In this document: positions 1 to 64,000 of the stretch, one piece after another
How the letters are laid out: each line of letters starts with the position of its first letter
Numbering within the stretch: position 1 is the first letter of the stretch
Assembly: GCA_963664115.2 (NCBI GenBank)
Contig: CAXWPJ010000002.1
Span: 736,001-800,000 of the forward strand
Source of the DNA: Terriglobia bacterium
GTDB lineage: Bacteria; Acidobacteriota; Terriglobia; 20CM-2-55-15
Length of the DNA: 64,000 nt
Direction of reading: 5' to 3'
Position numbers and translations under genes: made by a program
The notes under the pieces: model-generated
Seen by the model: only the letters and a program-made list of their open reading frames with translations
Told to the model about the DNA's origin: nothing
Database searches by the model: none

Positions 1-1
1 C

Positions 2-181
2 CAGAACAGTTTCTTTGGCGGTCTTCCTGCACCCACGGCCTGGATGCTCTACGGGTTGTGGCTCTTCCCCATGCTGATGATTTTGGTGTGTTCCCTCCAC
101 TTTGAGCGCTGGTACTTCAGCGAAGAAGATGAGCGTTCAATCGAGGCACTGATGCGCTCGAAGCGTGTCCGGAAAGACTGA
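2..181 (+). CDS. 3' end of small membrane protein, likely SSS transporter accessory (partial)
   Basis: Frame 2 reads FGGLPAPTAWMLYGLWLFPMLMILV...RKD*; its TGA overlaps the ATG of the SSS gene. Confidence 0.6.
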   Translation, partial: QNSFFGGLPAPTAWMLYGLWLFPMLMILVCSLHFERWYFSEEDERSIEALMRSKRVRKD

Positions 182-1665
182 TGGAAGCCGCCAGGCCCCT
201 CATCGTACTGGTGTCGGTGGCGATCTATTTCATCGCATGCATGGCGATGGGTCTCTGGGCGTACAGGAAAACCCGTTCCACTGAGGACTTCTTCATGGCG
301 GGCCGTGACCTGGGCGTGCTCGTAACCGCCTTTGCTCTGTTTTCAAGCATCCTGAGCGGCTTCGGTTTCGTGGGCGGTCCGGGACTGGTCTACCTCATGG
401 GCATGAGCTCCATGTGGATGGTGGTGTGCGCGGGAATTGGCGGTGTGATCAGCTTTGCTCTCATTGCCAAGCGGATTCGTCTCTTCGCCGAATTGCGACA
501 CTGTATATCGCTGCCCGATGTGGTGGCTGCCCGGTATGAGAGCGACTCGGTGCGGGCATCGGTGGCCGTCGTGATTCTGATCGGTGTGATCGGTTATCTG
601 GCTACGCAGATTCTCGCGATGGCCATCGTTCTCCAGGACATTCTACGGAGCGCCGGTGTGTGGACCGAAATCAGCCTGGGGATGAGTGTCGCCATATCGT
701 GTTCCGTCCTGCTCTTTTACACCGTTACCGGCGGGATTCTCGCTTCCGTTTACACGGACCTGATTCAGGGCGGTGTCATGGTTGTCGCTTCGGTACTGGT
801 TTTTGTTACCGTCCTCACTACTTTTGATGGAGGCCTGACCGAGATCAGCCAGATCATCATGGCAGACGACGCCGAAGCGATGGGGCCCTGGGGCACGCTG
901 GGCATCATGGGCTGCCTGTCGTGGTTTTTCATGTTCGGTGTCGGCGCCGTGGGGCAACCGCACGTCATCACGAAGTCGATGATGATGCGGCGCATTCGTG
1001 ACATCAAGCACATCGTACCTTTGACGTTCCTCGCCTACGTCGCTTCGGCTTTGCTGTGGCTCGGGATCGGCCTGGCGATGCGGGCACTGGTGGTCAGCGG
1101 CGCCCATCCCGCGCTTCTTTCGCCGGACGCGGCCGCGCCTCAGTTCCTTCAGAATTACACCCACCCGCTGCTGGCCGGAGTCGTGTTCGCCGGTCTGCTG
1201 GCCGCTATCATGTCCACAGCTGATGGATTCCTGAACATCGGCACCGCCGCCCTCGTCCACGACATTCCGACCGCTGTTCTGGGGCGCACGATAGCCAACC
1301 GGCTGTGGTGGGCCCGAATCGCGACCGTTGCGATCGCCGTAGCGGCCTCTGTGTTTGCGCTCTACACGGGCGATCTGGTCGCCCTGTTGGGTGCTTTCGG
1401 ATGGGGTACCTTCGCGGCCGCTCTGGTTCCCGTGGTGGCCATCGGTCTGAACTGGAAGCGTGCCTCGGCGCTGGCGGCGAACACGGCCGTCATCGCCAGC
1501 CTTTTGATCAACGTGGGCAGCCAGATCACGGGGCTTACGCCCCCTCTCGGCATCGACGTTGGCGCCCTGGCGCTGGCCGTTTCGCTGGTGCTTTTTGTCG
1601 GGATCTCGTTGGCCGGTCCCGAGCCCCGGATTAAGCCGGACGTCGCAATCATCATGAACGCGTAG
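181..1665 (+). CDS. Sodium:solute symporter (PutP/PanF-like)
   Basis: 494 aa, many hydrophobic helices, motifs EDFFMAGR, YTDLIQG, LAAIMSTADG. Confidence 0.9.
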   Translation: MEAARPLIVLVSVAIYFIACMAMGLWAYRKTRSTEDFFMAGRDLGVLVTAFALFSSILSGFGFVGGPGLVYLMGMSSMWMVVCAGIGGVISFALIAKRIRLFAELRHCISLPDVVAARYESDSVRASVAVVILIGVIGYLATQILAMAIVLQDILRSAGVWTEISLGMSVAISCSVLLFYTVTGGILASVYTDLIQGGVMVVASVLVFVTVLTTFDGGLTEISQIIMADDAEAMGPWGTLGIMGCLSWFFMFGVGAVGQPHVITKSMMMRRIRDIKHIVPLTFLAYVASALLWLGIGLAMRALVVSGAHPALLSPDAAAPQFLQNYTHPLLAGVVFAGLLAAIMSTADGFLNIGTAALVHDIPTAVLGRTIANRLWWARIATVAIAVAASVFALYTGDLVALLGAFGWGTFAAALVPVVAIGLNWKRASALAANTAVIASLLINVGSQITGLTPPLGIDVGALALAVSLVLFVGISLAGPEPRIKPDVAIIMNA

Positions 1666-1790
1666 CTATGGTTTGGTTAACGCGCCACTACCGCCCGCGT
1701 CCGCCCGGTCCGCTTGAAAGCCGTGGGCGGGGGTGACAAGTTCTGCTATATTTTGAGGGCATTCCACAACGAAGAGGGAGGACTTACACA

Positions 1791-2600
1791 GTGATTTGGA
1801 TGCGCTCGCTGCTGACGATCGCGTGGCTCGCTGGTGCCGTGGGCGCTTCGCTCGCAGCCCAGGCCCCGGCGACGACAAATCCATTCGAAGGTGAGCCTGA
1901 CGCGGTGCGGACCGGGATGGGACTGTACCGCCTCAACTGTGCGGACTGCCATGGTGTGGACGCACGCGGTGTTCGGGGGCCCGATCTCACCGAGGTCTGG
2001 GCCTCGGGCAGAACCGACGCGGGTTTGTTCAGCACGATACGGAATGGAATAAGCGGTACGGAGATGGGACCGCGCACGGGGCCCCGTGGGCCCCGTGACG
2101 ATGAGATATGGAAGATGCTGGCCTACCTGCGTACGCTCGCGACACCGACATTGACACTGTCCCCGACTGGCGATGCCCCCAACGGTGAGAGAATTTTTCG
2201 GCAGAACTGCTCCGGGTGCCATCGGGTGATGGCCGTTGGCGGCCGCCTGGGCCCGGACCTCTCCCGTATCGGATCCTCGCGGTCGCGCGCGACGCTCGTA
2301 TCAACCATCCGCGAGGGCGCCCGGGTACAGTCGGACTCCGGCTATGCACCTGTGACGCTGACGACGGACAGCGGTCAGGCTATGCGAGGCGTGACCAAGA
2401 ACGAAGACCTTTTTTCGATACAGATCATGGCGGTGGAGGGACGGATACAGGGTTTCGAGAAGGAGAGTCTCGAGGCGTTGGACAAGCCCACCGAATCGCT
2501 GATGCCCGCATTCGGAAGGGATAGGCTCAGTGACAGCGAGCTCGACGATCTCGCGAGCTATCTCGAGACGCTGCGCGGATTCGATCCCGCCGTTCCATAG
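1791..2600 (+). CDS. Periplasmic di-heme cytochrome c
   Basis: Signal peptide, CADCH and CSGCH heme motifs, GPDL motifs; adjacent to PQQ dehydrogenase. Confidence 0.85.
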   Translation: MIWMRSLLTIAWLAGAVGASLAAQAPATTNPFEGEPDAVRTGMGLYRLNCADCHGVDARGVRGPDLTEVWASGRTDAGLFSTIRNGISGTEMGPRTGPRGPRDDEIWKMLAYLRTLATPTLTLSPTGDAPNGERIFRQNCSGCHRVMAVGGRLGPDLSRIGSSRSRATLVSTIREGARVQSDSGYAPVTLTTDSGQAMRGVTKNEDLFSIQIMAVEGRIQGFEKESLEALDKPTESLMPAFGRDRLSDSELDDLASYLETLRGFDPAVP

Positions 2601-2630
2601 AGATAAGAGATAGAGATAAGAGAGAGAGGA
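2597..2630. repeat. Short AG-rich tandem duplication (atagagataagag x2)
   Basis: Seen directly between cytochrome stop and RBS of the next gene. Confidence 0.6.
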
Positions 2631-2637
2631 AGAACCC

Positions 2638-4281
2638 ATGCGCTTGACTATGATCGTTGTCTCGGGCCTGCTGCTCATCGCTGCTGCTGTTCCCACCACT
2701 GCAATCGTTGGCGCCCCTCAGGCGGTGCCTGGGCGGGTGACGGCCGAGGAGATTCTGGAGGGTCTGCCCGCGGACGGGTCGCGGTGGCTGACTTTCGGCG
2801 GGGATTTTGCGAATCAGCGGCACAGCCCGCTCACTGAGATCACACTCGAAAACGTCGACAGGCTCATCCCGCAGTGGACGTTCCAGACCAACACGCTCGA
2901 CGACTTCGAAACGACCACCCTCATGCGCGACAACGTTCTCTACGTGACCGGACCGTCGAACACGGCGTGGGCTATCGATGCACGTAGCGGGCGAGAAATC
3001 TGGTCGTATCGGCGCGAGTTGCCCCTCAACCTGACAGCCTGCTGCGGACTCGTCAACAAAGGCTTCGCCATGCTTGGCGACAAGCTCTATCTGGCGACGC
3101 TCGACGCGCACCTGCTGGCGCTGGATATGAGCACGGGTGCCATCGTCTGGGACGCGACGATGGAGGATTACCAGGTCGGCTACGCGTCGACCATCGCCCC
3201 GCTTGCGGTTGATGGCAAGATCATCGTCGGCGTCGCCGGGGGCGAGTTCGGCATACGTGGTTTCATCGACGCCTATGATGCGGAAACCGGACAGCGGGTG
3301 TGGCGGTTCTACACGATTCCGGGCCCGGGTGAACCCGGTAACGAGACGTGGTCGGGGGACTCCTGGCGAACCGGCGGTGCCAGCGTATGGGTCACCGGCG
3401 CCTACGATCCGGAACAGAACCTTCTCTTCTACGGCATCGGCAATCCGGGCCCGGATTACTACGGTGCGGTCCGTGAGGGCGACAATCTCTACAGTGCCTC
3501 GCTGGTCGCGCTCGACGCCACTACAGGTGAGTTGCGCTGGCACTATCAGTTCACGCCTCACGACGTACACGACTGGGACGCCACCGAAGTGCCCATTCTT
3601 GCCGACATTGAAATCGATGGGCGGCTCCGTCAGGTTGTGATGTTTGCAAACCGCAACGGCTTCTATTACACGCTGGACCGGACCAATGGCGAGATCATCC
3701 TCGCGGAACCTTTCGTGCGAACCACCTGGGCCACTGAAATCGGCGCCGATGGCCGTCCAGTTCTCCTGCCGGGCAACATACCCGATGAAGAGGGCGAGAT
3801 CACCTGTCCCGACCTCACTGGGGGGACGAACTTCTGGCCGCCTACCTTCGACCCGGTGACGCAGGTTTTCTTCGTCAACGCGCGTGAGTCGTGCATGACG
3901 TATTACGCGTGGGAACAGGAATACATTCCGGGTCAGCGTTTTACCGGGGGTGCGGGTGAGCGTATTCGAGACGATCCGGAGATGCCGCTTTACGGCGCGC
4001 TCCGAGCGCTGGATCCGGCTACGGGAGAGCGCCTGTGGGAGTTCCGATATCCGGACCCGTCGTCATCAGGACTGCTGTCAACGGCGTCGGGCCTCATCTT
4101 CAGTGGGGACGCCGACGGGAATCTGCTGGCGCTCGACTCCCGCAGCGGAGAGTTGCTGTGGCGCTATCAGATGGGTTCGCGGCTGCACGGCACGTCGCCC
4201 ATCACCTACATGCTGGATGGGCGTCAGCATGTGCTGGTGCCGGCAGGCACGACGCTGACGGCCTGGGCATTGCCCGAGTAG
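2638..4281 (+). CDS. PQQ-dependent alcohol dehydrogenase-type quinoprotein
   Basis: Signal peptide, vicinal CC (ACCG), GGEFGIRG, QFTPHDVHDWD, Trp-docking repeats. Confidence 0.9.
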   Translation: MRLTMIVVSGLLLIAAAVPTTAIVGAPQAVPGRVTAEEILEGLPADGSRWLTFGGDFANQRHSPLTEITLENVDRLIPQWTFQTNTLDDFETTTLMRDNVLYVTGPSNTAWAIDARSGREIWSYRRELPLNLTACCGLVNKGFAMLGDKLYLATLDAHLLALDMSTGAIVWDATMEDYQVGYASTIAPLAVDGKIIVGVAGGEFGIRGFIDAYDAETGQRVWRFYTIPGPGEPGNETWSGDSWRTGGASVWVTGAYDPEQNLLFYGIGNPGPDYYGAVREGDNLYSASLVALDATTGELRWHYQFTPHDVHDWDATEVPILADIEIDGRLRQVVMFANRNGFYYTLDRTNGEIILAEPFVRTTWATEIGADGRPVLLPGNIPDEEGEITCPDLTGGTNFWPPTFDPVTQVFFVNARESCMTYYAWEQEYIPGQRFTGGAGERIRDDPEMPLYGALRALDPATGERLWEFRYPDPSSSGLLSTASGLIFSGDADGNLLALDSRSGELLWRYQMGSRLHGTSPITYMLDGRQHVLVPAGTTLTAWALPE

Positions 4282-4419
4282 CGCGTCCAAAGACCCTTTC
4301 GCTTGTTAGCGTGCAGACCGTTGATCGAGATCTCTTAAACCGGATCTGCAACGATCTTGCCATCACCCAGACACCAACCTTCCGCGTTGCCGCAAGGTTG
4401 CAGAACTGGTGAAGCCGAA

Positions 4420-4875
4420 TTATGCCCCGTCATCGATGACCGCGATGGCGCGGATTTCTATCTTGCACCTGGAGTCCGTAGCGAGACACGTCACTCCGAC
4501 AGTTGTCGAAGCTGGAAGGTGGTTGGGAAAGAACTCGGCCTGGGCTCGGTTGGCTTTGTCCTGTTCATCCATGGTCACGATGAATCGGGTCACATCGACA
4601 ATATCATCCAGACTGCCCCCGGCAGCTTCGACGGTCTTCCTCACGTTCTCATAGGCGATGCGGGTTTGCTCTCCCATGTCCTCGGGGATAGCTTCAAACT
4701 CTTCGGGTTTATGAGGATGGGAATGGTAGACAGGGGCTGCGGTACAACCTGAAACGAACAGGATCTTGCCCTTGTTGACTTTCAGGCCGGGAGCATAGGG
4801 CATCCAAACATCTTTCGGCGCATCCCTGTGGTGGATCGTTTCTACATCTTTCGCCACGTCTCGAACCCTCCGCAA
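4420..4875 (-). CDS. RidA/YjgF family protein
   Basis: LFVSG, GGSLDDIV, PASTTVGV, IEIRAIA motifs; start uncertain. Confidence 0.8.
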   Translation of the reverse strand: MRRVRDVAKDVETIHHRDAPKDVWMPYAPGLKVNKGKILFVSGCTAAPVYHSHPHKPEEFEAIPEDMGEQTRIAYENVRKTVEAAGGSLDDIVDVTRFIVTMDEQDKANRAQAEFFPNHLPASTTVGVTCLATDSRCKIEIRAIAVIDDGA

Positions 4876-5013
4876 TAAAGTCGATTCCTTTAGGACATAC
4901 GTTCTGTCAGTTGTTCAAACAAGCTCCCGACGATGTACATCCGGGGTGCTGTGACCGCGGTGTCACTTATGCAGCGCAGTTTTAATTTCCATAATTTCCG
5001 GCCATTCACCCAC

Positions 5014-6396
5014 TCAATTCGCTGTGTCAGTCGCAAACCCTTCAAGAATATCCAGCATTATGGTGACGCCCCGCCGGAGGTTCTCCACTGAGATGCGCTC
5101 GTTGTTGCCGTGCACACCCCCCCTGTCCGCAAGCGGGATGACGGTTGGAATATAGCCGTAAGCCGCTATGCCGAGGTCGCGAAGGAAGTGACTGTCGGTA
5201 AACCCCGTGCTCACGGCAGGCACCACAGGCGCACCGGGGAAATGCTCCGTGCTGACGCTCTCCAGCAGACGATAGAGATCGGTATCGACCGAGGAGACGG
5301 CGGGGGTGAATCCGAGTATCATTTCGATCTCAATTTCGTCGCCCAGCACATCGCCGAGCTCACTGATGAAGTCTGCCCGGTCCTGGTCGGGCAGCAAGCG
5401 GCAATCGATTTCTGCCCAGGCCTCGGGTGGAACAACGTTGATCTTGTCACTGGCGCCGAGCCGGGTAATGGAGCAGGTGTTCCGAATGAGCGCGTGCATT
5501 CCCGGATTGTCCCTCTGGAGCTCTGACGCAACACTTAGAGTACGAATGGCCGTCGCAATATCTCTGAAGTGATCCTGCCATTTGGGAGCGGCGGCCGCTG
5601 CGATGCCTCTGAAATACGCGTCAACGGCCGGTACAATACGTGGTTCGAACTCATATTCGCGAAGCCGCTCCACCGCTGCGATCAGACGCGTCACTGATGA
5701 CGACTCAAGCGGCCGGGAACCGTGGCCCGGCTCGCCCCGGGCCGTGAGACGGAACCAATGCGGGACCTTCTGGGTGACCTCGACGCCAAACTGGACCAGG
5801 CCTTCATCCTCCCGTCCACCACCGCCCTCGTTGATGACGAAGCCCACGTTTTCGAACAGCTCCGGACGGTTTTCCACCAGCCATCCGACGCCGAAAAAAC
5901 CACCCGCTTCCTCATCGGCGGTCGCCATGAAGATGACGTCCCTGGAAAGAGGCGTGCCCTGCCGGTGCAGTGCGATAAAGGCCGCCAGATGAATAATCCC
6001 GCTCGACTTGGTGTCGAGCGTGCCGCGCCCGTAGACATGGCCGTCGCGGATTTCGCCAGATAGGGGCTCCGTCAACCAGTATTCCCGGTCCGCAGGAACG
6101 ACGTCCATGTGGTGCAGGAGTACGAGTGCGGGTTCGTCGCCGCCCTCCAGCCGCGCCCAGATATTGCCACGGCCCGGAGCCGATTCCGCAATCTCATAAT
6201 CAATACCTTCCGCCTCAAAAATCCCTGCCAGAAACTCTGCTCCGGCGATCTCGTTTCCCGGAGGGTTGATGGTGTCGACGCGGATGTAATCCTGCAGCCA
6301 CGCGACGGCCTCATCGCCCAGGGCAACCAGGTTGACTTGAGCTGAGCCCACCTGCGCGACGAGCAACAACATGAGCGCGAGAAGGCAGCGCTTCAT
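5014..6396 (-). CDS. M20/M25/M40 family metallopeptidase, exported
   Basis: Signal peptide, HMDVVP, GRGTLDTK, ADEEAGG, HGNNER. Confidence 0.9.
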   Translation of the reverse strand: MKRCLLALMLLLVAQVGSAQVNLVALGDEAVAWLQDYIRVDTINPPGNEIAGAEFLAGIFEAEGIDYEIAESAPGRGNIWARLEGGDEPALVLLHHMDVVPADREYWLTEPLSGEIRDGHVYGRGTLDTKSSGIIHLAAFIALHRQGTPLSRDVIFMATADEEAGGFFGVGWLVENRPELFENVGFVINEGGGGREDEGLVQFGVEVTQKVPHWFRLTARGEPGHGSRPLESSSVTRLIAAVERLREYEFEPRIVPAVDAYFRGIAAAAAPKWQDHFRDIATAIRTLSVASELQRDNPGMHALIRNTCSITRLGASDKINVVPPEAWAEIDCRLLPDQDRADFISELGDVLGDEIEIEMILGFTPAVSSVDTDLYRLLESVSTEHFPGAPVVPAVSTGFTDSHFLRDLGIAAYGYIPTVIPLADRGGVHGNNERISVENLRRGVTIMLDILEGFATDTAN

Positions 6397-6456
6397 CTTT
6401 TCCTCCTTTGGATCTGTTTTCTTTCCGCCAACCGGAGCGATCGGGCCGTGCCCTAC

Positions 6457-8313
6457 CTAGACCCAAAACAAGCGCATAACCAGTCCGCCGAGGCCCAGTT
6501 CGCGCCGATAGAATTCGAGGCATAGAATCCCGTTCCCGGATGGCCTGTTCCAGGTATCGAGTTTCTGTTGAATCTGTTTCAGTTCAGCCTCGCTGGTGTT
6601 GGACGGTTGACAGAAACCGGGACCTCGATCGCCCGGGCTCAGAGTCATGATCGGGTCAACATCGCAGAGGCTGACGCAACACATCCACCCCGCGGAACAA
6701 GACCGGCAACCACCGGTTCCAGGCCAGGATCCGGAACAGAATGCGCCGCCCGGTGCGCACGAGTTGGCACGGCACAAGCATGAAAGCGTTCAAGAAGGTT
6801 TTGAACTCCATGCGCAGCACGGTTTGCTTCTCAGCCTGATATTTTTGGCCCCAACGTCCGGTTTCGGGAAGCAGCAATGCAAACCACGCTTTCAGTGTCC
6901 AGGCCAGTGACGCGATCACCATGTAGGCCCAGTTGCTGGTCTGATCTCCGACCGGCATCCGCAACGCCTGAACGCCGTTCTTCAACTGCTCAATGAGATT
7001 CTCCTGATTGCACCGTTGATTGGCACGCATCACAATCTGGTCGGCCGGATCCGAACGGTTGGTAATGTAGAAGAAGTACCGGATGTCGTCAAACAACACC
7101 TGCTCTCCTTTGGCCACCGACAGATTCTTCCGCACCACGACGACACGGTAGTCCCGATCGCAGGCTCCGGGTCGATACCGAAACTCGGCCACATCCTCAC
7201 CCTGCAAGCGGATATTGTCGAAACCGCGCTGCCGAACGATCTCTTCCTTCACGTTGTCGGGACGTTGGCGCGGTTCGGTCGCCACGTCGTATTTCGCGGG
7301 CCGTTCCAGGCGCTTCCACTGGCGCGGCTCCAGTTCATCGGCCCGGGCCTTCAGGTTCGCCATCGCGTCAATCCCGAATATGAAACCCACCTGCTGGTCG
7401 TCCCATCCGTCCAGATGCCGGGTCTGGCTGAAGTCCGTGTCCCCGCGCAGCAGGATCTGGCGAAACCCCGCATGCCGGCACAATGCGATGGCTTGGTCGA
7501 ACCGGACCGCGGCTCCTTCATGCGACGGCCGGTTGCCGCTACGATTGACCAGATACAGCGGTTCGGCGGTGTTGGCCAGCGAGATCATCAGCGGGTGATA
7601 TCCCCACGTCCCGTCGTAGGCCACGTCCATCCCTTGCTTGCATTCCCCCGTGGTTTCGGCCAGTGTCCCGTCCGCGTCCAACACCGCTTCTTCGAAAAAC
7701 GCCGCCGGTTGCTGTCGCCAGACTCCGAGCCGGACTTGATTGGTTGCCTCCATCAGACACTCCACGTCGTCGGCCTCGAATCTCCGGCAGAAGTCTCCCG
7801 CCGTCGTCGGATCCGGAATCCGTTGCGCTCCCAGCGCATCCAGATACACCGCATCGTTGCGCCGCAGTTCGATGTCTTCCAGGCACGTTCCTCCGCTCAA
7901 GGCGTTGTAGGCGATGTTCAGCACGTGATCCGACTCGTGATACGGCAGGTGCCGCTTCAACACATGCACGCCCTTGTCGATGGCTTCGATCAGCCCGGTC
8001 CGCCGCGCCACCAGTTGCATCGTCCCGATACCACCAACCGATGTGCCCCGCGTCCGCTCTCCCATCTCGTACTGAATGTTGCTCGCCGAAAACATCGGCT
8101 CTACCTGATCCGTCCAATGCCGGTCCCCAAGCCGACGTTCGATTCGCCGCTTGCGGTTCCTCATGTTCTTGCGCGTATAATCGTTCATCTGAAATGCCTC
8201 CTTTTCCGAAGAATCTGTTCAAGGTTTTTTTCGCACGGAGAGGGGGCATTTCGGGTACTTCCGCTCTTATTGCACTATCATTTCCTCGTCAATCACGCTT
8301 GTTCAGGGCCTAG
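6457..8313 (-). mobile_element. IS1380-family insertion sequence
   Basis: Imperfect inverted ends ctagacccaaaacaagcg (6457) and cgcttgttcagggcctag (8313) enclosing the transposase. Confidence 0.75.
6656..8188 (-). CDS. IS1380-family DDE transposase
   Basis: 510 aa; LDADGT, GYHPL, LRGDTDF, ENLIEQLK motifs. Confidence 0.88.
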   Translation of the reverse strand: MNDYTRKNMRNRKRRIERRLGDRHWTDQVEPMFSASNIQYEMGERTRGTSVGGIGTMQLVARRTGLIEAIDKGVHVLKRHLPYHESDHVLNIAYNALSGGTCLEDIELRRNDAVYLDALGAQRIPDPTTAGDFCRRFEADDVECLMEATNQVRLGVWRQQPAAFFEEAVLDADGTLAETTGECKQGMDVAYDGTWGYHPLMISLANTAEPLYLVNRSGNRPSHEGAAVRFDQAIALCRHAGFRQILLRGDTDFSQTRHLDGWDDQQVGFIFGIDAMANLKARADELEPRQWKRLERPAKYDVATEPRQRPDNVKEEIVRQRGFDNIRLQGEDVAEFRYRPGACDRDYRVVVVRKNLSVAKGEQVLFDDIRYFFYITNRSDPADQIVMRANQRCNQENLIEQLKNGVQALRMPVGDQTSNWAYMVIASLAWTLKAWFALLLPETGRWGQKYQAEKQTVLRMEFKTFLNAFMLVPCQLVRTGRRILFRILAWNRWLPVLFRGVDVLRQPLRC

Positions 8314-8317
8314 AGCA

Positions 8318-8533
8318 TCACGGCAGCGGCACCCGTTCCCTCAGTGCGTCAAACCAGTTCAGAACGATGTTGATCTGCTGGCGTTCGGCGTCCCTGGCAA
8401 ACTCTTCCGGTAGCGTCTTAATCGCCACCTCACGACCCAGCTTCGTGTCATGCGCACGCTACACCTCACCCATGCCACCCTTACCCAGGGCAGAGAGGAT
8501 CTCGTAGTGGCCGAGTTTTGCGCCGGAATCCAT
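8318..8533 (-). pseudogene. Empty Ser/Thr kinase shell (N-terminus fused in frame to C-terminus)
   Basis: Translates [70 protein letters not shown]. Confidence 0.9.
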
Positions 8534-8573
8534 GATTTCGTATGTGGCCGAGTTGCGCCGCGAAATTCTGGTA

Positions 8574-8603
8574 AGTCTATCTACATGGGAGGCTTATTGG
8601 CAA
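8574..8603 (-). promoter_or_regulatory. Putative sigma70 promoter of array junction
   Basis: TTGCCA-18-TAGACT upstream of kinase ATG; equivalent position in other units. Confidence 0.5.
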
Positions 8604-8631
8604 GGCAAGGGTCAATTCTAGAATCTTGGTC

Positions 8632-8719
8632 AATTCTCAATGTTCGAGAAGATGATTTCTCAGGACTTGACCTCGAAAATCAGGGGACCGGCACCCGTTC
8701 CTTCAGTTCTTCAAACCAG
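8632..8719. repeat. Array junction copy 1: palindrome plus kinase C-terminal remnant
   Basis: aattctcaatgttcgagaagatgatttctcaggacttgacctcgaaaa followed by reverse WFEELKERVPVP*. Confidence 0.9.
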
Positions 8720-8842
8720 ACTTCATGAGTGCGGCTCACCCCGAATGATGAAAATAAGCATTTTCGCGCTCCCGATACTGCGGAAGAGGGCCCGAAACGC
8801 CTGGACTGATCCTAAGGGACTTACGCCATATTTTCGTAACAG
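8720..8842. repeat. 123-bp insert in kinase C-terminal remnant (copy A)
   Basis: Near-identical to 28551-28673; same insertion point, flanked by CAG. Confidence 0.85.
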
Positions 8843-8985
8843 TTCTGGACGAATTTGATCCCCTTGGATGAAATCGCTATACCCTGACCCCACTTTCCAT
8901 ACGAATGCGCTCTGATATCGACTATGCACTCATGACGCCACCATTTACTTCATTACGTCGGCAGTTGTGCCGGTATACTCCGCGC

Positions 8986-9798
8986 ATGATGAATCTCGCC
9001 CTCATTACCGTCTTCACCGCCCTGGCGATTCTCCTTTGCGCAGGATTCCTACACCTGCTTCCTCGTCTGGGCGGTTTCGGGCGCCGCATCTCCGAGTCAA
9101 TGTGCCGCGCCCCGATGCTCGACGTGCTGATCACCTACTTCGGCATAGCCCCACTCGCCGTCGGTCCCATCGTCGGAGGCTGGATCGGGCTGGCCGGCGG
9201 CATCTTCGGTCAGATCAGCGCGGTGCTGATTTGGTCCCTCCTGCACAGCGCGGCCAATCCCCGCGTGCGCCGCGGTCCTCGCATCCACAGGACACTCAAC
9301 CAGATCGTCGGCCCCTGGCGAAATTACACGGCCCTCTGGCTGACGGCGCTGATGGTGCCGATGTTCTGGACCGTGCGTATGATCGAGATCTTTCTCTATC
9401 CTTTGATCCGCGGTCTCGTGCGCTTCCCGAAGTACGACCAAGGCACTTGGGTCTGCGTATCGCGCCAGAAGTTCGACGGCCTCATCAGCCACGACCTGAT
9501 CTGGTGCCTTTACTGCGACTGGATGACCGGTGTCTGGTCGCTCGGCTCGGAGATACTGCGCAACGTCGAATCATTCTGGTGCCCCATCCGATTCTCCAGC
9601 CACGAGAAGTGCGCCAACTGCCAGGTCGACTTTCCCGACGTCGCCGGCGCATGGGTTTCCGCCGACGGAACGATGACCCAGGTGACCGAGGTCCTCAACC
9701 GCAAGTACGATGGCACAACCGATGGCGCCAACTCATGGTTCGGTCACCCGACCAGACTGACAGGCAACGGCGACCCCTCCACGAAACGGGAGTGCTGA
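8986..9798 (+). CDS. Hypothetical membrane protein with Cys-rich C-terminus (cargo)
   Basis: Hydrophobic helices, WCLYCDW, FWCPIR, CANC; start uncertain (ORF opens at 8905). Confidence 0.7.
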   Translation: MMNLALITVFTALAILLCAGFLHLLPRLGGFGRRISESMCRAPMLDVLITYFGIAPLAVGPIVGGWIGLAGGIFGQISAVLIWSLLHSAANPRVRRGPRIHRTLNQIVGPWRNYTALWLTALMVPMFWTVRMIEIFLYPLIRGLVRFPKYDQGTWVCVSRQKFDGLISHDLIWCLYCDWMTGVWSLGSEILRNVESFWCPIRFSSHEKCANCQVDFPDVAGAWVSADGTMTQVTEVLNRKYDGTTDGANSWFGHPTRLTGNGDPSTKREC

Positions 9799-10018
9799 CG
9801 CCAGGCCCATCATCGCAGACCCGCTCCCGTCTCAACTCCCCATCGACCTGCAGTTCCGCTCAATCATGAAGTCTGAAAACCTACTTTATCCATAGCTCCA
9901 CCATTGCGGCTTCACACCGGCCGCGCCTTTCAAATTCTGTTATCGAAATTGTCGCGGTAGAAACCGATCGGCAGGTCCTGCGACATTGTGCGCCGCCCCA
10001 CTTCCGATCAACACTAGA

Positions 10019-10101
10019 GATTTCTCAGGACTTGACCTCGAAAATCAGGGCACCGGCACCCGCTCGCGCAGCTCTTGGAACCAGTTCAGGACTATGTTGA
10101 T
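10019..10101. repeat. Array junction copy 2 (right arm plus C-terminal remnant)
   Basis: gatttctcaggacttgacctcgaaaatcagggcaccggcacc...; reverse INIVLNWFQELRERVPVP*. Confidence 0.85.
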
Positions 10102-11851
10102 TTGGCTCGACGCAGGATCAAGAACCTTAGGGCTGGAGTGGTATAACTTGAACGCCGTCTCTTAGCAAAACAGTGCAGTGTGGAAGTAAGGCTGACCAAC
10201 GCCCTCTCAATGACATCTCTCTCCTGTTCCGACACCGACGCTTCTCAGCTTGGCGTACCGGGATGGAACGCCCTTAGTAGACACGACTTTAGTTCCTGGA
10301 CGTGAGGTTGCAATCGAGACCCTTCCCGAAGAGTTCGCCAAGGATGCATCGTTAATTACCAACTATCTTCCTGTGTGTCACTTCAGCACGTCACTCTTTT
10401 CAGCCTCCTCGATGTATCGCTGCACATCTTCTTCGAGGAGCAGACGTTCGGACATCAACTGACGTGCGACATCTGTGACAGCCTGGACGTAGCCACCGTG
10501 AGTTCCGTATCGTTCCTCCAAGGACAAACGCGGGTCACCAGCCCCCAATCGCTCGGCCTCGGTCTTCGCAAAGGGAATGCTCTGGCCAGCCCCCTCGCAT
10601 CCGTCGTTGAGCCCCAAACCCTCACGGCGCAAAGCCCAGCCCGTTGTCGTTGCCAGCGGTGCTGCCACAGGTGGCAGCCGGATACCCGCAATTTCGTTCC
10701 CATCCTGATCCGTCTTAGCGACGAAGGATGGATAGGTCGGCCTATCGGCAAACGAGGGTGGGTATTTCGTTATGATTCCTTCGTCAAACGACGGGCCGAA
10801 GTCGAACAGGTAGCGAGTGGTGATAAGACCCGTATAGGTGACACCCGGAATGTTCGGGAATCCCAATGCGGCCTGGGGCACTAGTCCGGTCATTCTCGTC
10901 GATTGGGGCTCCGAGAACACCGCCGTATCATCCGACACTCTTGGTACGCGACTGTCAGGTGGTGCGAGGTCCTCCGTAACCCACTGATCGAGAGCTACGA
11001 ACAGGGCTCGCAGGGCTGGCCCCGGATCGGTCGGGTTGCGGGGCTGTTGACACAAGCCTAGACCTTCAGCTCCTCCCCCATGTTGCATCCCGGCGATGAG
11101 ATAGAACCGAACGTGGTCAGGGTCTGGCAGATCGTTCCCCTCAGTGTCGGTATGCAGCAACGATCCGGCTTTAACCCAATACTCGTTGGCCGAGTTGACC
11201 TCAAACGCTTTGGGACAGGTATTTGTTGCCAGACAACGTTCGGCGCGACCGCCCTTCTTGCCAGACACTGGATCTTCGATCACTGGATAGGCGAATGGGA
11301 AGATTCCCTCCGGGTACAAATGATTCTGGCGATTGTGTTCCGTTCGGGCCGTCTGTGCAAACCGGTAGTTGATGGCCACACCGCTACCTCCGGCCACCCA
11401 GTTCTCTATACCGTCTATGACGCGGCGCCCGGACTCGTCTTCGTTGAACCCAAGCGTCTGGAAATCATTCAGGTAGCGCCCCGGCTGCGAGCGCGCCCAT
11501 GCAAAAGTGTGCTGCACGTCCCCTGCGAGAGGGTTCGGATTGCCAAAGTTGTCCTCCGAGGCATACCGCAGGAAAGATACGAAATCCCGTGTGGCTGCCA
11601 GTCCCAGTCCTGCCACTAGCGGGTCTTTCGCAATGTAGGCAAATTCGTAGATGTAGCCCTGCGCGAGTGGGGTACCAGCCGGCAGTAGACGAATGGTCTG
11701 CTCATCGACGTATTCCCAGTCGCTTCGAGGAACGCTCATTGGCTTATCGTTGAGGAACTGTCTTACTGTGAGCGTCGCCTGCGTCTTGTCCAGTGTGCTC
11801 GCTGCGTAGGCGAGCCGGGACGTCATGGTAGAGGCATCGCTGACACTGATG

Positions 11852-13236
11852 GAGTTATAACCGAATCTGGTGTTTGAGGGATTGAATAAGAGCGGCGTAT
11901 CTGGTTGATTTGTTGTGACAAAACTTCAAAGCAACCATAGGAGATACGCCACTGTGAGCAAGAGTAACGTGAATGGACCGGAAGGTCGAGAAACGATTGA
12001 GGATCCAGTAACAGAACTACTACGAGTTGGGGCACAGCAACTGATCCAACGCGCAGTGGAAGCCGAATTGGCAGAGCTGCTATCCCAGCACGGTGGCCGG
12101 CGAACTGAGACAGGAAACGCCGGGGTGGTACGCAACGGTTATCTGCCGGAACGCGAACTGCAGACGGGATTGGGTCCGGTAACAGTCCAAATCCCGAAGG
12201 TCCGTGCCAAGACGGGCGAAGCTGTGACGTTCCGATCGGCCCTGGTACCACCGTACATTCGGAAGACGAAGTCGCTGGAAGCAGCGGTGCCGTGGTTGTA
12301 TTTGAAAGGCGTTTCCAGCGGCGAGATGGGTGAGGCCCTAAAAGTTCTTGTCGGTCCCCAGGCGCAGGGTCTGTCGGCGAGCACGGTATCGCGGTTGAAA
12401 CAGGTTTGGGGCGAACAGTACCGCCTCGGATGCGAGGAGCGTTTGGATGCAGATCGCTGGGTCTATGTCTGGGCCGACGGCATCTACAGCGGACTTCGGG
12501 CGGAACAAACCAAGTTGTGTGCATTGGTCGTGATCGGCGTGAATGAACGCGGAGAGAAGCGTTTCCTGGCGATCGAAGACGGTGTACGGGAATCGACACA
12601 GAGTTGGCGCGAGGTCTTGTTGAAGCTGAAGTCCCGTGGGATGAATGTTCCGAAGTTGGCCATCGGTGACGGTGCGATGGGGTTCTGGGCCGCACTGGAG
12701 GAAATCTATCCCGAGACACGTCAACAACGTTGCTGGATGCACAAAGTCATGAACGTCCTCAACTGCCTGCCCAAGTCGGTCCAGGCGAAGGCGAAACAGG
12801 CCCTGCACTCGATCTGGCAGGCCGAGACGAAGGCAGACGCCGAGAAGGCATTCGACTTGTTCATTGAAACCTATGAACCGAAGTATCCGAAAGCCACACT
12901 CTGCCTGCAGAAAGACAGAGAGGAACTGCTGGCCTTTTACGACTTTCCGGCCAAGCACTGGCAGAGCATCAGAACGACGAATCCCATTGAGTCGACCTTT
13001 GCCACCATTCGACACCGAACGAAGCGATCCAGAGGTTGCCTGACACGGGATGGCATGCTGCACATGATGTTCAAACTGGGCCAGTGCGCTGAGAACAATT
13101 GGCGACGATTACGAGGATTCGATGATCTGAGCAAGGTAATCATCGGAGTGAAATTCAACGATGGTGTCGAAGCGACACAAGTCGATCAGGCCGCCGCTTG
13201 AATCAATCTCCTAAACACCACTTTTGACAATAACTC
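11852..13236 (+). mobile_element. IS256-family insertion sequence with 9-bp TSD
   Basis: Inverted ends gagttat...tggtgttt; TSD acactgatg at 11843-11851 and 13237-13245. Confidence 0.92.
11954..13201 (+). CDS. IS256-family (mutator) transposase
   Basis: RNGY, YVWADG, IGDGAMGF, QRCWMH, IRTTNPIES motifs. Confidence 0.92.
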   Translation: MSKSNVNGPEGRETIEDPVTELLRVGAQQLIQRAVEAELAELLSQHGGRRTETGNAGVVRNGYLPERELQTGLGPVTVQIPKVRAKTGEAVTFRSALVPPYIRKTKSLEAAVPWLYLKGVSSGEMGEALKVLVGPQAQGLSASTVSRLKQVWGEQYRLGCEERLDADRWVYVWADGIYSGLRAEQTKLCALVVIGVNERGEKRFLAIEDGVRESTQSWREVLLKLKSRGMNVPKLAIGDGAMGFWAALEEIYPETRQQRCWMHKVMNVLNCLPKSVQAKAKQALHSIWQAETKADAEKAFDLFIETYEPKYPKATLCLQKDREELLAFYDFPAKHWQSIRTTNPIESTFATIRHRTKRSRGCLTRDGMLHMMFKLGQCAENNWRRLRGFDDLSKVIIGVKFNDGVEATQVDQAAA

Positions 13237-13959
13237 ACACTGATGTACTCGTACGAGGATCCCGTGATTGAGGAACCGTCAGCGTCACGCGCTACTGGCA
13301 CCGTGATTGTCAGGCGGTCGTCACCGGGAGCGGTAGAAGTGTCCCAACCGCCCCACACCAGCGTGTAGCCACGCTGCATGAGGAATCCCTCGCCCGCATC
13401 GGTGGCTGTCGTCGGATCGTTCGTTTCAGGACTGTTGTTAAGCCCCGAAAATCGCTTTCTGCCTCGATTGTTCACTTCCATGAAAAGCTTGTGACTGCCT
13501 TGCCGCAAATCTACGGGCTTCAGGATGTAGACATCGATCGAGTACTCGACCATGCCGTTCGCGTTCCGCGGCGCAAACTCTATATCTGTAATGACTGCAT
13601 TACGCGGATCGGTGGGGTCCACCTCGCCGTAGGCCACGCCTCGCAGCTTCTCGTACGGGCCAACGGCGCCAAACCTTTGGCCTTCAAATGTTGGCGATTC
13701 CACGCTGGTAATCTCTATGCGCACGATGTGTGCTTGAACAGAACTCACGCTGATCACCGTGATCCAAACCAACACCAAAAAACTCACAGCCCCTCTCCGA
13801 TGAGTGCCTGAAGATCCGTCACCTGCAATCAGCCTCGTGAGCATGGTTCCTCCCTCCCGGTAGCGTGCACCGGGGTTTCCTTATGCGAGTCCGACGTCAA
13901 TTTCATCAGCACAGATGTTTCTGCACTGTGGATCCAGATAAGAATAGTCTTGTCTGAAC

Positions 13960-14204
13960 CATCCCATCCTTACCCAAGAGCAAGGCATCTCGTAATGGCC
14001 GAGTTGAGTTCTGGATTTCATTATTTAATGTGCACCGAAACGAGCCGTGAAAATCTCGGTAAAGAATACTAAGGGAGGAAGTTAGGTGCTATTAAATTCT
14101 CAAACATTAAATTCTAAAATCCTGACAAACGACCTTCTCGGACTGTTAGAAAAGGTCCTAAAAACGGGGTTCTCAAGGTCCGAGAAGATGATTTCTCGGG
14201 ACTT
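13960..14204. repeat. Degenerate kinase N-terminal remnant, promoter region and junction palindrome copy 3
   Basis: ctcgtaatggccgagttg near 13990; ttctcaaggtccgagaagatgatttctcgggactt at 14170-14204. Confidence 0.8.
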
Positions 14205-14231
14205 AAGAATGGTGAGATCACTGAGAGAGGC

Positions 14232-14405
14232 TTAAACGTCCCACAAGACGCACTTGTACCAGTCGGTCCGTATTTGCGTTTGGCCGGTGCCGTCTTTCCA
14301 GTATTCGTTTGTCGCGATGGAGAAATTCAGGATGGGTGTCCCGCTTTGGGTGTATCGCAGCTCGGCGTGATGTCCAACGTGTCCGGTCAGTGACACTTGG
14401 TTCAT
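14232..14405 (-). pseudogene. ssb: Truncated single-stranded DNA-binding protein (N-terminal 57 aa)
   Basis: MNQVSLTGHVGHHAELRYTQSGTPILNFSIATNEYWKDGTGQTQIRTDWYKCVLWDV*. Confidence 0.8.
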
Positions 14406-14451
14406 GTGTAGAACCCCCGTTTTAGATCCAATTTGTTATTCTGATTGCACT

Positions 14452-14643
14452 ATGACGAAAATTGAATTGATCCAAGATGCAATCGGGCAGCTCGAAACGG
14501 CATTGACCGAGCTGACCAATGCGAAGCAAACCGTCGACTACGACCCGGACAAAAACTTTACAGGGAACGTTGCGAACCGACTGAATGACGCCGCGATATT
14601 CATCAATGTCGCTCTCGCAGATATAGCGGAAGCCCGGAATTAA
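14452..14643 (+). CDS. Small hypothetical helical protein, possibly phage-derived
   Basis: 63 aa amphipathic ORF divergent from ssb fragment. Confidence 0.4.
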   Translation: MTKIELIQDAIGQLETALTELTNAKQTVDYDPDKNFTGNVANRLNDAAIFINVALADIAEARN

Positions 14644-15034
14644 AGCGGACCATATTCCTTTTAACCACCTGTGCAAAAAAGAGTTCGCAGGATACTCATT
14701 ATGCGACGTTCTCCGGTTCTTACTAAAGCCAGGTCCTTTCCGCGCCCCCGGCTCTTCTTCCGGGCCTATCGAGCCGGGTGGGGGTCAGCCATCTTGATCA
14801 GCCGCCTACCGCGCACGACGGCTTCGACAATCGGAGTAACGCGATTTTCCATCGCGTCCGCCGATAACCGTTACAGACCGAACAGAGCCGCAATCCGATA
14901 CGTTGCGCTACTTTTTTGCTGACATGGCGTCGGATCGAACCGACAAATGCGTGAGGGTGGTTTGCGTGGCTGGCTGGGAGCGTAATTTTGGGACATATTA
15001 ATGGGCCCGATTTTTAGAATTTTTTAGGAATTCC

Positions 15035-15324
15035 AATTCTCAATGTCCGCGAAGATGATTTATCAGGACTTGACCTCGAAAATCAGGGCACTGGCACCCG
15101 TTCCTTGAGTTCTTCAAACCTCTTCGAACCAGGTCTAGAGAGAGACGGTTACTGAATGTTCTGGTCGAGCGGTGCTCCGCTCTGAGAAAAGATGGTGGGG
15201 TTTGTTGGATGCCAGTTATCCGCTGCAAGGACGATACAGGACTTGACCTCGAAAATCAGGGACTGGCACCCGTTCCTTGAGTTCTTCAAACCTCTTCGAA
15301 CCAGGTCTAGAGAGAGACGGTTAC
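15035..15324. repeat. Array junction copies 4 and 5 (local direct duplication)
   Basis: 15064-15152 nearly identical to 15237-15324. Confidence 0.85.
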
Positions 15325-15685
15325 CTGAGAAAAGAATTGCAAAATCCTCGCCGAAGACTGCCCCGCTGTCCCACTGAACAGGACGATCTCGGTCGACCAC
15401 CCCCCCCCCCGAATCAACAATGTGAGGAAAGTAGGTGTCTTCGCTCGGCGGTGCGCCCACCCCCGAGCGGCTGAAATAAGTTGAACTCAGACATCCGCAC
15501 TGCCATCCGGGAACCACGGGACTCTTCATTTCGCGGCCTCAAAAATTTGACGGCCGCGCGGTCTCCAGACCCGCATGTCTCAGAGACTTGACCGCCGTTC
15601 CCTGCGCTAATAGGTTCGTAAGGCAGGCCCGGGCGGCACCAGAATTGAGATTTTGAATTTCCTATAGATTGAATTTCGAGACTTA

Positions 15686-17248
15686 TTAGGCCCCGCCCTC
15701 CAGCGCAGCCTGTTGCTGCATTGCAGCCGGTCCGACGATCCGCTCAAAATCGGCATTCAGCCCCGGCTGACCGTGAATGGGGACATGCGTCGTAACGTCC
15801 AAATTCAGCCGCCTAATGTTGTTATACAACGCAACCGCGTTGGCGCCGACATTTGCTGGTGGCTGTGCACCGGCAGGCGGCGGACTCCAGAGATCCGCGT
15901 TAATCAGAATCTGCTCTTCCGGCAAATAGGCGATCAGCATATCTGCCGCGTGATTGAGATTTTGCACGTTAAAGAGAAGAAGCGTGCGATCTCCATCACT
16001 GATGAAATGCCGGTCCGTGACGGTTTCCAGCGCGACCGGTCCGGGCCCAGTGGTGGCGAGCGGATTCCGGGATAGCGTGTCGGGACTTAAGGTCCGTATC
16101 TGCGACGCAAAGACCGCGTCCCTAAAGAAATCCTCGTTGCTTTCATGCGTAACCACGGTCACGCCGTGAGCGACATAGGTCCGCGCACCGCCTAGATGGT
16201 CCCAATGGTGATGGGTAGTGACTAGATAGCGGATGGCTTTACCCGGAATAAGCCTTTTAATTTCGGCAATCACGGGGAGTGAGCGCGCTTCATTCTGCGG
16301 AGCGTCGACGACGGTGACAAAATCATCGAACTCAATCGCCACGCTATTATGCGAACCACCAGCCATGAGCCACACGCCGTCGGCAACTTCCTGCGCTGCT
16401 ACATTGACCTGTGGCTCCGGCGCGTAGCGTACGCCGTCAGGAACCGTCAGGGCGGCGCCGGCGACATTAGCACTTGCTTCACCTACTTCAAGATTTAGCC
16501 AGTTCATTCCCGGCCGGGCCGTCAACAGATGATCGCCACGGTGGCCGTGAAACAGGAACGGAAACATTATTCCATTGCCGATGTCCTGCCATTCCGCATA
16601 GCGGATCTCTATCTGCATATCGCCCATAACAGGATTAGGAATCTGCGTGATAAGGCGCTCCATCAAGTTTTCGTCGTTGAATTCGCCCGAAACGCGGTAA
16701 CCCATGGTCGTAAATGCGACGACCTTTAAAGTGCGATCCTCGGAGGCCACGTAACGGTCTACGACGGTTACATCGTCGGCTGCCAGCGCCGATTTGATAA
16801 ATCCATGCGGGCTGATTGCGATCATGAATTTGCCAAGCTCCGCAGTTGAAGTGGCTTGCGCAGTGGGTTCTCCGTCGTTGTTCAGCGTCCAGGCATAGTC
16901 GCCGCTTATGAAACCCAAATTCCGCCTTTCGCCGATAATGGGTGATCTGCCGCCGCCGCGCGCGGGATAGTCGCCCTGAACGCGAACAAATTCTTCCCGC
17001 GACGAACCGGAAGAATAATCAATGGTCATGTCGTAGCTCTGCAAGACATGGCGCGGCCAGTCTTCGCCGTCGGCAAAATTCTGTCCCACCGCGCCCATCC
17101 AGCCCGAGCCCGAATATTGGACCGAATTTACCGAACTCGCGCCGATGGCGTTATCCGCCGCTTCCAAAAAGCTTGCTGCATCCTGAGCAGCTGCCGGCCC
17201 GGCCATCAAAGCCGAAGCAACCAGCCATATCCCTAGTTTGTTTCTCAT
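15686..17248 (-). CDS. Secreted MBL-fold metallo-hydrolase (cargo)
   Basis: Signal peptide, THHHWDHLGG, HAADML, PIHG; paralog of 28776-30338. Confidence 0.85.
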   Translation of the reverse strand: MRNKLGIWLVASALMAGPAAAQDAASFLEAADNAIGASSVNSVQYSGSGWMGAVGQNFADGEDWPRHVLQSYDMTIDYSSGSSREEFVRVQGDYPARGGGRSPIIGERRNLGFISGDYAWTLNNDGEPTAQATSTAELGKFMIAISPHGFIKSALAADDVTVVDRYVASEDRTLKVVAFTTMGYRVSGEFNDENLMERLITQIPNPVMGDMQIEIRYAEWQDIGNGIMFPFLFHGHRGDHLLTARPGMNWLNLEVGEASANVAGAALTVPDGVRYAPEPQVNVAAQEVADGVWLMAGGSHNSVAIEFDDFVTVVDAPQNEARSLPVIAEIKRLIPGKAIRYLVTTHHHWDHLGGARTYVAHGVTVVTHESNEDFFRDAVFASQIRTLSPDTLSRNPLATTGPGPVALETVTDRHFISDGDRTLLLFNVQNLNHAADMLIAYLPEEQILINADLWSPPPAGAQPPANVGANAVALYNNIRRLNLDVTTHVPIHGQPGLNADFERIVGPAAMQQQAALEGGA

Positions 17249-17400
17249 ACCCCATCCTCCCGGCGGATTTTCAATTTTCTGCTGCGGCCTTCCGCTCCTG
17301 CATTACACGGAGACTACTCAACATCTGAACTTTAGCTTACCTTCGAAAGTGACCATTCATCTACTCAATAAAGGGTGTGTGGCGCGCCAGGGCCAAAACC

Positions 17401-17616
17401 TCACGTCATTCCTAGATTGCACGAGCCCTTGCCCGCCTCCCGCAGTCGCTGAGCCTGCTCGCGGTCAAAGATTCGCCGAGGCCGTCCAGAGGGTTTGCCT
17501 TCCTTCCTGGCACGTTCCAACCTGTCGGTGGCGCGGTAGGCCTCGCCCACACCCCCTTTACCGAGTGGGCCGGTGATCTCGTAGGGACCGAGTTTTGTGC
17601 CTCTCGCAAGGGCCAT
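17401..17616 (-). pseudogene. Kinase N-terminal remnant fused to resolvase-like C-terminal fragment
   Basis: MALARGTKLGPYEITGPLGKGGVGEAYRATD then LERARKEGKPSGRPRRIFD (serine-resolvase hinge-like). Confidence 0.65.
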
Positions 17617-17879
17617 GAACTCTCTACCTCACTACTGTCGCTTGTAAACTGAAAAAGCTGGAGAAAGTCTATAGAACGAACGGGTTGGAAGCAACGATTG
17701 GAATCAGCAGGATTCTCAACGTCCGACAAGATGATCTATGAAAGGGGATGTCAAGAGAAACAGCTCCCCGATGGCCGGCCAGACGGACACTTTTGTCGTG
17801 ACAGCCAGCCCCTCTACCGTTATGTGAAGCCCTGGTTCCGGCAATCCGGAGCGAAATCGTACATCTTTAAGACGGTCGA

Positions 17880-18100
17880 TTCAGAAACTGAACAGCATAT
17901 GGGACGGCATGTGCCGACCATGGATCTATCTGAGCCTCGAAGGCTATCGCTGTTTCAGGTCGTGCGAGGGGGGATAGAGATTTAAAAGTGTCCTCTGGAC
18001 GTATCCAGGGACCACATCTTGTGCAGATCCTCACCCTCGATCCTCAGTTGTTCCGACTCCGTCTAACGACTCAGTACGGCTCTACCGGTCACGGATCGAA
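17880..18100 (-). ncRNA. Putative bridge/seek RNA of the IS1111 element (boundaries approximate)
   Basis: Two guide-hairpin-guide units: ACAAGATG/TAAATC match the target; ACAGCGAT/ATAGATC match the circle junction. Confidence 0.65.
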
Positions 18101-18105
18101 ACGGC

Positions 18106-19170
18106 TTATGTTGTCATCCAGCTCAGTTTCTTTGGATCGAACGATTCTCCTTTCTTCCAAAGCGTCAGCACCAGTGCGGCGATCTTACGGGCCAGAGTGA
18201 CCCGCGCCATTTCCTCCCGCATCCCACGCATCTGGAGACTCTCCAGATAAATCCGATACGGCTCGCTTTGTTTTCCCGATGCCGCGGCTGAGAAGAACAC
18301 CGACTTCAATCGCCGGTTGCAGTTCGCATTCAATCCGCGTGTGGCCACCGGTTTCCTCCGTCGCACCACACGTCCACTCTGCATCTCATACTCCGCGCTC
18401 ATGTGGGTCACCACACCCAGGCCACTGTAGCTCCAGAACTGCGGTGTCGTGCGGAATCGGTACGGCGTGTCCACGATGGCGACGATCTGTGCCGCCCGAA
18501 CCGGTCCCAGTTGTGGAATGGTCTCGAGCAGTTTCACCGCCTCATGGTGCCGGCCCTCCACTCGCACCGCTTTTCTGGATTGTTTCCGCAGCAACTGGAC
18601 CTGGTCCAGTTCCGCATACAACCATCGGGCGCGCTGCCTCATCCCCGGCTCGGTCAGCTTCTCCAACCACTGTTCGCGCTGACTCGGCCGATAGACTCCG
18701 TCCTTCGGTGTCGGGATCCCCCGTCCCCGGTATATCGCTTTGATCCGCGACATCACCCGTTGCGTGTCCAACTGGAACGTGTCATAGGCCTGCACCAGTT
18801 GCTTCAATTCTCGCGTCGCTTCATGGCCGTGATACACCGAGCGCAACAGTCCCACCCGCAACAGCTCGGCCAGCTTCCGCGCATCCGGCTTATCCCCCTT
18901 CGACCCTTCTTGCATCCACTTGTTCTGTCGCGGATCGCACACCACCACCTCGCTCACCCACGGCCGGATCACTTCCGATAACCAGCCCGCTTGCGTGGTC
19001 TCCTCCAACCCCACGTGCATCGGCCCACTCAATCCCTCCAGCAGCCGTGTGATACTCCCCGCCTCGGTTTCCACGATCGTTTCAAACACCAGTTTGCCGC
19101 TCCCGTCTCTCACCGCAACCACCGTCGTTGCCTGGTGCACATCCATACCCATATACTTGTCTTGTTTCAT
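18106..19170 (-). CDS. IS110-family DEDD transposase/recombinase
   Basis: MGMDVH, GLEET, KGDKPDA, TIPQLGP, YSGL, ARKIA motifs. Confidence 0.92.
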   Translation of the reverse strand: MKQDKYMGMDVHQATTVVAVRDGSGKLVFETIVETEAGSITRLLEGLSGPMHVGLEETTQAGWLSEVIRPWVSEVVVCDPRQNKWMQEGSKGDKPDARKLAELLRVGLLRSVYHGHEATRELKQLVQAYDTFQLDTQRVMSRIKAIYRGRGIPTPKDGVYRPSQREQWLEKLTEPGMRQRARWLYAELDQVQLLRKQSRKAVRVEGRHHEAVKLLETIPQLGPVRAAQIVAIVDTPYRFRTTPQFWSYSGLGVVTHMSAEYEMQSGRVVRRRKPVATRGLNANCNRRLKSVFFSAAASGKQSEPYRIYLESLQMRGMREEMARVTLARKIAALVLTLWKKGESFDPKKLSWMTT

Positions 19171-19588
19171 CTCGAACGCTCCTTTTCTGGGATCAACGCT
19201 GTATACGTTGATCAGGTTGTTGAGTGAGTCTTCTCTCAACAACCCCCAGTCTAGGGGCGTCCTTTCATACTGCGATTTATCAGGACTTGACCCGGCATCT
19301 CTGTCTCCGCCGACTTCCCCGAAGCCGACTTTTGGGTCGTTAATGCTGCCCATTCCTAAACGCTAGGCGACTACTCATTACCTATGCAGTGAAACACCAC
19401 CAAACCCCTTTGAAATTTCGTCGTTACAAAGCGGCCAGCCCTCAGAAAACCCCCTTGCCCTGCACCTTAGGCTTCCGATAATCTGGCTGCTACAATAACG
19501 GGAGAGTAACCTGCGCTTGCTCAGGTTGACCTAATCGGGCCGAGGGCGCGATCCTTTTCGAGAACCGCGAGAACCGGAGGATTTCATC

Positions 19589-21094
19589 ATGAATTCAAGT
19601 CGAATTCCGCGACGGGACTTTCTGAAAGCCTGGGGAGCAGGAACCATGGCTCTTGCTTCGCCTGCAATGGGGCATTCGCTTCTCGCGGCTCAGGCTGGGT
19701 CGCAGGAAACCTATTCGCGTCCCGTGGGGCAGCGAGAGACGACTGTGGCGGAAGACATGGGGACGTGGATTGCGGCGCTTCGGTATGAGGACCTGCCGCC
19801 GGCGGTCGTGGAAAAGGCCAAGCGTGTATTGCTCGATACGGTCGGGTGCGCGCTGGGAGCGGTGGGTGCCGAACCGGTCCGCTTCGCGCAGCAAGCAGTC
19901 TTTCAGCAAGGGGGTCATCCGAGGTCGACCTTGATCGGGCTGGGCCGCAAAGTTTCCTGCGATCAGGCCGCGTTCCTGAACGGAATGGCGATCCGGTATC
20001 TCGATTTCAACGACTATGCACCTCCTGGGGGTCATCCCAGCATCAACGTAGCGCCGGCGCTGGCGGTGGCGGAAATGCGCAACCTGACGGGCAAGGACCT
20101 GCTGCTCGGCGTCACGATCGGCCACGAAGTGCATACCCGGCTCCTGGACGCCACGGAAGGAGGTTCCCTAAGCCGCGGTTGGGACCTGGGGACCATTACG
20201 ACCAATTACGCGTCCGCGGCGGTGGCCGCCAAACTGCTGGACCTCGACGCGTCCAAGATCGCCCATGCCATGGCGATTGCCGGCGCACACGGAAACACGC
20301 TCCGGGAAGTTCGCCGGGGGGCGATGCTCAGCGGCGGCGGAATGACTCCCTCGAAAGGGACCGCCGACCCCATGTCGGCGCGCAATGGAACCTTCGCGGT
20401 GTTTCTGGCGCAGGAGGGTATGACTTACCCGCTGACGATTCTCGAAGGCGTGTATGGGTTCGGAAACAATGTAACCGGGGAACTGCGAGAAGATATCCTG
20501 CGGAAGCGCACGGGTGATTTCCAGATTCTGCAGAGTGGCACCAAGATGTGGCCCTGCTTCCTCCATGGGCAGGGGCCGATCGCGGCAGCGATCGAGGTGC
20601 ACGGCCAGGGAGTGAATCCGGAAGAGATCGAGAGCATCACGGTACTGCTCAACGGGTCTGCGTATGAGAACCAGCAGGCCTACAACAAGGGTGAAATCAC
20701 GACTCGGGAGCAGGCCGACCATAGCATTCCGTATGTGGTGGCTAGGTCGCTTTTGGACGGTAATGTGAGCGTTGAGGACTTCGAAGAGAGCCGCTTCCGA
20801 GACCCACGGGCGATAGCTCTGGTAAATAAGACCACGCTCCGGTTAGAGCCTGCGCTAACGGTAGGCGCGTACGTCGAGGTAAGGCTTCGGAGTGGGGCAG
20901 CACATCGCTCGGAAGTGCCGCATCCGCCGGGCAGTATCCAAAATCCTGCGAGCGACGCAATGCTGATCGAAAAGTTCATGTCCCTAGCGGAAAGGCCCTT
21001 GGGTAGGGGACGTGCCGAATCCGCCGCCGAGGCACTCCTCTTCGTTGACCAGCTCTCCGAGCTCGGTCCGCTGCTGCAAGTTCTTACATCCTAG
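19589..21094 (+). CDS. MmgE/PrpD family protein with Tat signal (cargo)
   Basis: RRDFLK Tat motif; LLDTVGCA, RYLDFND, GHPS, KMWPC. Confidence 0.85.
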   Translation: MNSSRIPRRDFLKAWGAGTMALASPAMGHSLLAAQAGSQETYSRPVGQRETTVAEDMGTWIAALRYEDLPPAVVEKAKRVLLDTVGCALGAVGAEPVRFAQQAVFQQGGHPRSTLIGLGRKVSCDQAAFLNGMAIRYLDFNDYAPPGGHPSINVAPALAVAEMRNLTGKDLLLGVTIGHEVHTRLLDATEGGSLSRGWDLGTITTNYASAAVAAKLLDLDASKIAHAMAIAGAHGNTLREVRRGAMLSGGGMTPSKGTADPMSARNGTFAVFLAQEGMTYPLTILEGVYGFGNNVTGELREDILRKRTGDFQILQSGTKMWPCFLHGQGPIAAAIEVHGQGVNPEEIESITVLLNGSAYENQQAYNKGEITTREQADHSIPYVVARSLLDGNVSVEDFEESRFRDPRAIALVNKTTLRLEPALTVGAYVEVRLRSGAAHRSEVPHPPGSIQNPASDAMLIEKFMSLAERPLGRGRAESAAEALLFVDQLSELGPLLQVLTS

Positions 21095-21313
21095 GGTATT
21101 GCTCGGCACGCCGTTCTGGAGCAGGATGAGATCGACCGCCGACCCGGGTTTCTTTGGGTTTCAACTTGGGCAAAACCTCCTGCGGACGGCGATTGCCCCT
21201 GGGTGACGCCGTTTCGTTTACCGATCCACATGCAACGCCCCAGAAGTCGGCTTCTGGCGAGCAGCCCTAGCTTTAGAACGAGCGGATTGGAAGCAATGAT
21301 TTCAGTCGGCAGG

Positions 21314-21398
21314 TTTCTCAAGGTCCGGGAAGATGATTTCTCAGGACTTGACCTCGAAAATTAAGGCACCGGCACCCGTTCCTTCAGGTCTTCAAACG
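21314..21398. repeat. Array junction copy 7
   Basis: tttctcaaggtccgggaagatgatttctcaggacttgacctcgaaaa plus reverse FEDLKERVPVP*. Confidence 0.9.
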
Positions 21399-21554
21399 AG
21401 ACGAGATCCACAGATCCTTTTACATCGTAAACAGATCAAACAGACAACGCTGGCTCGACGCAGGATCGAGAACCTTGTAACTGGATTGGTCTGACTTGAA
21501 AACCGTCTCTTAGCAAAACGGCCTTTTTGTCCGAATTATTCTGACGACGTACAC

Positions 21555-21789
21555 TCGAAACCATGGATTGCCGCTATGCTATGTTGGGATGATTTAAAGA
21601 AGCGAGTAATCTGGCTTCACGTTCAAATCGCGCTAAACGATCAGCGTCTCTCGCAAACTCTTCAGGGAGAGTCTTGATGGCAACTTCACGACCGAGCTTC
21701 GTATCCTTCGCACGCCACACTTCTCCCATTCCACCCTTGCCCAGGAGTGTGCTGATCTCGTAGTGACCGAGTTTGGTGCCGGGTTCCAT
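21555..21789 (-). pseudogene. Ser/Thr kinase N-terminal remnant (longest copy)
   Basis: [71 protein letters not shown], then frameshifted AIHGFE. Confidence 0.9.
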
Positions 21790-21861
21790 AATCGTGGTCT
21801 TCCAGAACAGTGTTAAGAAGGCTGGGGGCAGTCTATAGAAGGAGTGGGAGAGCAGGCAATG

Positions 21862-21965
21862 AATTCTCAACGTCCGACAAGATTTATCGGGACTTGACCT
21901 CGAAAATCAGGGAACCGGGACACGTTCCTTCAGTTCTTCAAACCAGTTTTGAACGATGTTGATCT
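21862..21965. repeat. Array junction copy 8
   Basis: aattctcaacgtccgacaagatttatcgggacttgacc plus reverse QINIVQNWFEELKERVPVP*. Confidence 0.9.
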
Positions 21966-22155
21966 GCCTCAATGGCTTGGCAGTGCCGTCCGGTGGCAAC
22001 GACGCGGGAAGTACAACCACCAGTTTTTGTCTCGCCCAACGTAACACTACATCGTATCCGCGACATTCCCGCCGTGCGTGTTGCCTCTCGGTATACCGCA
22101 AACCTCGCTTGTTTGACTTATCCGCCCGAGATGTCAAGTTATTCTTGAGCGGGCC

Positions 22156-23664
22156 CTAAAGGCTTCCATCCTTCACAATCGCCTTCGTCGGCGTCGGACT
22201 CCCACGATGAGGATGATACCCGCAACTCCGGCGACTAACCCGACCGGGCAACCAGAACCTTCGGTTCTCCACAAGCGGAGGCACTTCTCCGAAGTAAACG
22301 TAGGCCCGTCCGGTGTTGCCGGGTCCCTCCAGGGCATCGCCATCGCTTTCTCTTGCACCCACGACTACGTTGGCTCGGCCGTCCGCCGAAAAGTCTCCAG
22401 CCGAACCAACCGCGTACCCGAACGAGTCGCCTGGAGCTTCGCCGAAGAAGGTCTCGTCGGCGCGTGCTGCAGCAATGAAGCCTTCGGGGCGATTAACGCC
22501 GGCCCCGCCGTAGTAAATATAGGCAGCGCCACCCGGAGGCACACTTCGAGCCCCAATTATCAAGTCATCGATGCCGTCACTGTCGACGTCGCCAGCTCCG
22601 GCGACCGAGTTGCCGAAGGCATCGTTGTCGTCCGAACCGATAAAGATCGCATCAGCGTCGACGGCAGGGTTTTCCAGCTTGGGAGGGCCATAAAAAAGAT
22701 AGACGCGCCCGGAACGGTCGCCCGCATCGCGAAAGACTGCGGGGTTGTGGGCGGCGCCGACGAGAACGTCCGCAATGCCGTTGTTGTCGACGTCGCCGGG
22801 TGATGCCACCGCATGTCCGAACATGTCTATCGGCCCCTCGCCGGTGAACACGTAGTCTGCGGCCGCGGCGGCTATGTTACCGATAAACTGAGGGCCACCT
22901 CGAAAGATCAAAGCCTGTCCCTCGGCATTCGGTCCGGCTCCCGGGCTGCCCACGAGGACGTCGTCAGAACCGTCACCGTCGACATCACCCGCGGGTGCCA
23001 CCGTTGTACCGAACAACCCCGGCCCGACCAGTTTCACATCGGCGTCCCCGGATTCCAGGTTACCCCGGAGCAGATCGTCATCCTTTCCGCCGAAGAAGAC
23101 CAGCACGCCTTCGCCGTTCGATCCGATAATGATGTCTGCAAAGTCATCGCCGTTCACTGAGCCGGCAGAAGACACAGCTCGACCGAATCCAGCGAAGTCG
23201 TTTCCCGTCACAATTACGTCCGCCGCCCCAGCCTGGATCCGCCCGGCGAGTCGCTCATTCCCGACCCCACCATAGAACAAGTAAGCTCGGTACGGAGGTG
23301 CATTGGCAAAAGTACCGATCAGAACTTCGTCGAATCCGTCGCTGTTCATGTCGCCTGCGGATGCGACGGAAAATCCGAACGCCGTAGCCTCTGGTCCGAT
23401 GAAGACGGCGTCGGCATCAGCAGCCGACAGGTGCGGCGCGCCGGGAACGATGCGCCGACCGTAGAAGAGGTAGACGCGCCCTGAGTTCGGGGCGTCGTCG
23501 TCATTTCCGTAGGCACCGATCAGCAAGTCGTCGACCCCATCACCGTCGAAATCGGCGGCGGCGACAGCATGGCCGAACAGATCACGATCGTTCTCGCCGG
23601 TGATGATGAAGTTCTGGGCGAACGCCGAGCCGCCCACCAAAGCGGCCATAAACACGAGAAACAT
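22156..23664 (-). CDS. FG-GAP / integrin-alpha repeat beta-propeller protein (cargo)
   Basis: About seven FG..V..AGD.DGDG..D.L.GA repeats, signal peptide. Confidence 0.88.
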   Translation of the reverse strand: MFLVFMAALVGGSAFAQNFIITGENDRDLFGHAVAAADFDGDGVDDLLIGAYGNDDDAPNSGRVYLFYGRRIVPGAPHLSAADADAVFIGPEATAFGFSVASAGDMNSDGFDEVLIGTFANAPPYRAYLFYGGVGNERLAGRIQAGAADVIVTGNDFAGFGRAVSSAGSVNGDDFADIIIGSNGEGVLVFFGGKDDDLLRGNLESGDADVKLVGPGLFGTTVAPAGDVDGDGSDDVLVGSPGAGPNAEGQALIFRGGPQFIGNIAAAAADYVFTGEGPIDMFGHAVASPGDVDNNGIADVLVGAAHNPAVFRDAGDRSGRVYLFYGPPKLENPAVDADAIFIGSDDNDAFGNSVAGAGDVDSDGIDDLIIGARSVPPGGAAYIYYGGAGVNRPEGFIAAARADETFFGEAPGDSFGYAVGSAGDFSADGRANVVVGARESDGDALEGPGNTGRAYVYFGEVPPLVENRRFWLPGRVSRRSCGYHPHRGSPTPTKAIVKDGSL

Positions 23665-24229
23665 GGGGCCTCCTCTGAGTAAAGCTCCGGTAAACCGGAC
23701 CACTGTTATCCGTCCCGATTGCCAGGGCTCCAGACCATCCGTTCTGAACTTCTTTATTTGATTGGTGCCGTAACCAGCGGTGCGTGAAATTAAGCCAAAT
23801 CTCCAGGAAATGCAAGGATTGAACAGTACCCTGAAAACCTCTCTACTGTCTGAATCGCAGAGACACGGACAGGCGCAATTGACGCCACCCCTCCGTTACT
23901 TCTCCACCTACGTCTTCTCCGTAACCTCCCGAAAGCACTTCGGGCACTTCGTGGGTTCTGGACAGAACTTTACGGTTTCGACACTTTGTCAAGAAAGGCA
24001 TCGGGGGTGCTCCAATCACACAGTTGATTCCGTTAACTTTCTCTTTTGGCCGTGGATTTGCAACGAGCCTTTGTGGGTCTTCGAGCGCAGAGCGATCTGA
24101 GAAGCGCAACCCGAACCTATGACGGATACCGAGGGGTTGTCATGAGTCTTCTGCGAGTAGCAAAGGCGCCGGCCGGCACGACACACCGCCAAGGTAGGCT
24201 GCAAACATTTGTGCGCTTATCAAGAGAAC

Positions 24230-25654
24230 CTACGGTGGAGAACGGCGATGCTGGACGTCTCCTCCGTTCGCAAGTTTCGATTTGGCCAAAACGATCAACT
24301 CTTTGAGCCCTTTTCCAAAGATTTGCTTCGCGAACATTCGTAAGCGGAACCGCGTGGATTCTGAGAGAGCGGGAAGCAGGTCTGCGATCCGCACCTCAAA
24401 AACGTCACCCGTCTGGCAGCATCGAATGGCGGTTGCATCGTTCCCATCGCAATCTATCGGCAGCTCCAGTGCAAAGACTAGCTCCAGTTCGGCCTTGGCC
24501 GGTTCCGAGAACTGATATTTTACGCGGACGATGTGTGTTTCCTCTGGGCCGGTTGAGCGCATATTAGATTCTCCAGGCTCATAAGGCATGGAACCGGCGG
24601 AGGCGCGGACGCTGAATTGCGGCCCCTTCTTGTACTCCTGCACGAGCCTGTCCATTTCATGATGAAGTGCCATCAGCAGTCGAAGACCCGCTTCATTGAC
24701 CCGGTCAGGTGTGTGGCGGCCATGGCGCACATCGGTCAGGTAGAGACCCTTGAGATCGTTCAACAGATCCCCGACCTCGGGGGCCAAGGCTTCAGCGAAA
24801 CTGTCTCCAACCAGCTCGACAGCATCGATGGCCCGCTCAAAGACGAAATCGACGAAAGGCTGGTGCGGGCCGCTATTGGCGACGTGCAGACAGGCTAAAT
24901 ATTCCTTTCGCCTGTCCATCAGAATCATCAGGGGGATCAAGGCAGCTCGATAGGTGTAAAAAGATGCAAGAGCGCGGGCAACCCGGCCGTTGCCTCCTGC
25001 GAACGGATGAATCCACATCAGGCTGTGATGAGCATAGGCGGCCTGTAGAATCGGGTGTGCTGCGAGAAAACGCTTACTGTGGAGCTCGTCACAAAGCCTG
25101 TGCATTTCAGCGGACGCCTCATCAACCGGAACGTATACGCGGACACCGTTTGTTGTGACGTGATTCGGATGGTGCTTGTACTCACCTAAAGGAAATCGTT
25201 GATCCTGCCAGCCCAAATCTGTGAGTACCCGGCAAGTCTCCTGGCCGGCACAAAGCTCCTGGTGTAATTTGCGCACCAGGGTTTCTGCTAAAGGGACCGC
25301 TTCAGTCACCAGTTCGAGCAGGTAGTCGTAGCCTCGGAGCTGCGAGTCGATCAGGGCTCGCGTCTTCTCGGATTTCTCGTTCAATCTTGCTTCCCAACCG
25401 GCCGCATGCATGGCAACAGTAATGGTGAAGTCGCGATCAACCTCGTAGAGTCCCTCGACGGCTCCAGTATCAATAGCCGTTGCCCGTTTGACGATGTCCC
25501 GCGACCGCCCGAGCAGCTCCGGAGACTGGTTCTCCAATTCCCTCAGTTTCGCCGTATATCGATCCCAGCGGGTCAGATCAACGAAACACCCCACCCACTT
25601 GTCAAACGTGGATACCGGCTCGTACAAGGCGTCGAGTTTGTGAAGATCTTCCAT
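24230..25654 (-). CDS. Fic-domain protein (cargo)
   Basis: HPFAGGNGRVAR motif; N-terminal TGAVEG inhibitory-helix-like motif. Confidence 0.85.
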   Translation of the reverse strand: MEDLHKLDALYEPVSTFDKWVGCFVDLTRWDRYTAKLRELENQSPELLGRSRDIVKRATAIDTGAVEGLYEVDRDFTITVAMHAAGWEARLNEKSEKTRALIDSQLRGYDYLLELVTEAVPLAETLVRKLHQELCAGQETCRVLTDLGWQDQRFPLGEYKHHPNHVTTNGVRVYVPVDEASAEMHRLCDELHSKRFLAAHPILQAAYAHHSLMWIHPFAGGNGRVARALASFYTYRAALIPLMILMDRRKEYLACLHVANSGPHQPFVDFVFERAIDAVELVGDSFAEALAPEVGDLLNDLKGLYLTDVRHGRHTPDRVNEAGLRLLMALHHEMDRLVQEYKKGPQFSVRASAGSMPYEPGESNMRSTGPEETHIVRVKYQFSEPAKAELELVFALELPIDCDGNDATAIRCCQTGDVFEVRIADLLPALSESTRFRLRMFAKQIFGKGLKELIVLAKSKLANGGDVQHRRSPP

Positions 25655-25993
25655 CGTGCCCTTATCCCTTCCCAACTCTACGACAGGTATCCACCTCTAG
25701 AGAAGAAGCAAAGACTCGGCGCGTCGGCACAACACCTTGGGAGACCCGCATCGCTAATTCCGAGTATTCGACATATTACTGGGATTTTTCGCCGCGACCT
25801 GTAGAGACCTGCCATTCACAGCTTTCCACTTCTGGAAACGGGCGAACGAAGATCTCGTTCTGACCTGACTCATTCGACTGGTAAGCCGACCACGTGGAGG
25901 ATTTCATGGATGGACTCGTCTAGCGTAACTGCTTGGGTCTTTCGTTGGCGCGGTAGCCGGAGTAGGCATCGACGTAGATGGGGAGAGACATTG

Positions 25994-26790
25994 CTAGTAA
26001 TTAGCTGGCATGTCGCATTGCCCAAAGGCTGTCCAGAAAACCTGTGAATCCTCATCCCCTTCCTCAGGAAACTGCTCAACGAGAGTGCGCAAGTCGAGCA
26101 AGGTTTCAGGGGGTCTAGGTGTTAGCCACATCCCGAGTGTCTTATAGTTCCCGCTCGAAGCACGTGGAACATCTATAGCAGCCATGTTGATCTTCGTGTG
26201 ATGCTTCCGGTTGAAATACCCACAAATCTTGCCGTGTAATTGGACTGCGTAGTTGAAGTCACGGTGTTCTGAACTCGCAAGGTCCACCTTACTGCCGTGA
26301 AGCAACAGATTCCTAACACCCTCTCCGTATTTTAGAAGCCTGTCGAACAATTCGTCGTCTTGGACTATTTCCTGACGGATGTAATCCTTGTCCGTACTTC
26401 GCCCACGGCGAGTTGGTGATTGACCAGCTATGGCCTCCAGCGCGCTAATCAGCATCACCAACCGGGTATAGTACGTGGCTGCGTTGGTCTCTTCGCGCAG
26501 GTACCGAAACACATCCCCCTTCTCGTCATAAGTTTCCAAAGCCTCAAGCGATTCACGTTCTTCTTCACGGAAGCCCAAGGATACTGGCCTTCGCTCTGCA
26601 TAAAAGCGGAAGAAGAACGCACCTTCTGGATTCCCATTCTCTCTCTGAATGAACAAAGATTCGTAGTCAGCGCTCGTGTGACACTGCGAAACGAATGCGA
26701 TTTTGTCAACAATCGGGAGTAGTTCGGCACGAAACGCATTGATCGCTTCCTGCGCAGCTAAGGCTTGGACCGTCTTGCGGGCTATCCAAC
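25994..26790 (-). pseudogene. 5'-truncated HEPN/ApeA-like protein
   Basis: LISALEAIA helix and RNLLLHG (RxxxxH) motif; 5' end abuts an IS256 fragment. Confidence 0.5.
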
Positions 26791-27223
26791 TAGCAGCGGT
26801 GCCGTGGTTGTATTTGAAAGGCTCCCACCGGGCGGTCTCCTGGATTGATCTGCCATGGCCTGAACACAAAGCCGTGGAAGGTGAACTGTTCCCAAAGATT
26901 TGAGATTGTGCTGATTCGGTGTTCGATAACGTAATCGTTCATGTTTGGGATCCCCACGGAAAGTCATTGCTACTCTGGTTGGTGTGCCTACTGGCCTAAC
27001 CTGAACGTTTGCAATCGTGGGAAAGTCCGTCTCAAAGTTGCATGCCCCAACTGCCCCAGTTGCCCTAACAATCTCTATCCCGGTGAAGTTCTGTAAGCAA
27101 ATACGGAATGGAGTGGAAATGCTGGAACATCTAGGACACTTAGGGCACTCCGCTTGCGGTCCGTCATCGATGAGTCGTTTCGGTGCTAATTCGGGATCGA
27201 AATAGACCTTAGCGAAACGCCTT

Positions 27224-27449
27224 ACTGCAGACGGGATTGGGTCCGGTAACAGTCCAAATCCCGAAGGTCCGTGCCAAGACGGGCCTGTGACGTTCCGATC
27301 GGCCCTGGTACCACCGTACATTCGGAAGACGTCGCTGGAAGCAGCGGTGCCGTGGTTGTATTTGAAAGGCGTTTCCAGCGGCGAGATGGGTGAGGCCCTA
27401 AAAGTTCTTGTCGGTCCCCAGGCGCAGGGTCTGTCGGCGAGCCGGTATC
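27224..27449 (+). mobile_element. Internal IS256 transposase fragment
   Basis: Matches about 12157-12390 with small deletions; a further 31-bp shard at 26792-26822. Confidence 0.85.
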
Positions 27450-27935
27450 TCTGGATAAATATCAAAGAACGCTTCAATGCTCTGAGCGAGTTGCTTCTGG
27501 ATGCTGCTTTGGTCTCCGTGAAGCAAGTGCATGCTGACACGTGCCGTCTTCCCATCTTTCAATTTAACAATCGCATCCTCGACACCCTCCAGCTCTTCGG
27601 CTGGCAAAAGCCGCAACCCGTAAATCAACGCTAAATCGGCCATATCTTTTCCTCCATCTCTGCAACCGGTGCCGCGACGCAGCCTCCTCCAGTCTAATCG
27701 TGCTTGAACGTTTCAATGTATGTGATCGATGCGTTTTCGGAAATCACCGAGACAGGCGAGTTCGTAAATAGAATAAACGACTTACTACCGAGGCACCTCA
27801 CCGCGCCACACCCGAGACACCCGAACCAGTCATTTCGCCCGACTCGATAGCGACTCGCCCTACCGTCTCGGCTCGAAGTTGTTGGTTTTAGGGGATGACT
27901 CGACGGACTCGGTTGGTTCTGGCCCGGCGATGTGA

Positions 27936-27974
27936 AATCTCAATGTCCGAGAAGATGATTTCTCAGGACTTGAC
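27936..27974. repeat. Array junction palindrome copy 9 (no kinase remnants attached)
   Basis: aatctcaatgtccgagaagatgatttctcaggacttgac. Confidence 0.9.
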
Positions 27975-28031
27975 AGTCACTTTTCCCAGTAGCCGACTCG
28001 TTGGCGTCAGAACTAACGGCCTTCGAGCACC

Positions 28032-28373
28032 TCAGTTGGCGCTCGTGCGACTCAACCGAAGCTCTACCGGTAGACCGTCTCCCCATCCGTACTTTTCCCT
28101 GGCCAATTGGCGGACTTCCGCGCACAACTCGCCTTCCTGGTTGGGATCAAGCACACGGCCCGTTGCTTCCCTCCGTAGCGCACCCAGCCTGATCGTCACT
28201 GTGGAATTTTCCAGAATGTTCTTGACCCAGTTGGCCTTGTAACCATGTTCGGCCAGAACGTACAGTCGCCCGGCACGTTCGACAAACCAGATTTCGATTT
28301 CGCGTGCTTGTGCAGTTTTGCGACCAACGGTAGTCAGGTACAAAAACTCTTCGTTGAAAGAACCGCCAGGCAT
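28032..28373 (-). CDS. Nitroreductase-family deazaflavin-dependent oxidoreductase (Ddn-like)
   Basis: LYLTTVGRKT, IEIWF, NWVKNI motifs. Confidence 0.75.
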   Translation of the reverse strand: MPGGSFNEEFLYLTTVGRKTAQAREIEIWFVERAGRLYVLAEHGYKANWVKNILENSTVTIRLGALRREATGRVLDPNQEGELCAEVRQLAREKYGWGDGLPVELRLSRTSAN

Positions 28374-28510
28374 CCCGAACGCAATTGTACAAGGTCTTGA
28401 GGTCGCTCTGAATGGAACGAGCTGGGTCTTGCACCCGCTAGTGCGTCGGCACTTCAGATCAGTGCCGGCGACTTGTCGTTACTTCGAGATCGTGGCGGGG
28501 CAAATCGACC

Positions 28511-28690
28511 TCACCGCACCGGCATCTGTTCCTTCAGTTCTTCAAACCAGACTTCATGAGTGCGGCTCACCCCGAATGATGAAAATAAGCATTTTCGCGC
28601 TCTCGATACTGCGGAAGAGGGCCCGAAACGCCTGGACTGATCCTAAAGGACTTACGCCATATTTTCGTAACAGTTGAGGACGATGTTGAT
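28511..28690. repeat. Kinase C-terminal remnant with 123-bp insert (copy B)
   Basis: Insert 28551-28673 matches 8720-8842. Confidence 0.85.
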
Positions 28691-28775
28691 CCGGGACCGC
28701 CTCGCCCCACCGATGTCAGCTCTTTCAGCTGGAACAATCGTGATGAATTCTTCGCCGGCTGGGTGATGCCCACTT

Positions 28776-30338
28776 CTAACGAGCCGGATCACGGACTACG
28801 TTGCGCAGGTCCTCGTACGTTCCGACATCGCCATGAATGCCAACGATTGTTTGCACGTTCAAATTCAATGCCTCGATGCCTTCGAGGAGCTCGCGCGGCA
28901 ACTCGCCCGGCCGTATGCTCCCCCCCTCGCGAGGGCTGACATGGTCCGCCTCGATCAGAATGCGTTCTCCTGGAAGATAAATGATCTGGTAATCGTCCGC
29001 GTGCGATGTCGCATATGGGTAAATTTCAATTTGTCGGCTCCCGTCGGTCAGGATCTTCGGTTCCGTGATCCCTTCGACGACGGCTGCATCCCGGCTCTGT
29101 TCCAAACGCTCCGCCCGGATGGTGTGCGGTGCTCTGGCGATGCGCTCATAGTGTGCTGCACTGATCGCCGGCGCGACAATCGTTGCCCCCGCTTCCGTGT
29201 ATGTCCGTATGCCGCCTGAGTGATCGTTGTGGAAATGGGTTGGAATAACGTAGCGGATCGGCTTCGTTGGAAAGCGCTGTCTGATCGCCGCGAGAACGCT
29301 TTCTGAACGCTCTTCATAGAGCGGCGCCTCAACGACCACAAGATGGTCCTGAAACTCGATGAGCACGCTGTTGTGCGACGTTCCCCGGATATGAATGACG
29401 CCGTCGGCGAGCGGCACGAACTCCACCGGTATGTCCCTGCCAAAATCCAGGTAGCTGACATTCATCGCCAGACGGCGCAAGAGCCATTGCGAGGGGATCG
29501 GCTCTCCTTCGATGTCTTGACGCCGTAGGGCCTCAGGCACCAGGAACGTTTCGGGCGAGAGCTCAACATTGTGGCGCACGGACTGGAGGCGTTCGCTCTG
29601 CAGCAGTTGCCCGTTGATTTCATGTCGCAGGTCGAAAGGCACCATGATGCCATCCACAGACTGCCAGTCCGCGTAACGCAGGGTGTACCGGCTATCCCCG
29701 TAGATGGGGTCGTGTTCGAGGATGTCGACTTGTGTAAGGAGCTTAGTCCGGACATCCAGGTAGATTTGAAATTCCTCACCGTCGTTGTCAAAGCTCAGGA
29801 CGCGCTGTGGCAGCCCCTCCACTTCGGTATCGGGGAGCCGCGTCAGGCTCGCCCGTCCCAACGCCGTGAGCACGAGGGCATTGGCTGAACGCTGTTCTTC
29901 CCGTATGCGGCTCGCCAGTCGACCCGGATGTAAACGCGTCGTTTGAGAAGTTCCGCCTTCGATGCTTTCTTGCAGCAGCCCGTCGTCTCCATCAATAATT
30001 TCAATATAGCGAACAGGCACCTCCCTTGGATAAATCGTCCTGCCGTTCCACTCCAAGCGGAGTCGTGGGCTTGCAATCTCCCGAGTCAGCGTGTAGCGAA
30101 AATCTGCCACACGTCGAGCCTGGCCACCCGGACGCAATGCCTGCTCGGGCTCAAATTGCTGTCCCGAGCCTTCCAGCACTTGGTTTATCAGGGCGTGCAG
30201 TGCCTCTACTCCACCCATCGCATGTGCGGTCTCTTCCAATATCGCGGTGGCTTCCCCGTTTTGTGCCAGTGCCGGAATATTTGCTACTGAAAGAACCAAA
30301 AGTAGCAGGCTGAATCGAATCAATTTGCGCGTCCACAT
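28776..30338 (-). CDS. Secreted MBL-fold metallo-hydrolase (cargo); ORF open upstream into kinase start at 30452
   Basis: THFHNDHSGG, SHADD, GIHG; signal peptide from MWTRK. Confidence 0.85.
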   Translation of the reverse strand: MWTRKLIRFSLLLLVLSVANIPALAQNGEATAILEETAHAMGGVEALHALINQVLEGSGQQFEPEQALRPGGQARRVADFRYTLTREIASPRLRLEWNGRTIYPREVPVRYIEIIDGDDGLLQESIEGGTSQTTRLHPGRLASRIREEQRSANALVLTALGRASLTRLPDTEVEGLPQRVLSFDNDGEEFQIYLDVRTKLLTQVDILEHDPIYGDSRYTLRYADWQSVDGIMVPFDLRHEINGQLLQSERLQSVRHNVELSPETFLVPEALRRQDIEGEPIPSQWLLRRLAMNVSYLDFGRDIPVEFVPLADGVIHIRGTSHNSVLIEFQDHLVVVEAPLYEERSESVLAAIRQRFPTKPIRYVIPTHFHNDHSGGIRTYTEAGATIVAPAISAAHYERIARAPHTIRAERLEQSRDAAVVEGITEPKILTDGSRQIEIYPYATSHADDYQIIYLPGERILIEADHVSPREGGSIRPGELPRELLEGIEALNLNVQTIVGIHGDVGTYEDLRNVVRDPAR

Positions 30339-30399
30339 AGCGTGTGCTCCCGGCCGCTGTTCGACCTGTGGAAGGCCAAGGAGAAACCGACCTCCGCCT

Positions 30400-30598
30400 C
30401 TGCCCATGGCGGAAAGGATCTCGTAGTGGCCGAGTTTGGTGCCAGATTCCATGTTTAAAGTGTGCCGAAACGAAACGTGAAAAAGTTGGATAAATCTAAC
30501 TACAGGTGGGGGTTATAAGCAAGGAAGTTGTGAGCCCGCGTATCACGGTTAATTCTCAACGTCCGCGAAGATGATTTGTCAGGACTTGAACTCAAGAA
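30400..30598. repeat. Kinase N-terminal remnant, promoter and junction palindrome copy 10
   Basis: [20 protein letters not shown]; TTGCTT-18-TAGATT; aattctcaacgtccgcgaagatgatttgtcaggacttga. Confidence 0.88.
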
Positions 30599-30891
30599 TT
30601 GCGGCAATAATGGGCCGAGGCCGACTGAAAACGCTTAGGACACTCCCTGAGCACCCCCCTAGAATCGCTTGACTCGAATCGTGTCCACGAATGATCGTGG
30701 ATGCCGTCCCACCATTCGTATTGAGCAAGGATGGCCCTAGCCGCAAGACGCGGCAGCGAATGGACAAGTTGACCACCCATGGAATGGATTGATACGTTTG
30801 CTGCGGAGGTTCTCGACAGCGACGACTCCTTATTGATTGACTTCGTGCCCGTGAAGCCTAGCTGACTAACAATTTAAAACGGAGAGAGCCC

Positions 30892-31182
30892 GTGGCGACT
30901 TATGTGAGCTTGTTCAACTTTACTGACGAGGGACTCCGCACAATCCAAGAAACAACACAACGCTTTCAAGGATCAGAGGAAATCTGCAAGAAACTTGGCG
31001 TGAAGATCAAGGATCTTTACTACACGAATGGACAATACGATGGAATCGCAATCATGGAGGGGGATGAGGAAAGTGTGAGCGCGGCGGCTCTGGCTATTGG
31101 CGCGCTCGGCAATACACGAACCGTTACCACTCGTGCCTTTACTGTCGACGAAATGAAAAAGATCACGTCGAAAATGCCATAA
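30892..31182 (+). CDS. GYD-domain protein
   Basis: 96 aa, YYTNGQYD motif, TTRAF C-terminus. Confidence 0.8.
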   Translation: MATYVSLFNFTDEGLRTIQETTQRFQGSEEICKKLGVKIKDLYYTNGQYDGIAIMEGDEESVSAAALAIGALGNTRTVTTRAFTVDEMKKITSKMP

Positions 31183-31317
31183 CCTTTCGGCGACATGTCG
31201 GCAGCATCGCATCGCGCCGCCTCGATTGCGACTCGCCCCACCGCCTCGACTAAGTTGGCGGTTATTGGGGGATGACTCGACGGACTCGGTTGTTTCTGCC
31301 CGTGCCGACTACGAACC

Positions 31318-31797
31318 CTACTGCACTGCGTCAAAGACCAGGACGTTGTTGGTCCCAGTTTCGGTCTGGGTCATTGTCTGGCCGTCTCTGGAGACTGCCA
31401 AGGTGATGCTTCCCCCCGGATTGTCCTCGGGCATGTGCTATATCGTATTCGCATTCGTGGCCCTGAACACCCGCAAGGTGGTCGATTGTGTTCCTCCGGT
31501 CAGAAACTGGGCCAAATTGACCTGTGAGTAGATGGGATAGCCCTCGGCGTCGAGCTTGAAAGCCGTGTGGATAAACCCCGGATTTCCGCTGGGGTCGACA
31601 TATATAAAGGTGAAAACGATGAATCCATCCTCACCTTCCTCGTACCTGTGAACGACACTCCGCAAACCTGGGCCAGGATCAAATGTGGATCGCTCTACAT
31701 TCATCTCCCACGTTCCAATAATCGGATGCGGGGACTGAGCTTGTGCAGCCAGGCAGACGAGTAGCAACAGACCGATGGCAATGAAACTGCGTTTCAT
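31318..31797 (-). pseudogene. Secreted beta-rich hypothetical protein with internal TAG
   Basis: Signal peptide, GTWEMN; frame continues after TAG at 31438-31440 to ...VSRDGQTMT...NVLVFDAVQ*. Confidence 0.6.
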
Positions 31798-31915
31798 CAA
31801 AACCTCCTCGAAAGGCTTTACGCCGCTTGGATGTTTGGACACGCTGGGTTCTTCTGTACTGCGGCGGGACGGGCAAGTCAAAGGAAAAGCAGCGGACTGA
31901 AGCACGCACGCTCGT

Positions 31916-31975
31916 CTAGGGCACCGGCACCCGTTCCTTCAGTTCTTCAAACCAGTTCAGGACGATGTTGATTCC
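31916..31975 (-). repeat. Kinase C-terminal remnant
   Basis: GINIVLNWFEELKERVPVP*. Confidence 0.9.
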
Positions 31976-32214
31976 CTGTTGCGCGGTTTGTTGCACGAGT
32001 GATCCGGCTTTACGAGCAAGTTGCATCGAGTCAATGCATCGGAGACTGCGTTCGACGTTGGATCGTATGGATTGATAGTGATGTCCGATATCGAATGCAC
32101 TATAGTGATCGAAAATGCGGGAGTGCGCGCAACCGGCTTTGCCGCGTCGCCGGATGTGGAATGCTCTCACAATGAAGAGCCGGGCCTGCGTTCACGATTT
32201 TAGGAGTTGAAACA

Positions 32215-33210
32215 ATGCAACGAATCACAAGGAATCCATATTTGATTTTTCCTTTGGGCGCTGCTGCTTCAATGGCAGGCCTGGTGATCTTGTCTCTCCT
32301 GAGAGACGATCCTCTCAGTGTCAATATTCCTTTTGTCGCCTTTCTAGCTTTGGTGCCGCTAGTGGCTGGGTGGTACTCCTTCAGCACAAGGTCACGCGCC
32401 AAACGAGGCTGGTGGATACTGCATTGGCTCGGGACTACGGTTCTCGGCGTTTTGGCAGCTGGCATCGTATTGTTTGGCTCATTGATCTTGATTCCACCTG
32501 GACCTTACGAGGCATACAACTACGCTCACTTTAACTTTGCGGCATATGACTCGGTATCAGGACAACGTGTGAGCGTAGGAGGGGAGGCGCTGGATGCGAC
32601 TCTCTATACGCTGGAGGAAGACAATGTGAAGCTTTCCGACCTCTGGGCGGAGAGGCCGATCGTTCTGGAATTCGGAAGTCTCACCTGACCGGTTTTCTGT
32701 GCAAAGGTTCCCGTGATGGAACCTCTAGTGAGAGCTTACGAAGGCAAGGCTGATTTTTACGTGTTGTATACGCGGGAGGCTCACCCCGGAGAAAACTATC
32801 CAGCACACGAGAGTTTTTCCGACAAAATGAACGATGCGCGGGATCTCAAACGGTTTGAACCAGTTGAGCGGACAATTTTGGTTGACGACCTGGAAGGAAC
32901 CATGCACACAGACTATGGCGCCAGGCCCAATTCTGTGTATGTGATTGGGAAGGATGGGATCATCCTGTTTCGGGCGGACTGGAACGATCCGGAGGCGGTG
33001 CAAGTCCAATTGGATCGACTCTTGCAGAACGATGGCAACGCTTCCGGTTTAGAACCGGTCGATATAACAGACGATTTTACGGGTATCGATGGTGGTGCTG
33101 TGAACACAGCTATGAGAGTCATGAAGCGTGCGGGATATACTTCGATTGTGGATTTCGCGGTCTCTTCCATGAATTTGTTTCAAGGTCGGATTGCTGCACA
33201 GCGCAATTAA
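32215..33210 (+). CDS. Membrane-anchored deiodinase-like (thioredoxin-fold) selenoprotein
   Basis: RPIVLEFGSLT-TGA-PVF...YTREAHP in one frame; hairpin AGGTTCC-cgtgat-GGAACCT 16 nt after TGA. Confidence 0.85.
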
Positions 33211-33214
33211 CTCG

Positions 33215-33364
33215 CTTCACGTTGAAATCGAGTTAAACGGTCAGCGTCTTGATGGCAACTTCACGCCCAAGTTTAGTATCCTTCGCACGCCACACCTCTC
33301 CCATTCCTCCCTTACCGAGGAGTGTGCTGATCTCGTAATGACCGAGTTTGGTGCCGGGCTGCAT
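33215..33364 (-). pseudogene. Kinase N-terminal remnant
   Basis: [41 protein letters not shown]. Confidence 0.88.
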
Positions 33365-33375
33365 TCGCCGTGCTC

Positions 33376-35376
33376 CTATTTAAGGACCGCGCTGACTTCG
33401 GCTTGCACGACGAGGCGGTCTGCGTCGTCCTGGAGAAGGTATCGTCCGCGCACCAATCGGGCGGCGGCTGCGGACACTTTCGCGACGTAGTTCTCGTGGC
33501 TCCCGTAGCGTTCTTCGAGCGACGGTCTCGGATCACCGACTGCGAGTCGCTCTGCCCTGGTCCTGGCGAATGGAATGTAGCCACCGGCATTGGTCCGAAT
33601 ATGGCCCTTGTAGAACCCACTGGCAGTCGTATTCCAGCCCGTGTACGTTCCCAGAGGAACCTGGTGGAGCACGCTGGCCACTCCACTGACCTCGTTCCCA
33701 TCGGCGTCGACCGTTGGCACTACTGTGGGAAGCACTTGGCGAATCGGAGGAGGCTGGATCGTGATGACTCCCGAGAGGTCGTTGTAATCGAACTGCGTTC
33801 CGAAGTCATATTCGTAAAGTGGGTTGAGAATTCCGTCCGGTATCGGCACACCTGGGATCGTTGGAAATCCAAGCGCGGCCTGTGTAGGTAACGTCAGTTC
33901 TCCTCGATCGAGTCGCGGATATTGACTCGGTGGAGGGAGCGTACCCTGCACGACCCAATCCACTAACGCAGTCTGCAACGCACGCAATGTGTCGCTGGAA
34001 GGATTCGGGTTCGGTGCCAGGTCGCAGCAGGCGTTAGGCTCTGGGTTTGGATCGAATCCGCCGGGTCCACCCCCATGCCTCACTCCCGGGAAGTAATACC
34101 GTCGGACATTCGATGGCAAGGGAATATCGCGGTCAGCCCGAGTGCCCACCAAGTTCGGAGACGCACGCAAGTTGTAGAACTCCGCCGAGCCGAACGTTTC
34201 CACGATCTTGGGACAGGTTTCCGTAGCCTCGCACCGATCGAGCAATCCCGCCGAGGCATGGCCTCGCGCTTCGTCGGCATAATTGGCCCACCAGACAACG
34301 CCATCACTCCCGGCTTCGTACATCGCAGCCGCCCCACCGGGAGCTGCGAATCGGATATTCATTGCCAGGAGGCGAGCGGCACGTTCGGGGTTGCTGCCGT
34401 CGAAAACAATTCGCCCAGCCTCGTCCTGATTGAAGCCCAGGTGAATGAAGCTTCGAAGGAAGTTCCCGGACTGCGAGTTGCCCTGGCTTACCGTCCAGTT
34501 GATCCTTCCGCGCAGAACATTCGGAGCCCCCGCATCGTCCTGGGTTCCGTAGCGCAGATAGGAATTCAGATCTCGCGTTGCAGCAAATCCGATTCCGTGG
34601 ACCTTGGGATCCTTGGCAGTGTAGACAAGCTCGTACAGAAAGGCGGGATTGAATCCGCCCTGGATACAGATCTTTCTCGGATCGGGTGTGCCTGGAAAAG
34701 GGCTCCGACTGCAATCGGCAAAGGCCCACTCTGTGCTGTATAGAGGGATGACAGCACCATGTTCTGAGGCTCGGCGGGTCAGGGTGGCTTGACCCGTATC
34801 GAGCGTGACCGGATCGGCGGTCCCCACAACCCGACCGCGAATTATTGGCAAGGTCGTCGTGTTCGGAGGCATGTCGCTGAACCTGGCGAGCACGGGCCCC
34901 GTGATACTGGATCCATCGGAGTTCCTGGCTATCGGAACAAAAAGCGTCTCCCTACCATCGGCGGGCTCGAGGTCTCCCTGCCACCCACTGGCGACAAGGA
35001 CGTGGCCTTGATTTCGAGCATCGGCGAGGAACCCACCACCGGTCAGATTGATCCGGCCGCGGTTCGGGACGAAATAGAGAAGCGCTCCACTGGCTTTCGC
35101 CATGTCGGTAGGTTTGATGATGGTGAACGTCGCCACGTATTCCACCATCCCTCGCCCGTTGCGTGGAGCAAATTCGAGATCGGTAATGATGGCGTTCAGT
35201 GGGTGCCTGGGGTCCACTTCGCCATAGGCGTGGCCTGTGAGTTTTTCGTATCCATCATCGCCTCTGAGCGTCTCCGTGTGTTCTACTACGAGCCGCGTGA
35301 TCTCAGCCGGGGTGGGATTCGCCACCGTGAGGATTGCCACAGCCACGAGCGTGGCCCTGAAGAGTCGAACCTGCAT
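33376..35376 (-). CDS. Secreted alpha/beta-hydrolase-domain protein (cargo)
   Basis: Signal peptide, GNSQSG nucleophile-elbow-like motif, [12 protein letters not shown]-terminus. Confidence 0.85.
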
Positions 35377-35399
35377 GCGTTACCTCCTTGATTTCCTGA

Positions 35400-35620
35400 G
35401 CGGGCCCAGGAATTCGTAGTGGCCGAGTTTGGTGCCGGAATCCATGTTTAAAGTGTGTCGCTGAAAGGTCTCTGAAAAACTCGGTAAACGATACTAGAGG
35501 TGGGTGTTAGAGGCAATCAAAAGGTCAGGCCCTGATAAACGACATTGTCAGACATTGAAAAACCTCAGTAATTTGCCCAATTCTCAACGTCCGACAAGAT
35601 GATTTGTCAGGACTTGACGT
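35400..35620. repeat. Kinase N-terminal remnant, promoter and junction palindrome copy 11
   Basis: [16 protein letters not shown]; TTGCCT-17-TATCGT; ttctcaacgtccgacaagatgatttgtcaggacttgac. Confidence 0.88.
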
Positions 35621-35654
35621 CGACTTTTCGTTCCAGATTCGGCGACCACACCTT

Positions 35655-36275
35655 TCGTTAACGCGGCCGCCGTCGGGTGCAGCCACTTGTTAGGCGGCCC
35701 GTTCGTCAAGCCGCGAAGTGGTATTTGAGACATTGAGTCTCGGACTCGACCATTCCGGCCAGCATGTCAGACGCTGTTCCAGGCGCGAGCCGTACCTCAC
35801 GGGTAGCCGAAAAGGCTGTGTGCGCCCCTCCAATCCGATTCAGCTCGAGGATAGCGTCGTATTCGAGAACGCCAAGAGCCGGTTCCAGAGCGCGATAGCG
35901 AAGGCGATAACGACCTGCCCCTTCTTCCGCGGTTCGTTCGTAGATCTCCTCTTTCAGCGTGGTGCCTGCCACCTCAAACTGAAATGTTGACGGCACGTTG
36001 TCCGGTCCGCCGCTCAACCACTTGAAATCGCTTGTCAGTCCCGGCAAACCAACGGCAACGAGGCGCTCCCAGTCCCACAACAGTGCCCAGACTTCGGCTG
36101 GAGCGTTGTCGAACGTCGCTGTAGCAACGATCCTGTATTGGTCGGGCCCGGTTACAGTGGTCTCAACATTGACGGCGCCGCGTTCCGATACTGGTTCGCC
36201 CGCGTTACGCTCGTTCGCCATACGAAAGCCTCCCCGTTCCCGTTTGTCTGCCTAACATAGTAGTAGGCTGCGGTC
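35655..36275 (-). mobile_element. Integron-type gene cassette with partial attC sites
   Basis: Minus strand: GTTAGGC (36256-36250) before the gene; GCCTAACaagtggctgcacccgac (35695 downwards) after the stop. Confidence 0.65.
35706..36221 (-). CDS. SRPBCC/polyketide cyclase-like protein
   Basis: APAEVWALLWDW, LKEEI, LRYR motifs. Confidence 0.7.
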   Translation of the reverse strand: MANERNAGEPVSERGAVNVETTVTGPDQYRIVATATFDNAPAEVWALLWDWERLVAVGLPGLTSDFKWLSGGPDNVPSTFQFEVAGTTLKEEIYERTAEEGAGRYRLRYRALEPALGVLEYDAILELNRIGGAHTAFSATREVRLAPGTASDMLAGMVESETQCLKYHFAA

Positions 36276-36455
36276 AGACACAGTTAACTCCCCCCGTGCC
36301 TTGCGATCTTTTAAACACGACGCCACCTGCAGCTCCAAAGCCTGTGTTGTGATTTTTCTGTGTCTTATGCTGAGGCAATGCCGCGGAAGAACTGGAATTA
36401 GGCTGCAATGCGATCACCTGGACGTATAGTCGGCTTATCGGAAAGTAGCAGTTTC

Positions 36456-36560
36456 AATTCTCAACGTCCGAGAAGATGATTTCTCAGGACTTGACCTCGC
36501 AAATCAAGGCACTGGCACGCGTTCCTTCAGTTCTTCAAACCAGTTGAGGACGATGTTGAT
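36456..36560. repeat. Array junction copy 12
   Basis: aattctcaacgtccgagaagatgatttctcaggacttgacc plus reverse INIVLNWFEELKERVPVP*. Confidence 0.92.
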
Positions 36561-36597
36561 TGGACGTTCCGAAACTAAAGGGATGGTTTTTGCGAGG

Positions 36598-38112
36598 TCA
36601 GTTCACGGGGCGGGCGGGAACGTTCTGGAGTTCGGAGACACCCCGGTCGAACAGGTTCCGGATTCTGGAACTGGATCGAAACTCTCTAAGGATCGCGCCC
36701 TGCCGACCTCGGTAAGTTTCGTCGATCACATAAGCCAGAACAGTTGCCATCACCGCGCCTTCCTCGGTGTCGGTCGCATCGAAACGTCGCGCGAAACCCC
36801 GCAGAACGCCCTCGAACTCTGAGTCCTCCCACTGCTCGAGGGTCGCGTCGATCCTGACGAACTCCTCAAGGACGCCAACGTACCGGAGACTGGGCGGGTG
36901 ATGCCAGAACGAAACGTCGGGACCAAACTCCTCGACATAAAACGGAAGATAGAGGTTGGCGTTTGCGGGAACCCGGCGGATCAGCGCGGGATTGTACCGC
37001 CGCACCTCATCGACGGAGAGCCCGGTCTCCCGGGTGACTTCTTCAAGACTGATCGCCCTCGGGACACGCATGGCATAGACCGGAACCTGAGCAATCTCCG
37101 TCTTGAGGTTCTCCACGTTGAACGTGTTGCCAAACACCATCTCCGCATACAGGGAGGAGCGGGGACCGTAGGTCCGGAAGATTTCGCGATAACGGCGCAG
37201 CGAAACCCGGCGCAGTTCGACGGCGAAAGCCGCGCCCAGGAAATACTGCTCCCGGACGTCCCGGCCACCCAACCGCGAGCCGTTGATTACCGTGCGTCCG
37301 ACGTTTGCGGCCCCGGCATGATGCTCCGAAAGCGCCGGAATAAATGATCCATATTTGGTCGCCAGGGTCACCAGGTAGGCGGCACAGTACGGTGCCTGCG
37401 TTGTCTGGTTGTACCCTTCGATGACATGGGAGGCATGCCGCTTGAGCCGATTCCAGTTTCGATCGAGCCACTGGCAGAAACCCAAGGCTCTGGCCTCCGA
37501 ACGGACCTTGCCGTTCAGTCCCGATTCGAGGACGGCCTGGGCCAGACCGATCTCGGCGGGGACGGCAAAGCGTTCGTAGATAGCGCTCCACTCGTCGAGA
37601 AAAGCACCGTAGCGCCGGGCGTTTGGGAGCAAGAAGTTCCCCCGGGTAGAGTTGTGGACGACGGGTCCGACACGGGGCTCGAGAAGCGAGGCAACCAGGT
37701 CGCGGCGCCGGTTCTGGCGCGACGGCAGAGACTCGCCTTCAAGGAGGGACTCGAACGCAGGATCTTTCCAAAGGCCCTCACGAGCCCAGTTTCCCCGGGT
37801 GGGAAACGAGACCAGGAGCCTTCCGTCCACCGCGCTACCAAAAGCGACATGCCCGTCCGGGATCGTGAAGACATGCTGCCAGAACGGATAGGACGGCCGG
37901 AACGCCTCTATCGCCGTAAGATCGCTCTCCAGGCGGGCCCGGGAATACTCGTACGCCGGATGGTCAAAGCGGGGCGGGGCGGGTTCGAGACCAACAGCAG
38001 GAGCGGAAGTCTCCGCGGCCACCTCCATCAGAACCACGTCTCTATGGCCAATATGATCGGACGCCGTCAGAATGACGAGCGTGGCGAGGACGAGGATGAT
38101 GGACTGTTTCAT
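36598..38112 (-). CDS. Lytic transglycosylase (SLT) with LysM-like domain (cargo)
   Basis: AVLESGL...ARALGFCQW SLT motif; LSVDEVRRYNPAL. Confidence 0.7.
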   Translation of the reverse strand: MKQSIILVLATLVILTASDHIGHRDVVLMEVAAETSAPAVGLEPAPPRFDHPAYEYSRARLESDLTAIEAFRPSYPFWQHVFTIPDGHVAFGSAVDGRLLVSFPTRGNWAREGLWKDPAFESLLEGESLPSRQNRRRDLVASLLEPRVGPVVHNSTRGNFLLPNARRYGAFLDEWSAIYERFAVPAEIGLAQAVLESGLNGKVRSEARALGFCQWLDRNWNRLKRHASHVIEGYNQTTQAPYCAAYLVTLATKYGSFIPALSEHHAGAANVGRTVINGSRLGGRDVREQYFLGAAFAVELRRVSLRRYREIFRTYGPRSSLYAEMVFGNTFNVENLKTEIAQVPVYAMRVPRAISLEEVTRETGLSVDEVRRYNPALIRRVPANANLYLPFYVEEFGPDVSFWHHPPSLRYVGVLEEFVRIDATLEQWEDSEFEGVLRGFARRFDATDTEEGAVMATVLAYVIDETYRGRQGAILREFRSSSRIRNLFDRGVSELQNVPARPVN

Positions 38113-38707
38113 CGAACGGCGGCACCTTGAACTCCACCATCGCCGTGGATGCGTTCCCAGCTCTTTCCCATTTTCGACCCTCGCTTCGGGGCCTGCCACA
38201 GATACAGTTGAATTAGGACACCGTTCCCGAAGTGCAGTGGGAATCGGCGGTTCCGTGGACCTCGAGAATTCTCCGACAACGGAGTATATCTGGACGCCAA
38301 ATCACACGCAACAACTGAGCGTGGCCCTCAACGTCCCGAATAGTTCATGCGGACCTATCCCCTCAGACATCTGTCAATGCGAAAGTCGAGGGAATTCTTG
38401 TTGAAACCCGGATTGGAACGGCGCCGGAATAGCGAGACAACCGGGCAGTCCGACACCTGAGCCCTAAAATGGTAACGAAAGTGTTCAGTATCCTCTCGGG
38501 CAATTCTGCTTTGCAGATGTGAGTTCTGTTTCACTTGTTACCGGAGTCTTTCAGTCTGGACGTATGGCCTTCTGTACGTTCGAGGGTGAGGTTCCACGCG
38601 ATCTGGCAGCGGCCGGGTTGGGCACCAGATTCCATCATTAGTGCCTCTGCCCGCTCGTTCTGAGCTTCAGAACCAGGGCGTTCGGATCCAGTGCTGAACG
38701 GCGTTCG

Positions 38708-39502
38708 CTATGGATCCAGGCCGCCCGCAGGGTTCCGGATGGTCTGGTTGAAATCCTGCTCGTCGATCGGCGCGAAAATGACCTCGTAGATTTCGGCATA
38801 GGGCGAATCCGGCCCCTGCAGCTTGAACGTTCTCGTATCGCTCGTCCAGGGTTGCGCAAAGATACCGGGGTCGTTGAACGTCATGGTGAATTCGATGGTC
38901 TCGCTGTCCACTCGCCGCCAGCGTTCCTCGAGGCGCAAGGCGGGGCTGGCCGGCGTGCCCCACTCGTCAAGCCAGGCTCGGGAGTCCAGGCCGACGGTTT
39001 CGACCACGAACGTGTCGCCTTCCCAACGCCCAATGGAGTGTCCGTACCACCACGGATCCGGATTCTCGGGCAAATCCCGTCCGTCCGTCCAGATGATTCG
39101 CCATGTGTGATTCCACTCGAAGATTTGTACGACTTTGTCCTCGAACTGAAATGTTTCATGCGGTCTGTTGTATTCCAGCAAGCGCGCCAGACCAACGGGA
39201 TTCGCGCCTCCGAGCGGATCGTTCCCAAACGCTGGGGGTGCGCGTCTTGGCCCTTTTCCCGGCTTGTTTTCGTTGAACGCGGCCAGCCCCTGCGGCGTCC
39301 ATGGCGGTTCCTGGTTGCTCCATTCCGTCAGGCGGATCCCCTCGTCCACCAGGGCGCCGCCTCCGCCTGTTCCGAACATCCATACGCCGGTGAGGTCCTG
39401 CTTATCGAATCCTTGCTGCCCCCCCTGGGCCATGGCCCCAAGCGAAAGGAAACCCAGGGCGAACGCCAACAATATGATTAAACTGATTCCACGATTCTGC
39501 AT
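38708..39502 (-). CDS. Secreted hypothetical protein, partner of DUF6152-like gene
   Basis: DLTGVW, GHSIGRWEGDTFVVET, DPGIFAQPW. Confidence 0.75.
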   Translation of the reverse strand: MQNRGISLIILLAFALGFLSLGAMAQGGQQGFDKQDLTGVWMFGTGGGGALVDEGIRLTEWSNQEPPWTPQGLAAFNENKPGKGPRRAPPAFGNDPLGGANPVGLARLLEYNRPHETFQFEDKVVQIFEWNHTWRIIWTDGRDLPENPDPWWYGHSIGRWEGDTFVVETVGLDSRAWLDEWGTPASPALRLEERWRRVDSETIEFTMTFNDPGIFAQPWTSDTRTFKLQGPDSPYAEIYEVIFAPIDEQDFNQTIRNPAGGLDP

Positions 39503-39530
39503 CTGAAACTCCACGTTGTTGAGACCAGTC

Positions 39531-39920
39531 TTACTCGATCGGCAAGAGTTCCTCGCCGTTCACAAACACGGACTCCCGCCAGTCGATCTCCCCAATGGGC
39601 GAGCCGGCCCTAGATGGATACATGTAAAGTCTGACCTCGTCGCCCAGTTCAAAAATGTCTTGGGCATACCCCCGCCTGGCGAACATGCCCGGGCTGAGAG
39701 TCTCCGCGCCCCAATTCACCACTTTTCCATCCGCGCCGGTCACATCGAAGAAGAGCCGAGCGTGTGGATTGGCCCAAACCCACTCGGTCACGGTTCCTTC
39801 CAGCTCGATGGGATTGTCGCGGTCATAGGATATCGCCGTGCCGTGGTGCGCGAACACCGGCCCGGAAACCACAAGAAAGCCCACGAGTAAGGCAAGGCAT
39901 GTTCGGTCCGTCACTTTCAT
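39531..39920 (-). CDS. DUF6152-like exported protein
   Basis: Signal peptide ending AHH, GTVTEWVWANPH. Confidence 0.75.
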   Translation of the reverse strand: MKVTDRTCLALLVGFLVVSGPVFAHHGTAISYDRDNPIELEGTVTEWVWANPHARLFFDVTGADGKVVNWGAETLSPGMFARRGYAQDIFELGDEVRLYMYPSRAGSPIGEIDWRESVFVNGEELLPIE

Positions 39921-40094
39921 GTGAACTCTCCTAAATAAATGCTAGTTGTAAAATAGATACTTGCCTCTTGTTGGTGAGGGACCGATACGACATCCGCGCC
40001 TCGGCCTGTGGCCGCGCGCGGGTTGACATAACACCCATACGACGACATTGACAGCGCTGCCATAGCCGTCGGCCGCTGCTTATATCGCTTATCC

Positions 40095-40398
40095 GTAGCT
40101 TGGCTTCACGTTCAAACCACGCGAGTCGATCCGCATCCTTGGCAAACTCTTCAGGAAGCGTCTTGATGGCGACTTCGCGTCCGAGTTTCGTATCTCGCGC
40201 ACGCCACACTTCCCCCATGCCTCCTTTTCCAAGGAGCGTTGAGATCTCGTAGTGGCCGAGTTTGGTGCCGGATTCCATAATTACGGTCTGTCAGAACAGT
40301 GTATAGAAAGCTGGGGGCAGTCTATAGAAGGAGTGGGATAGCAGGCAATGAATTCTCAAGGTCCGACAAGATGATTTCTCAGGACTTGAACTCGAACA
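40095..40398. repeat. Kinase N-terminal remnant, promoter and junction palindrome copy 13
   Basis: [29 protein letters not shown]...FEREAKL; 40279-40370 closely resembles 21790-21880. Confidence 0.9.
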
Positions 40399-41349
40399 TC
40401 AGGGTACCGGAACCCGTTCCTTCAGTTCTTCAAACCAGTTAAGGACGATATTGATTTGGGGGCGGGAGGGTTCGCCCGGTTCTGTCTGCCCGCTCGCCGG
40501 CACCCAGGCGAGCGACCCCGAGTCGGAAACAGAGTACTGGGACGGTCGCGTCCGAACACCCTCGAAGAGGGTAACCGGCTCACCCACGGCTTCGAGCGTG
40601 GTCAGATCAAACGGAACCGCGAACAGCACATCATCTAAACCGTAAAGAAGGTGACCGGTCGGGAGATACCGCGGGAATAAACCGGGGAACAGGACCTTTC
40701 TCTCTCCGGATTCCAGCGACTGCACGACGACGTCTCCTTCTACTGGCCCCTCGGCCTGGAACAGCACCGATCTTCCGTCGGGCAGAATCCGAGGCCCATA
40801 AGTAAGAGACGCACCGGAGTCCTCGATCAGCACTTCAGGCGGCCCCCCATTTGCCGAAACCTGCATGACGGTTTCGTTCTGGCCCCACACGATGGTCTCG
40901 TCAGCGCCCCAAAATGGGCGGCCTGTCGGATCGCCGGCAGTATCGGTGAGCGTCACGTGAGTGCCCCCGCTGACGGGAATCTTCTTCAATTGACTGTCAG
41001 CTTCAGACCAGTAGCCAATCCACGCGCCATCCGGTGAAAAGAATGGGTCCGATGGATCGACATCGCTTCCCGGAATAGGGCTCGATACGAGGGTATCCAT
41101 TGCCAACAAATAGAATTGTTGATTGGCTACGTACACCATCATGGAGCCGTTCGGAGAAAGAGCCATAAGCGGGCTGCCTACGAGAGTGAATTGTTGGCCT
41201 TCGGGCAGGACATGAGAAAAGCGGCTGACCTCTAAGGCAGATGGGGCCGGGGAAGGCCTCGAGTTGCAGGCGGCTGTGGCGGCGATCACGGCCAGAACGA
41301 TGGCCGCAGCCCACGGCAGCTTCGATTGCGCTTTGGTACCTGAATCCAT
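40399..41349 (-). CDS. Internally deleted kinase derivative: MDSGTK + TM + partial TolB/PD40-like propeller + conserved tail
   Basis: ALSPNG, FSPDG, ILPDG repeats; ends QINIVLNWFEELKERVPVP; no kinase domain. Confidence 0.75.
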   Translation of the reverse strand: MDSGTKAQSKLPWAAAIVLAVIAATAACNSRPSPAPSALEVSRFSHVLPEGQQFTLVGSPLMALSPNGSMMVYVANQQFYLLAMDTLVSSPIPGSDVDPSDPFFSPDGAWIGYWSEADSQLKKIPVSGGTHVTLTDTAGDPTGRPFWGADETIVWGQNETVMQVSANGGPPEVLIEDSGASLTYGPRILPDGRSVLFQAEGPVEGDVVVQSLESGERKVLFPGLFPRYLPTGHLLYGLDDVLFAVPFDLTTLEAVGEPVTLFEGVRTRPSQYSVSDSGSLAWVPASGQTEPGEPSRPQINIVLNWFEELKERVPVP

Positions 41350-41428
41350 TGATTATATGTACAGAAAAACGAAATTTGAAAATATGGCTAGATATAACTA
41401 CAGCTTGGATTGATAAGCAAGAAAAGTC

Positions 41429-43378
41429 TCAAGGCCTGAGCCCTTTGCTGAACACTTCATATTGCCGGGCAGCCAAAGGCAATACCAATGCCAGGCCGAG
41501 CAGGTCGGTGATCCAACCGGGATGAATTAACACCACGGCTCCGACGAACACGACCGTGCGTTCCCATCCCGCCAGTGCTGTCCTGGCGTGTCCGATGACT
41601 CCGGCTGCGAGCGCCATGACCCCGATCACGCCTGTCGTTGCTGCCAGGAGAATTTCGGTGGCGGTACCGATCATCAAAAACGCGGGATTCAGCACGAACA
41701 TGAACGGCAGGATGTAGCCGGCAAGGGAAAACCTCCATGCCGTAAACCCTGTCCGCATGATGTCGGCGCCCGCGATCGCTGCGCCGGCATATGCTGCCAG
41801 AGCCGTTGGGGGCGTCACCATCGACATCATGCCGAAGTAGAGAATGAACATATGCGCGCCGATCGGGAGAATCCCCAAGCTCACCAGTGCGGGTGCCGCC
41901 AGGGTTGCCAGCAGGAGATAGCAAATGGTTGTCGGGAGCCCGAGTCCGAGAATCACGGAGGAAAACATCACCAATACCAACGCCGCGTAGATATTCCCGG
42001 CGGACAACTCGAGAATGATGGATGCAAAACGGGAGCCCAGAGCCGTCATCACGGTGATCCCAATGATGATTCCAACCGAGGCGCTGGCGCAGCTGAGAGA
42101 CGTTGAATTATAGGCGGCAGTTTCCAGAACGCTGACGATCCGCCTCGGAGTCAGCCGCCCTCCTCTCACGAACATGCTGGTTACGAAGGTGACGACCAGT
42201 GCAAATGACGCCGCTCTCGGGGGACTGTATCCGGAAAGCATGAGCCCGACGAGGCAGCCCACCGGCAGGACGAACAAGAAAAGCTGAGGGCGTCTCAGGA
42301 TGGTGAGCGCCCGCGCTCCCTGGCCTTCGGGCGACAGGCCACCGATGCCATGACGGACGGAGTAGAAGTGAATCGTCGTAAACAGAGCCACATAAAAGAG
42401 CAGGCCAGGTATCAAAGCCGCTGCGGCGATTCCCAGGTAGGGGACTCCCAGCAACTCCGCCATGATGAAGGCCGCGGCGCCCATCACGGGCGGGATGAGC
42501 TGGCCGCCCGTGGACGCAACGGCTTCGACGGCCCCGGCCACGTGCGGCTGGAAACCGATTTTTTTCATCATCGGAATGGTGAGCGATCCCCCGGTGACGA
42601 CGTTCGCGACGGCGCTGCCGTTGATCATTCCAAGCAGACCGCTTGAAACGACCGCAACCTTGGCGGGCCCCCCTCGAAATTGCCCGAATGCGGCCTGACC
42701 CAGATCAATCGCGAAGTCCAGAGCTCCGACCGTCTGAAGCACAGCCCCAAAGAAGACGAAGGGAAACACGTAGGTAAACATCACCGTCAGCGCGATGCCG
42801 AAGATGCCCTCCATGGTCAGAAACGACTGCGTGAGGATGCGGCTCACGCTGTATCCCGCGTGGCCGCCGATGTATGTGGGCAGATACGCACCGTAATATG
42901 CATACAGGACGAACACCGCGGCAAGGGTCGGAAGCGGCCAGCCGATCAATCTCCGGGTCGCCTCCAAAACAAGCGTCGTGCCCACGGCGCCCATCACAAC
43001 GTCCAGAGTTGTCGGCGTGCCCATGCGGTTGATCAGGCCCTCGTAGTCGACCACGATGTACGCACAGGCGATGATGCCCCCGGCGGCGAAGGCAAAGTCC
43101 AGGAGAGCCCGAAACGGACGCTGCGGACTCCCATCGGGTCTGTCGGTGGGCCGCAGAAAGGACAAGGCCAGCGCGAACAGCAGGAATATCGCGCGCTCCT
43201 GAAACGGTGGCAGCGTAAGCGTGTTGATCTCAAAGAGGACGTAGATCGAAAAGCATGCAGCCAGGACTCGAATCGAATAGCGGTGAACAGTTTCGAAGCG
43301 TGAAGGTCGTGGCCGGGCGGCGGTTTGGACTCCCCCAACGCCGTCGTTCGTGATCATGTCAGCGTCCTTGATGGCCAA
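41429..43378 (-). CDS. TRAP transporter fused permease (TAXI type)
   Basis: GGPAK, GSAVAN, PPVMGAAAFIMA, LGLPT, VTPP. Confidence 0.92.
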   Translation of the reverse strand: MAIKDADMITNDGVGGVQTAARPRPSRFETVHRYSIRVLAACFSIYVLFEINTLTLPPFQERAIFLLFALALSFLRPTDRPDGSPQRPFRALLDFAFAAGGIIACAYIVVDYEGLINRMGTPTTLDVVMGAVGTTLVLEATRRLIGWPLPTLAAVFVLYAYYGAYLPTYIGGHAGYSVSRILTQSFLTMEGIFGIALTVMFTYVFPFVFFGAVLQTVGALDFAIDLGQAAFGQFRGGPAKVAVVSSGLLGMINGSAVANVVTGGSLTIPMMKKIGFQPHVAGAVEAVASTGGQLIPPVMGAAAFIMAELLGVPYLGIAAAALIPGLLFYVALFTTIHFYSVRHGIGGLSPEGQGARALTILRRPQLFLFVLPVGCLVGLMLSGYSPPRAASFALVVTFVTSMFVRGGRLTPRRIVSVLETAAYNSTSLSCASASVGIIIGITVMTALGSRFASIILELSAGNIYAALVLVMFSSVILGLGLPTTICYLLLATLAAPALVSLGILPIGAHMFILYFGMMSMVTPPTALAAYAGAAIAGADIMRTGFTAWRFSLAGYILPFMFVLNPAFLMIGTATEILLAATTGVIGVMALAAGVIGHARTALAGWERTVVFVGAVVLIHPGWITDLLGLALVLPLAARQYEVFSKGLRP

Positions 43379-43389
43379 TGGGGATTCGG

Positions 43390-44490
43390 CTAGCGGACCG
43401 GAGACAGGGTGTCTGTGGCATTAGCTGGTTGCGGGTTCCAAATTCCGATCTCTTCGAAATACCGCAGGCTGCCTTCATGATATGGAATCCCGATATCCAT
43501 AGCCGCCCGTTCCGGTGTGATTTCCGCGCCATGGCGGACCAGATCGGCGATCATACCCCTGTTTTCGTAGATGGTCTTGGCGATGAGGTAAACGTAATCG
43601 GGATCGGCGTCGGCCCTGACAAGCAGTTGGCAGGTGCCCGTGTCGACTGCCCAGAAATCCGAATCCATGCCTGCGTATGTCCCACCGGGAATCATGTACT
43701 TCTGAATAGTGGGGATCTGGGCCCGAAGGCTGTCCAGACTTTCCTCGTCGAACTCGAGGAATTTGAGGTTGTGTGTGGCCGTGGCGGCCAGAATGGTCGC
43801 ATGCGGGATACTGCCTCCAACCTGGACCGCATCGACGATCCTGTCGGTCAGCATGGTGACCGCGTTCGATTGGCCTTCGTAGACAGGCCGGATGTCGGCG
43901 TAGCTCACGCCATGGGCCGCCAGGATAGGACGCGTGAAGCTGTCCCAATTGCCCCCTGCCGGTCCAACGGCCACTCGTTTTCCCGCGAAGTCTGAGAACT
44001 GGGTGAGGCCGCTGTCTTCGAGCGCGAAGAAGAGGTTGACGCTCGCATGAAGAGAAATGACGGCCCGGACGGGAAACTGTTTGTCGAAGGGTTCACGTCC
44101 CTCGATAGCCGGAAGCGTGACGGAAGCATTGGCAAGCCCGAAGTGGAGCTCACCTCCATCCAACATTCGCAAATTCTGTCCCGACCCACTCGTCGCTTCG
44201 TTCGTAGCAATCACTCCCGCCAACTGAGTACCGAGGACCTGCGCGATCGCATTACCCATTGGATAGTAGGCACCCCCGACAGTGCTGCTCGCAATCTTGA
44301 TCCTGGATGGCACCGTCGTTCCGTCAATGACCACGGTGCGTTCGGAACCCTCGGGTCGGGCACACGATGTGGAGATCAAAACAGCAAGCGCGGCAATCAG
44401 TGCAATTGCTGGTCGGATCCGGGGATCTCGTCGAGATGCAAATTCAACCGTGTGAGACGGAGGTTCGAATACCCACTGAATCGTTTTCAT
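43390..44490 (-). CDS. TAXI-family TRAP solute-binding protein
   Basis: GGAYYPMG, TSGSGQN, IPYHEG; start uncertain. Confidence 0.88.
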   Translation of the reverse strand: MKTIQWVFEPPSHTVEFASRRDPRIRPAIALIAALAVLISTSCARPEGSERTVVIDGTTVPSRIKIASSTVGGAYYPMGNAIAQVLGTQLAGVIATNEATSGSGQNLRMLDGGELHFGLANASVTLPAIEGREPFDKQFPVRAVISLHASVNLFFALEDSGLTQFSDFAGKRVAVGPAGGNWDSFTRPILAAHGVSYADIRPVYEGQSNAVTMLTDRIVDAVQVGGSIPHATILAATATHNLKFLEFDEESLDSLRAQIPTIQKYMIPGGTYAGMDSDFWAVDTGTCQLLVRADADPDYVYLIAKTIYENRGMIADLVRHGAEITPERAAMDIGIPYHEGSLRYFEEIGIWNPQPANATDTLSPVR

Positions 44491-44852
44491 AGAAGTTTGC
44501 TCCCAGATATGCGCGCGTCGTTCCATCGATCGTTTAAAGACACGCCGCGCCTGACGTTTCCCCGAGACAGGGTACCTTTGACCGTTCGCTTTTGTCACGA
44601 TCCGAATTTCGTGTTTTACGGACAGGCCGAGAGGCGTGGAGAGGGCGTATCAGGCGTTGATGTCAATATAGGAGCGCCCCTGTACGGGGCGTGTCTTAAC
44701 GAACAATGGTTCCATCGAACCCGGGCCATGGTTGATCTCGCAGGCGGAGATGCCTGTCGCGGGGCTGACAAACCGTGACGTAGGGGATACAATCGCGCTG
44801 ACCCCATGGGTATCCAGCGTCGGCATGTGCTGCCATAGGCATACCCCCTGGG

Positions 44853-45071
44853 ATGAGCGCTGCAATGAACGAAAAAGTCTCGACTGAACTCGTTCTCACA
44901 CTCGCTGGTTATGCCGGCCTGCCCCTCGCAGAGGATAGAGCCCAAGCCCTTGCCCTCATCCTCGGTCCAGCGCTACAGAATCTGCGAGCGATGCGGCCCG
45001 AGGGTTACGAGCACCTGGCGCCGGGTCTGAACTTCCGTGTTCCTACCGCAGGCGACGACACGCCGGGATGA
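44853..45071 (+). CDS. Small amidase accessory protein (GatC/AtzG-like)
   Basis: 72 aa, AGLPL...P...F, stop overlaps amidase start. Confidence 0.5.
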   Translation: MSAAMNEKVSTELVLTLAGYAGLPLAEDRAQALALILGPALQNLRAMRPEGYEHLAPGLNFRVPTAGDDTPG

Positions 45072-46486
45072 GTGTTATTGATGACGGCGAGATCTTCTAC
45101 CTTTCCCTCAAGCAAGTCTCCGAACGTATCGCAAGTGGCGATCTGTCGCCCGTAGAGGTCCTGAACGCTGTGATCGAGCGCACCTCGGGCCTCGAACCTC
45201 GCTTGAACGCTTACATCACACCCACCTTCGAGAGAGCCATGGACGATGCGCGAATGGCCGAGCGCGAGATTGCGGCTGGCAAATATCGCGGGCCACTGCA
45301 TGGCGTGCCCATCGGGCTCAAAGACAACTACTGGACGGAGGGCATCCCAACGACCGCCGGCTCGAAGCTTCTCGCTGATTTTGTCCCGACCGAGGATGGC
45401 AACGCAGTCGCCAGGCTTCGGGCTGCGGGCGCCGTAATCACAGGCAAACTCAATATGCATGAGCTTGCGATCGGTGGGACGACGACGAACCCCCACTACG
45501 GGGCGACACGCAATCCCTGGGGACTGGACCGCATTCCCGGCGGGTCGAGCGGCGGATCGGCCGCGGCCGTCGCGGCAGGTTTCTGCTTCGCCGCATTGGG
45601 CACCGACACGGTCGCGTCGGTGCGCCACCCGGCATCCCACTGTGGCCTGGTCGGGATGAAAGCAACATTCGGGCGGGTCAGCGTCTTTGGAACGGTGCCC
45701 CTCTCCTGGAGTCTCGATCATGTGGGTCCGATCACCCGTACGGTCGAGGATGCCGCGCTTGTATTGAACCGAATAGCCGGTTACGACCCCAGGGATTCCG
45801 GCTCGGTCGACGTCGAGGTGCCTGATTTCACCCGCCGGCTGGGGGAGGACCTGAACGGCGTTCGGATTGGGCTGCCACGGAAATATTTTTTCGAGCCTCT
45901 CGATCCCGAAGTGCGCGACTCGGTCGAAGCGGCCATCGGGGTGCTGCGGGATCTGGGCGCCAGCATTCGCGACCTTGAGTTTCCAAGCGCCCCGGAAGCC
46001 CACGTCATTTTTCCCTTCCTGAGCCGGCCCGAGGCGGCATCGTTTCAGGAAGATTTTATTCGCGGGCGGGCTGAGGCATACGGGGATGTCCGATGGAACG
46101 TGGAACTGGGAGAGTTGATTCTCGCGACCGACTATATCCGGGCCCAGCGCCTGCGCACCGCCATGCGGCAGGAACTTGAGGGAATCATGCGGGAGGTCGA
46201 TGCCTTGGTGATGCCCACCACTCGAACCGTCGCCCACCCTATCGGTGCTCCGTTTACGACCGTCGACGGAAAATCCCTGGACGCATTCGGGCTGATGGTG
46301 GGTTTGACAGCGCCCTTTTCACTCACGGGTTCGCCGGCGATTTCCGTTCCATGCGGGTTTAATTCGGAAGGCCTCCCGATCGGGCTCCAGATTGTCGGCC
46401 GCGCGTGGGACGAGGCGATGATCCTGCGGATCGGGGCCGCCTACGAAGGCGCGACGCCTTGGAGTGACAGACACCCCACGCTTTGA
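45068..46486 (+). CDS. Amidase signature family protein
   Basis: GPLHGVPIGLKD, PGGSSGGSAAAVAAG, GTDT. Confidence 0.9.
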   Translation: MSVIDDGEIFYLSLKQVSERIASGDLSPVEVLNAVIERTSGLEPRLNAYITPTFERAMDDARMAEREIAAGKYRGPLHGVPIGLKDNYWTEGIPTTAGSKLLADFVPTEDGNAVARLRAAGAVITGKLNMHELAIGGTTTNPHYGATRNPWGLDRIPGGSSGGSAAAVAAGFCFAALGTDTVASVRHPASHCGLVGMKATFGRVSVFGTVPLSWSLDHVGPITRTVEDAALVLNRIAGYDPRDSGSVDVEVPDFTRRLGEDLNGVRIGLPRKYFFEPLDPEVRDSVEAAIGVLRDLGASIRDLEFPSAPEAHVIFPFLSRPEAASFQEDFIRGRAEAYGDVRWNVELGELILATDYIRAQRLRTAMRQELEGIMREVDALVMPTTRTVAHPIGAPFTTVDGKSLDAFGLMVGLTAPFSLTGSPAISVPCGFNSEGLPIGLQIVGRAWDEAMILRIGAAYEGATPWSDRHPTL

Positions 46487-46601
46487 CCGAGCGATCAGGA
46501 CGTTCTGGCGCTGGGCCCATCAGCGACGACCGCTTGACCATTCATTGAGCCACCGGTCAGTAACACACAGCATCAAACAATCACGCAAAGGAGTTTCTGG
46601 A

Positions 46602-47582
46602 ATGGACGGGAAAATCGTGTTTGAAGAACATATGGCAATCCCCGATACCCTGGACGATTCGCGCACATTCGCCGAAGGATCCGGGAAGTGGGACCAGTTC
46701 GCCCGCCAAATCCTGGATATCGAGGACGAGCGTATCGCCCGAATGGACAGCAACGGCATTGAATTCGCCATTCTCTCGCTCAACGCCCCCGCGATTCAGG
46801 CGATTCTGGACACGGACACGGCGATCGAAGTGGCTACCCGTGCCAACGACCATCTGGCGGAGGCCGTCGCCAAACATCCGAATCGTTTTGCGGGCTTTGC
46901 AGCCCTTCCCATGCAAGATCCGGACGCCGCCTCGGAAGAGCTGATCCGCTCGGTCAAAGATCTGGGTTTCAAGGGTGCTCTCGTCAATGGATTCACACAG
47001 AAAGGTGTTCCCGATTCGGCGATCTACTTCGATATCCCCGAGTACCGGAGTTTCTGGTCCACGGTGTCCGAACTGGACGTGCCGTTCTATCTACACCCAA
47101 GAATGCAGATTCCTTCACGTGCTCAACCCTATGAAGGGCACCCGTGGCTGATGAGTTCGCCCTGGGGCTTTGCGGTGGAAACTTCGATCCACGCACTCCG
47201 AATGTGTGGTTCAGGCATGTTCGACGATTTTCCCAATCTGAAAATAATTGTCGGCCATCTCGGTGAACACATCCCTTACGATCTCTGGCGCATCGACGCC
47301 CGGATGCGCTTTTCCCGGCGCGGCTACGAGGGCAAGCGCTTTCTCGGCGAGTACTTCCGCGACCACTTCTATGTGACGACCAGCGGCAATTTCTGTGATC
47401 CGTCGTTCCAGTGCGCCCTGGAAGTGATGGGCGCAGCTCGCATGTTTTTTTCGGCTGATTATCCATTCGAGAAAATGGAAGATGCTGCCGACTGGTTCGA
47501 CAACGCCCCCCTGTCCGATGCCGAGCGCCTGCAGATTGGCCGTACCAACGCGATCAAGCTGTTTAATCTGGAATTGAAGTGA
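46602..47582 (+). CDS. Amidohydrolase-2 aromatic acid decarboxylase (gamma-resorcylate/LigW-like)
   Basis: EEH, FAALPMQDP, YLHPR, GHLGE, TTSGNF, SADYPFE. Confidence 0.8.
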   Translation: MDGKIVFEEHMAIPDTLDDSRTFAEGSGKWDQFARQILDIEDERIARMDSNGIEFAILSLNAPAIQAILDTDTAIEVATRANDHLAEAVAKHPNRFAGFAALPMQDPDAASEELIRSVKDLGFKGALVNGFTQKGVPDSAIYFDIPEYRSFWSTVSELDVPFYLHPRMQIPSRAQPYEGHPWLMSSPWGFAVETSIHALRMCGSGMFDDFPNLKIIVGHLGEHIPYDLWRIDARMRFSRRGYEGKRFLGEYFRDHFYVTTSGNFCDPSFQCALEVMGAARMFFSADYPFEKMEDAADWFDNAPLSDAERLQIGRTNAIKLFNLELK

Positions 47583-47863
47583 CGCGGAGTGGTCGGGTGT
47601 CAGAAGTTCGATGCTTGAGAGTTTCGTCGGACGCGATCATGGAAATACCATGTAACGTGGCGCATCGCTCGCCGCGGAGGATCGGCTCTAGCGGGATGTT
47701 TCGCTGGACCTGTGAATTCGGCCGTGCGCCGGCGTTCCGATCAATCTGGAAAACGAGTGGAACCGTGTCGTACTGAGGGAGGAAAACTTCTCGACGAGCG
47801 TGTTACGCTCGACCGGACTGCGGCGACGAAACTGGTGTACACGCATCGCTTCTGAGGAGCCCC

Positions 47864-48871
47864 ATGATTATTGATTGTCACGGACACTACACAACGGCGC
47901 CGGATGCGCTGGGAGAATATCGAAAGCAGCAGATTGCCGCGTTTGATTCATCCCAACCTGCGGCAAAAGGCGAGATAAACATTTCCGACGATCAACTCCG
48001 CGAGAGCGTCGAGGGTGCGCAACTGAAGTTTCAGCGCGAACGCGGTACCGACATGACGATATTTTCTCCGCGCGCGTCGTGGATGGCCCATCACCTGGGC
48101 GATGCGATGGTGAGCCAGTACTGGAGTGAACACTGCAATGATTTAATCCATCGCCTCTGTGGGCTGTATCCGAAAAACTTTGTCGGCGTTTGCCAGTTGC
48201 CGCAGTCTCCGGGTGTCGGACCGGCGAACTGCATCGGCGAGCTTGAACGGTGTGTCAACGAACTGGGAATGATCGGGTGCAATTTAAGTCCCGATCCCTC
48301 CGGCGGCCGTTGGACGGCGCCCCCGCTGAGCGATCCATACTGGTATCCGGTCTACGAAAAGATGGTCGAGTTGGATGTGCCCGCGATGGTTCATGTCAGT
48401 GCTTCCTGCAATCCTGCTTTTCATACGACGGGTGCGCACTACCTCAACGCCGACACGACGGCCTTCATGCAGTTTCTGACCTCGGATCTATTCAAGGACT
48501 TTCCGGCTCTGAGATTCGTCATACCCCATGGTGGGGGTGCTGTGCCGTATCATTGGGGTCGGTATCGTGGCATGGCTCAGGACCAGAAGCGTCCGCCGCT
48601 GACGGAGCTTATGGGTGGCAACATCTTCTTCGACACCTGTGTCTACCACATGCCGGGAATCGAGTTGCTTACAAAAGTCGTACCCACCGACAACATCCTC
48701 TTCGGTTCAGAGATGGTCGGCGCCGTTCGGGGTGTCGATCCGGAAACGGGGCACTACTACGACGATACGAAACGGTACATCGACCAAGCTTCGTGGCTGA
48801 GCGATGAAGAGAAGCAAAAAATATTCGAAGGGAACGCACGCAAGGTGTATCCCCGCATCAACCGGAAATAG
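47864..48871 (+). CDS. ligJ: 4-oxalomesaconate hydratase
   Basis: MIIDCHGHYTTAP, FSPRAS, HTTGAHYLNADTTAFMQ, SEMVGAVRG. Confidence 0.85.
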   Translation: MIIDCHGHYTTAPDALGEYRKQQIAAFDSSQPAAKGEINISDDQLRESVEGAQLKFQRERGTDMTIFSPRASWMAHHLGDAMVSQYWSEHCNDLIHRLCGLYPKNFVGVCQLPQSPGVGPANCIGELERCVNELGMIGCNLSPDPSGGRWTAPPLSDPYWYPVYEKMVELDVPAMVHVSASCNPAFHTTGAHYLNADTTAFMQFLTSDLFKDFPALRFVIPHGGGAVPYHWGRYRGMAQDQKRPPLTELMGGNIFFDTCVYHMPGIELLTKVVPTDNILFGSEMVGAVRGVDPETGHYYDDTKRYIDQASWLSDEEKQKIFEGNARKVYPRINRK

Positions 48872-48903
48872 GGGACGGACACTTCATGAAGTGTCCGTCC
48901 CCT
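48870..48903. repeat. Perfect 34-bp palindrome, REP-like
   Basis: aggggacggacacttca|tgaagtgtccgtcccct; same arms at 57345-57436. Confidence 0.85.
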
Positions 48904-49859
48904 TCCTGTTCGCGGTTCTGACGATCTCTTTACAGGGTTCGGCGCTAGGCCTCGTTCAGGACGCCCCCCGTGATCCCGGCTTCGGCGCCCTAGCGCGTGA
49001 ACATATCGGTGAGCTGTCTGACCGAATCGGTGCGCGTGTCGCTGGAAGCCCGGGTGAAGTGCGGGCCGCCGGATATATCGAAAATGTTTTCTCCCAAATT
49101 GGCTACCCGACCCGCGTCCAACCCTTCAGCTTTTCCGGTGGGCCCCGGGACCGCCGGTCTACACGGGAATCGGCGAATGTTATTGCTGTGAAGGCAGGAT
49201 CGTCGAACGAGGAAATCATTGTTGGCGCGCACTATGATTCCGAAGTTCGCGGCCGGGGAGCGGGGGACAATGCGTCGGGAGTAGGCGTGATGCTCGAAAT
49301 CGCCGCCGCGATTCGGGACGTCGCGACGCCGTACACGATTCGGTTCATCGCTTTCGGTGCCGAAGAAGAGGGTCTGGCAGGATCGCGCTATACGGTGAGT
49401 GAGATCCCCCCTGAGGACATCGGGCGTGTGGTGGCCATGATCAATCTGGACAGCCTGATTGCAGGAGACTTCGCTTACGTCTACGGGGATCGAGGAGACA
49501 GAGGTGTGGTTCGTGACTGGGTTCTGGCCCGAGCCAGGGAACAGGGTCTTGATCTGCGGACACAACCGGGTGAGAACCCTGAATATCCGAGGGGAACGAC
49601 AGGAGAGTTTTCCGATCACGCTCCTTTCGAGGACGTGGGCATCCAGTATGCGTATTTTGAATCGACCAACTGGTCACTGGGAGAGCGAGACGGATACGTC
49701 CAGGTTGACCCTCAACTCGGAGAAAACGGTTACATCTGGCATACACCGTTCGATACGATGGGCTATATCGAGTCGACGTTTCCTGGAAGGATTGATGCGC
49801 GTCTCCACTTGTTTGCGACGATGCTCTACCAGGTATTGACAGAATTTTCCGCCCCTTAG
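48891..49859 (+). CDS. M28 family aminopeptidase (Iap-like)
   Basis: GAHYDS, GAGDNASG, GAEEEG, NLDS, SDH; start uncertain. Confidence 0.85.
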   Translation: MSVPFLFAVLTISLQGSALGLVQDAPRDPGFGALAREHIGELSDRIGARVAGSPGEVRAAGYIENVFSQIGYPTRVQPFSFSGGPRDRRSTRESANVIAVKAGSSNEEIIVGAHYDSEVRGRGAGDNASGVGVMLEIAAAIRDVATPYTIRFIAFGAEEEGLAGSRYTVSEIPPEDIGRVVAMINLDSLIAGDFAYVYGDRGDRGVVRDWVLARAREQGLDLRTQPGENPEYPRGTTGEFSDHAPFEDVGIQYAYFESTNWSLGERDGYVQVDPQLGENGYIWHTPFDTMGYIESTFPGRIDARLHLFATMLYQVLTEFSAP

Positions 49860-49903
49860 TGTCGGTCAGGAATCTATGTTTATGATTGTGAAGGAGATTG
49901 CGC

Positions 49904-50377
49904 ATGGGTGAAGTGAAGTACGTATCCCGAGTCCAACTGGAAAGAAAGAAGGGTCCGCTGCGTCTGGCGACAATTCCCGCCGAGAGCGAACCGGTATGGT
50001 TCGGGGTTCACGGAGCGATCGCAGAGCATTACGGTGTGGACACTGCGAAACTGGAAGAGGTCCATGCGACAACGCTCGACTACGTTGTCGCTGCCGCCGG
50101 TGGCTGAATGATGGGAACCTTCGGGGGCGCGCTGGAAGCGCGCAAAATTGATGCTTCAGGTGGTCGGCTTACTGCGGAAGTGAGCGGAGAAGTGGAAACG
50201 GACGGCGGTGTGCTGATCATCAAACGTATCCACGTCGCCATGCAGTTGCGTGCATCGGAAGACGACAGAGAAGTTGTCGAACGGGTGCATGGTGTATTTG
50301 CCAACAAGTGTCCCGTCTTTCGTAGTATTGGTCCGGCGATAGCGATAACATCGTCCTACGAATTGGTCGGGGATTAA
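49904..50377 (+). CDS. OsmC-like selenoprotein (UGA at 50105-50107)
   Basis: DYVVAAAGG-TGA-MMGTF...KCPV in one frame; hairpin GCGCGCT-gga-AGCGCGC 19 nt after TGA. Confidence 0.8.
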
Positions 50378-50405
50378 TTGGTCGGGGATTAATTGGTCGG
50401 AGGTT
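50361..50405. repeat. 15-bp tandem repeat x3
   Basis: aattggtcggggatt, aattggtcggggatt, aattggtcggaggtt. Confidence 0.9.
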
Positions 50406-50411
50406 AAGCTG

Positions 50412-51116
50412 ATGAAGAACGTTTCGCTCCTGGCCGTGACATTGGCCGTAATGGTCGTACTCGGTGTGTGGGTCAACTCAGTGGAAGCTGGAGAACGCCG
50501 CACGGTCACGCTGAGCTATGGCGGGGGAGAGAATCTGTCCCTCACGGTTGTCCTGCCTCTGGGCTATACGCCGGACACCGAGTATCCGCTTGTCTTTGCC
50601 TTGCCGCCCGGACCGGGCACCCCGGAGATGGTCAACGCGTTTCTGGGCAACTACTGGCTCGATGAGGCGGATCGTAGGGGATATATTCTGGTTTCACCTG
50701 CCATATTTGGACCGAACCTTGAAGGCTCGGCCGCTGAGGTTGTCGACACGGTGTTCGACTGGGTCGGAGAGAATCTCAGTTACGATGCCGCGCGCGTCAC
50801 GCTGGCGGGTCAGTCCAACGGAGGACTTGGCGCGTTCCATCTAGCTCGTGCCGACCCGGATCGTTTTGGATCGATAGTGGTCATGCCGGGCGGTTATGGA
50901 TCGGCCGGCGATCTGGCTCAACTCGGTGGAAAGCCGGTCTTGTTGGCCGTTGGGGAGCGCGACACGCAGTGGGTCACGTTGACGAACCGCACGCGCGACC
51001 TTCTTGTGCTGGCCGGCGCCGCTCCGCGGGTCGATGTCATACCGGGTGCAGGCCATGTTTTCCCGTATCCTGTCGATACTCTGTTTGACTGGATCGAGCA
51101 GGCACACCCCGAGTAG
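50412..51116 (+). CDS. Exported alpha/beta hydrolase (esterase-like)
   Basis: GQSNGG, GERD, GAGH. Confidence 0.75.
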   Translation: MKNVSLLAVTLAVMVVLGVWVNSVEAGERRTVTLSYGGGENLSLTVVLPLGYTPDTEYPLVFALPPGPGTPEMVNAFLGNYWLDEADRRGYILVSPAIFGPNLEGSAAEVVDTVFDWVGENLSYDAARVTLAGQSNGGLGAFHLARADPDRFGSIVVMPGGYGSAGDLAQLGGKPVLLAVGERDTQWVTLTNRTRDLLVLAGAAPRVDVIPGAGHVFPYPVDTLFDWIEQAHPE

Positions 51117-51178
51117 CGGTGAACTGGGGCTGCGGACATTGCTTGGCATGGGCTCACCGAACCAACAGTTGAACGCAC

Positions 51179-51883
51179 ATGAACCTTGATAAAGCGACGG
51201 TCCTGGTCACGGGCGGAACGAGCGGCATCGGACGGGCCATAGCGGAGTCCTTGATAACTGCGGGCGCAAGCGTTGCGGTTACGGGTCGGGATTCCGCCCG
51301 GCTTGAGGAGACGGCCGGGGCATTGAGTGCTCTCCCGATTCAGGCGGACGTTGCGAATGAATCCGACGTGCAGCGGACCTACGAGCAAGTCTTCGATGCC
51401 TTCGGTCACCTGGACATACTGATCAACAACGCCGGTCACGGACTCTTCAAGCCCCTGGTGGACACCGATCGCACCGAGTTCGACCGAATCCTTCAGACGA
51501 ATGTGACGGGAGCGATGTTGATGGGACGCGAGGCAGCCCGGCATTTTGTTTCCCGGGGGGGCGGCAACATCGTCAATATTGCCTCGACGGGTGCGGTGCG
51601 CGGTGGACCCAACGGCACAGCCTACTACGCGAGCAAATTTGCCCTTCGGGGAATGACCGAATGCTGGCGGGCCGAACTCCGGCCCCACAATGTGCGGGTG
51701 TTCCTCATCAATCCCAGTGAGGTCATCACAAGTTTCGCCGCGACGGCCGGTTTCCCTCAGGATGACAATCCAACCAAGCTGCACGCGGAAGACATCGCCC
51801 ACATGGTAAAAGGCGTTCTGGAAATGGACGATCGCGGCTTCACGACCGAGTTGACGATCTTTGCGACGAATCCTAAGGACTAG
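51179..51883 (+). CDS. SDR family oxidoreductase
   Basis: TGGTSGIG, NNAG, YYASK. Confidence 0.92.
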   Translation: MNLDKATVLVTGGTSGIGRAIAESLITAGASVAVTGRDSARLEETAGALSALPIQADVANESDVQRTYEQVFDAFGHLDILINNAGHGLFKPLVDTDRTEFDRILQTNVTGAMLMGREAARHFVSRGGGNIVNIASTGAVRGGPNGTAYYASKFALRGMTECWRAELRPHNVRVFLINPSEVITSFAATAGFPQDDNPTKLHAEDIAHMVKGVLEMDDRGFTTELTIFATNPKD

Positions 51884-52150
51884 GTAGAGGAATGGGTGGG
51901 GTGGTCGCGATTTAAGATTTCGCTCGGTCGTTCAAACGGCCATCCTGGCCGAACGACCGGCGACCCTTGCCATCATCCTGATGGCAAGGGTTATTGGGAT
52001 CGGCCGAACGATTAAGCATTCCCCAATACGACCCGCAGCGTTCCTCGCTGCGGGTGAACAACGAGGCGGTAGCCGAGGCGTTTAGAGTAATAAGATGATT
52101 GGATCGGACCCGAACGAAGTTGCCAAGCAGGAAACTCCCAACCCCCGCCA

Positions 52151-52963
52151 CTAGCCAATCCGTGTAGCCGTTATCAGCGCATATCCCAGTTGACCTGCGT
52201 TGATGGCTTCAAGTGCCGCCTTGGCCATGTGTTTTGCGCTCGTGAAGTCCACGCCGTCCAGGTCGATCTTCTTGAGTCCGACTGCGATTTCCAGGCCCAG
52301 CAACTTCCCGCGAATCTGGTTGACCATTTGCGTGAGTGCATCGTCGTGAGCTGTGACCGAATCCATCCTGAAACCGGCCGCTTGAAGCATCTCCGTGTAG
52401 CCATCGACGGGTCGGGCGTCGGCGATACATGCCACCCACGCCATCAGGGAATCCAGAGCTTCAGGCAACGTGTCGCTGCGAGTGATGTCGCTGAGGCCGA
52501 GGCGGCTTCCTCTCCGCAGGACACGATGGAACTGGGCCCCCGCCTTCGCTTTGTCCGGGAAGGTACAAAAGGCACATTCGCAGATGATCGCGTCGAATGA
52601 TGCGTCTTCAAAAGGTAAAAGCTCGGAATCGCCCTGTTGGAATTGGACACGTCCACTGAGACCGCGTGCGGCGGCTTCCTCGTTTGCCATACGGACGTTG
52701 TCCGCTCCGTAATCCACACCCACGACTTCGCAATCAAAGGTTTCGGCAACATGAAGGGCACTCGTGCCGGTACCGGAGGCCACGTCCAGAACTCTCAGAC
52801 CAGGTTCGAGATTCAGTGCCTGTCCGAGTTCAGTGGTCAAGGCCAGTCCGCCCGGATGAAACGAGTCGCCCAGAAGCAGCCGAACAAAATCCTGTTCGTA
52901 AAGTTGCGCGCAGCAGGATTTGAGGTCTTGTCTGGCTGTGGGAAGATCCATCGATTCCTTCAT
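52151..52963 (-). CDS. Class I SAM-dependent methyltransferase
   Basis: VLDVASGTG, LPFEDASFD, CECAFC; N-terminal CC and WVAC reminiscent of ArsM-like proteins. Confidence 0.8.
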   Translation of the reverse strand: MKESMDLPTARQDLKSCCAQLYEQDFVRLLLGDSFHPGGLALTTELGQALNLEPGLRVLDVASGTGTSALHVAETFDCEVVGVDYGADNVRMANEEAAARGLSGRVQFQQGDSELLPFEDASFDAIICECAFCTFPDKAKAGAQFHRVLRRGSRLGLSDITRSDTLPEALDSLMAWVACIADARPVDGYTEMLQAAGFRMDSVTAHDDALTQMVNQIRGKLLGLEIAVGLKKIDLDGVDFTSAKHMAKAALEAINAGQLGYALITATRIG

Positions 52964-54468
52964 GAGTCACCCTTATTGAACGAGAAAGTAACCGGCTGTG
53001 GTTCGTATGGGGTGCCTTCTTTGCGAGCCTTGCGTCGTGCGGGTTCCATGCCGTCAAGCTGCGAACGGGCCTGTTCACGATAGCCCACTGTGTTGTATGC
53101 GCAGAACGGGATTTGTTTGCCACCGGGCAGGAGGAATTCCTTACAGCATTTCATCAGGTTCTTCTGATTGAACGTCCACGGATCCATGAAATCCTGCAAC
53201 ATGATCATGAGCACGTGTTCGGCTATATCGTCCACCGCGATCGATTCCGGAATGCCGCAGGCCTGACACGAGGCTAAGATCTGTCCGGAGGACTTATCGG
53301 AACCGGGAACTGAGGACGAGGACCACAAGCCTTCCAGAGCTTGTGTCACATCCTGGTTCCAGTCCGGCAGTGCGCGATTGGTGATGTAGTCCAGATAGTC
53401 GTCCACGTTGACGACGCGGGGTATGGGAGTCACGGTGTCCCCGTCGATGAACGCGTACGTCACCGAGTTGCATGTCGGAAAACAGCACGGGACAGGCACG
53501 AAATCGCTGACCACGAATTGCTTCTTCGTCTGTTCCTCGATCAACCGCAGAACGTCGGGTATCGTCATGCGTTCCATGGGATCGTGTGCCATATGACGAC
53601 CGGTGTGAAACGCCGGCTGGAAGTTGATGCCGCGGACGGCGGGGTGTTTGATCGCCAGGTCGATGATCTTTCCAAGCTCGTGATCGTTGACCGCACGCTC
53701 GATCGCAGGAACAAGCGTGACGCTCAGCCCTATTGCCGCAAGCCTGTCCAGCGCGCGGAGCTTCTGCTCGAGAATGTCGGGCTCGCCTCGAATGATTCGG
53801 TATGTTTCGCTGTCGAAACCGTCGAACTGAAAATAAATGGAAGGACGCGCCAGGTTGAGTTGTTCTAGAAACGCATCATCGGTGGCGATCCGTTTGCCGT
53901 TCGTATTGAGCATGACCATCGGAATACCACGGGCCTTGGCCGCGCCGATGAAATCGATAATCTGCGGATGAATCGTCGGCTCCCCGCCGGAAAACTGGAC
54001 GACTTCGGGGTCGCCCTCGGTACGAACAAAGTCGTCCAGCATTCCCTCAACCTCTTCCAGAGTGAGGCTGAAGCCGGGACCGGCTTCGGAGAAGCAGAGC
54101 GGGCAGCTCATATTGCAGGCGCTGTTTACTTCTATGATTCCGAGACATGCATGCTGCTGGTGATCCGGACACAGACCACAATCATGAGGGCATCCGTCCT
54201 GAATGTCCGTTCCGAAAGCCAAGGGAATAGTGCCGGGCTTGTTGTACTTGCTCTGGGCGACATACATCTGGGCGTCGCCGTATACCAATCCCTCAAAGGG
54301 CCCACATTCCGGGCAGCGTTTGCGCATGTAGACCTTGTTGTTGCGCAACAGGATCTGGGCATCGATCACCTTGCGGCATTCCGGACAGATGCTGCGTGTG
54401 AGTTCGTAGAAGATGTAGTCGGCGTCTTTCTTCTTTGGTGTTTCGGAAGGCGAAACCTGTTTTGCCAT
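52960..54468 (-). CDS. Radical SAM enzyme of MJ0619/tetraether synthase (Tes)-like family
   Basis: CPEC...CPEC, CPHDCGLCPDH, CNMSCPLC, SGGEPT, C-terminal KCC and IPFCAYN. Confidence 0.75.
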   Translation of the reverse strand: MAKQVSPSETPKKKDADYIFYELTRSICPECRKVIDAQILLRNNKVYMRKRCPECGPFEGLVYGDAQMYVAQSKYNKPGTIPLAFGTDIQDGCPHDCGLCPDHQQHACLGIIEVNSACNMSCPLCFSEAGPGFSLTLEEVEGMLDDFVRTEGDPEVVQFSGGEPTIHPQIIDFIGAAKARGIPMVMLNTNGKRIATDDAFLEQLNLARPSIYFQFDGFDSETYRIIRGEPDILEQKLRALDRLAAIGLSVTLVPAIERAVNDHELGKIIDLAIKHPAVRGINFQPAFHTGRHMAHDPMERMTIPDVLRLIEEQTKKQFVVSDFVPVPCCFPTCNSVTYAFIDGDTVTPIPRVVNVDDYLDYITNRALPDWNQDVTQALEGLWSSSSVPGSDKSSGQILASCQACGIPESIAVDDIAEHVLMIMLQDFMDPWTFNQKNLMKCCKEFLLPGGKQIPFCAYNTVGYREQARSQLDGMEPARRKARKEGTPYEPQPVTFSFNKGDS

Positions 54469-54488
54469 CGTTCCTCCAGCGGGCTGTA

Positions 54489-55898
54489 TCACCGCAACAG
54501 TTTTGAAATTCCCCGGATCACTTTTCCCTTAGTGCCGGTGAGTGTCTGTTCGACGGCGACGTCCGCAGCGAGTTGCCCCACGGCAGTTGAATACGTTGGA
54601 TAGGGGTGCATCGTAGCGGCCAAGTCTCTGAGGCGCAGCTTCCTCTCGATCGCAATGACGAACTCCGTGATGACTTCGCCGGCCCGCCCCGCCACGATCG
54701 TTGCACCCAGAATGATGTCGTCGGCCCCTGTAACGACTTTGAGAAAACCTCGAATATCGTTTTCGCAGACGGCGCGATCGACATGGCTCATTCCCCGGCG
54801 GTGCACCCGGACCGCGTTGCCGAATTGATTTCGAGCTTCTCCCTCGCTCAAGCCAATATGCGCTATCTCAGGATCCGTGTATGTGACCCATGGCACGATA
54901 GAGGTGAATCCGGAGCTGTGGCCGGGAAGCAGGGCATTGCGAACTGCCTGGAATCCCTGCCATGCCGCAAAGTGTGTGAACTGAACCCCACCCGTGACGT
55001 CGCCCGCCGCGTATATGTGTTTGACACTGGTGCGCAGTTGGTCGTCGACCTCGATGCCCTTCGGGGTGTGCCGGACGCCGGCTTTGTCCAGGCCGAGTGT
55101 CTCCAGGTTTGGGGCGCGGCCTGTGGCTACCAGTAGCAGTTCCGACCGGTTCTGGCCCGACGGTGTATCTATGATCACGTAGCTACCGTCATGATAAACC
55201 CGGGTTGCCAGGCCTTCCAGAAATCGAATGCCCTCACCTCGGAGAACTTCCAGCATGAGCTCTCGCGCTTCAGGCTCTTCTCTCGGCAAGAGCGCGACGT
55301 CGATTATCGTGACCTGGGAACCCAGCCGCTGGTAGGCCTGGGCCAACTCGACGCCGATCGGTCCGGCGCCGATGATCGCCATGGTTTTGGGAAGGCGGTC
55401 GATGTCGAAGACCTGTTCGTATGTGATGAATGGGGTTTTCTCCAAGCCCGGAATAGGTGGCAGCATCGGACGGGCGCCGGTCGTGATCAGAAACGCTTTC
55501 GCCTTGAGGAGCCGGTCACCGGCCAGCAGAGTTTCCTCATCCACGAACTCGGCCGCGGCTTGAATGACTGCGACACCAGCCTCCTGGAACGTTTCGGGTG
55601 TCTCGTACTGGTAAACCTGACGGATGGCTGCGCTCACGTAGCGCTTCACCTGGCTCATATCGACAGTTGGAGGGGACACGGTTATACCGTAATGTGACGC
55701 CGTGCGCGCCTCGTGCGCGACCTTGGCGGCTTTGAGCAGCGCTTTGCTCGGGACACAGCCCGTCCAGGTGCAGTCGCCTCCGATGCGGTCTTTTTCGACC
55801 AGAGCTGTTCTCGCTCCCAGCTTCGCGGCAAAATTCGCTGCCGTTATTCCGCCCGATCCCGCACCGACGATTACAAGGTCGAATGGTGATTCCATCAA
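54489..55898 (-). CDS. Pyridine nucleotide-disulfide oxidoreductase (LpdA/MerA-like)
   Basis: GAGSGG, GGDCTWTGCVPSK, HPYPT; no C-terminal CC. Confidence 0.85.
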   Translation of the reverse strand: MMESPFDLVIVGAGSGGITAANFAAKLGARTALVEKDRIGGDCTWTGCVPSKALLKAAKVAHEARTASHYGITVSPPTVDMSQVKRYVSAAIRQVYQYETPETFQEAGVAVIQAAAEFVDEETLLAGDRLLKAKAFLITTGARPMLPPIPGLEKTPFITYEQVFDIDRLPKTMAIIGAGPIGVELAQAYQRLGSQVTIIDVALLPREEPEARELMLEVLRGEGIRFLEGLATRVYHDGSYVIIDTPSGQNRSELLLVATGRAPNLETLGLDKAGVRHTPKGIEVDDQLRTSVKHIYAAGDVTGGVQFTHFAAWQGFQAVRNALLPGHSSGFTSIVPWVTYTDPEIAHIGLSEGEARNQFGNAVRVHRRGMSHVDRAVCENDIRGFLKVVTGADDIILGATIVAGRAGEVITEFVIAIERKLRLRDLAATMHPYPTYSTAVGQLAADVAVEQTLTGTKGKVIRGISKLLR

Positions 55899-57283
55899 AG
55901 TGAGTCCCTCTCCGGAAGATTACGAATGGTTACCAGCGCCACTACGACCAGCGCCACGGTCCCGTGTATCAATCCGTCCACCCCGAACGCCGCTCCGAGA
56001 ACACTTCCGATCAGAGCGCCCAGCAGCGCTCCGACACCAAGCAGTGCCGAATATATTCCCATCGTTGCCCCGCGACCGGCCGCACCCCCGACGATATCTG
56101 CAAGCAGGGCCAGAGCTCCCGGCGTGAACCCGCTCTCAACCATCACCGCCGCAGCCAGAAACACCAGTAGTCCCAGCCGTGGGGCGTTTCCCAACGCGGG
56201 AGTATGATTCAAGACATATAGCCCTGCACACACGACCAGTGTTGCCGTCAATCCGGCCACGAGAACTGTTTTTCTATCGACGCGGTCGAGAAAGAAACTC
56301 CAGATCGTCACGCCGATCGCAAACACGAGGGCGTATCCAAGAAACACCCAGCCGACCTGTTCCGGGTTGTCCGCGAACAATCCGTTCAAATACTGCGTAC
56401 TTTCCTGTCGCAGCGTGAGAAGGAAAGTGACCATCGGGCCCAACCAGAGACCCACGATCGCATTGATCGCGATCCATGCGGGTGCAAGCATCCTGATCGA
56501 GGGGTCTCCCAGTGCCCGTCTCAGTCCTTCGAACGCTTCGACCGTGCTCCGGGATTCGGCCGTTTCCGCGCCAAACCAGAAGGTGGCTGAACTCGCCAGA
56601 TATATGCCGGCCATCGCGACAAATGCGCCCGTTCCCAAAAGCTGCCAGAGACCCGCACCGATCGGGGCTCCAAGGGCAAGGCCTGCCAGGAGAGTCAGTT
56701 CAAACAGAGCCATCACGCGGCCACGCATGTTAAGCCCGTCTTCGGTCAGGTCTGTCAGGTAGGCTAGGATAGCCGGTGAGCTGGCCGCCCATGCGCTTCC
56801 GTCGACGCTACGGGCAACGAAGAATGCTGGTACTGAGCGGGCCACTCCCAGCAGGCCCATCCCGGCTGCACCAAGCAGGCCGCTTCCAATCATCAGGAAG
56901 CGGGGAGACAGACGGTCTGCAAGAATCCCCATCGGCAGTGCCCCGATCAGTTCCGCACCGTAGGCCACCGCACCGAGGAGGCCCACGATCGCCGCGTTCA
57001 CGTCCTGACCTTGATTTCCGAGGTCGGCAAAGTAGAGTCCAACCAGAACGCCGCCGGCCCCGCCCGCGATTCGGACGAGCGCGTTTCCCGCGAGCACGAC
57101 GGGCCAGCGCCGACTATCGTTTCGCAATGAATGTGTTTCCACGTCGTTAAGAGAGGGTGCCCGAAGATTCACCAACCCTCGTGCGAGAGTTTCACCCGGC
57201 CTGCCCATGCTACTGCTTCGTGCGTTCCGGAATCCAAATTTCGGGTTAAGGAAATTCGAAATCGCCGCAGACTGGGGGGACAC
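55895..57283 (-). CDS. MFS transporter
   Basis: About 12 TM helices, GILADRLSPR motif A; start uncertain. Confidence 0.8.
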   Translation of the reverse strand: MSPQSAAISNFLNPKFGFRNARSSSMGRPGETLARGLVNLRAPSLNDVETHSLRNDSRRWPVVLAGNALVRIAGGAGGVLVGLYFADLGNQGQDVNAAIVGLLGAVAYGAELIGALPMGILADRLSPRFLMIGSGLLGAAGMGLLGVARSVPAFFVARSVDGSAWAASSPAILAYLTDLTEDGLNMRGRVMALFELTLLAGLALGAPIGAGLWQLLGTGAFVAMAGIYLASSATFWFGAETAESRSTVEAFEGLRRALGDPSIRMLAPAWIAINAIVGLWLGPMVTFLLTLRQESTQYLNGLFADNPEQVGWVFLGYALVFAIGVTIWSFFLDRVDRKTVLVAGLTATLVVCAGLYVLNHTPALGNAPRLGLLVFLAAAVMVESGFTPGALALLADIVGGAAGRGATMGIYSALLGVGALLGALIGSVLGAAFGVDGLIHGTVALVVVALVTIRNLPERDSL

Positions 57284-57344
57284 AAATCCCGAAAATTAAT
57301 GAATATAGCAAGTCAGGTGGATGTTGCCGGTGGGATGTCTTACA

Positions 57345-57436
57345 GAAGGGGACGTGAAGGGAACGGCCACTTCAGCCGAAATATACTCGTCACGCCCCAA
57401 TTTCGCATGAAGTGTCCGTCCCCTTCACGTCCCTTC
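57345..57436. repeat. REP-like inverted repeat doublet
   Basis: gaaggggacgtgaagggaacggccacttca ... tgaagtgtccgtccccttcacgtcccttc. Confidence 0.8.
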
Positions 57437-59945
57437 AAAACTGATACCGCATGCCGGCCTGGATTCGCCGTGGCGAACTGGCGCTGGTGGAGAGCCCGAA
57501 GTTTTTCGAGCTTAAGGTGCCACTCGGAGTGCCCAGGTTGGTCATGTTGAAGGCGTTGCTCAGATTGGCGAAGACGCTGACCCGGGATCTGCCAGCCAAT
57601 TCAAGTGCTTTCGACAGATTGAACCCCCAAGTCAGCGAATTTGGACCGGTTTCGCTGTTGCGGACGAGGATGGCCTGTCCCGGCTCGGGATCCAGATCAA
57701 AGGCCCCGAAATCTGTTATGACAACACCGGGTCGGGTGAGGTCGGTAGCGAGAGCGGGCCGGTCTGTGAACTCACCGTCCCTGTTGTTGTCCTTACCCGT
57801 CGTGATCGAGTACATGTCGCCGCTCGTGAAGTTGACCACAGTTGTTAGATAGACATCCCACGGCAACCTCGAGTTGACGCTCGCGTTGAGGCGGTGTGTC
57901 TGTCTCAGGCCCGCACGGCCCCAGTCCCCTCGAAGATCGTAGCTGTTTGCAGGAAGCCGTCTTCCGTCGCCGTCGCTATGGCCCACGTTACCGCTGTAGT
58001 CGACGTTGATGTTGAAGATGCTGAAACGTTGTCGCAATCGGACTTTGAAATTCTTGTGTATGGATAGTCCGCTCGATTCCAGTTGGAGAATGTCACCTTC
58101 TTCGGGAACAGGCCGGATGCCGTCGGGATGTTCGTCGCTGAGCGTTCCGGGCAGGGGGGCGTTGGTGTTGCGCATACGGCGCATCTTGAGGCCTCGGTTG
58201 TAGTCGAAACTCACTGTCAGGAAGAGGTTGGCTGGCAGGCTCTGCTCAACCGAGATCAGCGAACTGAAGTAGTAACCGGAGAGGAAGTCCGGTGCGAGGA
58301 CGCGACGCGAGGGAGGCGGAATAGCTTCAAGATCACCCGCCTGGTAGGGATCCGGCCAGCCCGGATCCGAAATTCGAATCCGGTGTTGACGTGTTCCATC
58401 CTCTTGCAAGACCCTCCGAAACTCCCAGTGGTTGAGCCGCTGATGAAAGAGTCCTGTGCCACCCCGGACGACGGTCGAGTTTCCCACCGCATACGCAAAT
58501 CCCAAACGGGGATCGAAATCGTTGCGGTCGTTGAGATTGTTCTGCGTCGAGTAGAGCAGGCCGAGGTTCAGGGTAAAACGGTTGCTCAGCCGCAAATCAC
58601 TCTGGACGAAAAATTCACTGTCGACTTGGGTTTGTTCGAATCCAGGATCACCCACGTTGACATCGTACTGCTCGGGTTGGCCGCTCCGGAATTTGTCCAG
58701 ATCCGAGAAGGTAAACCGGCCTTCAAAATTACTTTGCTGTATAGAATTTTCATCCCAATAGTCTATCTTGCTCCCCGCTCTCAGCCTCAGACGGGAGCCT
58801 TCGTAATAGAGAAGGTTTTTGAACTGCATGCTCGTGGCGTCGAGTTCATTGCGATTCTGACCGCCACCGCCATTGAAAGCGTCCAGGACGTTGATCGCCT
58901 GTCCCGTCGTGATGGGAATCGTTTCATTGGATTGGTCGTTCCATGAAAAGCTGGTCTCGTGAACTGTGTTGTCAGAGAAGACAGTGATCTGCCGCAAGTC
59001 GAAGCCGACACTTTGTTCGGACGAATTGGAACCGCGTTCAGGCAAGGTGAAACGGCCGATACCGTTGTTTTCTTCCGATTCGGAATCGTACTCTACGCCA
59101 AAATGAAGGGAATTCGCCTCGTTGAGCTGAAGAATGCCTTCCGCTTCGTAATTCTTCGAGACACGGGGTCGTGTAATGCCGAGCGTAAACGGCCCCTCCA
59201 GCGTCTGTGCAACCACACTCCCCACGTTTTCCTGCCTGTTGTTGTCGATGGAGAAGCTGGCGGTGAGGCGGTCTTGAATGACGGGACCACTGATGTTTCC
59301 ACTGATGGCGCGTTCGCGAGACTCAGGTTTGTTATCCGCAGTCGGGTTGCGGGCGTTTAAGGCATCGTCTTCGAATTCCGCGATAAAATTTCCGTGGAAG
59401 GCGCCCGATCCGCCACGTTCGATGACTTCGGTCCGCTGGCCCCCCTGAGGCCCGTTGCTTCCCGACCGTCCGTTCTCGACATTGAACGTATTGTTCGTGA
59501 CGCGGATCTGCTGAATCTGGCTGACCTCGGTGCCGGCTTCTTCCGCACCGTCGATCGTTGCTGCGAGTGTTCCACCTTGAGACTCGAACTCTTCGACCGC
59601 GGCCCTTTGATCGATTGTCAGGTAATCGGAGAGCTTGGCCCGGAAGGCATCATGGATCCACTGGATACTTGCAAGAGCGCGGTCACGCTCCGCTCCCTCC
59701 GGTATTCCATCGCTGAAATCCATGATGTCCCCGAAGAGACTCTCCGAGGCCTGGCGTTGTTCCTCAACGAGCAGGGTCACCTGGCCTTCCTGTGCCGGGG
59801 TAAAAGGAACGCCTGCTTCAGCCAGGACTCGGGAGAGTTGCTCTTTGAGCTGGTCAAGCGGATTCTGGGTGACCAACTGCGCGTGGGCGGGCAGGGTCGC
59901 CAGAACAAGACATAGAACCAGTTGACGTAAATACATTATTCGCAT
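57435..59945 (-). CDS. TonB-dependent-receptor-like outer membrane beta-barrel
   Basis: ALNARN, PRLGFAY, VVRGGTG, C-terminal RRIQAGMRYQF. Confidence 0.8.
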   Translation of the reverse strand: MRIMYLRQLVLCLVLATLPAHAQLVTQNPLDQLKEQLSRVLAEAGVPFTPAQEGQVTLLVEEQRQASESLFGDIMDFSDGIPEGAERDRALASIQWIHDAFRAKLSDYLTIDQRAAVEEFESQGGTLAATIDGAEEAGTEVSQIQQIRVTNNTFNVENGRSGSNGPQGGQRTEVIERGGSGAFHGNFIAEFEDDALNARNPTADNKPESRERAISGNISGPVIQDRLTASFSIDNNRQENVGSVVAQTLEGPFTLGITRPRVSKNYEAEGILQLNEANSLHFGVEYDSESEENNGIGRFTLPERGSNSSEQSVGFDLRQITVFSDNTVHETSFSWNDQSNETIPITTGQAINVLDAFNGGGGQNRNELDATSMQFKNLLYYEGSRLRLRAGSKIDYWDENSIQQSNFEGRFTFSDLDKFRSGQPEQYDVNVGDPGFEQTQVDSEFFVQSDLRLSNRFTLNLGLLYSTQNNLNDRNDFDPRLGFAYAVGNSTVVRGGTGLFHQRLNHWEFRRVLQEDGTRQHRIRISDPGWPDPYQAGDLEAIPPPSRRVLAPDFLSGYYFSSLISVEQSLPANLFLTVSFDYNRGLKMRRMRNTNAPLPGTLSDEHPDGIRPVPEEGDILQLESSGLSIHKNFKVRLRQRFSIFNINVDYSGNVGHSDGDGRRLPANSYDLRGDWGRAGLRQTHRLNASVNSRLPWDVYLTTVVNFTSGDMYSITTGKDNNRDGEFTDRPALATDLTRPGVVITDFGAFDLDPEPGQAILVRNSETGPNSLTWGFNLSKALELAGRSRVSVFANLSNAFNMTNLGTPSGTLSSKNFGLSTSASSPRRIQAGMRYQF

Positions 59946-60174
59946 CGAAGGCGTGCAGAATCAAAGACTTCATCGATTCTAACGAGATGACAGGGTTTTG
60001 TCTAAGCCCGAGTCGGTCCCGCTTGACCCGGAACCGGCAAAACCTCTTGACGCTCCAAGCCCCGAAGATGATCATGGGCACACAGCTTCTTGGCGAAGTT
60101 GTTTACTGATGATTCGGGCAAGGATTCGGATTGCCTCTCGCACCTTATGCTCAGGGTGCGGGTTTGGAGAGCTT

Positions 60175-61188
60175 ATGAAATCGAGAACAGTGCTTGTTGG
60201 GGTATCGTGTCTTGTCGGGGCCGCGCTCGTTCTGGCCCAGGCCCAGGCACAGGAAGTGCGACCGGGCGAAAGGGAATGGCTTGTCCGGGCGATTGCTGGC
60301 GTTGTCGCTTCCGGAGCCGAGTGGACGCTGGCCTGGGACGGCTATGACAATGCGGACGGAATTGTCGGTGCCCCCGACGGCAGCCTTCTGTTTGCTCAGG
60401 AACAGCCCAGCCGAGTGCGCAGGCTCGCGCCCGACGACAGCACCTCGGTTTACATGGAGGGCACCGGTCACGCCGGATCCATCGCCATTGATTCCGAGGG
60501 CCGTCTGCTTGCTGTACAGCGGGGTTGCACGGACCCGGGGCGACCTGCCGAAATTGAATGCAGCGTAGCGCCGAAACTCAGTGTCCTGGCTCCGGATTAC
60601 GAGGTCCGGGTGGACAGGTTTTCAAACGGCGACGCGTTTGGCCGGCTCAACGACCTGGTTGTCGATCGCAGGGGCGGCGCGTACTTCACGGTCGGAGGCG
60701 CCTACTACGCCAGTCCGGACGGCGAAGTGATCACGGTTGCTGCGGCCGGTGATATCCGTTCAAACGGGATTACGCTCAGCCGGGACGAACGAACCTTGTA
60801 CGTGACCAACCGCGAGGTCGTCGTCGCTTTCGATGTGCAGCCGGATGGGTCGGTGCGCAACCGCCGTGATTTCGGCACACTCGATGGAGATGGCGGCGGT
60901 GACGGGATGACCATCGATGCCGAAGGCCGGGTCTACGTAACCGGAAACCTGGGTGTCCATGTGCTGAGCCCGGAGGGAGAGCATCTCGGAATGATTCCGA
61001 CGCCGCGCCGTCCCATAACCGTTGCCTTCGCCGGACCCGAGAAGAAGACCCTTTATATTGTAGGTAGCGGGGCCGTTGACGTCTTCAGAGAACGGAATTT
61101 TGAAACCCCTGAGGGTGTTCGCAATAATTCGAAGACCATATACAAGATTCCCATGCTGGCCGAAGGATTCCAGGGGCGGGCAAAGTAG
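60175..61188 (+). CDS. SMP-30/gluconolactonase/LRE family protein
   Basis: LNDLVV, NGITLS, DGMTID, AFAGP. Confidence 0.88.
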   Translation: MKSRTVLVGVSCLVGAALVLAQAQAQEVRPGEREWLVRAIAGVVASGAEWTLAWDGYDNADGIVGAPDGSLLFAQEQPSRVRRLAPDDSTSVYMEGTGHAGSIAIDSEGRLLAVQRGCTDPGRPAEIECSVAPKLSVLAPDYEVRVDRFSNGDAFGRLNDLVVDRRGGAYFTVGGAYYASPDGEVITVAAAGDIRSNGITLSRDERTLYVTNREVVVAFDVQPDGSVRNRRDFGTLDGDGGGDGMTIDAEGRVYVTGNLGVHVLSPEGEHLGMIPTPRRPITVAFAGPEKKTLYIVGSGAVDVFRERNFETPEGVRNNSKTIYKIPMLAEGFQGRAK

Positions 61189-61297
61189 AGGTCTCATCTG
61201 GGATTCTCGACGATGCCGCTGATGCAGATGACGTCTGCATGTGTTCTTGGCATTCATATCGCTGGTTTTTCCCCGCGCGCGCGGGATTGGAGAAATT

Positions 61298-62242
61298 ATG
61301 AAATCGAAGACTGTATTCACGATTATCGGATGTGTTCTGGGGTCGACCCTGATGTTTAGCTCGGTGACTGCGGCACAGGGGCCGCAGGCGGAGACGCCGG
61401 TCACGACTCGGAGCATCCCGGGGGTCGTCGCTGCCGGTGTGAGGGTCGAACATGTCTGGAAAGGATTGCAGGCAGCGGATGGTCTCATCAGCGAACCGGA
61501 CGGAACGCTCCTGCTGCCCGAGCAGCGAGCGGATAGGATCGGCAGGTTCAACGCGGACGGAACAGTCACGCCCTACCTGGAAGACACGAACGAAGCCGGT
61601 GGACTCGCGTTCGACGCGATGGGCCGCCTCATTTCTGTAGAGAGAAGAATGCCCCAGGTGAGGGTCCTGGTTCCCGAACGCAGAGTCCTGGCGGACAGCT
61701 ACGAAGGTGAGCCGCTCGGGCGGCTGAGCGATATCATCGCAGACCAGAAAGGGGGTGTGTATATCACCGAGGGCCGCAACGCCTCGGTCTACTACCTCAA
61801 CGCAGGCGGCAGACTCAACCGCGTCGCCGACGACATCGACGGCGCAAACGGCATCACGCTGAGTCCGGATGAGAGCACCCTCTACGTGACCAATCGAGAG
61901 GCCGGCATCCTGGCCTACGATGTTGCCCCGGACGGGGGTATCGGAAACCGCCGCCCCTTCGTGCAGCCGGAAGGCGGACAGGACGGCCTGGCAGTCGACG
62001 GCACGGGACGGCTCTATGTCGCCGGCCAGGCTGGCGTTCAGGTCTTCAGCCCCCAGGGACAGTTCCTGGGACTCATTCCCATACCCCGGCCTACGACGAC
62101 TCTGGCCTTTGCCGGACCGGACAAGAAGACGCTCTACGTCATCGGCCGCGGCAACGATCTTCCAGGCGGTGACAGCGGCGATGCAAGGTCGATGTACAGG
62201 ATCTCAATGCTTGCGGAGGGTTTCAAAGGCCGCGCCAAGTAA
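61298..62242 (+). CDS. SMP-30/gluconolactonase/LRE family protein
   Basis: NGITLSPD, DGLAVD, AFAGPDKKTLY. Confidence 0.88.
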   Translation: MKSKTVFTIIGCVLGSTLMFSSVTAAQGPQAETPVTTRSIPGVVAAGVRVEHVWKGLQAADGLISEPDGTLLLPEQRADRIGRFNADGTVTPYLEDTNEAGGLAFDAMGRLISVERRMPQVRVLVPERRVLADSYEGEPLGRLSDIIADQKGGVYITEGRNASVYYLNAGGRLNRVADDIDGANGITLSPDESTLYVTNREAGILAYDVAPDGGIGNRRPFVQPEGGQDGLAVDGTGRLYVAGQAGVQVFSPQGQFLGLIPIPRPTTTLAFAGPDKKTLYVIGRGNDLPGGDSGDARSMYRISMLAEGFKGRAK

Positions 62243-62445
62243 CGTAAGTCGTGCACGGTTTGAAACCGAGCGTGGGGCTGGAACAGGTCGATATACCGAA
62301 GAGGCCTCACAATCAGGATGATCGTGAGGCTCGCCGGTCGTTCCGACAGGATGTCCGATTGAACGACCGAGCGAAAAAAGCCCCCCGGCCCGGAGACTGA
62401 AGTTCAAAGTTATGCACTGCGGGCAGGGTCGAAGCCGCGTCCGTT

Positions 62446-63464
62446 CTATTTCGACCGACCCGGGTAGCCTCGGGCCACCATGGGAATCTTGTAGATCGTT
62501 TTGCCGTTGTTCCGGAAACCCTCCACAAGCTCATAATCTCTGCCATTAGGAGCCAGTGCTCCCCTGCCAACCACGTAGAGTGTCATCTTTTCGGGTCCCG
62601 CGAATGCAGCGTTGACGACGCCGCGCGGCGTGGGAATGGTGCCGAGGTATCCACCTTCGGGGCTGAATACGCGAACGCCGTTATTCCCGGTGACATAGAG
62701 ACGGCCTTCGTTGTCGACCGCCATGGCGTTGCCGTTCCCGTCGGGGAGCGTCGCGAATTCCCGCCCGTTGCCGACCGTTCCGTCGGCCTGGATGTCGAAA
62801 GCGTGGACCAGGGAGCCGCTGCCTATATAGAGGGTTGTTTCATCCGGACTCAGCATGATTCCGCTGGCGCGGATCGTGTCGCTGATTCGGATCGTCCGAC
62901 CGCCGGGCTTGATGTAATAAGCCAGGCCGTCGGTGAAATAAACTGTATCGTTCCTGTCGACGACGGCTTCGCTCGGCCGTGTGAGTGGGGTTCCCTCGTA
63001 GTTATCGGCGATGACCCGGCGTTCGTTTTCGGGATAAACGATGCCGATCTTTGTGGGCACGTTGCAGGGCAGATTGCCCCTGCCGGAATCCGTGCAGGTT
63101 TTCTGCGCGGCCACGAGGCGGCCTTTGTAGTCGATCGTGACGGCACCGGCACCTTCCGTGTTCAGGACGAACGCGGAGTCGTAGTCATTGGTGTCCAGTT
63201 TTCGGATAATGCTGGCCTGTTCCTGTGCGAACAGTACGCTCCCGTCCGCCATCCCGACGAGGCCGTCGGCGTTGTCGAGCCCCTGCCACACCTGTTCCCA
63301 TCTCACCCCCCAGCGATTACTCCAGGGATCTCTGTTATCGTCACCCCATGGGCCAGACTCTCCCGCGTCTGCGTCTGCGGCTGCTGGGCCGGGCTGGCCT
63401 GGGCAAGGGCAACAATCGACCCGCAAATGCACCCCATCATCACGATCAATGTTTTCGATTTCAT
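62446..63464 (-). pseudogene. SMP-30/gluconolactonase family protein, frameshifted at a G6 run
   Basis: MKSKTLIV signal peptide frame stops at GGG GGG TGA (63306-63311); one more G gives AGGVRWEQVW as in paralogs. Confidence 0.75.
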
Positions 63465-63794
63465 GAACGTCCTCTTGCGTTACTCGGCGACTTAAACCTG
63501 GAAACATCCGTCTTCGTCCGAAACGTCCGTCCCCGGTTAAGCGCACACTCCTTACGGATGCCGCCATGCCTCAAACCGCATGAATCGACCCATCATGATT
63601 GTTCCTCGAGACTGCACCGTCAAGAGATTTTTCCGGATCGAGGGGGCACCCAAGTCCGTTATCGCGGATCTGATCTTCTGCTTGCGCCCAAACCCGGCCC
63701 CTTGTAACTTCGAGCTCTTTCTGCTTCACTTCCCAGGACACCCTAACGATTTTTAAATCAGGACACTACTTTCCTAACATTCACGGAGGGCGAG

Positions 63795-64000
63795 ATGTCA
63801 CGCTTTGCCTGCTTGCTTCTGTTCTGTGTCGTCGCCTGTTCGCCTGGCGGGGAGGCACCCCCAGCGTCGGTTGACGCGATGTGGTTCGAAGGCGCCCGAT
63901 TGATCGTGGGGGATGGAAGCGTGCCGGTCGAGAACTCCGCCTTCCTTGTCGAGGGCGACACCTTTACCTGGGTGGGGCGACAGGGTGAGGCCGAGCCGCC
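63795..64000 (+). CDS. Amidohydrolase family lipoprotein (partial)
   Basis: MSRFACLLLFCVVAC lipobox, FEGARLIVGDG, FLVEGDTFTWVG. Confidence 0.65.
   Translation, partial: MSRFACLLLFCVVACSPGGEAPPASVDAMWFEGARLIVGDGSVPVENSAFLVEGDTFTWVGRQGEAEP

What the first reader, a model, noticed from the sequence alone, without database searches (positions are those of the whole stretch)
8318..41420. Array of hollowed-out Ser/Thr kinase gene shells acting as a gene-cassette platform
Seen: over 33 kb one junction recurs in a single orientation. On the minus strand it reads kinase tail (INIVLNWFEELKERVPVP*), palindrome, promoter-like region, kinase head (M[ED][10 protein letters not shown]...). I count about 11 tails (8318, 8680, 10045, 15083, 15256, 21361, 21907, 28511, 31916, 36504, 40399), about 10 heads (8533, 14020, 17616, 21789, 30452, 33364, 35445, 38635 degenerate, 40278, 41349) and 13 palindromes, some partial. 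No intact kinase remains. Between junctions lie roughly 0.2-6 kb of unrelated DNA in either orientation. Inference: this is an integron-like or recombination-driven cassette array in which kinase-derived junctions are the exchange points. I do not know a described system with this architecture.
Basis: partly seen in the sequence, partly recalled or inferred. Interest (0 to 1): 0.93.

Follow-up and report, generated by a model that had tools for sequence, protein, structure and literature searches.

The report
Kinase gene ends shuffle cargo genes
A marine bacterial genus carries hundreds of leftover ends of one protein-kinase gene family, lined up in genomic islands, and the 1-2 kb gene modules between them turn up nearly identical but in new neighbourhoods in related species, likely swapped by recombination at these short repeats.

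Summary
The genome has 160 kinase tails, 85 heads and 220 dyads in oriented islands, but only 4 unbroken kinases of the family. All four congeners show the same excess of tails over kinase cores; a sister genus instead keeps tandem, largely intact kinase arrays. Cargo differs at the same locus. 116 blocks of at least 92% identity (background about 86%) are shared with congeners, are about one module long, end at junctions (95 of 225 ends; control 11%), rarely contain one (4 against 46 expected) and seldom keep their neighbours (8 of 52). Switch points are spread along the tail and the dyad rather than fixed, and no dedicated recombinase co-occurs. So this is a real module-shuffling platform, most likely driven by short-homology recombination; it is not an integron. 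The dyad has dif-like geometry and draws insertion sequences, so a site-specific contribution stays open. One tail (15256) is absent from 4 of 4 runs. Closest known: phage PeSL shuffling, minimal mobile elements, dif modules.

The parts
   Evidence: E 6.5e-4
5014..6396 (-). M20 peptidase; behaves as cargo: followed by a tail here and in G002, where it lies 165 kb from the TRAP gene
6656..8188 (-). DDE transposase (PF13701), multi-copy insertion sequence
8318..8533 (-). empty shell: head (51 codons, one internal stop) joined in frame to a tail
8635..8671 (-). dyad P
8680..8861 (-). tail end preceded by a ~140-bp insert that recurs at 28551-28692
8905..9798 (+). cargo: 297-aa protein, no Pfam family
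10019..10101 (-). tail plus left arm of a cut dyad
10280..10366 (+). inverted head remnant
10378..13844 (-). cargo: Abhydrolase_10 gene split by an IS256-type element (11915-13201); both halves at 90-92% in G002
13959..14204 (-). dyad, inverted partner dyad (14117-14143), promoter-like region and short head
15038..15125 (-). tail end plus dyad
15182..15324 (-). 143-bp stretch with a second tail copy; skipped by contigs of 4 of 4 runs, so possibly an assembly error or strain-specific
15686..17248 (-). cargo: metallo-beta-lactamase-fold protein
17524..17616 (-). head remnant
17714..19291 (-). dyad split at its 6-bp spacer by an IS110 (transposase 18106-19170)
19589..21094 (+). cargo: MmgE/PrpD family
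21316..21402 (-). tail end plus dyad
21577..21963 (-). complete junction: tail, dyad, promoter-like region, 71-codon head
22156..26869 (-). cargo: FG-GAP repeat protein, Fic-domain protein, unknown 291-aa protein
27938..28373 (-). cargo (F420H2-quinone reductase family) followed by a lone dyad (27938-27974)
28511..30589 (-). module: dyad, head fused in frame to a metallo-beta-lactamase-fold gene (28776-30452), kinase end and split tail; 28677-30464 is 98% identical in G002 with junctions at both ends, and a paralog lies at G000:C12:570 kb
31916..33364 (-). module from head (33237-33364) to tail (31916-31972) holding two plus-strand genes (deiodinase-like); found from 31920 to 33318 inside another context in a seawater run
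33376..35618 (-). module: dyad, inverted dyad, promoter-like region, short head (35393-35445), Abhydrolase_10 gene; 33351-35304 is 94.8% identical in G001
35619..36495 (-). dyad-to-dyad module: polyketide-cyclase-family gene (35706-36221) followed by a truncated attC-like half site (about 35660-35695; label recalled)
36504..38642 (-). module: degenerate head (38635), SLT-like gene (36598-38199), tail; 94.1% identical in G002
38708..40455 (-). complete junction (tail 40399-40455, dyad 40354-40389, 64-codon head from 40278) above a DUF6152 gene pair
40399..41349 (-). 316-aa kinase-less derivative: 6 head codons, hydrophobic segment, part of the propeller, tail; full-length homologs at 76-94% identity
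41429..43378 (-). TRAP permease (DctM): conserved right flank; the DNA below it differs in G001, G002 and G004

Best explanation
The window is one of about thirty chromosomal islands in which the conserved ends of a kinase-propeller gene family and a 36-bp intergenic dyad mark the ends of 1-2 kb gene modules that have been reshuffled within and between species, likely by recombination across these 35-150 bp homologies rather than by a dedicated integrase. Shown: the repeats, their orientation, the loss of kinase interiors, module-sized high-identity blocks ending at junctions, reshuffled neighbours, dispersed switch points, and tandem arrays of largely intact kinases in a sister genus. Inferred: the arrays began as tandem kinase genes whose ends were homogenised by recombination; foreign genes entered a kinase gene by illegitimate events (variable breakpoints); once flanked by ends, a gene became exchangeable with any junction (double crossover, or excision and re-entry between direct repeats); kinase sequence then eroded towards the junction, leaving the dyad and short ends. 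Untested: the enzyme (RecA assumed), circular intermediates, the transfer vehicle, and any promoter activity.
For: 220 dyads, 160 tails, 85 heads against 4 unbroken kinases. Consecutive elements share orientation in 95 of 98 tail pairs and 125 of 153 dyad pairs; median dyad spacing 2,059 bp. Of 116 non-IS blocks of at least 92% identity shared with congeners, 95 of 225 non-edge ends lie within 40 bp of a junction element (42%; 500 slid controls mean 11%, max 18%); 4 elements inside against 46 expected; 8 of 52 adjacent block pairs are adjacent in G000. Blocks over 10 kb from a junction have median identity 85.9%. 19 site pairs share only the left flank and 19 only the right, switching inside the dyad or tail; of 27 tail pairs with a shared upstream flank about 11 (by eye) change linker at or before the stop codon. 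In intact kinases, fourfold-degenerate sites match at 0.73 in the tail (128 of 175) against 0.28 in the propeller and 0.31 in the kinase C-lobe. Tail motif to kinase-core counts are 116:13, 103:10, 42:5, 58:15, 25:8 in the genus but 56:92, 32:52, 20:29 in genus g4, where intact tandem arrays lie beside hollow modules. G004 exchanges modules although it has 2 dyad hits against 19 tails and 26 heads in the regions fetched. RecA is present.
Against: 101 of 225 block ends lie at neither a junction nor an IS end. Several switches occur where the only shared sequence is the 36-bp dyad plus a short linker, which is short for RecA (established knowledge), and linkage to either flank is lost in a zone of about -6 to +14 around the spacer, as a site-specific start followed by branch migration could also give. 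The dyad is invariant at most positions across 209 distinct sites and variable at symmetrical ones, which neutral homology does not explain. No ComEC was found in G000 and no RecT in 5 of 5 genomes, so neither uptake nor a short-homology annealase is identified. Pairs are few and not fully independent; the relatives were sampled in junction-rich regions only (1.58 Mb of 5 genomes).
Confidence: 0.6

Rival explanations
1. The dyad is a tyrosine-recombinase site (XerC/D or an unidentified partner) and the islands are site-specific cassette arrays; kinase ends are hitch-hikers next to the site.
For: Arms flank a 6-bp asymmetric spacer with AA/TT borders; the spacer is nearly uniform per lineage and differs in G004, G001 and G007. 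One arm matches the genome's own dif arm at 6-8 of 11 in 63 of 77 distinct sites; dif was located at G000:C2:108118-108145, near a GC-skew turn, with matches in 20 of 35 family genomes. 138 of 220 dyads have no tail upstream. Several IS types insert in or beside the spacer. Two sites in genus g4 show a double change that keeps the symmetry.
Against: The second arm matches the XerD arm at 6 of 11 at best. Position +8 differs in 10 of 19 right-sharing pairs and -3 in 13 of 19 left-sharing pairs, at random-pair rates, whereas a spacer crossover keeps each arm with its flank. Sites are mostly direct repeats, unlike dif modules. Exchanges also occur in tails and in dyad-poor G004. The one recombinase flanked by dyads (G000:C5:52189-53139) has a match in 8 of 35 family genomes and none in G002-G004 with this query.
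Confidence: 0.2
2. The junctions persist as regulatory parts (operator, promoter, ribosome site) captured by incoming genes; recombination at them is a by-product.
For: The first non-IS ORF downstream is on the same strand for 45 of 69 heads and 116 of 187 dyads; cargo starts lie within 50 bp of a head at 35445 and are fused to it at 30452. Each half of the dyad is itself a short palindrome, as in repressor sites (seen).
Against: Co-orientation is only about 63%. Only 32 of 220 dyads keep a head downstream. The sigma-70 scan found 5 sites against 4.7 expected and fewer terminators than shuffles. It does not explain tails as switch zones.
Confidence: 0.1
3. Neutral decay of tandem kinase arrays that happen to be hotspots for IS elements and foreign DNA.
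For: Intact tandem arrays exist in genus g4; remnant lengths are continuous (heads 33-438 nt, tails 30-1,293 nt); tails keep a coding signature (third positions 0.16 against 0.07 and 0.05); islands are rich in IS copies.
Against: Decay does not predict near-exclusive retention of ends (median about 145 and 90 nt of 2.7 kb), 3.8-fold enrichment of shared-block ends at junctions, depletion of junctions inside blocks, or reshuffled neighbours.
Confidence: 0.07
4. Repeat-driven misassembly.
For: The assembly holds near-identical duplicated stretches, some ending at dyads, and 15182-15324 is skipped in 4 of 4 runs. No listed contig spans the whole array.
Against: The same architecture is in four independently assembled congeners; contigs of runs from four studies cover module interiors and bridge head junctions with 0-3 differences. 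Misassembly could alter the order of some modules but not create them.
Confidence: 0.03

Closest known systems
PeSL regulatory cassettes of T4-type phages RB49/phi1 (PMC2839356; abstract and sections 13 and 16 read)
   Same: About 100-bp repeated junctions in plastic regions, spanning a stop codon to a start codon, about 50 per genome, proposed to shuffle flanked genes by recombination.
   Different: PeSLs are non-coding promoter/terminator units in phages with tested activity and mini-circles; here the anchors come from coding ends of one kinase family on a bacterial chromosome, the dyad is a weak hairpin, exchange crosses species and genera, and circles and promoter activity are untested.
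dif modules / pdif arrays of Acinetobacter (PMC13141974, passages; PMC12907356, abstract)
   Same: Small accessory modules bounded by 28-36 bp two-armed sites with a 6-bp spacer, arrayed, shuffled, also on chromosomes, and targeted by IS elements.
   Different: pdif sites have a conserved XerD arm, alternate in orientation and recombine within the site; here the XerD-like arm matches at most 6 of 11, sites are mostly direct repeats and switch points are spread.
Minimal mobile elements of Neisseria (PMC3787668, passages)
   Same: Variable cargo exchanged by homologous recombination in conserved flanks.
   Different: MME flanks are whole single-copy genes at a fixed locus; here the flanks are hundreds of short gene remnants, so modules move between loci.
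Integrons (recalled)
   Same: Oriented arrays of one- or two-gene units separated by a palindromic repeat; four distinct units carry truncated attC-like halves.
   Different: No adjacent IntI, no attC-type fold, no fixed crossover.
Rhs C-terminal displacement (PMC2935791, search listing only)
   Same: Conserved coding segments of a paralog family serve as recombination anchors and leave arrays of remnants.
   Different: Rhs swaps variable ends of the same protein; here the interior is replaced by unrelated genes.

Membership tests
Integron | IntI gene beside the array | tested here: not met
   The IntI-like gene (G000:C9:714590-715759; label recalled from its motifs) has no tail, head or dyad within 4 kb and the nearest island is about 190 kb away.
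Integron | attC sites that fold as single strands bound each cassette | tested here: not met
   Dyad folds like shuffles; no covariation between arms at -3/+8 (78 observed, 78.8 expected); no Rfam hit. Only truncated attC-like halves lie next to 4 distinct dyads.
Integron | Crossover at one fixed position | tested here: not met
   Switch points spread over dyad and tail.
dif modules (pdif) | XerC arm, 6-bp spacer, conserved XerD arm | tested here: inconclusive
   Geometry fits; first arm 6-8 of 11 in 63 of 77 sites, second arm at most 6 of 11 against the genome's own dif. A profile from several genomes' dif sites was not built.
dif modules (pdif) | Module flanked by inversely oriented sites | tested here: not met
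   125 of 153 consecutive dyads are direct repeats.
dif modules (pdif) | XerC/XerD-dependent recombination within the site | not testable with these tools
   XerC- and XerD-like genes are present (labels recalled); arm-to-flank linkage is broken at -3 and +8.
REP/REPIN with RAYT | Y1 transposase gene flanked by the repeats | tested here: not met
   No dyad in 12 Y1 loci fetched from five relatives (of 19 matches); in G000 one dyad with a tail remnant lies 330 bp from a Y1 pair, none on the far side.
PeSL-type shuffling | Repeated ~100-bp junctions at the borders of gene gains, losses and replacements | tested here: met
PeSL-type shuffling | Junction holds a strong promoter and a terminating stem-loop | tested here: inconclusive
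   Conserved upstream regions are visible but the consensus scan is at background and the hairpin is weak.
PeSL-type shuffling | Mini-circles joined at the junction | not testable with these tools
   Only contigs were available; joints between repeats have short sides and cannot be told from other islands.
Minimal mobile element | Variable cargo between two conserved single-copy genes at one locus | tested here: not met
   The TRAP side is a conserved locus, but M20 moves and modules appear in other islands.

The most novel reading that the evidence does not exclude
The 36-bp dyad is a dedicated recombination site, read by XerC plus an unknown partner or by an undescribed recombinase, that arose between tandem kinase genes and turned them into a genome-wide, multi-island gene-capture system which also takes in integron cassettes and trades modules across species and genera.
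Probability: 0.2. Interest if true: 0.92.

Novelty: new variant of a known kind. Interest (0 to 1): 0.74.

Why it matters
It gives a concrete, testable answer to how additive genomic islands gain and reshuffle genes without an integrase: a signalling gene family is consumed and its ends become a shared recombination scaffold across a genus, with the intact ancestral state still visible in a sister genus. The junctions define hundreds of recently exchanged accessory modules, mostly secreted or unknown proteins, and a precise 36-bp site to test for a recombinase or DNA-binding protein. Annotation pipelines would record these ends as kinase pseudogenes and miss the system.

Tried and rejected
Dedicated recombinase: the 27 tyrosine-recombinase hits are XerC/D-like, phage-like, IntI-like or paired with IS91-like transposases (labels recalled); the one flanked by dyads is patchy, and of its 7 homologous loci only L062 has a head nearby and none a dyad. 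RAYT: not flanked. Structured RNA or tRNA target: no Rfam or tRNA hit in the window. Mutual information across the spacer was near zero but so was same-side information at equal distance, so it was uninformative. A suspected group II intron in the dyad turned out to encode a DDE-type transposase. Tails as protein tags on cargo: the open frame ending at the tail stop is under 100 codons in 112 of 132 cases. ComEC and RecT not found (incomplete genomes, one family each). No RNA holder listed. Joints in Logan contigs between junction repeats were not used as evidence of rearrangement. The attC-like pattern is unspecific (26 hits, 18 inside one IS, 13 in the reversed control). A dif profile from several genomes was left out, so dif-likeness rests on one site. 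Three look-ups of earlier findings returned nothing.


Full report
Observation. Self-comparison and translation show repeated tails, heads and dyads on the minus strand from 8.3 to 41.4 kb. Profiles recover all 11 tails, 8 of 10 heads and 13 minus-strand dyad hits, with 0, 0 and 1 hits in the reversed genome. No intact kinase is in the window. The cargo is a mix of hydrolase-fold, repeat, Fic and unknown genes and three insertion sequences. One listed tail (15256) lies in a 143-bp stretch that contigs of 4 of 4 runs skip.

The feature is genome-wide. G000 (4.89 Mb, 97% complete) has 220 dyad, 160 tail and 85 head hits; by my count of the list they form 29 clusters of five or more elements, 17 of ten or more. 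A few are double-counted because the assembly repeats some stretches. Only four unbroken head-to-tail kinases of 877-902 aa remain, plus three near-full broken copies. They are kinase, hydrophobic segment and WD40-like propeller proteins; homologs are named serine/threonine kinases, one from an Acidobacteria bacterium, so the lineage is inferred to be Acidobacteriota. Partial holders laid here are seawater metagenomes. Elements are oriented (95 of 98 tail pairs, 125 of 153 dyad pairs) with a median dyad spacing of 2,059 bp. Remaining kinase homology is short and continuous: heads 33-438 nt and tails 30-1,293 nt apart from the near-full copies, so the cargo-kinase borders are not site-specific.

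Relatives. The junction is in 4 of 4 congeners. Tail-motif to kinase-core counts are 116:13, 103:10, 42:5, 58:15 and 25:8 in the genus, 56:92, 32:52 and 20:29 in three genomes of genus g4, and 14:20 and 17:26 in genus g10; the two searches differ in sensitivity, so only the contrast counts. In g4, fetched regions hold tandem intact kinases whose stop and start codons overlap, next to hollow units, with almost no dyads. This is the likely ancestral state. The strict dyad motif was found in 6 of 151 genomes of the class, abundantly only in G000 and G002; G004 and G001 carry variants with another spacer.

Modules are exchanged. Below the TRAP permease, G001, G002 and G004 carry different genes, and the M20 peptidase lies in another island in G002. 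Across 1.58 Mb of junction-rich regions from five relatives, 116 non-IS blocks of at least 400 bp match G000 at 92% or more, against a median of 85.9% for blocks far from junctions. Their median length is 1,160 bp. Of 225 ends not at a region edge, 95 lie within 40 bp of a tail, dyad or head (42%; slid controls mean 11%, maximum 18%), 29 at IS ends and 101 at neither. Four junction elements lie inside blocks where 46 are expected, and only 8 of 52 neighbouring block pairs are neighbours in G000. Window modules are among them: 28677-30464 (98% in G002), 33351-35304 (94.8% in G001), 36477-38642 (94.1% in G002). A seawater contig carries 31920-33318, tail to head, within other sequence. G141 of genus g4 shares two island blocks with G000 at 97.5-98.5% and holds a G000-type tail-dyad junction.

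Where the switch happens. Among 270 dyad sites, 19 independent pairs share only the left flank and 19 only the right; several are identical up to the dyad and unrelated beyond it. Linkage to the left flank holds at -16 (1 of 19 mismatched) and is gone at -3 (13 of 19; random 0.65); linkage to the right flank holds at +14 and +20 (2 and 1 of 19) and is gone at +8 (10 of 19; random 0.53). A fixed crossover in the spacer would keep each arm with its flank, so it is not supported; the loss is however centred on the spacer. Tails are a second switch zone: in 27 pairs with a shared upstream flank, mismatch is 0.07-0.09 over the first 45 nt and 0.21 over the last 12 (random 0.26), and about 11 pairs take a different linker after the stop. 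In intact kinases the tail is homogenised at silent sites (0.73 against 0.28 in the propeller; 27 non-independent pairs of 8 proteins).

The dyad. It has two arms of 14-18 bp around a 6-bp spacer, is invariant at most positions in 209 distinct sites, variable at symmetrical inner positions, shows no covariation and folds weakly. 138 of 220 copies lack an upstream tail. IS110 (Pfam) and elements I read as a second IS110, IS30, IS481 and IS701 types (recalled labels) insert in or beside its spacer. The genome's dif was located; one dyad arm resembles its XerC arm moderately, the other resembles the XerD arm poorly. No recombinase or Y1 transposase tracks the repeat. RecA is present; ComEC and RecT were not found.

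Mechanism. Most likely (0.6): tandem kinase arrays with recombining ends captured foreign genes by illegitimate events; the flanking ends then made each gene exchangeable with any junction in any island or relative; kinase interiors eroded. The exchange pattern is shown; the enzyme, intermediates and vehicle are inferred or unknown. A site-specific role of the dyad (0.2), regulatory capture (0.1), neutral decay (0.07) and misassembly (0.03) are the rivals.

Comparison. It works like PeSL shuffling in T4-type phages (PMC2839356: abstract, sections 13 and 16) and resembles minimal mobile elements (PMC3787668: passages) and dif modules (PMC13141974: passages; PMC12907356: abstract; PMC3025954: passages on dif conservation). 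It fails defining tests for integrons, dif modules, REP/RAYT and MMEs. Five searches of the open-access library for this kinase family or its remnants in Acidobacteria listed nothing that describes it, judged from titles and abstract starts; subscription journals are not covered. Verdict: a new variant of repeat-anchored module shuffling, built from coding ends of a gene family, chromosome-wide and crossing species; interest 0.74.

Noticed in passing
window 40399-41349: A 316-aa kinase-less derivative keeps its frame and length in homologs at 76-94% identity while the first few residues vary, so a hollowed shell appears to have become a maintained gene.
   Followed up: partly
G000:C5:51900-53420 (L061): A tyrosine recombinase gene lies between two inverted dyads with a second spacer type, each followed by an outward-facing promoter region and head; its homolog in G007 is divergent from two intact tandem kinases.
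   Followed up: partly
window 35660-35695; G000:C6:39724, C9:992582, C9:1231022: Truncated attC-like halves lie 53-77 bp upstream of a dyad in the same orientation, suggesting integron cassettes were taken into the arrays (label recalled).
   Followed up: partly
window 8720-8861 and 28551-28692; G000:C12:562.4 kb and 585.5 kb: A ~140-bp non-coding insert sits at the same position inside several tails.
   Followed up: no
G000:C2:108118-108145: Candidate chromosomal dif site, single copy, matched in 20 of 35 family genomes; G002, G017 and G159 show a second match.
   Followed up: yes
G000:C9:714590-715759 and C9:742824-743753: An IntI-like gene and, 28 kb away, two complete attC-like sites, outside the kinase islands.
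   Followed up: no
G000 C2/C2, C5/C9, C6/C11, C10/C12, C2/C12: Near-identical duplicated stretches of 3-14 kb, several ending at a dyad; may be strain variants or assembly overlaps.
   Followed up: no
G098:C35:104-146 kb (L104-L106), G141:C6:278-345 kb (L107-L110): Tandem kinase-propeller arrays with overlapping stop and start codons; G098 has 92 kinase cores, an unusually large expansion.
   Followed up: partly
G000:C10:489.7-493.3 kb: Two Y1-transposase-like copies flank a type IV toxin-antitoxin-like gene pair next to a tRNA-like sequence (labels recalled).
   Followed up: no
window 59998-63567: Three gluconolactonase-family paralogs in a row, the last inverted.
   Followed up: no

Follow-up and report, generated by a model that had tools for sequence, protein, structure and literature searches.

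The window analysed here, a stretch of 64,000 nucleotides from a Terriglobia bacterium (contig CAXWPJ010000002.1, positions 736,001 to 800,000), contains between 8632 and 40398 an array of kinase gene remnants, cargo and insertion sequences interspersed with copies of a 34-bp palindrome, in which two inverted 14-bp arms enclose a 6-bp spacer (Table 1). The motif was found on the plus strand at all 13 positions listed in the initial annotation, with the 34-bp core beginning 3-5 bases past the listed numbers. As had been proposed, the copy at 17712/19274 is split and the copy at 27936 has no kinase-derived flank; the split is due to an IS110-family element. The copy at 21862 is likewise present, with a spacer of 3 bp. 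One of two supposed halves, at 15237, is a full variant (type II-like) site, and the other, at 10019, is indeed no more than a right arm, which adjoins what remains of the right end of an IS91-type element. Absent from the earlier list were inverted copies with a different spacer (14115-14148 and 35525-35558) and copies with the spacer GCCGAC (21232-21265 and 36415-36448).

Several parts of the array recur elsewhere. The 867-bp module starting at 14173 is found again on another contig (G000:C9) with other neighbours, and a 97.8% copy of the cargo ORF at 28776..30452 is present in the related genome G002. Kinase promoter DNA lies behind the right arm of the class A site at 14115..14148. Beyond the partial kinase-PD40 ORF at the array edge follows a TRAP-transporter block common to G001, G002 and G004, and a synteny comparison of this edge gave no clean empty site. 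The array in the window carries no recombinase, positions 8000-42000 gave no Rfam match, and viral contigs gave no match. Assembled contigs of four public runs, placed on 21500-41450, break at the repeats, and circles can therefore not be read from the contig joints; the steps in depth from cassette to cassette are a hint at most. Low-share environmental runs point to no habitat.

Table 1 Sites, kinase remnants and other features of the array, in window coordinates.
Position	Strand	Feature	Basis
8321..8533	-	Kinase shell: ~50 opening and ~28 closing codons of Ser/Thr kinase-PD40 gene, fused	tblastn
8637..8670	+	Class B site, spacer GATGAT; to left, kinase promoter/5' remnant; to right, kinase 3' tail	
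8683..8718	-	Kinase 3' tail, 12 codons; stop at fixed 46-bp distance from site start	
9824..10021	+	Right-end remnant of IS91-type element carrying tyrosine recombinase; left arm replaced	86% over 201 bp to C3 element; junction type
10022..10035	+	Right arm alone (earlier 10019 half)	
14115..14148	-	Class A site, spacer GGTCGT; 24 bp from next B site, facing it head-to-head	
14173..14206	+	Class B site, start of 867-bp module	
14682..14709	-	Separate dif-like sequence inside 867-bp module	Intact spacer and host XerC arm; degenerate XerD arm
15040..15073	+	Class B site; to its right, kinase 3' tail	
15213..15246	+	Variant (type II-like) full site	
17716..17735	+	IS110-split class B site: left arm and spacer	
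17736..19273	-	IS110-family element, 1538 bp	Pfam
19274..19290	+	GAT and right arm of IS110-split site	
21232..21265	-	Variant site, spacer GCCGAC, facing next B site	
21318..21351	+	Class B site	
21577..21789	-	Kinase 5' remnant, 71 codons	Pfam
21867..21897	+	Class B site, 3-bp spacer (one GAT lost)	
21910..22029	-	Kinase 3' remnant	
27940..27973	+	Class B site without kinase-derived flank	
28776..30452	-	Cargo: metallo-beta-lactamase-fold ORF opening with ~20 kinase codons	
30556..30589	+	Class B site, kinase promoter on left	
35392..35445	-	Kinase 5' remnant; 113 bp between its start codon and class A site	
35525..35558	-	Class A site, spacer TGTCGT; 25 bp from next B site, facing it head-to-head	
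35584..35617	+	Class B site (earlier 35579 copy)	
36415..36448	-	Variant site, spacer GCCGAC, 12 bp from next B site	
36461..36494	+	Class B site matching consensus exactly; kinase 3' tail beyond it, 36507-36566	
40087..40278	-	Kinase 5' remnant, 64 codons	
40356..40389	+	Class B site, final one of array	
40399..41349	-	Partial kinase-PD40 ORF (PD40 part) at array edge	

At a score of at least 14, the 4.9-Mb genome (G000) contains 205 sites, and the reversed genome gave none with the class B model and two with the class A model. Full sites with a 6-bp spacer number 144. The sites form 26 arrays, mostly polarised and together spanning 408 kb, and fall into two main spacer classes, A and B. Spacer class follows orientation: the 94 direct neighbour pairs less than 8 kb apart are all of the same class (BB 90, AA 4, AB 0), and 45 of the 49 inverted pairs combine an A with a B site. 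Across two genera the 34 bp are kept far better than their flanks, and the palindrome is matched in 8 of 61 genomes. Contig skews were too mixed for an assignment of replication-strand polarity.

Ser/Thr-kinase genes and their remnants are flanked by these sites, at fixed spacing to kinase starts and stops. Kinase promoter DNA lies behind the right arm of 32 of the 43 A sites (control windows, 3/410), and a kinase 3' end lies behind the right arm of 78 of the 162 B sites (1/410), a further 64 of which have no kinase flank. Open frames keeping both kinase motifs number just 8, versus about 200 kinase fragments. Cargo is found on either strand (45 versus 33).

The initial annotation had likened the palindrome to an attC hairpin with conserved bulges and a compensatory change in the copy at 35579. 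With one base left unpaired in each arm, the palindrome does form a hairpin (-7.5 kcal/mol, z about -2.2 to -2.7). GACAA/TTGTC pairing is present in the copy concerned (35584) and is not compensatory: the variable pair is complementary in just 50 of 118 sites, and among GATGAT sites a left C meets a right G in 4/31 and a left G meets a right G in 17/85, indicating no covariation (chi-square p=0.32). Conservation of the bulges found no support, the left bulged base being C, T or G. Type II variants often have no fold, and lineage variants keep the arm consensus but not the fold. Together with the gapless alignment of left and right arms, which agree at 10 of 14 positions, these observations leave the attC-like reading unsupported, and the arms read better as two predicted 14-bp protein sites than as a bulged hairpin. 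As to a CTX-like pairing of A with B sites in single-stranded DNA, the folding of A/B doublets is weak (z -1 to -2.6), and an apparent arm concordance of 8/10, judged by eye, vanished in 25 doublets (9/25 versus 6.8 expected, p=0.2). A coding or read-through role, with variable positions three apart, was set aside, as common variants and inverted A sites keep no frame (judged without a script).

Rearrangement junctions map to the site. Among low-copy duplications of at least 92% identity and at least 200 bp within 3 kb of sites, 23 of 109 ends lie at a site in both copies, where about 2 were expected, and recent 99% duplications end on sites. One 1323-bp cassette is duplicated from site to site with different neighbours (C2:264301-265623 and C6:43767-45089). 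The orientation rule, the duplication ends, this cassette and the 14+6 ends on the recombinase elements of relatives (see below) make a tyrosine-recombinase-type crossover site, with inverted binding-type arms around an asymmetric spacer in the 6-8-bp range, a well-supported interpretation of the sequence. In this respect the crossover claim of the initial annotation stands, without its attC-like part and without a crossover pinned to the spacer in G000. Arms are unlinked from flanks: position 4 is identical in 15 of 32 pairs with a common left flank, against a background of 0.38, and the two copies of the 1323-bp cassette show 4 differences in 28 bp of inner arms versus 3 in about 1255 bp of interior. 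That arms in G000 are not inherited with their own flanks is an outcome that a clean spacer crossover does not predict and that counts against the best reading; in autonomous P0001-family elements of relatives, identity does end at the spacer edge. An empty right-arm/right-arm site was found neither in G000 nor in the loci scanned.

The spacer is also the insertion point of IS110, IS30 and IS91-type elements, and site copies are still selected as IS targets. All seven genome copies of the IS110-family element lie at a site spacer; its non-coding ends gave no established guide-like match. By eye, 16 of 18 distinct left junctions of IS91-type elements fall at the spacer/right-arm boundary, and the right ends finish CGT or GAT, followed by the right arm of the target. 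Targets of such elements in G001, G017 and G046 are weak and degenerate, so that these elements look like users of the site. A 13-base IS91-end pattern proved too unspecific. IS91-associated recombinases were rejected as the main enzyme, being absent from G003 at E<=1e-60 and present in G004, which has no type I sites by the strict pattern. The sole IntI-like gene of the genome (C9:714590) has no site within 2.5 kb, and of two Y1/RAYT genes in G000, with one site nearby, neither has a match in the site loci of relatives that were compared. Three serine resolvases are also listed.

The best candidate for the enzyme is P0001 (G000:C5:52192-53139), a putative Cre/Xer-like tyrosine recombinase of an Acidobacteria-enriched family, encoded by a single 316-aa gene. 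Its catalytic-type residues are intact (R164, K191, H261, R264, H287, Y296), it reaches no NCBIfam family cut-off, and the best PDB matches of its model are Cre and Tre, with about 19% identity to Cre. A sites lie 108 bp upstream and 110 bp downstream of the gene, left arms facing it, and by eye a type II site in the same orientation accompanies a P0001-family gene or remnant in G007, G017 and G404. Relatives of P0001 form IS-like elements that end at a 14-bp arm plus 6-bp spacer, most ends lying less than 500 bp from the gene. Where near-identical family members occupy different contexts, the match stops at the outer edge of the spacer, and 33 of 89 breakpoint windows fall within 2 bases of it. 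At 68 family ends, which are related sequences chosen without using the outer arm and with end patterns hand-written from breakpoint motif analysis, the outer (target) arm agrees with the arm model of G000 (z=13.0, versus z=-0.3 for the 14 bases that follow), with TTGA in register at 15/68 versus 1/68. In the closest homologues, as judged by eye, upstream spacers end CGT/GGT (A-like) and several downstream spacers end GAC/GAT (B-like).

Family ends in other genomes differ in sequence. Upstream of the closest homologues the arms-only G000 profile is enriched (z=4.9, n=15), downstream of them it is not (z=1.7, n=17), and both of its orientations score alike near distant homologues; a de novo motif from family breakpoints showed no significant match to the G000 profile (p of about 0.1, at an unexpected best offset). 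Within the recombinase gene, a stretch that resembles the site owes this to the encoded amino acids (5.8 observed, 5.6 after recoding). A P0001-family gene was not found in G002 (81 sites, 97% complete), G003 (36 sites, 95%), G004 or G029; P0001 was initially set aside over its absence from G002 and G003 and later reinstated.

We regard it as probable that the palindrome is the 14-6-14 joint mark of the cassettes in the 26 arrays and the likely crossover site of a P0001-family recombinase. Each arm would bind one subunit of a Cre-like homotetramer, and recombination would occur between matching spacers only, so that cassettes would be cut out or inserted, and not inverted, by B x B events, and combined A x A and B x B events would exchange a block between an A and a B site. 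Element ends may have come to flank a kinase gene, the kinase interior may next have been replaced by foreign DNA, and the loss of many A ends would last have left B-to-B cassettes. In the weakest step, migration of Holliday junctions through the nearly identical arms would precede their resolution and so account for the lack of linkage between arms and flanks. A wider scenario is offered tentatively, at less than even confidence: Acidobacteria would harbour undescribed one-gene tyrosine-recombinase transposons with 14+6 inverted ends and thousands of homologues, whose ends were in one lineage domesticated into a genome-wide two-spacer cassette exchange. This exchange would have spread Ser/Thr kinase genes, then captured and shuffled cargo in kinase shells over about 8% of the chromosome, and become a shared landing pad for IS110, IS30 and IS91-type elements.

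Host XerCD, the enzyme named in the initial annotation, is retained as a rival rather than as the best candidate, since P0001 is missing from two site-rich relatives. The palindromes would then be chromosomal pdif-like sites with a XerC left arm and a degenerate XerD right arm, as in some IMEX attachment sites, and P0001 a passenger or earlier user. XerC and XerD are the sole tyrosine recombinases common to G000, G002 and G003 among the 10 of 27 G002 and 10 of 12 G003 matches fetched. A single base separates the left arm from the XerC arm of the natural dif in G056, the arm model gives the XerC arm of G000 a score of 5.2, and pdif modules, as described in PMC13141974, likewise need matching spacers and alternate in orientation. 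However, the family dif XerD arm, conserved in 20/61 genomes, is at least 4/11 bases off the right arm (score -0.3), the dyad extends through TCAA/TTGA to 14 bp, past the 11-bp Xer arms and absent at dif, and most XerCD-bearing relatives have no copy, which makes this account unlikely. We consider it quite improbable that the sites are dead ends of old elements and that the arrays are tandem kinase repeats in decay, rearranged through ordinary homologous recombination between 40-bp repeats and through the activity of ISs. The excess of kinase fragments, the lack of a P0001-type enzyme in several site-rich assemblies and the unlinked arms, which fit crossovers anywhere in the repeat, favour such decay, whereas the preservation of the 34 bp over their flanks, the 99% duplications ending on sites and the continued choice of copies as IS targets argue against it, as do frequent arm differences that leave only about 10 bp of unbroken identity.

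A folded, attC-like single strand, recognised by its two bulged bases and acted on by the recombinase related to integron integrases that IS91-type elements carry, would accord with the hairpin and with the IS91-type junctions and right ends, and such recombinases have been grouped with IntI (10.1101/542381). The absence of covariation, the often unfolded type II variants, the weak targets of IS91-type elements in three relatives and the 36 sites of G003, which has no such recombinase at E<=1e-60, render it very improbable. A role of the palindrome in kinase genes as an RNA hairpin at transcript ends or as a REP-like repeat fits the ability to fold and the fixed distance of B sites behind kinase stops, but appears extremely unlikely given A sites upstream of the promoter in opposite orientation, the many B sites without kinase flank, the lack of a U tract after the site, of covariation and of an Rfam match, and the lack of a match to the two Y1/RAYT-like genes of G000 in the compared site loci of relatives.

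A literature search did not find this site or cassette system, which, judged from sequence, would be a previously undescribed way to shuffle gene cassettes by an orphan recombinase. If true, it would explain in concrete terms how kinase-PD40 genes expanded so widely in this group, assign a substrate to a family that counts more than 7,700 unassigned recombinases, and suggest what the recombinase on some IS91 elements is for; a compact Cre-like enzyme whose sites are defined and whose target arms vary naturally may also serve as a tool. Acinetobacter dif modules, with pdif sites, XerCD and chromosomal islands (PMC13141974; PMC12907356), are similar in their short two-arm sites with 6-bp spacers, flanking cargo modules, arrays, recombination of matching spacers, and inverted and fused (directly repeated) modules, and IS elements home on them (as outlined in 10.1101/2022.12.17.520857). 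Unlike them, the acidobacterial sites have arms of 14 bp with TCAA/TTGA as the outer dyad, where XerC/XerD arms measure 11 bp, lack a host XerD arm, number about 200 on one chromosome with just two main spacer classes, mostly as direct repeats, and have a candidate dedicated recombinase and cassettes built in kinase shells.

Integron arrays (attC, IntI; CALIN) share polarised genes with one palindromic site between them, and targeting of the sites by IS1111/IS110 elements, as reported in PMC11187229. In contrast to integrons, the acidobacterial site is 34 bp long, its cargo lies on either strand, and neither covariation, conserved extrahelical bases nor an IntI with attI at the array head was found. 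Presumably, it also lacks the attC R-box consensus. The SEs (strand-biased circularizing integrative elements) and Tn554 resemble P0001-family elements in their inverted ends, imperfect and 13-19 bp long, and in a 6-bp spacer travelling with the element, but comprise, as presented in PMC10214605, three or four genes with two recombinases. P0001-family elements consist of one 316-aa gene, without a second recombinase or accessory genes, and their ends keep separate, conserved spacers. In Cre/lox with heterospecific spacers, as used for cassette exchange, one recombinase acts on palindromic arms and spacer identity sets the partners. The acidobacterial system resembles it in its palindromic arms and its one candidate, Cre-matching recombinase, and differs in being natural and genome-wide, in its 6-bp spacer and in the low identity of P0001 to Cre. 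Natural cassette systems known so far rely on IntI (integrons) or host XerCD (dif modules); if the P0001 reading is true, a small dedicated recombinase with two orthogonal spacers and about 200 chromosomal sites would constitute a third route.

The 13 copies of the palindrome listed in the initial annotation were all found on the forward strand of the window, and that account is confirmed with corrections. A profile scan of the source genome, G000 (4.89 Mb, 12 contigs), returned 160 full 34-bp sites as well as half sites (58 left, 41 right). In a two-class scan 205 sites were retained, of which 162 belong to class B (spacer GATGAT) and 43 to class A ((T/G)GTCGT), compared with 0 and 2 in the reversed-genome control. 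Near-identical 5-8-kb duplications, some at contig ends (C2:1-8357 and C2:158976-167331, C6 and C11, C5 and C9 end), may be assembly overlaps that slightly inflate these counts. With up to two mismatches, the pattern occurred in 8 of 61 genomes (backwards control, 0), with 122 copies in G000, 81 in G002, 36 in G003, eight in G001 and one to three in each of four second-genus genomes; a looser pattern matched 9 of the 301 genomes of the class. Among 19 loci displayed from a collection scan, 18 come from entries titled as Terriglobia MAGs and the other from a Dehalococcoidia MAG, and the viral contigs searched gave 0 matches. A 2.8-kb contig with a Dehalococcoidia title (L059) carries one class A-like site, reflecting either transfer or mis-binning.

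Genes flanked by sites encode Ser/Thr kinase-PD40 proteins of ~890 aa, a family expanded in the group (27 of 35 genomes). Kinase promoter DNA lies behind the right arm in 32 of the 43 A sites, and the kinase start is usually 113 bp away from where the site begins; a kinase 3' end occupies this place in 78 of 162 B sites, usually at 46 bp (controls, 3 and 1 of 410); a kinase promoter stands on the left of 37 B sites. Only eight frames hold both kinase motifs, most copies being stubs of 12-100 codons around unrelated cargo. Persistence of the site without a kinase flank, initially noted for the copy at 27940, was borne out by 64 such B sites. A different long palindromic repeat separates tandem kinase genes at L142, L145 and L151 (genomes G021, G013 and G007).

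Arrays of at least three sites number 26 and comprise 168 sites across 408 kb, a few of them of mixed direction. Direct neighbour pairs less than 8 kb apart in G000 were BB in 90 cases, AA in four and AB in none, and inverted pairs were A-B in 45 of 49. This orientation rule is a prediction of spacer-matched recombination, under which like spacers would allow only excision or insertion and arrays would stay polarised. A and B sites stand face to face in 25 cases (18 at 23-25 bp apart, five at 114 bp). After exclusion of duplications with more than two partners as IS, 23 of 109 low-copy duplication ends near sites lay on a site in both copies, where ~2 were expected. A 1323-bp cassette extends from site to site at two positions with differing neighbours, and a module and a cargo of the window recur elsewhere (Table). 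The proposal of a tyrosine-recombinase crossover site is partly supported, by junction mapping and orientation, but not by fold selection or arm-flank linkage. In 32 pairs sharing a left flank, position 4 was identical in 15 (background 0.38), and the copies of the 1323-bp cassette show 4 differences in 28 inner-arm positions versus 3 in ~1255 interior bases. Arms are not inherited with their flanks, which counts against simple crossover; as a tentative explanation, migration of a Holliday junction through near-identical arms would account for this unlinking.

Other elements also lie at the site spacer, including two IS110-family elements (in G000, all 7 copies of one and 7 of 8 of the other) and an IS30-like element (7 of 7). 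Ends of the IS256 and IS1380 types, both very abundant in G000, fell at a site in at most 2 of 57 and at most 3 of 75 cases. The IS256 copy in the window interrupts a gene for an alpha/beta-hydrolase, the G002 counterpart of which is intact. IS91-type elements with a tyrosine recombinase joined the boundary between spacer and right arm at 16 of 18 distinct junctions, as judged by eye, and the final bases of their right ends are those of the target spacer, a pattern that suggests insertion directed by the recombinase, not typical IS91 behaviour. Those in G001, G017 and G046 have weaker targets, with spacers mostly ending in GT. IS homing on recombination sites has been described for pdif (10.1101/2022.12.17.520857) and attC (PMC11187229).

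Table. Coordinates of cassettes, elements and dif-like copies (G000 unless stated).
Feature	Location	Remark
1323-bp cassette	C2:264301-265623; C6:43767-45089	
Mobile module	window 14173-15040	recurs at C9
Cargo	window 28671-30467	recurs in G002, 97.8% identity
dif and dif-like copies	window 14682-14709; C2:108118, C2:111514, C9:952909 regions	window copy dif-like, inside mobile module
IS91-type elements	C1, C2, C3, C10, C12; L027, L080, L082, L091, L096, L141; window 9824-10021	IntI-related tyrosine recombinase
IS256-type	window 11852-13236	57 ends in the genome
IS1380-type	window 6457-8317	75 ends in the genome
Another repeated element end	C12:17026, 20163, 564481	joins B-site spacer
Integron-integrase-like gene	C9:714590-715873	attC-like repeats downstream; unrelated to palindrome

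One strand of the site folds with one bulge per arm, and the data do not support selection on this fold. The compensatory change proposed at 35584 did not hold up: at the sole variable pair, 50 of 118 GATGAT sites are complementary, with the two positions independent of each other (p=0.32), so that this pairing is due to chance. An ungapped alignment of the two arms shows agreement at 10 of 14 positions (TCAA, C, G, A, AA). Type II, a variant family (spacer NGCGAC) in 13 of 61 genomes with 11 copies in G004 and two in G000, keeps the right-arm core, flanks kinases too and often loses the fold. Both this loss and the missing covariation speak against an attC-like hairpin worked by the IS91 recombinase, which we regard as very improbable. 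An RNA hairpin is hardly credible (Rfam gave no match in window 8000-42000), and decay plus homologous recombination is improbable.

Tyrosine-recombinase matches number 27 in G000; of these, only XerC and XerD were also present among the matches compared from the site-rich G002 (10 of 27) and G003 (10 of 12). The left arm resembles the dif XerC arm; the right arm, however, is unlike the XerD arm, and XerCD acting on pdif-like sites appears unlikely. Canonical dif, separate from the site and single in G000, was found in 20 of 61 genomes, nearly always singly. G000 has three further dif-like copies, their XerC arm intact and XerD arm degenerate. The candidate enzyme P0001, an orphan tyrosine recombinase (316 aa, G000:C5) with a full catalytic residue set, lies between two A sites 108 and 110 bp away, left arms inward. 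It reached no family cut-off in NCBIfam, its predicted model (pLDDT 70) best matched Cre/Tre (TM 0.41), and at least 7,703 of 8,000 scored homologues had E<=1e-60. In the class, 38 of 301 genomes carry the family, and in the phylum 6 of 401. Searches of G002, G003, G004 and G029 found no family gene, an absence compatible with the loss of an autonomous element and equally with a take-over by XerCD. A site-like stretch in family codons 287-297 (catalytic His-to-Tyr) was rejected, its type II resemblance being explained by the amino-acid sequence alone.

Element ends were analysed at 105 P0001-family loci. Between near-identical copies in different contexts, matching stops at the outer edge of the 6-bp spacer after the 14-bp arm, usually at both gene ends, with breakpoint windows at most two bases from that edge in 33 of 89. 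These family members are IS-like one-gene elements. Their ends in relatives and metagenome contigs (L158-L260) are clade-specific, 14+6, and inner arm bases differ between copies otherwise 95-98% identical. At 68 ends, which are related sequences picked with hand-written patterns that used just the inner arm and the spacer, the 14 bases on the outer side, in the target, matched the G000 arm model (z=13.0), as did the inner arm (z=10.4), compared with z=-0.3 for the next 14 bases; TTGA was in register at the outer arm in 15 of 68 versus 1 of 68. Profile-to-profile comparison of family breakpoints with the G000 profile was not significant, and around the closest homologues that profile was enriched upstream (z=4.9), not downstream (z=1.7).

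In Cre/lox cassette exchange, spacer identity determines which sites pair; attC sites have an R-box consensus, which the palindrome lacks. We consider a Cre-like P0001-type system with spacer-matched cassette exchange the most likely reading, and a reasonably probable one. A P0001-type homotetramer would bind both arms; B x B recombination would excise and insert cassettes, and A x A together with B x B events would swap the segment that inverted sites enclose. A kinase gene may first have been trapped by element ends, and cargo would then have replaced its interior. Site layout, orientation rule, junction mapping and the element ends in relatives are direct observations, and the enzyme, the reaction and this history are inferred from them. 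Whether this constitutes a new class of one-gene elements turned cassette system we propose only tentatively.

The Solibacter genome paper (PMC3174227) notes kinase and integrase paralogues, and its available passages contain no such site; a term search of a recombinase classification (10.1101/542381) returned nothing on Acidobacteria. No description of the system was found in full-text literature, coverage of which excludes most subscription papers, supplements and ISfinder/TnCentral entries. The site would work like dif modules (PMC13141974; PMC12907356; for Xer background, PMC5357621) but departs from them in the XerD-arm comparison, and integron arrays work similarly but differ in covariation and IntI. 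The ends of P0001-family elements resemble those of SEs and Tn554 (PMC10214605), but each such element carries one gene.

Follow-up and report, generated by a model that had tools for sequence, protein, structure and literature searches.

The window, a stretch of 64,000 nucleotides from the genome of a Terriglobia bacterium (the source genome, G000), contains an array of palindromic sites, one of which is split by an insertion sequence of the IS110 family. The segment to its left holds a metallo-beta-lactamase-fold gene and, beside the site, the start of a Ser/Thr kinase gene, and the segment to its right holds an MmgE/PrpD gene. The features at the insertion are as follows (positions in the window).

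15686–17248, minus strand: metallo-beta-lactamase-fold gene (PF00753), in the segment left of the element
17401–17616, minus strand: Ser/Thr kinase gene-start stub by the site, the usual cassette leader
17713–17734, plus strand: left half of the split site, XerC-like arm (17719–17729) and spacer bases 1–5
17733–17734, plus strand: 2-nt core GA, copy 1, spacer bases 4–5
17735–19273, minus strand: IS110-family element with IS1111-type layout, 1539 bp without the core (from copy/empty-site comparison, the family core and a consensus fold)
17737–17745, no strand: right subterminal inverted repeat, 9 bp
18106–19170, minus strand: gene for a DEDD recombinase/transposase of 354 aa, of a divergent lineage (PF01548, PF02371)
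19261–19269, no strand: left subterminal inverted repeat, 9 bp
19274–19275, plus strand: 2-nt core GA, copy 2
19276–19290, plus strand: right half of the split site, last spacer base and second arm (19277–19287)
19589–21094, plus strand: MmgE/PrpD gene (PF03972, PF19305), in the segment right of the element

An earlier note on this DNA had proposed that cutting out 17736–19276 (1541 bp) regenerates an intact palindrome, and it does so exactly; the 9-bp subterminal inverted repeats that it described are likewise present and perfect. Its statement that GAT flanks both ends is right for GA, which is common to both, while the third base, T, is coincidental. Of the 34 family members that could be parsed in full, 33 have a 2-nt core at both ends (60 of 94 end sets were dropped for want of a parsed end, loop or 12-nt flank), and a 3-nt core was discarded since a third base is shared by just 10 of 36 members. 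Because the family-wide core is 2 nt, we take the element proper to be 17735–19273 plus one GA core, of which the 1541-bp cut is an equivalent register.

The source genome contains seven copies, six of them intact and one interrupted, and an end remnant; coming from a single genome, these are not independent samples. Their ends fall at one identical base of the palindrome (7/7 on one side and 8/8 on the other), and insertion strictly within the palindrome, as the earlier note had it, is thus upheld at all eight places, as well as in two relatives: a 94% metagenome relative (L125) whose sole visible flank is the palindrome site with the same spacer flank, and a 98% partial copy in a congener (G002) that has the same spacer bases, after which the left arm holds what seems to be the end of another IS1111-type element. 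The copy at contig position C11:1098 has an empty twin at C6:45070, with 300/300 bases matching on each side. The interrupted copy is broken by an 1857-bp element whose counterpart in the window scores as IS1380; this IS1380-family element (window 6456–8314) has about 80 near-identical copies across the assembly.

Sequencing runs that cover this stretch are, where labelled, sponge metagenomes. The element's read depth is roughly 8–12 times that of its flanks in four runs, which fits many copies and gives no copy count, and three short contigs of RNA run X19 lie on the element, which is no proof of transcription. No circle junction of the element occurs in the assembled contigs of seven public runs, such contigs being prone to drop rare forms. 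One X5 contig skips 1541 bases with a short side of only 21 bases, and another empty site could explain it.

Both transposase domains score above their curated cut-offs (PF01548, 54.6 bits; PF02371, 36.1 bits), which places the element in the IS110 family. Its layout is that of the IS1111 group: subterminal inverted repeats of 7–17 bp, as given in the available text of PMC11208160 (here 9 bp and perfect), and a longer non-coding region lying 3′ of the transposase gene (371 nt downstream versus 103 nt upstream). The protein is a different matter. In the GL-P----S(t)G motif the P is absent and SG is displaced by an insert; the NCBIfam equivalog NF033542 matches over its full length at 122.3 bits (E 2.5e-35) against a cut-off of 140; identity is 23% to an ISKpn4-like protein and at most 29% to any plasmid match; and comparison with IS4321 gives an E of 0.22 and with ISKpn4 no match. 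In a tree of 14 rows, with two IS110-type references only and without ISEc11 and IS621, the transposase forms its own clade (100/100) on a long branch, with a placement value of 71/72. Because the NCBIfam cut-off is missed, identity does not exceed 29% and the motif is incomplete, we describe the element as having an IS1111-type layout rather than as a member of that group; the earlier designation as IS1111-type stands for the layout, and the protein is a deep separate lineage. RNA-guided elements of this kind are known, and the present one is a new, divergent case.

The long 3′ region contains a predicted bridge RNA, and a putative promoter element lies near the right end.

17749–17754, minus strand: predicted outward-facing -35 hexamer
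[quoted passage not shown]
17923–17929, minus strand: left donor guide ATAGATC; in 45 of 49 homolog regions its last 3 nt are identical to the right junction
17946–17953, minus strand: candidate right donor guide, 7 of 8 bases matching the element's left end, by eye
17979–17985, minus strand: left target guide TTAAATC, matching the target flank
18015–18022, minus strand: right target guide ACAAGATG, matching the target flank

Covariation argues for a non-coding RNA with target and donor guides, since 12 of the 28 pairs in the consensus fold of the 25 homologs show two-sided change; a single-sequence fold of the whole 3′ region is weak (z -1.7), the two loops having emerged from the alignment only, and Rfam gives no match on the element's 3′ part (L167). 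In the predicted RNA, the first loop carries 8-nt and 7-nt matches to the two sides of the target and the second carries matches to the element's ends, and the complement of the top strand comes before that of the bottom strand, the order given for IS1111 elements in the available part of PMC11187229. Over 19 distinct target loops, the right guide scores 6.8/8 against its own flank and the left guide 6.4/8, versus means of 4.4 and 4.3 and maxima of 5.6 and 5.4 among 5000 permutations of guide and flank. The element's guide also spells particular site variants, and these are the ones occupied in the source genome: TTA at 8/8 occupied versus 32/128 empty sites (p 3e-5), and ACAA at 6/7 versus 31/128 (p 0.002). 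Targeting is thus likely steered by the element's own predicted bridge RNA. For ISPpu10 a target stem-loop is an added determinant, according to the accessible portion of 10.64898/2026.03.19.712850, and such a determinant could apply to this element too. Over the circle junction the predicted -35 would join a weak -10, with 17 nt between them. About 150 nt of further structured sequence extends from the donor loop to the right end (window 17755–17910), and a gene-less right end of a sister element lies at C12:531100–531495 of the source genome, its different guides matching its own unrelated flank.

The search for homologs covered 401 genomes of the class (matches in 51, a tally that includes the unpublished G253, G349 and G389, on which no claim rests), metagenomes (49 loci) and the genus. 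Most of them, the earlier note had predicted, should sit in the same motif at the same base, and this is not the case: none of 12 homologs at 64–70% identity with both flanks parsed is in a palindrome site, and their guides match other targets. Because these relatives sit elsewhere with changed guides, the targeting is reprogrammed and not family-wide. A branch at 46–49% identity occupies the same site type (L042, L109 and L110 in G243, and L115 in G347), inserting from the opposite strand and one base further along. Relatives with unrelated targets separate this branch from the present element in the tree, so that targeting of this site type probably arose at least twice.

The palindrome itself recurs through the window and the genome.

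8637–40389, plus strand: site array, nine intact GATGAT-class sites in direct repeat (starts 8637, 14173, 15040, 21318, 27940, 30556, 35584, 36461 and 40356)
14115–14148 and 35525–35558, minus strand: two CGT-class sites within the array

The site pattern matches 10 times in the window versus 0 in 100 shuffles, and with the spacer left free it finds 170 sites in 45 clusters genome-wide (171 raw matches, one removed as a self-match on the other strand). Each site consists of an 11-bp arm, a 6-bp spacer and an 11-bp arm, the layout of dif and pdif sites. The left arm agrees at 9/11 positions with the XerC arm of two acidobacterial dif predictions published in PMC3025954, in the part of that source available, and at 8/11 with that of the genome's own dif, and is thus of XerC type; the second arm agrees with XerD arms at only 5–7/11 and is not. 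The palindrome was considered as the chromosomal dif and ruled out, a canonical single dif lying elsewhere. The likely chromosomal dif is at C2:108118–108145 (minus strand), at or near a GC-skew switch.

Two spacer classes are distinguished by the triplet adjoining the second arm. With the spacer free, 157 of the 170 sites end in GAT (134) or CGT (23). Among 36 sites at loci of other families, GAC or CGT closes the spacer in 32, and the first spacer triplet takes 12 values. Orientation follows class: neighbouring sites of mixed class are opposed in 24/24 cases and GATGAT neighbours are direct in 70/72, which differs from the alternation of pdif sites. Of 401 genomes of the class, 34 contain the pattern and eight have at least five copies (the control gave one match), and a stricter pattern occurs in none of the 274 genomes that represent other classes in a sample of the phylum. 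Phage-borne copies with their own integrase were sought in viral_contigs, with 0 matches.

What lies between the sites is frequently tied to a Ser/Thr kinase gene. Many segments open with its first codons and close with its last; 67 of 128 GATGAT sites come after the end of a kinase gene, and 18 of 23 CGT sites are followed by a kinase start. Genome-wide there are 52 start stubs and 108 end stubs versus 9 long kinase frames, and one intact kinase gene stands between two direct sites (C10:248478–251193). At window positions 28776–30452 and 33376–35450, cargo genes are fused to the kinase first codons or lie right behind them. A tyrosine recombinase gene (C5:52076–53248, L007) is flanked by two inverted CGT-class sites, each of which leads outward into a kinase start.

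Comparison of site flanks shows that similarity frequently stops at the site. Only one flank, a long one, is alike in 37 site pairs, with identity ending at the site, and both flanks are alike in 10; about 10 site pairs fall in segmental duplicates. Two of 102 site-to-site segments (1249 bp at 99.8% and 349 bp at 96.8%) have different neighbours on both sides, and four inner-arm positions differ between the two contexts of the 1249-bp segment. Pairs that share the left flank (11 pairs, some of them duplicates) show agreement of just 64% at arm positions -10 and -3, the background being 38% and 56%. These arm differences count against a clean spacer crossover, because a strict one predicts none, and in this small sample the crossover is not confined to the spacer as at dif and pdif. 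Exchange falls within the roughly 35-bp site, and is not assignable to the spacer itself.

Several other mobile elements occupy the same site. The second IS1111-type element has ISKpn4 as its closest relative (46.5%; for example C5:47878–49315, L238), and 7 of 8 left ends follow the spacer and the first four bases of the second arm; Rfam gives no match on it. In the window its right end is at about 15237, and a simple 2-nt repeat does not account for its core. IS30-family ends adjoin an arm in 21 of 29 cases; these elements are of at least two types and lie in spacers of both classes (for example C2:317962–319218, L250). An ORF-less group II intron of 685 nt sits at one left-arm position in 3/3 copies (C12:19504–20172 [L240], and near C12:17035 and C12:564490), with a 7-nt candidate exon-binding match, and a similar 5′ end is seen in L125. 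IS91-like elements with a tyrosine recombinase/integrase gene have 3 of 12 ends in a site, starting directly after the spacer and TT (C3:2882, C10:411529 and C12:570248; also window about 10000–10020 and L070); six identical IS91-like ends follow a related half-site (by eye), and IS91-like elements may integrate via these sites. The range of occupant families supports the site as a stable, attractive target, and alone does not establish its function.

The same distinction applies to the earlier proposal that a dedicated parasite marks the palindrome as a functional site. The argument is weak alone, because some 13 nt of guide pairing account for the targeting, which in itself attests to abundance rather than function, and because IS110-family elements use plain repeats as well, such as conserved codons in IS3 elements (PMC11187229, in its available text). 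The functional conclusion looks right on other evidence, since flanks are exchanged, spacer classes are kept across families and several unrelated occupants use the site.

We propose that two processes meet at this locus. Every copy of the element interrupts the 6-bp spacer and has a 2-nt core, and its predicted guides fit target and ends; as for IS621 and ISEc11, the element would excise as a circle whose junction promoter would drive the transposase and the RNA, and RNA-DNA pairing of about 13 nt would select the site and its preferred variants. This part of the scheme we regard as very probable, on the insertions observed and on analogy. For the site, which has the 11-6-11 layout, two spacer classes and about 170 clustered copies where shared flanks stop, a tyrosine recombinase – most simply host XerC/XerD – would recombine sites of the same class and so move site-to-site segments, often framed by the kinase gene's first and last codons, and junction migration through near-identical arms would blur the crossover point. 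The genes for XerC and XerD are present, and Xer-type recombination of the site is marginally favoured. An abundant, intergenic and spreading site would have several mobile elements tuned to it, and an inserted element, by splitting the spacer, would block that site until it excised. Taken together, we find it rather probable that this is an IS110-family element at one base of a dif-like palindrome, likely an Xer-type site that exchanges gene blocks.

Among other explanations, the palindrome could be a non-catalytic repeat, either an operator or the end of a kinase module, with homologous or slippage recombination within about 35 bp moving the segments and mobile elements targeting it merely because it is common. 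Crossovers that appear spread over the entire site agree with this, and with so many sites at kinase ends and starts, copies could ride a duplicated kinase module. We nevertheless think it unlikely, because the same core, with both spacer classes, is also found in other families, across those 34 genomes of the class, a free spacer that keeps its class triplet and a strict orientation by class are unexpected of an operator, and the dif-like arm is left unexplained.

If the site is recombined enzymatically, the enzyme need not be the host's. Clear orthologs across G000, G002, G003, G307, G331 and G399, six genomes with several sites, were seen for no tyrosine recombinases other than XerC and XerD, in a survey of the tyrosine class only that covered 20 of 27 G002 matches and all but three in G331 and G399. 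XerC and XerD are present in nearly all bacteria, and their sharing is therefore weak evidence. The poor XerD arm, the IS91-like ends exactly in the site or after its related half-site, and the bracketing of the C5 gene by two sites would all suit a dedicated mobile tyrosine recombinase acting in trans, either the IS91-like integrase or the recombinase at C5:52189. Such an enzyme in place of host XerCD is quite improbable, however: the C5 recombinase was rejected as the dedicated enzyme, no match for it having turned up in G002 or G003, which have 67 and 28 sites, and no IS91-type integrase is among the matches listed for G003, G307 and G331.

Least probable is that the site acts as a folded single strand, like attC or REP, through an integron integrase or a single-strand transposase. 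In its favour, one copy gives a stem that has two staggered bulges when folded (z -1.8 and -2.0), an integron integrase is encoded in the genome, the closest relative of the second element, ISKpn4, targets attC, and outer arm bases vary between families while the palindrome is kept (by eye). Against it, variable stem positions pair no more than independent ones (0.41 versus 0.44; 0.76 versus 0.76), another copy folds no better than shuffles (z -0.1 and 0.5), no site lies within 3 kb of the integron integrase, G003's 12 matches include no integron integrase, and the whole site does not travel with the segment.

With Xer-type recombination as the preferred account of the site, its closest analogue is dif/pdif, and not attC or REP. 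The pdif and chromosomal dif modules of Acinetobacter, as described in the available parts of PMC13141974 and PMC12907356, also have 11-6-11 sites around one or a few genes and many extras beside the true dif, with module shuffling, clustering in islands, and spacer classes that are more variable next to the XerC-like arm. The present sites differ in having a non-canonical XerD arm, arms lengthened by a 4–6 bp palindrome, mostly direct neighbours, about 170 chromosomal copies, kinase stubs and crossover beyond the spacer. Because they fail on the XerD arm, the alternation and the spacer crossover, we do not file them as pdif, although they work like a dif-module system; the target is probably an Xer-like module site.

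Like integron attC with its IS1111-attC elements, this is an arrayed cassette boundary site occupied by IS1111-type elements, and attC is also known to receive group II introns. attC is defined by its core motifs; the present site, unlike attC, is without these, without pairing covariation and without an adjacent integrase. The hallmarks of REP and MITE sequences are a terminal tetranucleotide or target duplication and a cognate transposase, and flank exchange and the spacer classes argue against that assignment.

Insertion sequences that home to Xer-type sites are represented by the IS1202 family (the ISAjo2/ISAba32 group; 10.1101/2022.12.17.520857 and PMC10132070, both in part). Those are DDE elements that insert 5 bp from the XerC arm, duplicating 5 bp and keeping the site intact (10.1101/2022.12.17.520857), whereas the present element is RNA-guided, enters the spacer and splits the site. 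With the seekRNA or bridge RNA elements of the IS1111 group (ISEc11, ISKpn4 and ISPa11), as far as the available text of PMC11187229 and PMC11208160 describes them, it shares subterminal inverted repeats, a long 3′ non-coding region, a 2-nt core, a leading guide that complements the top strand, natural reprogramming among relatives and the use of one position of a repeated site. Their targets are attC, REP or a transposon end, whereas here the target is a dif-like site, and the present transposase differs from theirs in being a deep separate lineage with the motif P missing and an insert before SG. No report of an RNA-guided element aimed at an Xer-type spacer was found in the literature searched, with the target tables of two 2024 papers, subscription papers and ISfinder outside the search, and none of Xer-like module sites in Acidobacteriota, subscription papers again lying outside.

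By itself the element adds one more to the known bridge-RNA systems, its use being that of a divergent recombinase for which many guide variants exist in nature. Xer-site module systems are known mainly from Acinetobacter, and the target is the more important part. A wider reading, which we hold tentatively and would put at somewhat below even, is that it belongs to an undescribed Xer-like cassette system in one acidobacterial class: a site derived from dif, its second arm altered and its two spacer classes mutually incompatible, expanded to about 170 copies in this sponge-associated lineage, shuffling genes within direct-repeat arrays that have no adjacent integrase gene, and pursued by a guild of hunters, including two bridge-RNA lineages that would have been reprogrammed separately and on opposite strands, whose scarless insertion into the spacer could lock and unlock cassettes. 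If this is true, such a system working across the chromosome, with its altered arms and two classes of spacer, would offer a further route of gene shuffling, and how a host recombinase copes with many non-dif sites without damage to the chromosome becomes testable. Guide sequences could also reveal hidden recombination sites in other genomes.

Some sites depart from the usual arrangement. Odd spacers of 3 bp, and also of 5, 7 or 9 bp, are found at window 21863–21900 and at C12:552676, C9:1129216, C2:255662, C2:1000438 and C9:1144079, and are possible excision footprints. Back-to-back pairs of a CGT and a GATGAT site, 58–59 or 148 bp apart, lie at window 14115–14206 and 35525–35617 and in L057 and L070; such pairs recur in another family, and could be empty modules or fold-back substrates.

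Follow-up and report, generated by a model that had tools for sequence, protein, structure and literature searches.

A multi-copy IS110-family element of IS1111 layout with a predicted guide RNA and a GA core

Main finding

The window analysed here, a stretch of 64,000 nucleotides from a Terriglobia bacterium, contains an intact IS110-family element that is present in several copies in the genome and has the layout of the IS1111 group, and its predicted bridge or seek RNA very probably steers the DEDD recombinase to the target ACAAGAT-GA-TTTA in the centre of a palindromic repeat, with strand exchange predicted at GA. What supports this reading directly is the ends, the copies, the target, the covariation of guides with flanks, and a core that changed in step with both right-hand guides. 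RNA guidance in IS110/IS1111 elements has been known since its description in 2024, so the basic finding is an expected one.

The element, its copies and its ends

17733..19275, minus strand: whole insertion sequence with both copies of the GA core (1541 bp counting one core)
18106..19170, minus strand: IS110-family DEDD transposase, 354 aa (PF01548 and PF02371; D10, E56, D93, D96, S258)
17733..17734, plus strand: GA core, right end (from the register of ends and guides)
19274..19275, plus strand: GA core, left end (from the register of ends and guides)
17737..17745, plus strand: sub-terminal inverted repeat of the right end, TATGAAAGG, 2 nt inside the core (from sequence)
19261..19269, minus strand: sub-terminal inverted repeat of the left end, 4 nt inside the core (from sequence)
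17749..17754, minus strand: TTGACA pointing outward, a candidate -35 box for a promoter at the circle junction (from sequence)
17714..17732, plus strand: left half of the interrupted 36-bp palindromic repeat, with the left target ACAAGAT at 17726-17732 (from sequence)
19276..19290, plus strand: right half of the target repeat, with the right target TTTA at 19276-19279 (from sequence)

The genome holds seven copies of the element, all of which encode an identical protein; six are intact, measure 1541 bp with 0-6 differences and have differing flanks, and the left end of the seventh is split by another insertion. All seven right ends and all seven left ends meet one identical point of the repeat; the target is fixed, and the ends share the short core without a longer target duplication. 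At C9:938030-939880 of this genome (G000), other mobile DNA has broken into the left end of one copy at CTAG, and C12:161204 retains the left end of an eighth copy as an orphan, likewise adjoining TTTA.

The sub-terminal inverted repeat is 9 bp long and perfect, the IS1111 group being characterised by such repeats of 7-17 bp. About 370 bp lie 3' of the transposase gene in the right end against about 100 bp 5' of it in the left end, and within the element RNA the match to the top strand lies 5' of that to the bottom strand, the first guide being complementary to the transposase-coding strand and the second to the other. The same layout is described for IS1111 elements in section 12 of PMC11208160 and sections 6 and 9 of PMC11187229, and the arrangement proposed in the preliminary description, an RNA 3' of the gene with a target loop followed by a donor loop, is supported. 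The element may thus be regarded as IS1111-type by layout, leaving aside the family placement of its transposase.

Both PF01548 and PF02371 score above cut-off in the transposase, and its five catalytic residues are invariant in 39/39 proteins of the clade, E56 aligning to the ISCro4 motif. The full-length NCBIfam IS110 model gives 122 bits, below its cut-off of 140, and in place of the GL-P----S(t)G motif the protein reads GL-V-THMSA. It shares 23% identity with the classical IS1111-type protein that this genome also encodes, is only remotely similar to the IS621 and ISCro4 proteins (E 3e-5 and 3e-7, respectively), and is at most 29% identical to plasmid proteins among 15 listed of 691 matches. 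There are at least 5804 relatives, and the records of two of these are from Acidobacteriota.

The predicted -10 of the candidate junction promoter is weak (3/6), and a promoter and terminator scan of the linear element gave no signal above chance. Four runs, examined as contigs, which drop rare forms, contained neither a circle junction or empty allele of the locus nor a discrete small RNA; contigs from an RNA library cover the RNA region at a depth of 2-4, as they do the coding region, and this is not evidence of expression.

Target guides and their covariation with flanks

17966..18038, minus strand: predicted target-binding loop of outer stem, guide, inner hairpin and guide (RNAalifold, 24 sequences; pair counts)
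18015..18022, minus strand: left target guide ACAAGAT with the first core base G (95/105 matches, 15 distinct guides)
17979..17984, minus strand: right target guide TAAA with core slot TC (57/60 matches, 15 distinct guides; the core slot follows the core)

The preliminary description had read two units of guide, hairpin and guide on the minus strand: ACAAGATG (18022-18015) with TAAATC (17984-17979) for the target, and ACAGCGAT (17953-17946) with ATAGATC (17929-17923) for the predicted circle junction. The four segments and both hairpins are present at these positions, and the matches to target and junction are as given there. When the 370-nt right end was shuffled 20,000 times with its dinucleotides preserved, the four matches recurred singly at frequencies of 0.005, 0.042, 0.13 and 0.032; given the third of these values, the match of the left donor segment (7/8) is by itself not above chance. 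Both target matches occurred jointly at 0.0002 of shuffles and all four in 0/20,000. A search of Rfam gave no match, and two RNA motifs of the clade are absent from those supplements of PMC11208160 that were searched.

A set of 52 loci (51 fetched and the window) was compiled, in 39 of which the target loop could be parsed; a left flank was available for 36 of these and a right flank for 23, so that, with one row for each distinct guide, 15 were compared per side. Against the flanks of their own loci the left guides agree at 95/105 positions (permutations gave a mean of 41 and a maximum of 68) and the right guides at 57/60 (mean 19, maximum 41); neither value was reached in 20,000 permutations. 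The guide offset for the present element was set by hand in this test and later proved valid across the GA-core lineage; left-guide matching without this element is 88/98. Exceptions are L032, L025 and L073, which match better one base off, and L048 and L030, whose right flanks match poorly. Both target guides are in this way supported.

The fold of 17740-18105 that had been suggested as a check is, for the single sequence, not unusually stable (z -1.47), while the RNAalifold consensus of 24 homologues places all four segments in two internal loops and has compensatory changes in 7/31 pairs. The preliminary description was to fall if guides lay outside internal loops or failed to covary with their targets; in the target loop they are so placed and do covary, and that loop therefore passes. 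The further suggestion that the system is programmable finds its support in natural variation among relatives only: those with the same GA core and other guides occupy other targets, with 48/63 left and 32/40 right positions matching. A sibling RNA has the left target guide ACAAGAG (window 17947-18087 region; run X3 contig 18), and repeat variants with a GAGGAT centre were found in two relatives (G026 and G029).

A GA core in one lineage

In most relatives both ends carry AC on the transposase strand, which is GT in the guide sense; in this element the same register reads TC (GA). Of the 69 RNA-bearing loci, 47 have AC in the right target guide, with AC in 41/43 readable right ends and AA or GC in the remaining two; the other 22, which include six rows from this genome with the window counted twice, have TC in both right-guide core slots and in 18/18 readable right ends. 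In these 69 the core slots of the two right-hand guides go with the core, and no locus mixes TC and AC. One lineage has switched its core and both right-hand guides together. Five other genomes of the family also have elements with the GA core (G001, G002, G013, G021 and G029, with only the RNA read in G013), their donor ends being identical and their target guides different. At the second core base the left target guide does not match, reading GT in 20/20 rows of the GA lineage. In L026, L033, L034, L046, L007 and L013, all GT-core relatives, no recognisable left end lies 5' of the gene, which suggests that the ends of several such relatives have been replaced or truncated.

A GAT core had been proposed for this element. 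Read in register, the two ends and the two right guides give GA instead, and the third base is unshared in 10/10 left ends of GA-core relatives from four other genomes; the T of 'GAT' is therefore incidental, and both GAT and AT are ruled out as the core.

The GA-lineage proteins (five tested) form one branch with a support of 96/93, the element itself standing on a long end branch, and only M177 and Q228 are diagnostic of the lineage (5 GA against 34 other proteins). A protein change that would explain the GA core was looked for at the positions aligned to IS621 A61-G63 and rejected, no diagnostic residue being found there; the residue aligned to G63 is T59 in most proteins of GT- and GA-core lineages alike. 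In IS621 the second core base is an almost invariant T, read by G63 (PMC11208158 section 8), and the engineered cores given in PMC11208160 are AT, GT and TT. No account of a natural GA core was found in the literature searched, a result that covers text alone and does not establish rarity. The change from T to A at the second core base is a natural version of a swap that IS621 resists and, made together with both right guides, points to a compact recombinase for non-T cores.

The predicted donor loop and a competing fold

17913..17965, minus strand: predicted donor-binding loop, open fold (RNAalifold; dominant in 37/37 distinct regions when the RNA ends here)
17947..17955, minus strand: candidate left donor guide AAACAGC with GA (5/7 to the donor)
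17923..17929, minus strand: right donor guide ATAGA with core slot TC (follows the right end in L009 and the core in the GA lineage)
17899..17921, minus strand: alternative hairpin competing with the closing stem of the donor loop (beats the shuffled mean in 35/37 distinct regions, mean z -1.4)
17890..17896, minus strand: conserved segment complementary to the candidate left donor guide, reading GCTGTTC here and GCTTTTC in GT-core relatives (99.4% of cells paired)

The two donor guides of the preliminary description fared differently. The right one holds, since two independent compensations, one following the altered right end of L009 and the other the core switch, support it, and the clade thereby gives comparative support for the reading of the right donor side. 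The left one is doubtful: it matches the donor at 5/7 positions here and reaches no more than 4/7 in the majority of GT-core relatives, and a downstream segment of the RNA is a better pairing partner for it than the donor. Its GAT is also present in GT-core relatives (L009, L042). The complement sits 55 nt downstream and has undergone one compensatory change, which marks the GA lineage. No consistent pattern of handshake-type pairing was seen on inspection of the guide table.

These observations raise the possibility that the element is of the seek type, with the first loop as the sole working guide, the second unit a structural part of a multi-branch fold closed by the helix of the 'left donor guide', and the ends recognised by the protein, mostly at the sub-terminal repeats. 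Such a scheme is compatible with the target half of the preferred explanation, and it would account for a left donor match that chance alone supplies at 0.13, for the pairing of the left guide with the downstream segment (7/7 in GT-core relatives, 6/7 here, with the compensatory change) and for its sequestration in 33/37 distinct longer regions when these are folded; in the RNA of this element, lengthening the fragment lowers the probability that the left guide is unpaired from 0.92 to about 0.3. Furthermore, short RNAs with target matches only sufficed for ISEc11 (PMC11187229 section 14). However, it is a doubtful explanation for three reasons: first, the right donor guide follows both the right end of L009 and the core switch; second, the stem of the open loop is fully paired in 24/24 sequences with one compensatory pair, and RNAalifold prefers the open fold even with the downstream segment included; third, in the GA lineage two matches to the donor were gained by the left guide, against one lost. 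PMC11208160 describes multi-loop donor regions in IS1111 elements, and section 14 of PMC11187229 reports long and short RNAs, leaves the role of the long form open and states as an open question whether IS1111-type RNAs read the donor. The anti-guide, being precise and mutable, makes that question testable.

The target repeat

The 36-bp repeat has 141 intact empty copies in the genome and none in the reversed genome. The copies are clustered, mostly co-oriented and mostly 0.4-10 kb apart, and the repeat is built as 11+6+11, with inverted arms around a variable 6-bp centre, which in 126 copies reads GATGAT (103), TGTCGT (8) or GGTCGT (5) most often. It was found in three of four congeners (9, 84 and 38 matches) and in four of five genomes of one sister genus (1-5 matches), and was not found in the other 51 genomes searched; overall, allowing 2 mismatches, it was not found in 53/60 relatives. 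Of the 22 recurring left flanks, 18 join more than one right flank, which is as expected of site-specific shuffling, though homologous recombination at the repeat could also give it. Restricted to one lineage, built like a recombination site and bordered by shuffled sequence, the target repeat may mark a gene-cassette system of its own.

The repeat as the chromosomal dif was considered and rejected: it occurs in 141 copies and shows neither a conserved XerD arm nor single-copy status, and a separate, single canonical dif-like site (G000 C2:108138, minus strand), identical to the repeat at 14/28 positions, lies about 8 kb from a GC-skew peak. Among the papers listed by a literature search there was none on an IS110 element that targets a Xer-type site. 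Eight IS91-type elements carry a tyrosine recombinase gene (G000 C1:92926 and seven more), and 7/8 start no more than 330 nt from a repeat arm, as against 4.5% of random positions; two begin directly after an arm and the 6-bp centre. Copy numbers of these elements and of the repeat do not track one another (38 sites and 0 matches in G003; 1 site and 44 matches in G017), and only 3/18 IS91-type loci of relatives have an arm upstream. This recombinase is a candidate for the repeat's own enzyme, an insertion hot spot being the simpler account.

The repeat lies between gene modules, both in the window (8635-40400, about 12 sites) and across the genome, and in many of these modules there is a fragment from the beginning or the end of a Ser/Thr kinase-like gene (21574-21870 is one example, the start of ORF 30452-28776 another); the modules so delimited are a possible cassette system. 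A second, classical IS1111-type element lies in the same repeat (G000 C5:47874-49028 and seven more copies or partial copies), inserted about 4 bp to the right of the first's point in the opposite orientation with a TA core; AAGTCCT and CCATCA in its downstream region are candidate target and donor guides, and the target reconstructed for it falls short of the usual repeat by one base. Elements of about 1.2 kb, which from their end motifs and protein start we take to be IS30-like, occupy the 6-bp centre at G000 C2:319234, C12:495125 and C12:547147.

The choice of site could depend on more than base pairing, if the palindromic repeat is recognised by its structure or as a site bound by protein. 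All seven exact 13-mers and 70/72 one-mismatch 13-mers lie inside the repeat, so that sequence and structure are inseparable here; the second IS1111-type element and the IS30-like elements also insert in it; and there is precedent in ISPpu10, for which such recognition is reported, and in IS1202-type elements, for which it is proposed (10.64898/2026.03.19.712850). Nevertheless, this is unlikely, given that relatives with a GA core but different guides are found at flanks that are unrelated and that occupancy follows the guide-matching variants of the repeat. TTTA is the right target in 7/7 occupied and 32/141 empty sites, and the full guide-matching 13-mer is present in 6/7 occupied and 4/141 empty sites (Fisher p 1e-7, with the caution that the occupied copies may not all be independent insertions), so that the guide predicts which variants are occupied. 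That the matches are by-products of chance or of the local palindrome, without RNA guidance, is extremely improbable, because however short each match and however unremarkable the single-sequence fold, guides covary with flanks over 15 distinct guides per side and the core slots change in step.

Proposed mechanism

By analogy with IS621 and ISEc11, the element would excise as a circle whose junction promoter drives both the transposase and the RNA. The transposase would bind this RNA, the first loop of which would pair with the target's two strands and the second at least with the right donor and the core, and strand exchange would follow at the two-base GA core. The left donor side is probably read only weakly by the RNA, with a contribution of the sub-terminal repeats via the protein.

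A bolder proposal, put forward tentatively as a model, is that the donor loop of the clade is a conserved two-state RNA switch, in which the downstream anti-guide locks the left donor guide in a long transcript until the RNA is processed at its 3' end or refolds and so frees it, which would gate excision or insertion. In the same model, the second core base would have changed from T to A by way of both right-hand guides, and the element would make use of this to enter the 6-bp centre of a hitherto undescribed recombination site by which shuffled gene cassettes are bounded.

Comparison with known systems

Among the close systems are the IS1111 seekRNA elements (ISEc11, ISKpn4, ISPa11; PMC11187229) together with the IS1111 bridge RNAs predicted in PMC11208160. 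Shared with this group are the sub-terminal inverted repeats, the short left and long right end, the RNA 3' of the transposase gene with the top-strand match before the bottom-strand match, the fixed site and orientation, and natural re-direction among relatives. The element differs in its divergent 354-aa transposase, which lacks the GL-P----S(t)G motif, in a donor loop with a covarying right guide and a conserved competing fold, and in the GA core.

The bridge recombinases IS621 and ISCro4/IS622 (PMC11208160, PMC11208158; PDB 8wt6, 9t56) are likewise close, having in common with the element the DEDD and serine catalytic set, a target loop followed by a donor loop, target guides of 7 nt on the left and 4 nt on the right around a 2-nt core, and a palindromic repeat as target. 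Unlike in these systems, the RNA is encoded in the right end, and the similarity of the proteins is remote; the second core base is A, whereas in IS621 it is an almost invariant T. Finally, elements of the IS1111-attC group and IS1202 (ISAba32) have as their target, as here, a repeated palindromic site between shuffled gene modules, but the present element inserts inside the 6-bp centre and not beside the site, and its repeat, which differs from the single dif-like site of the host, is by its layout a candidate recombination site.
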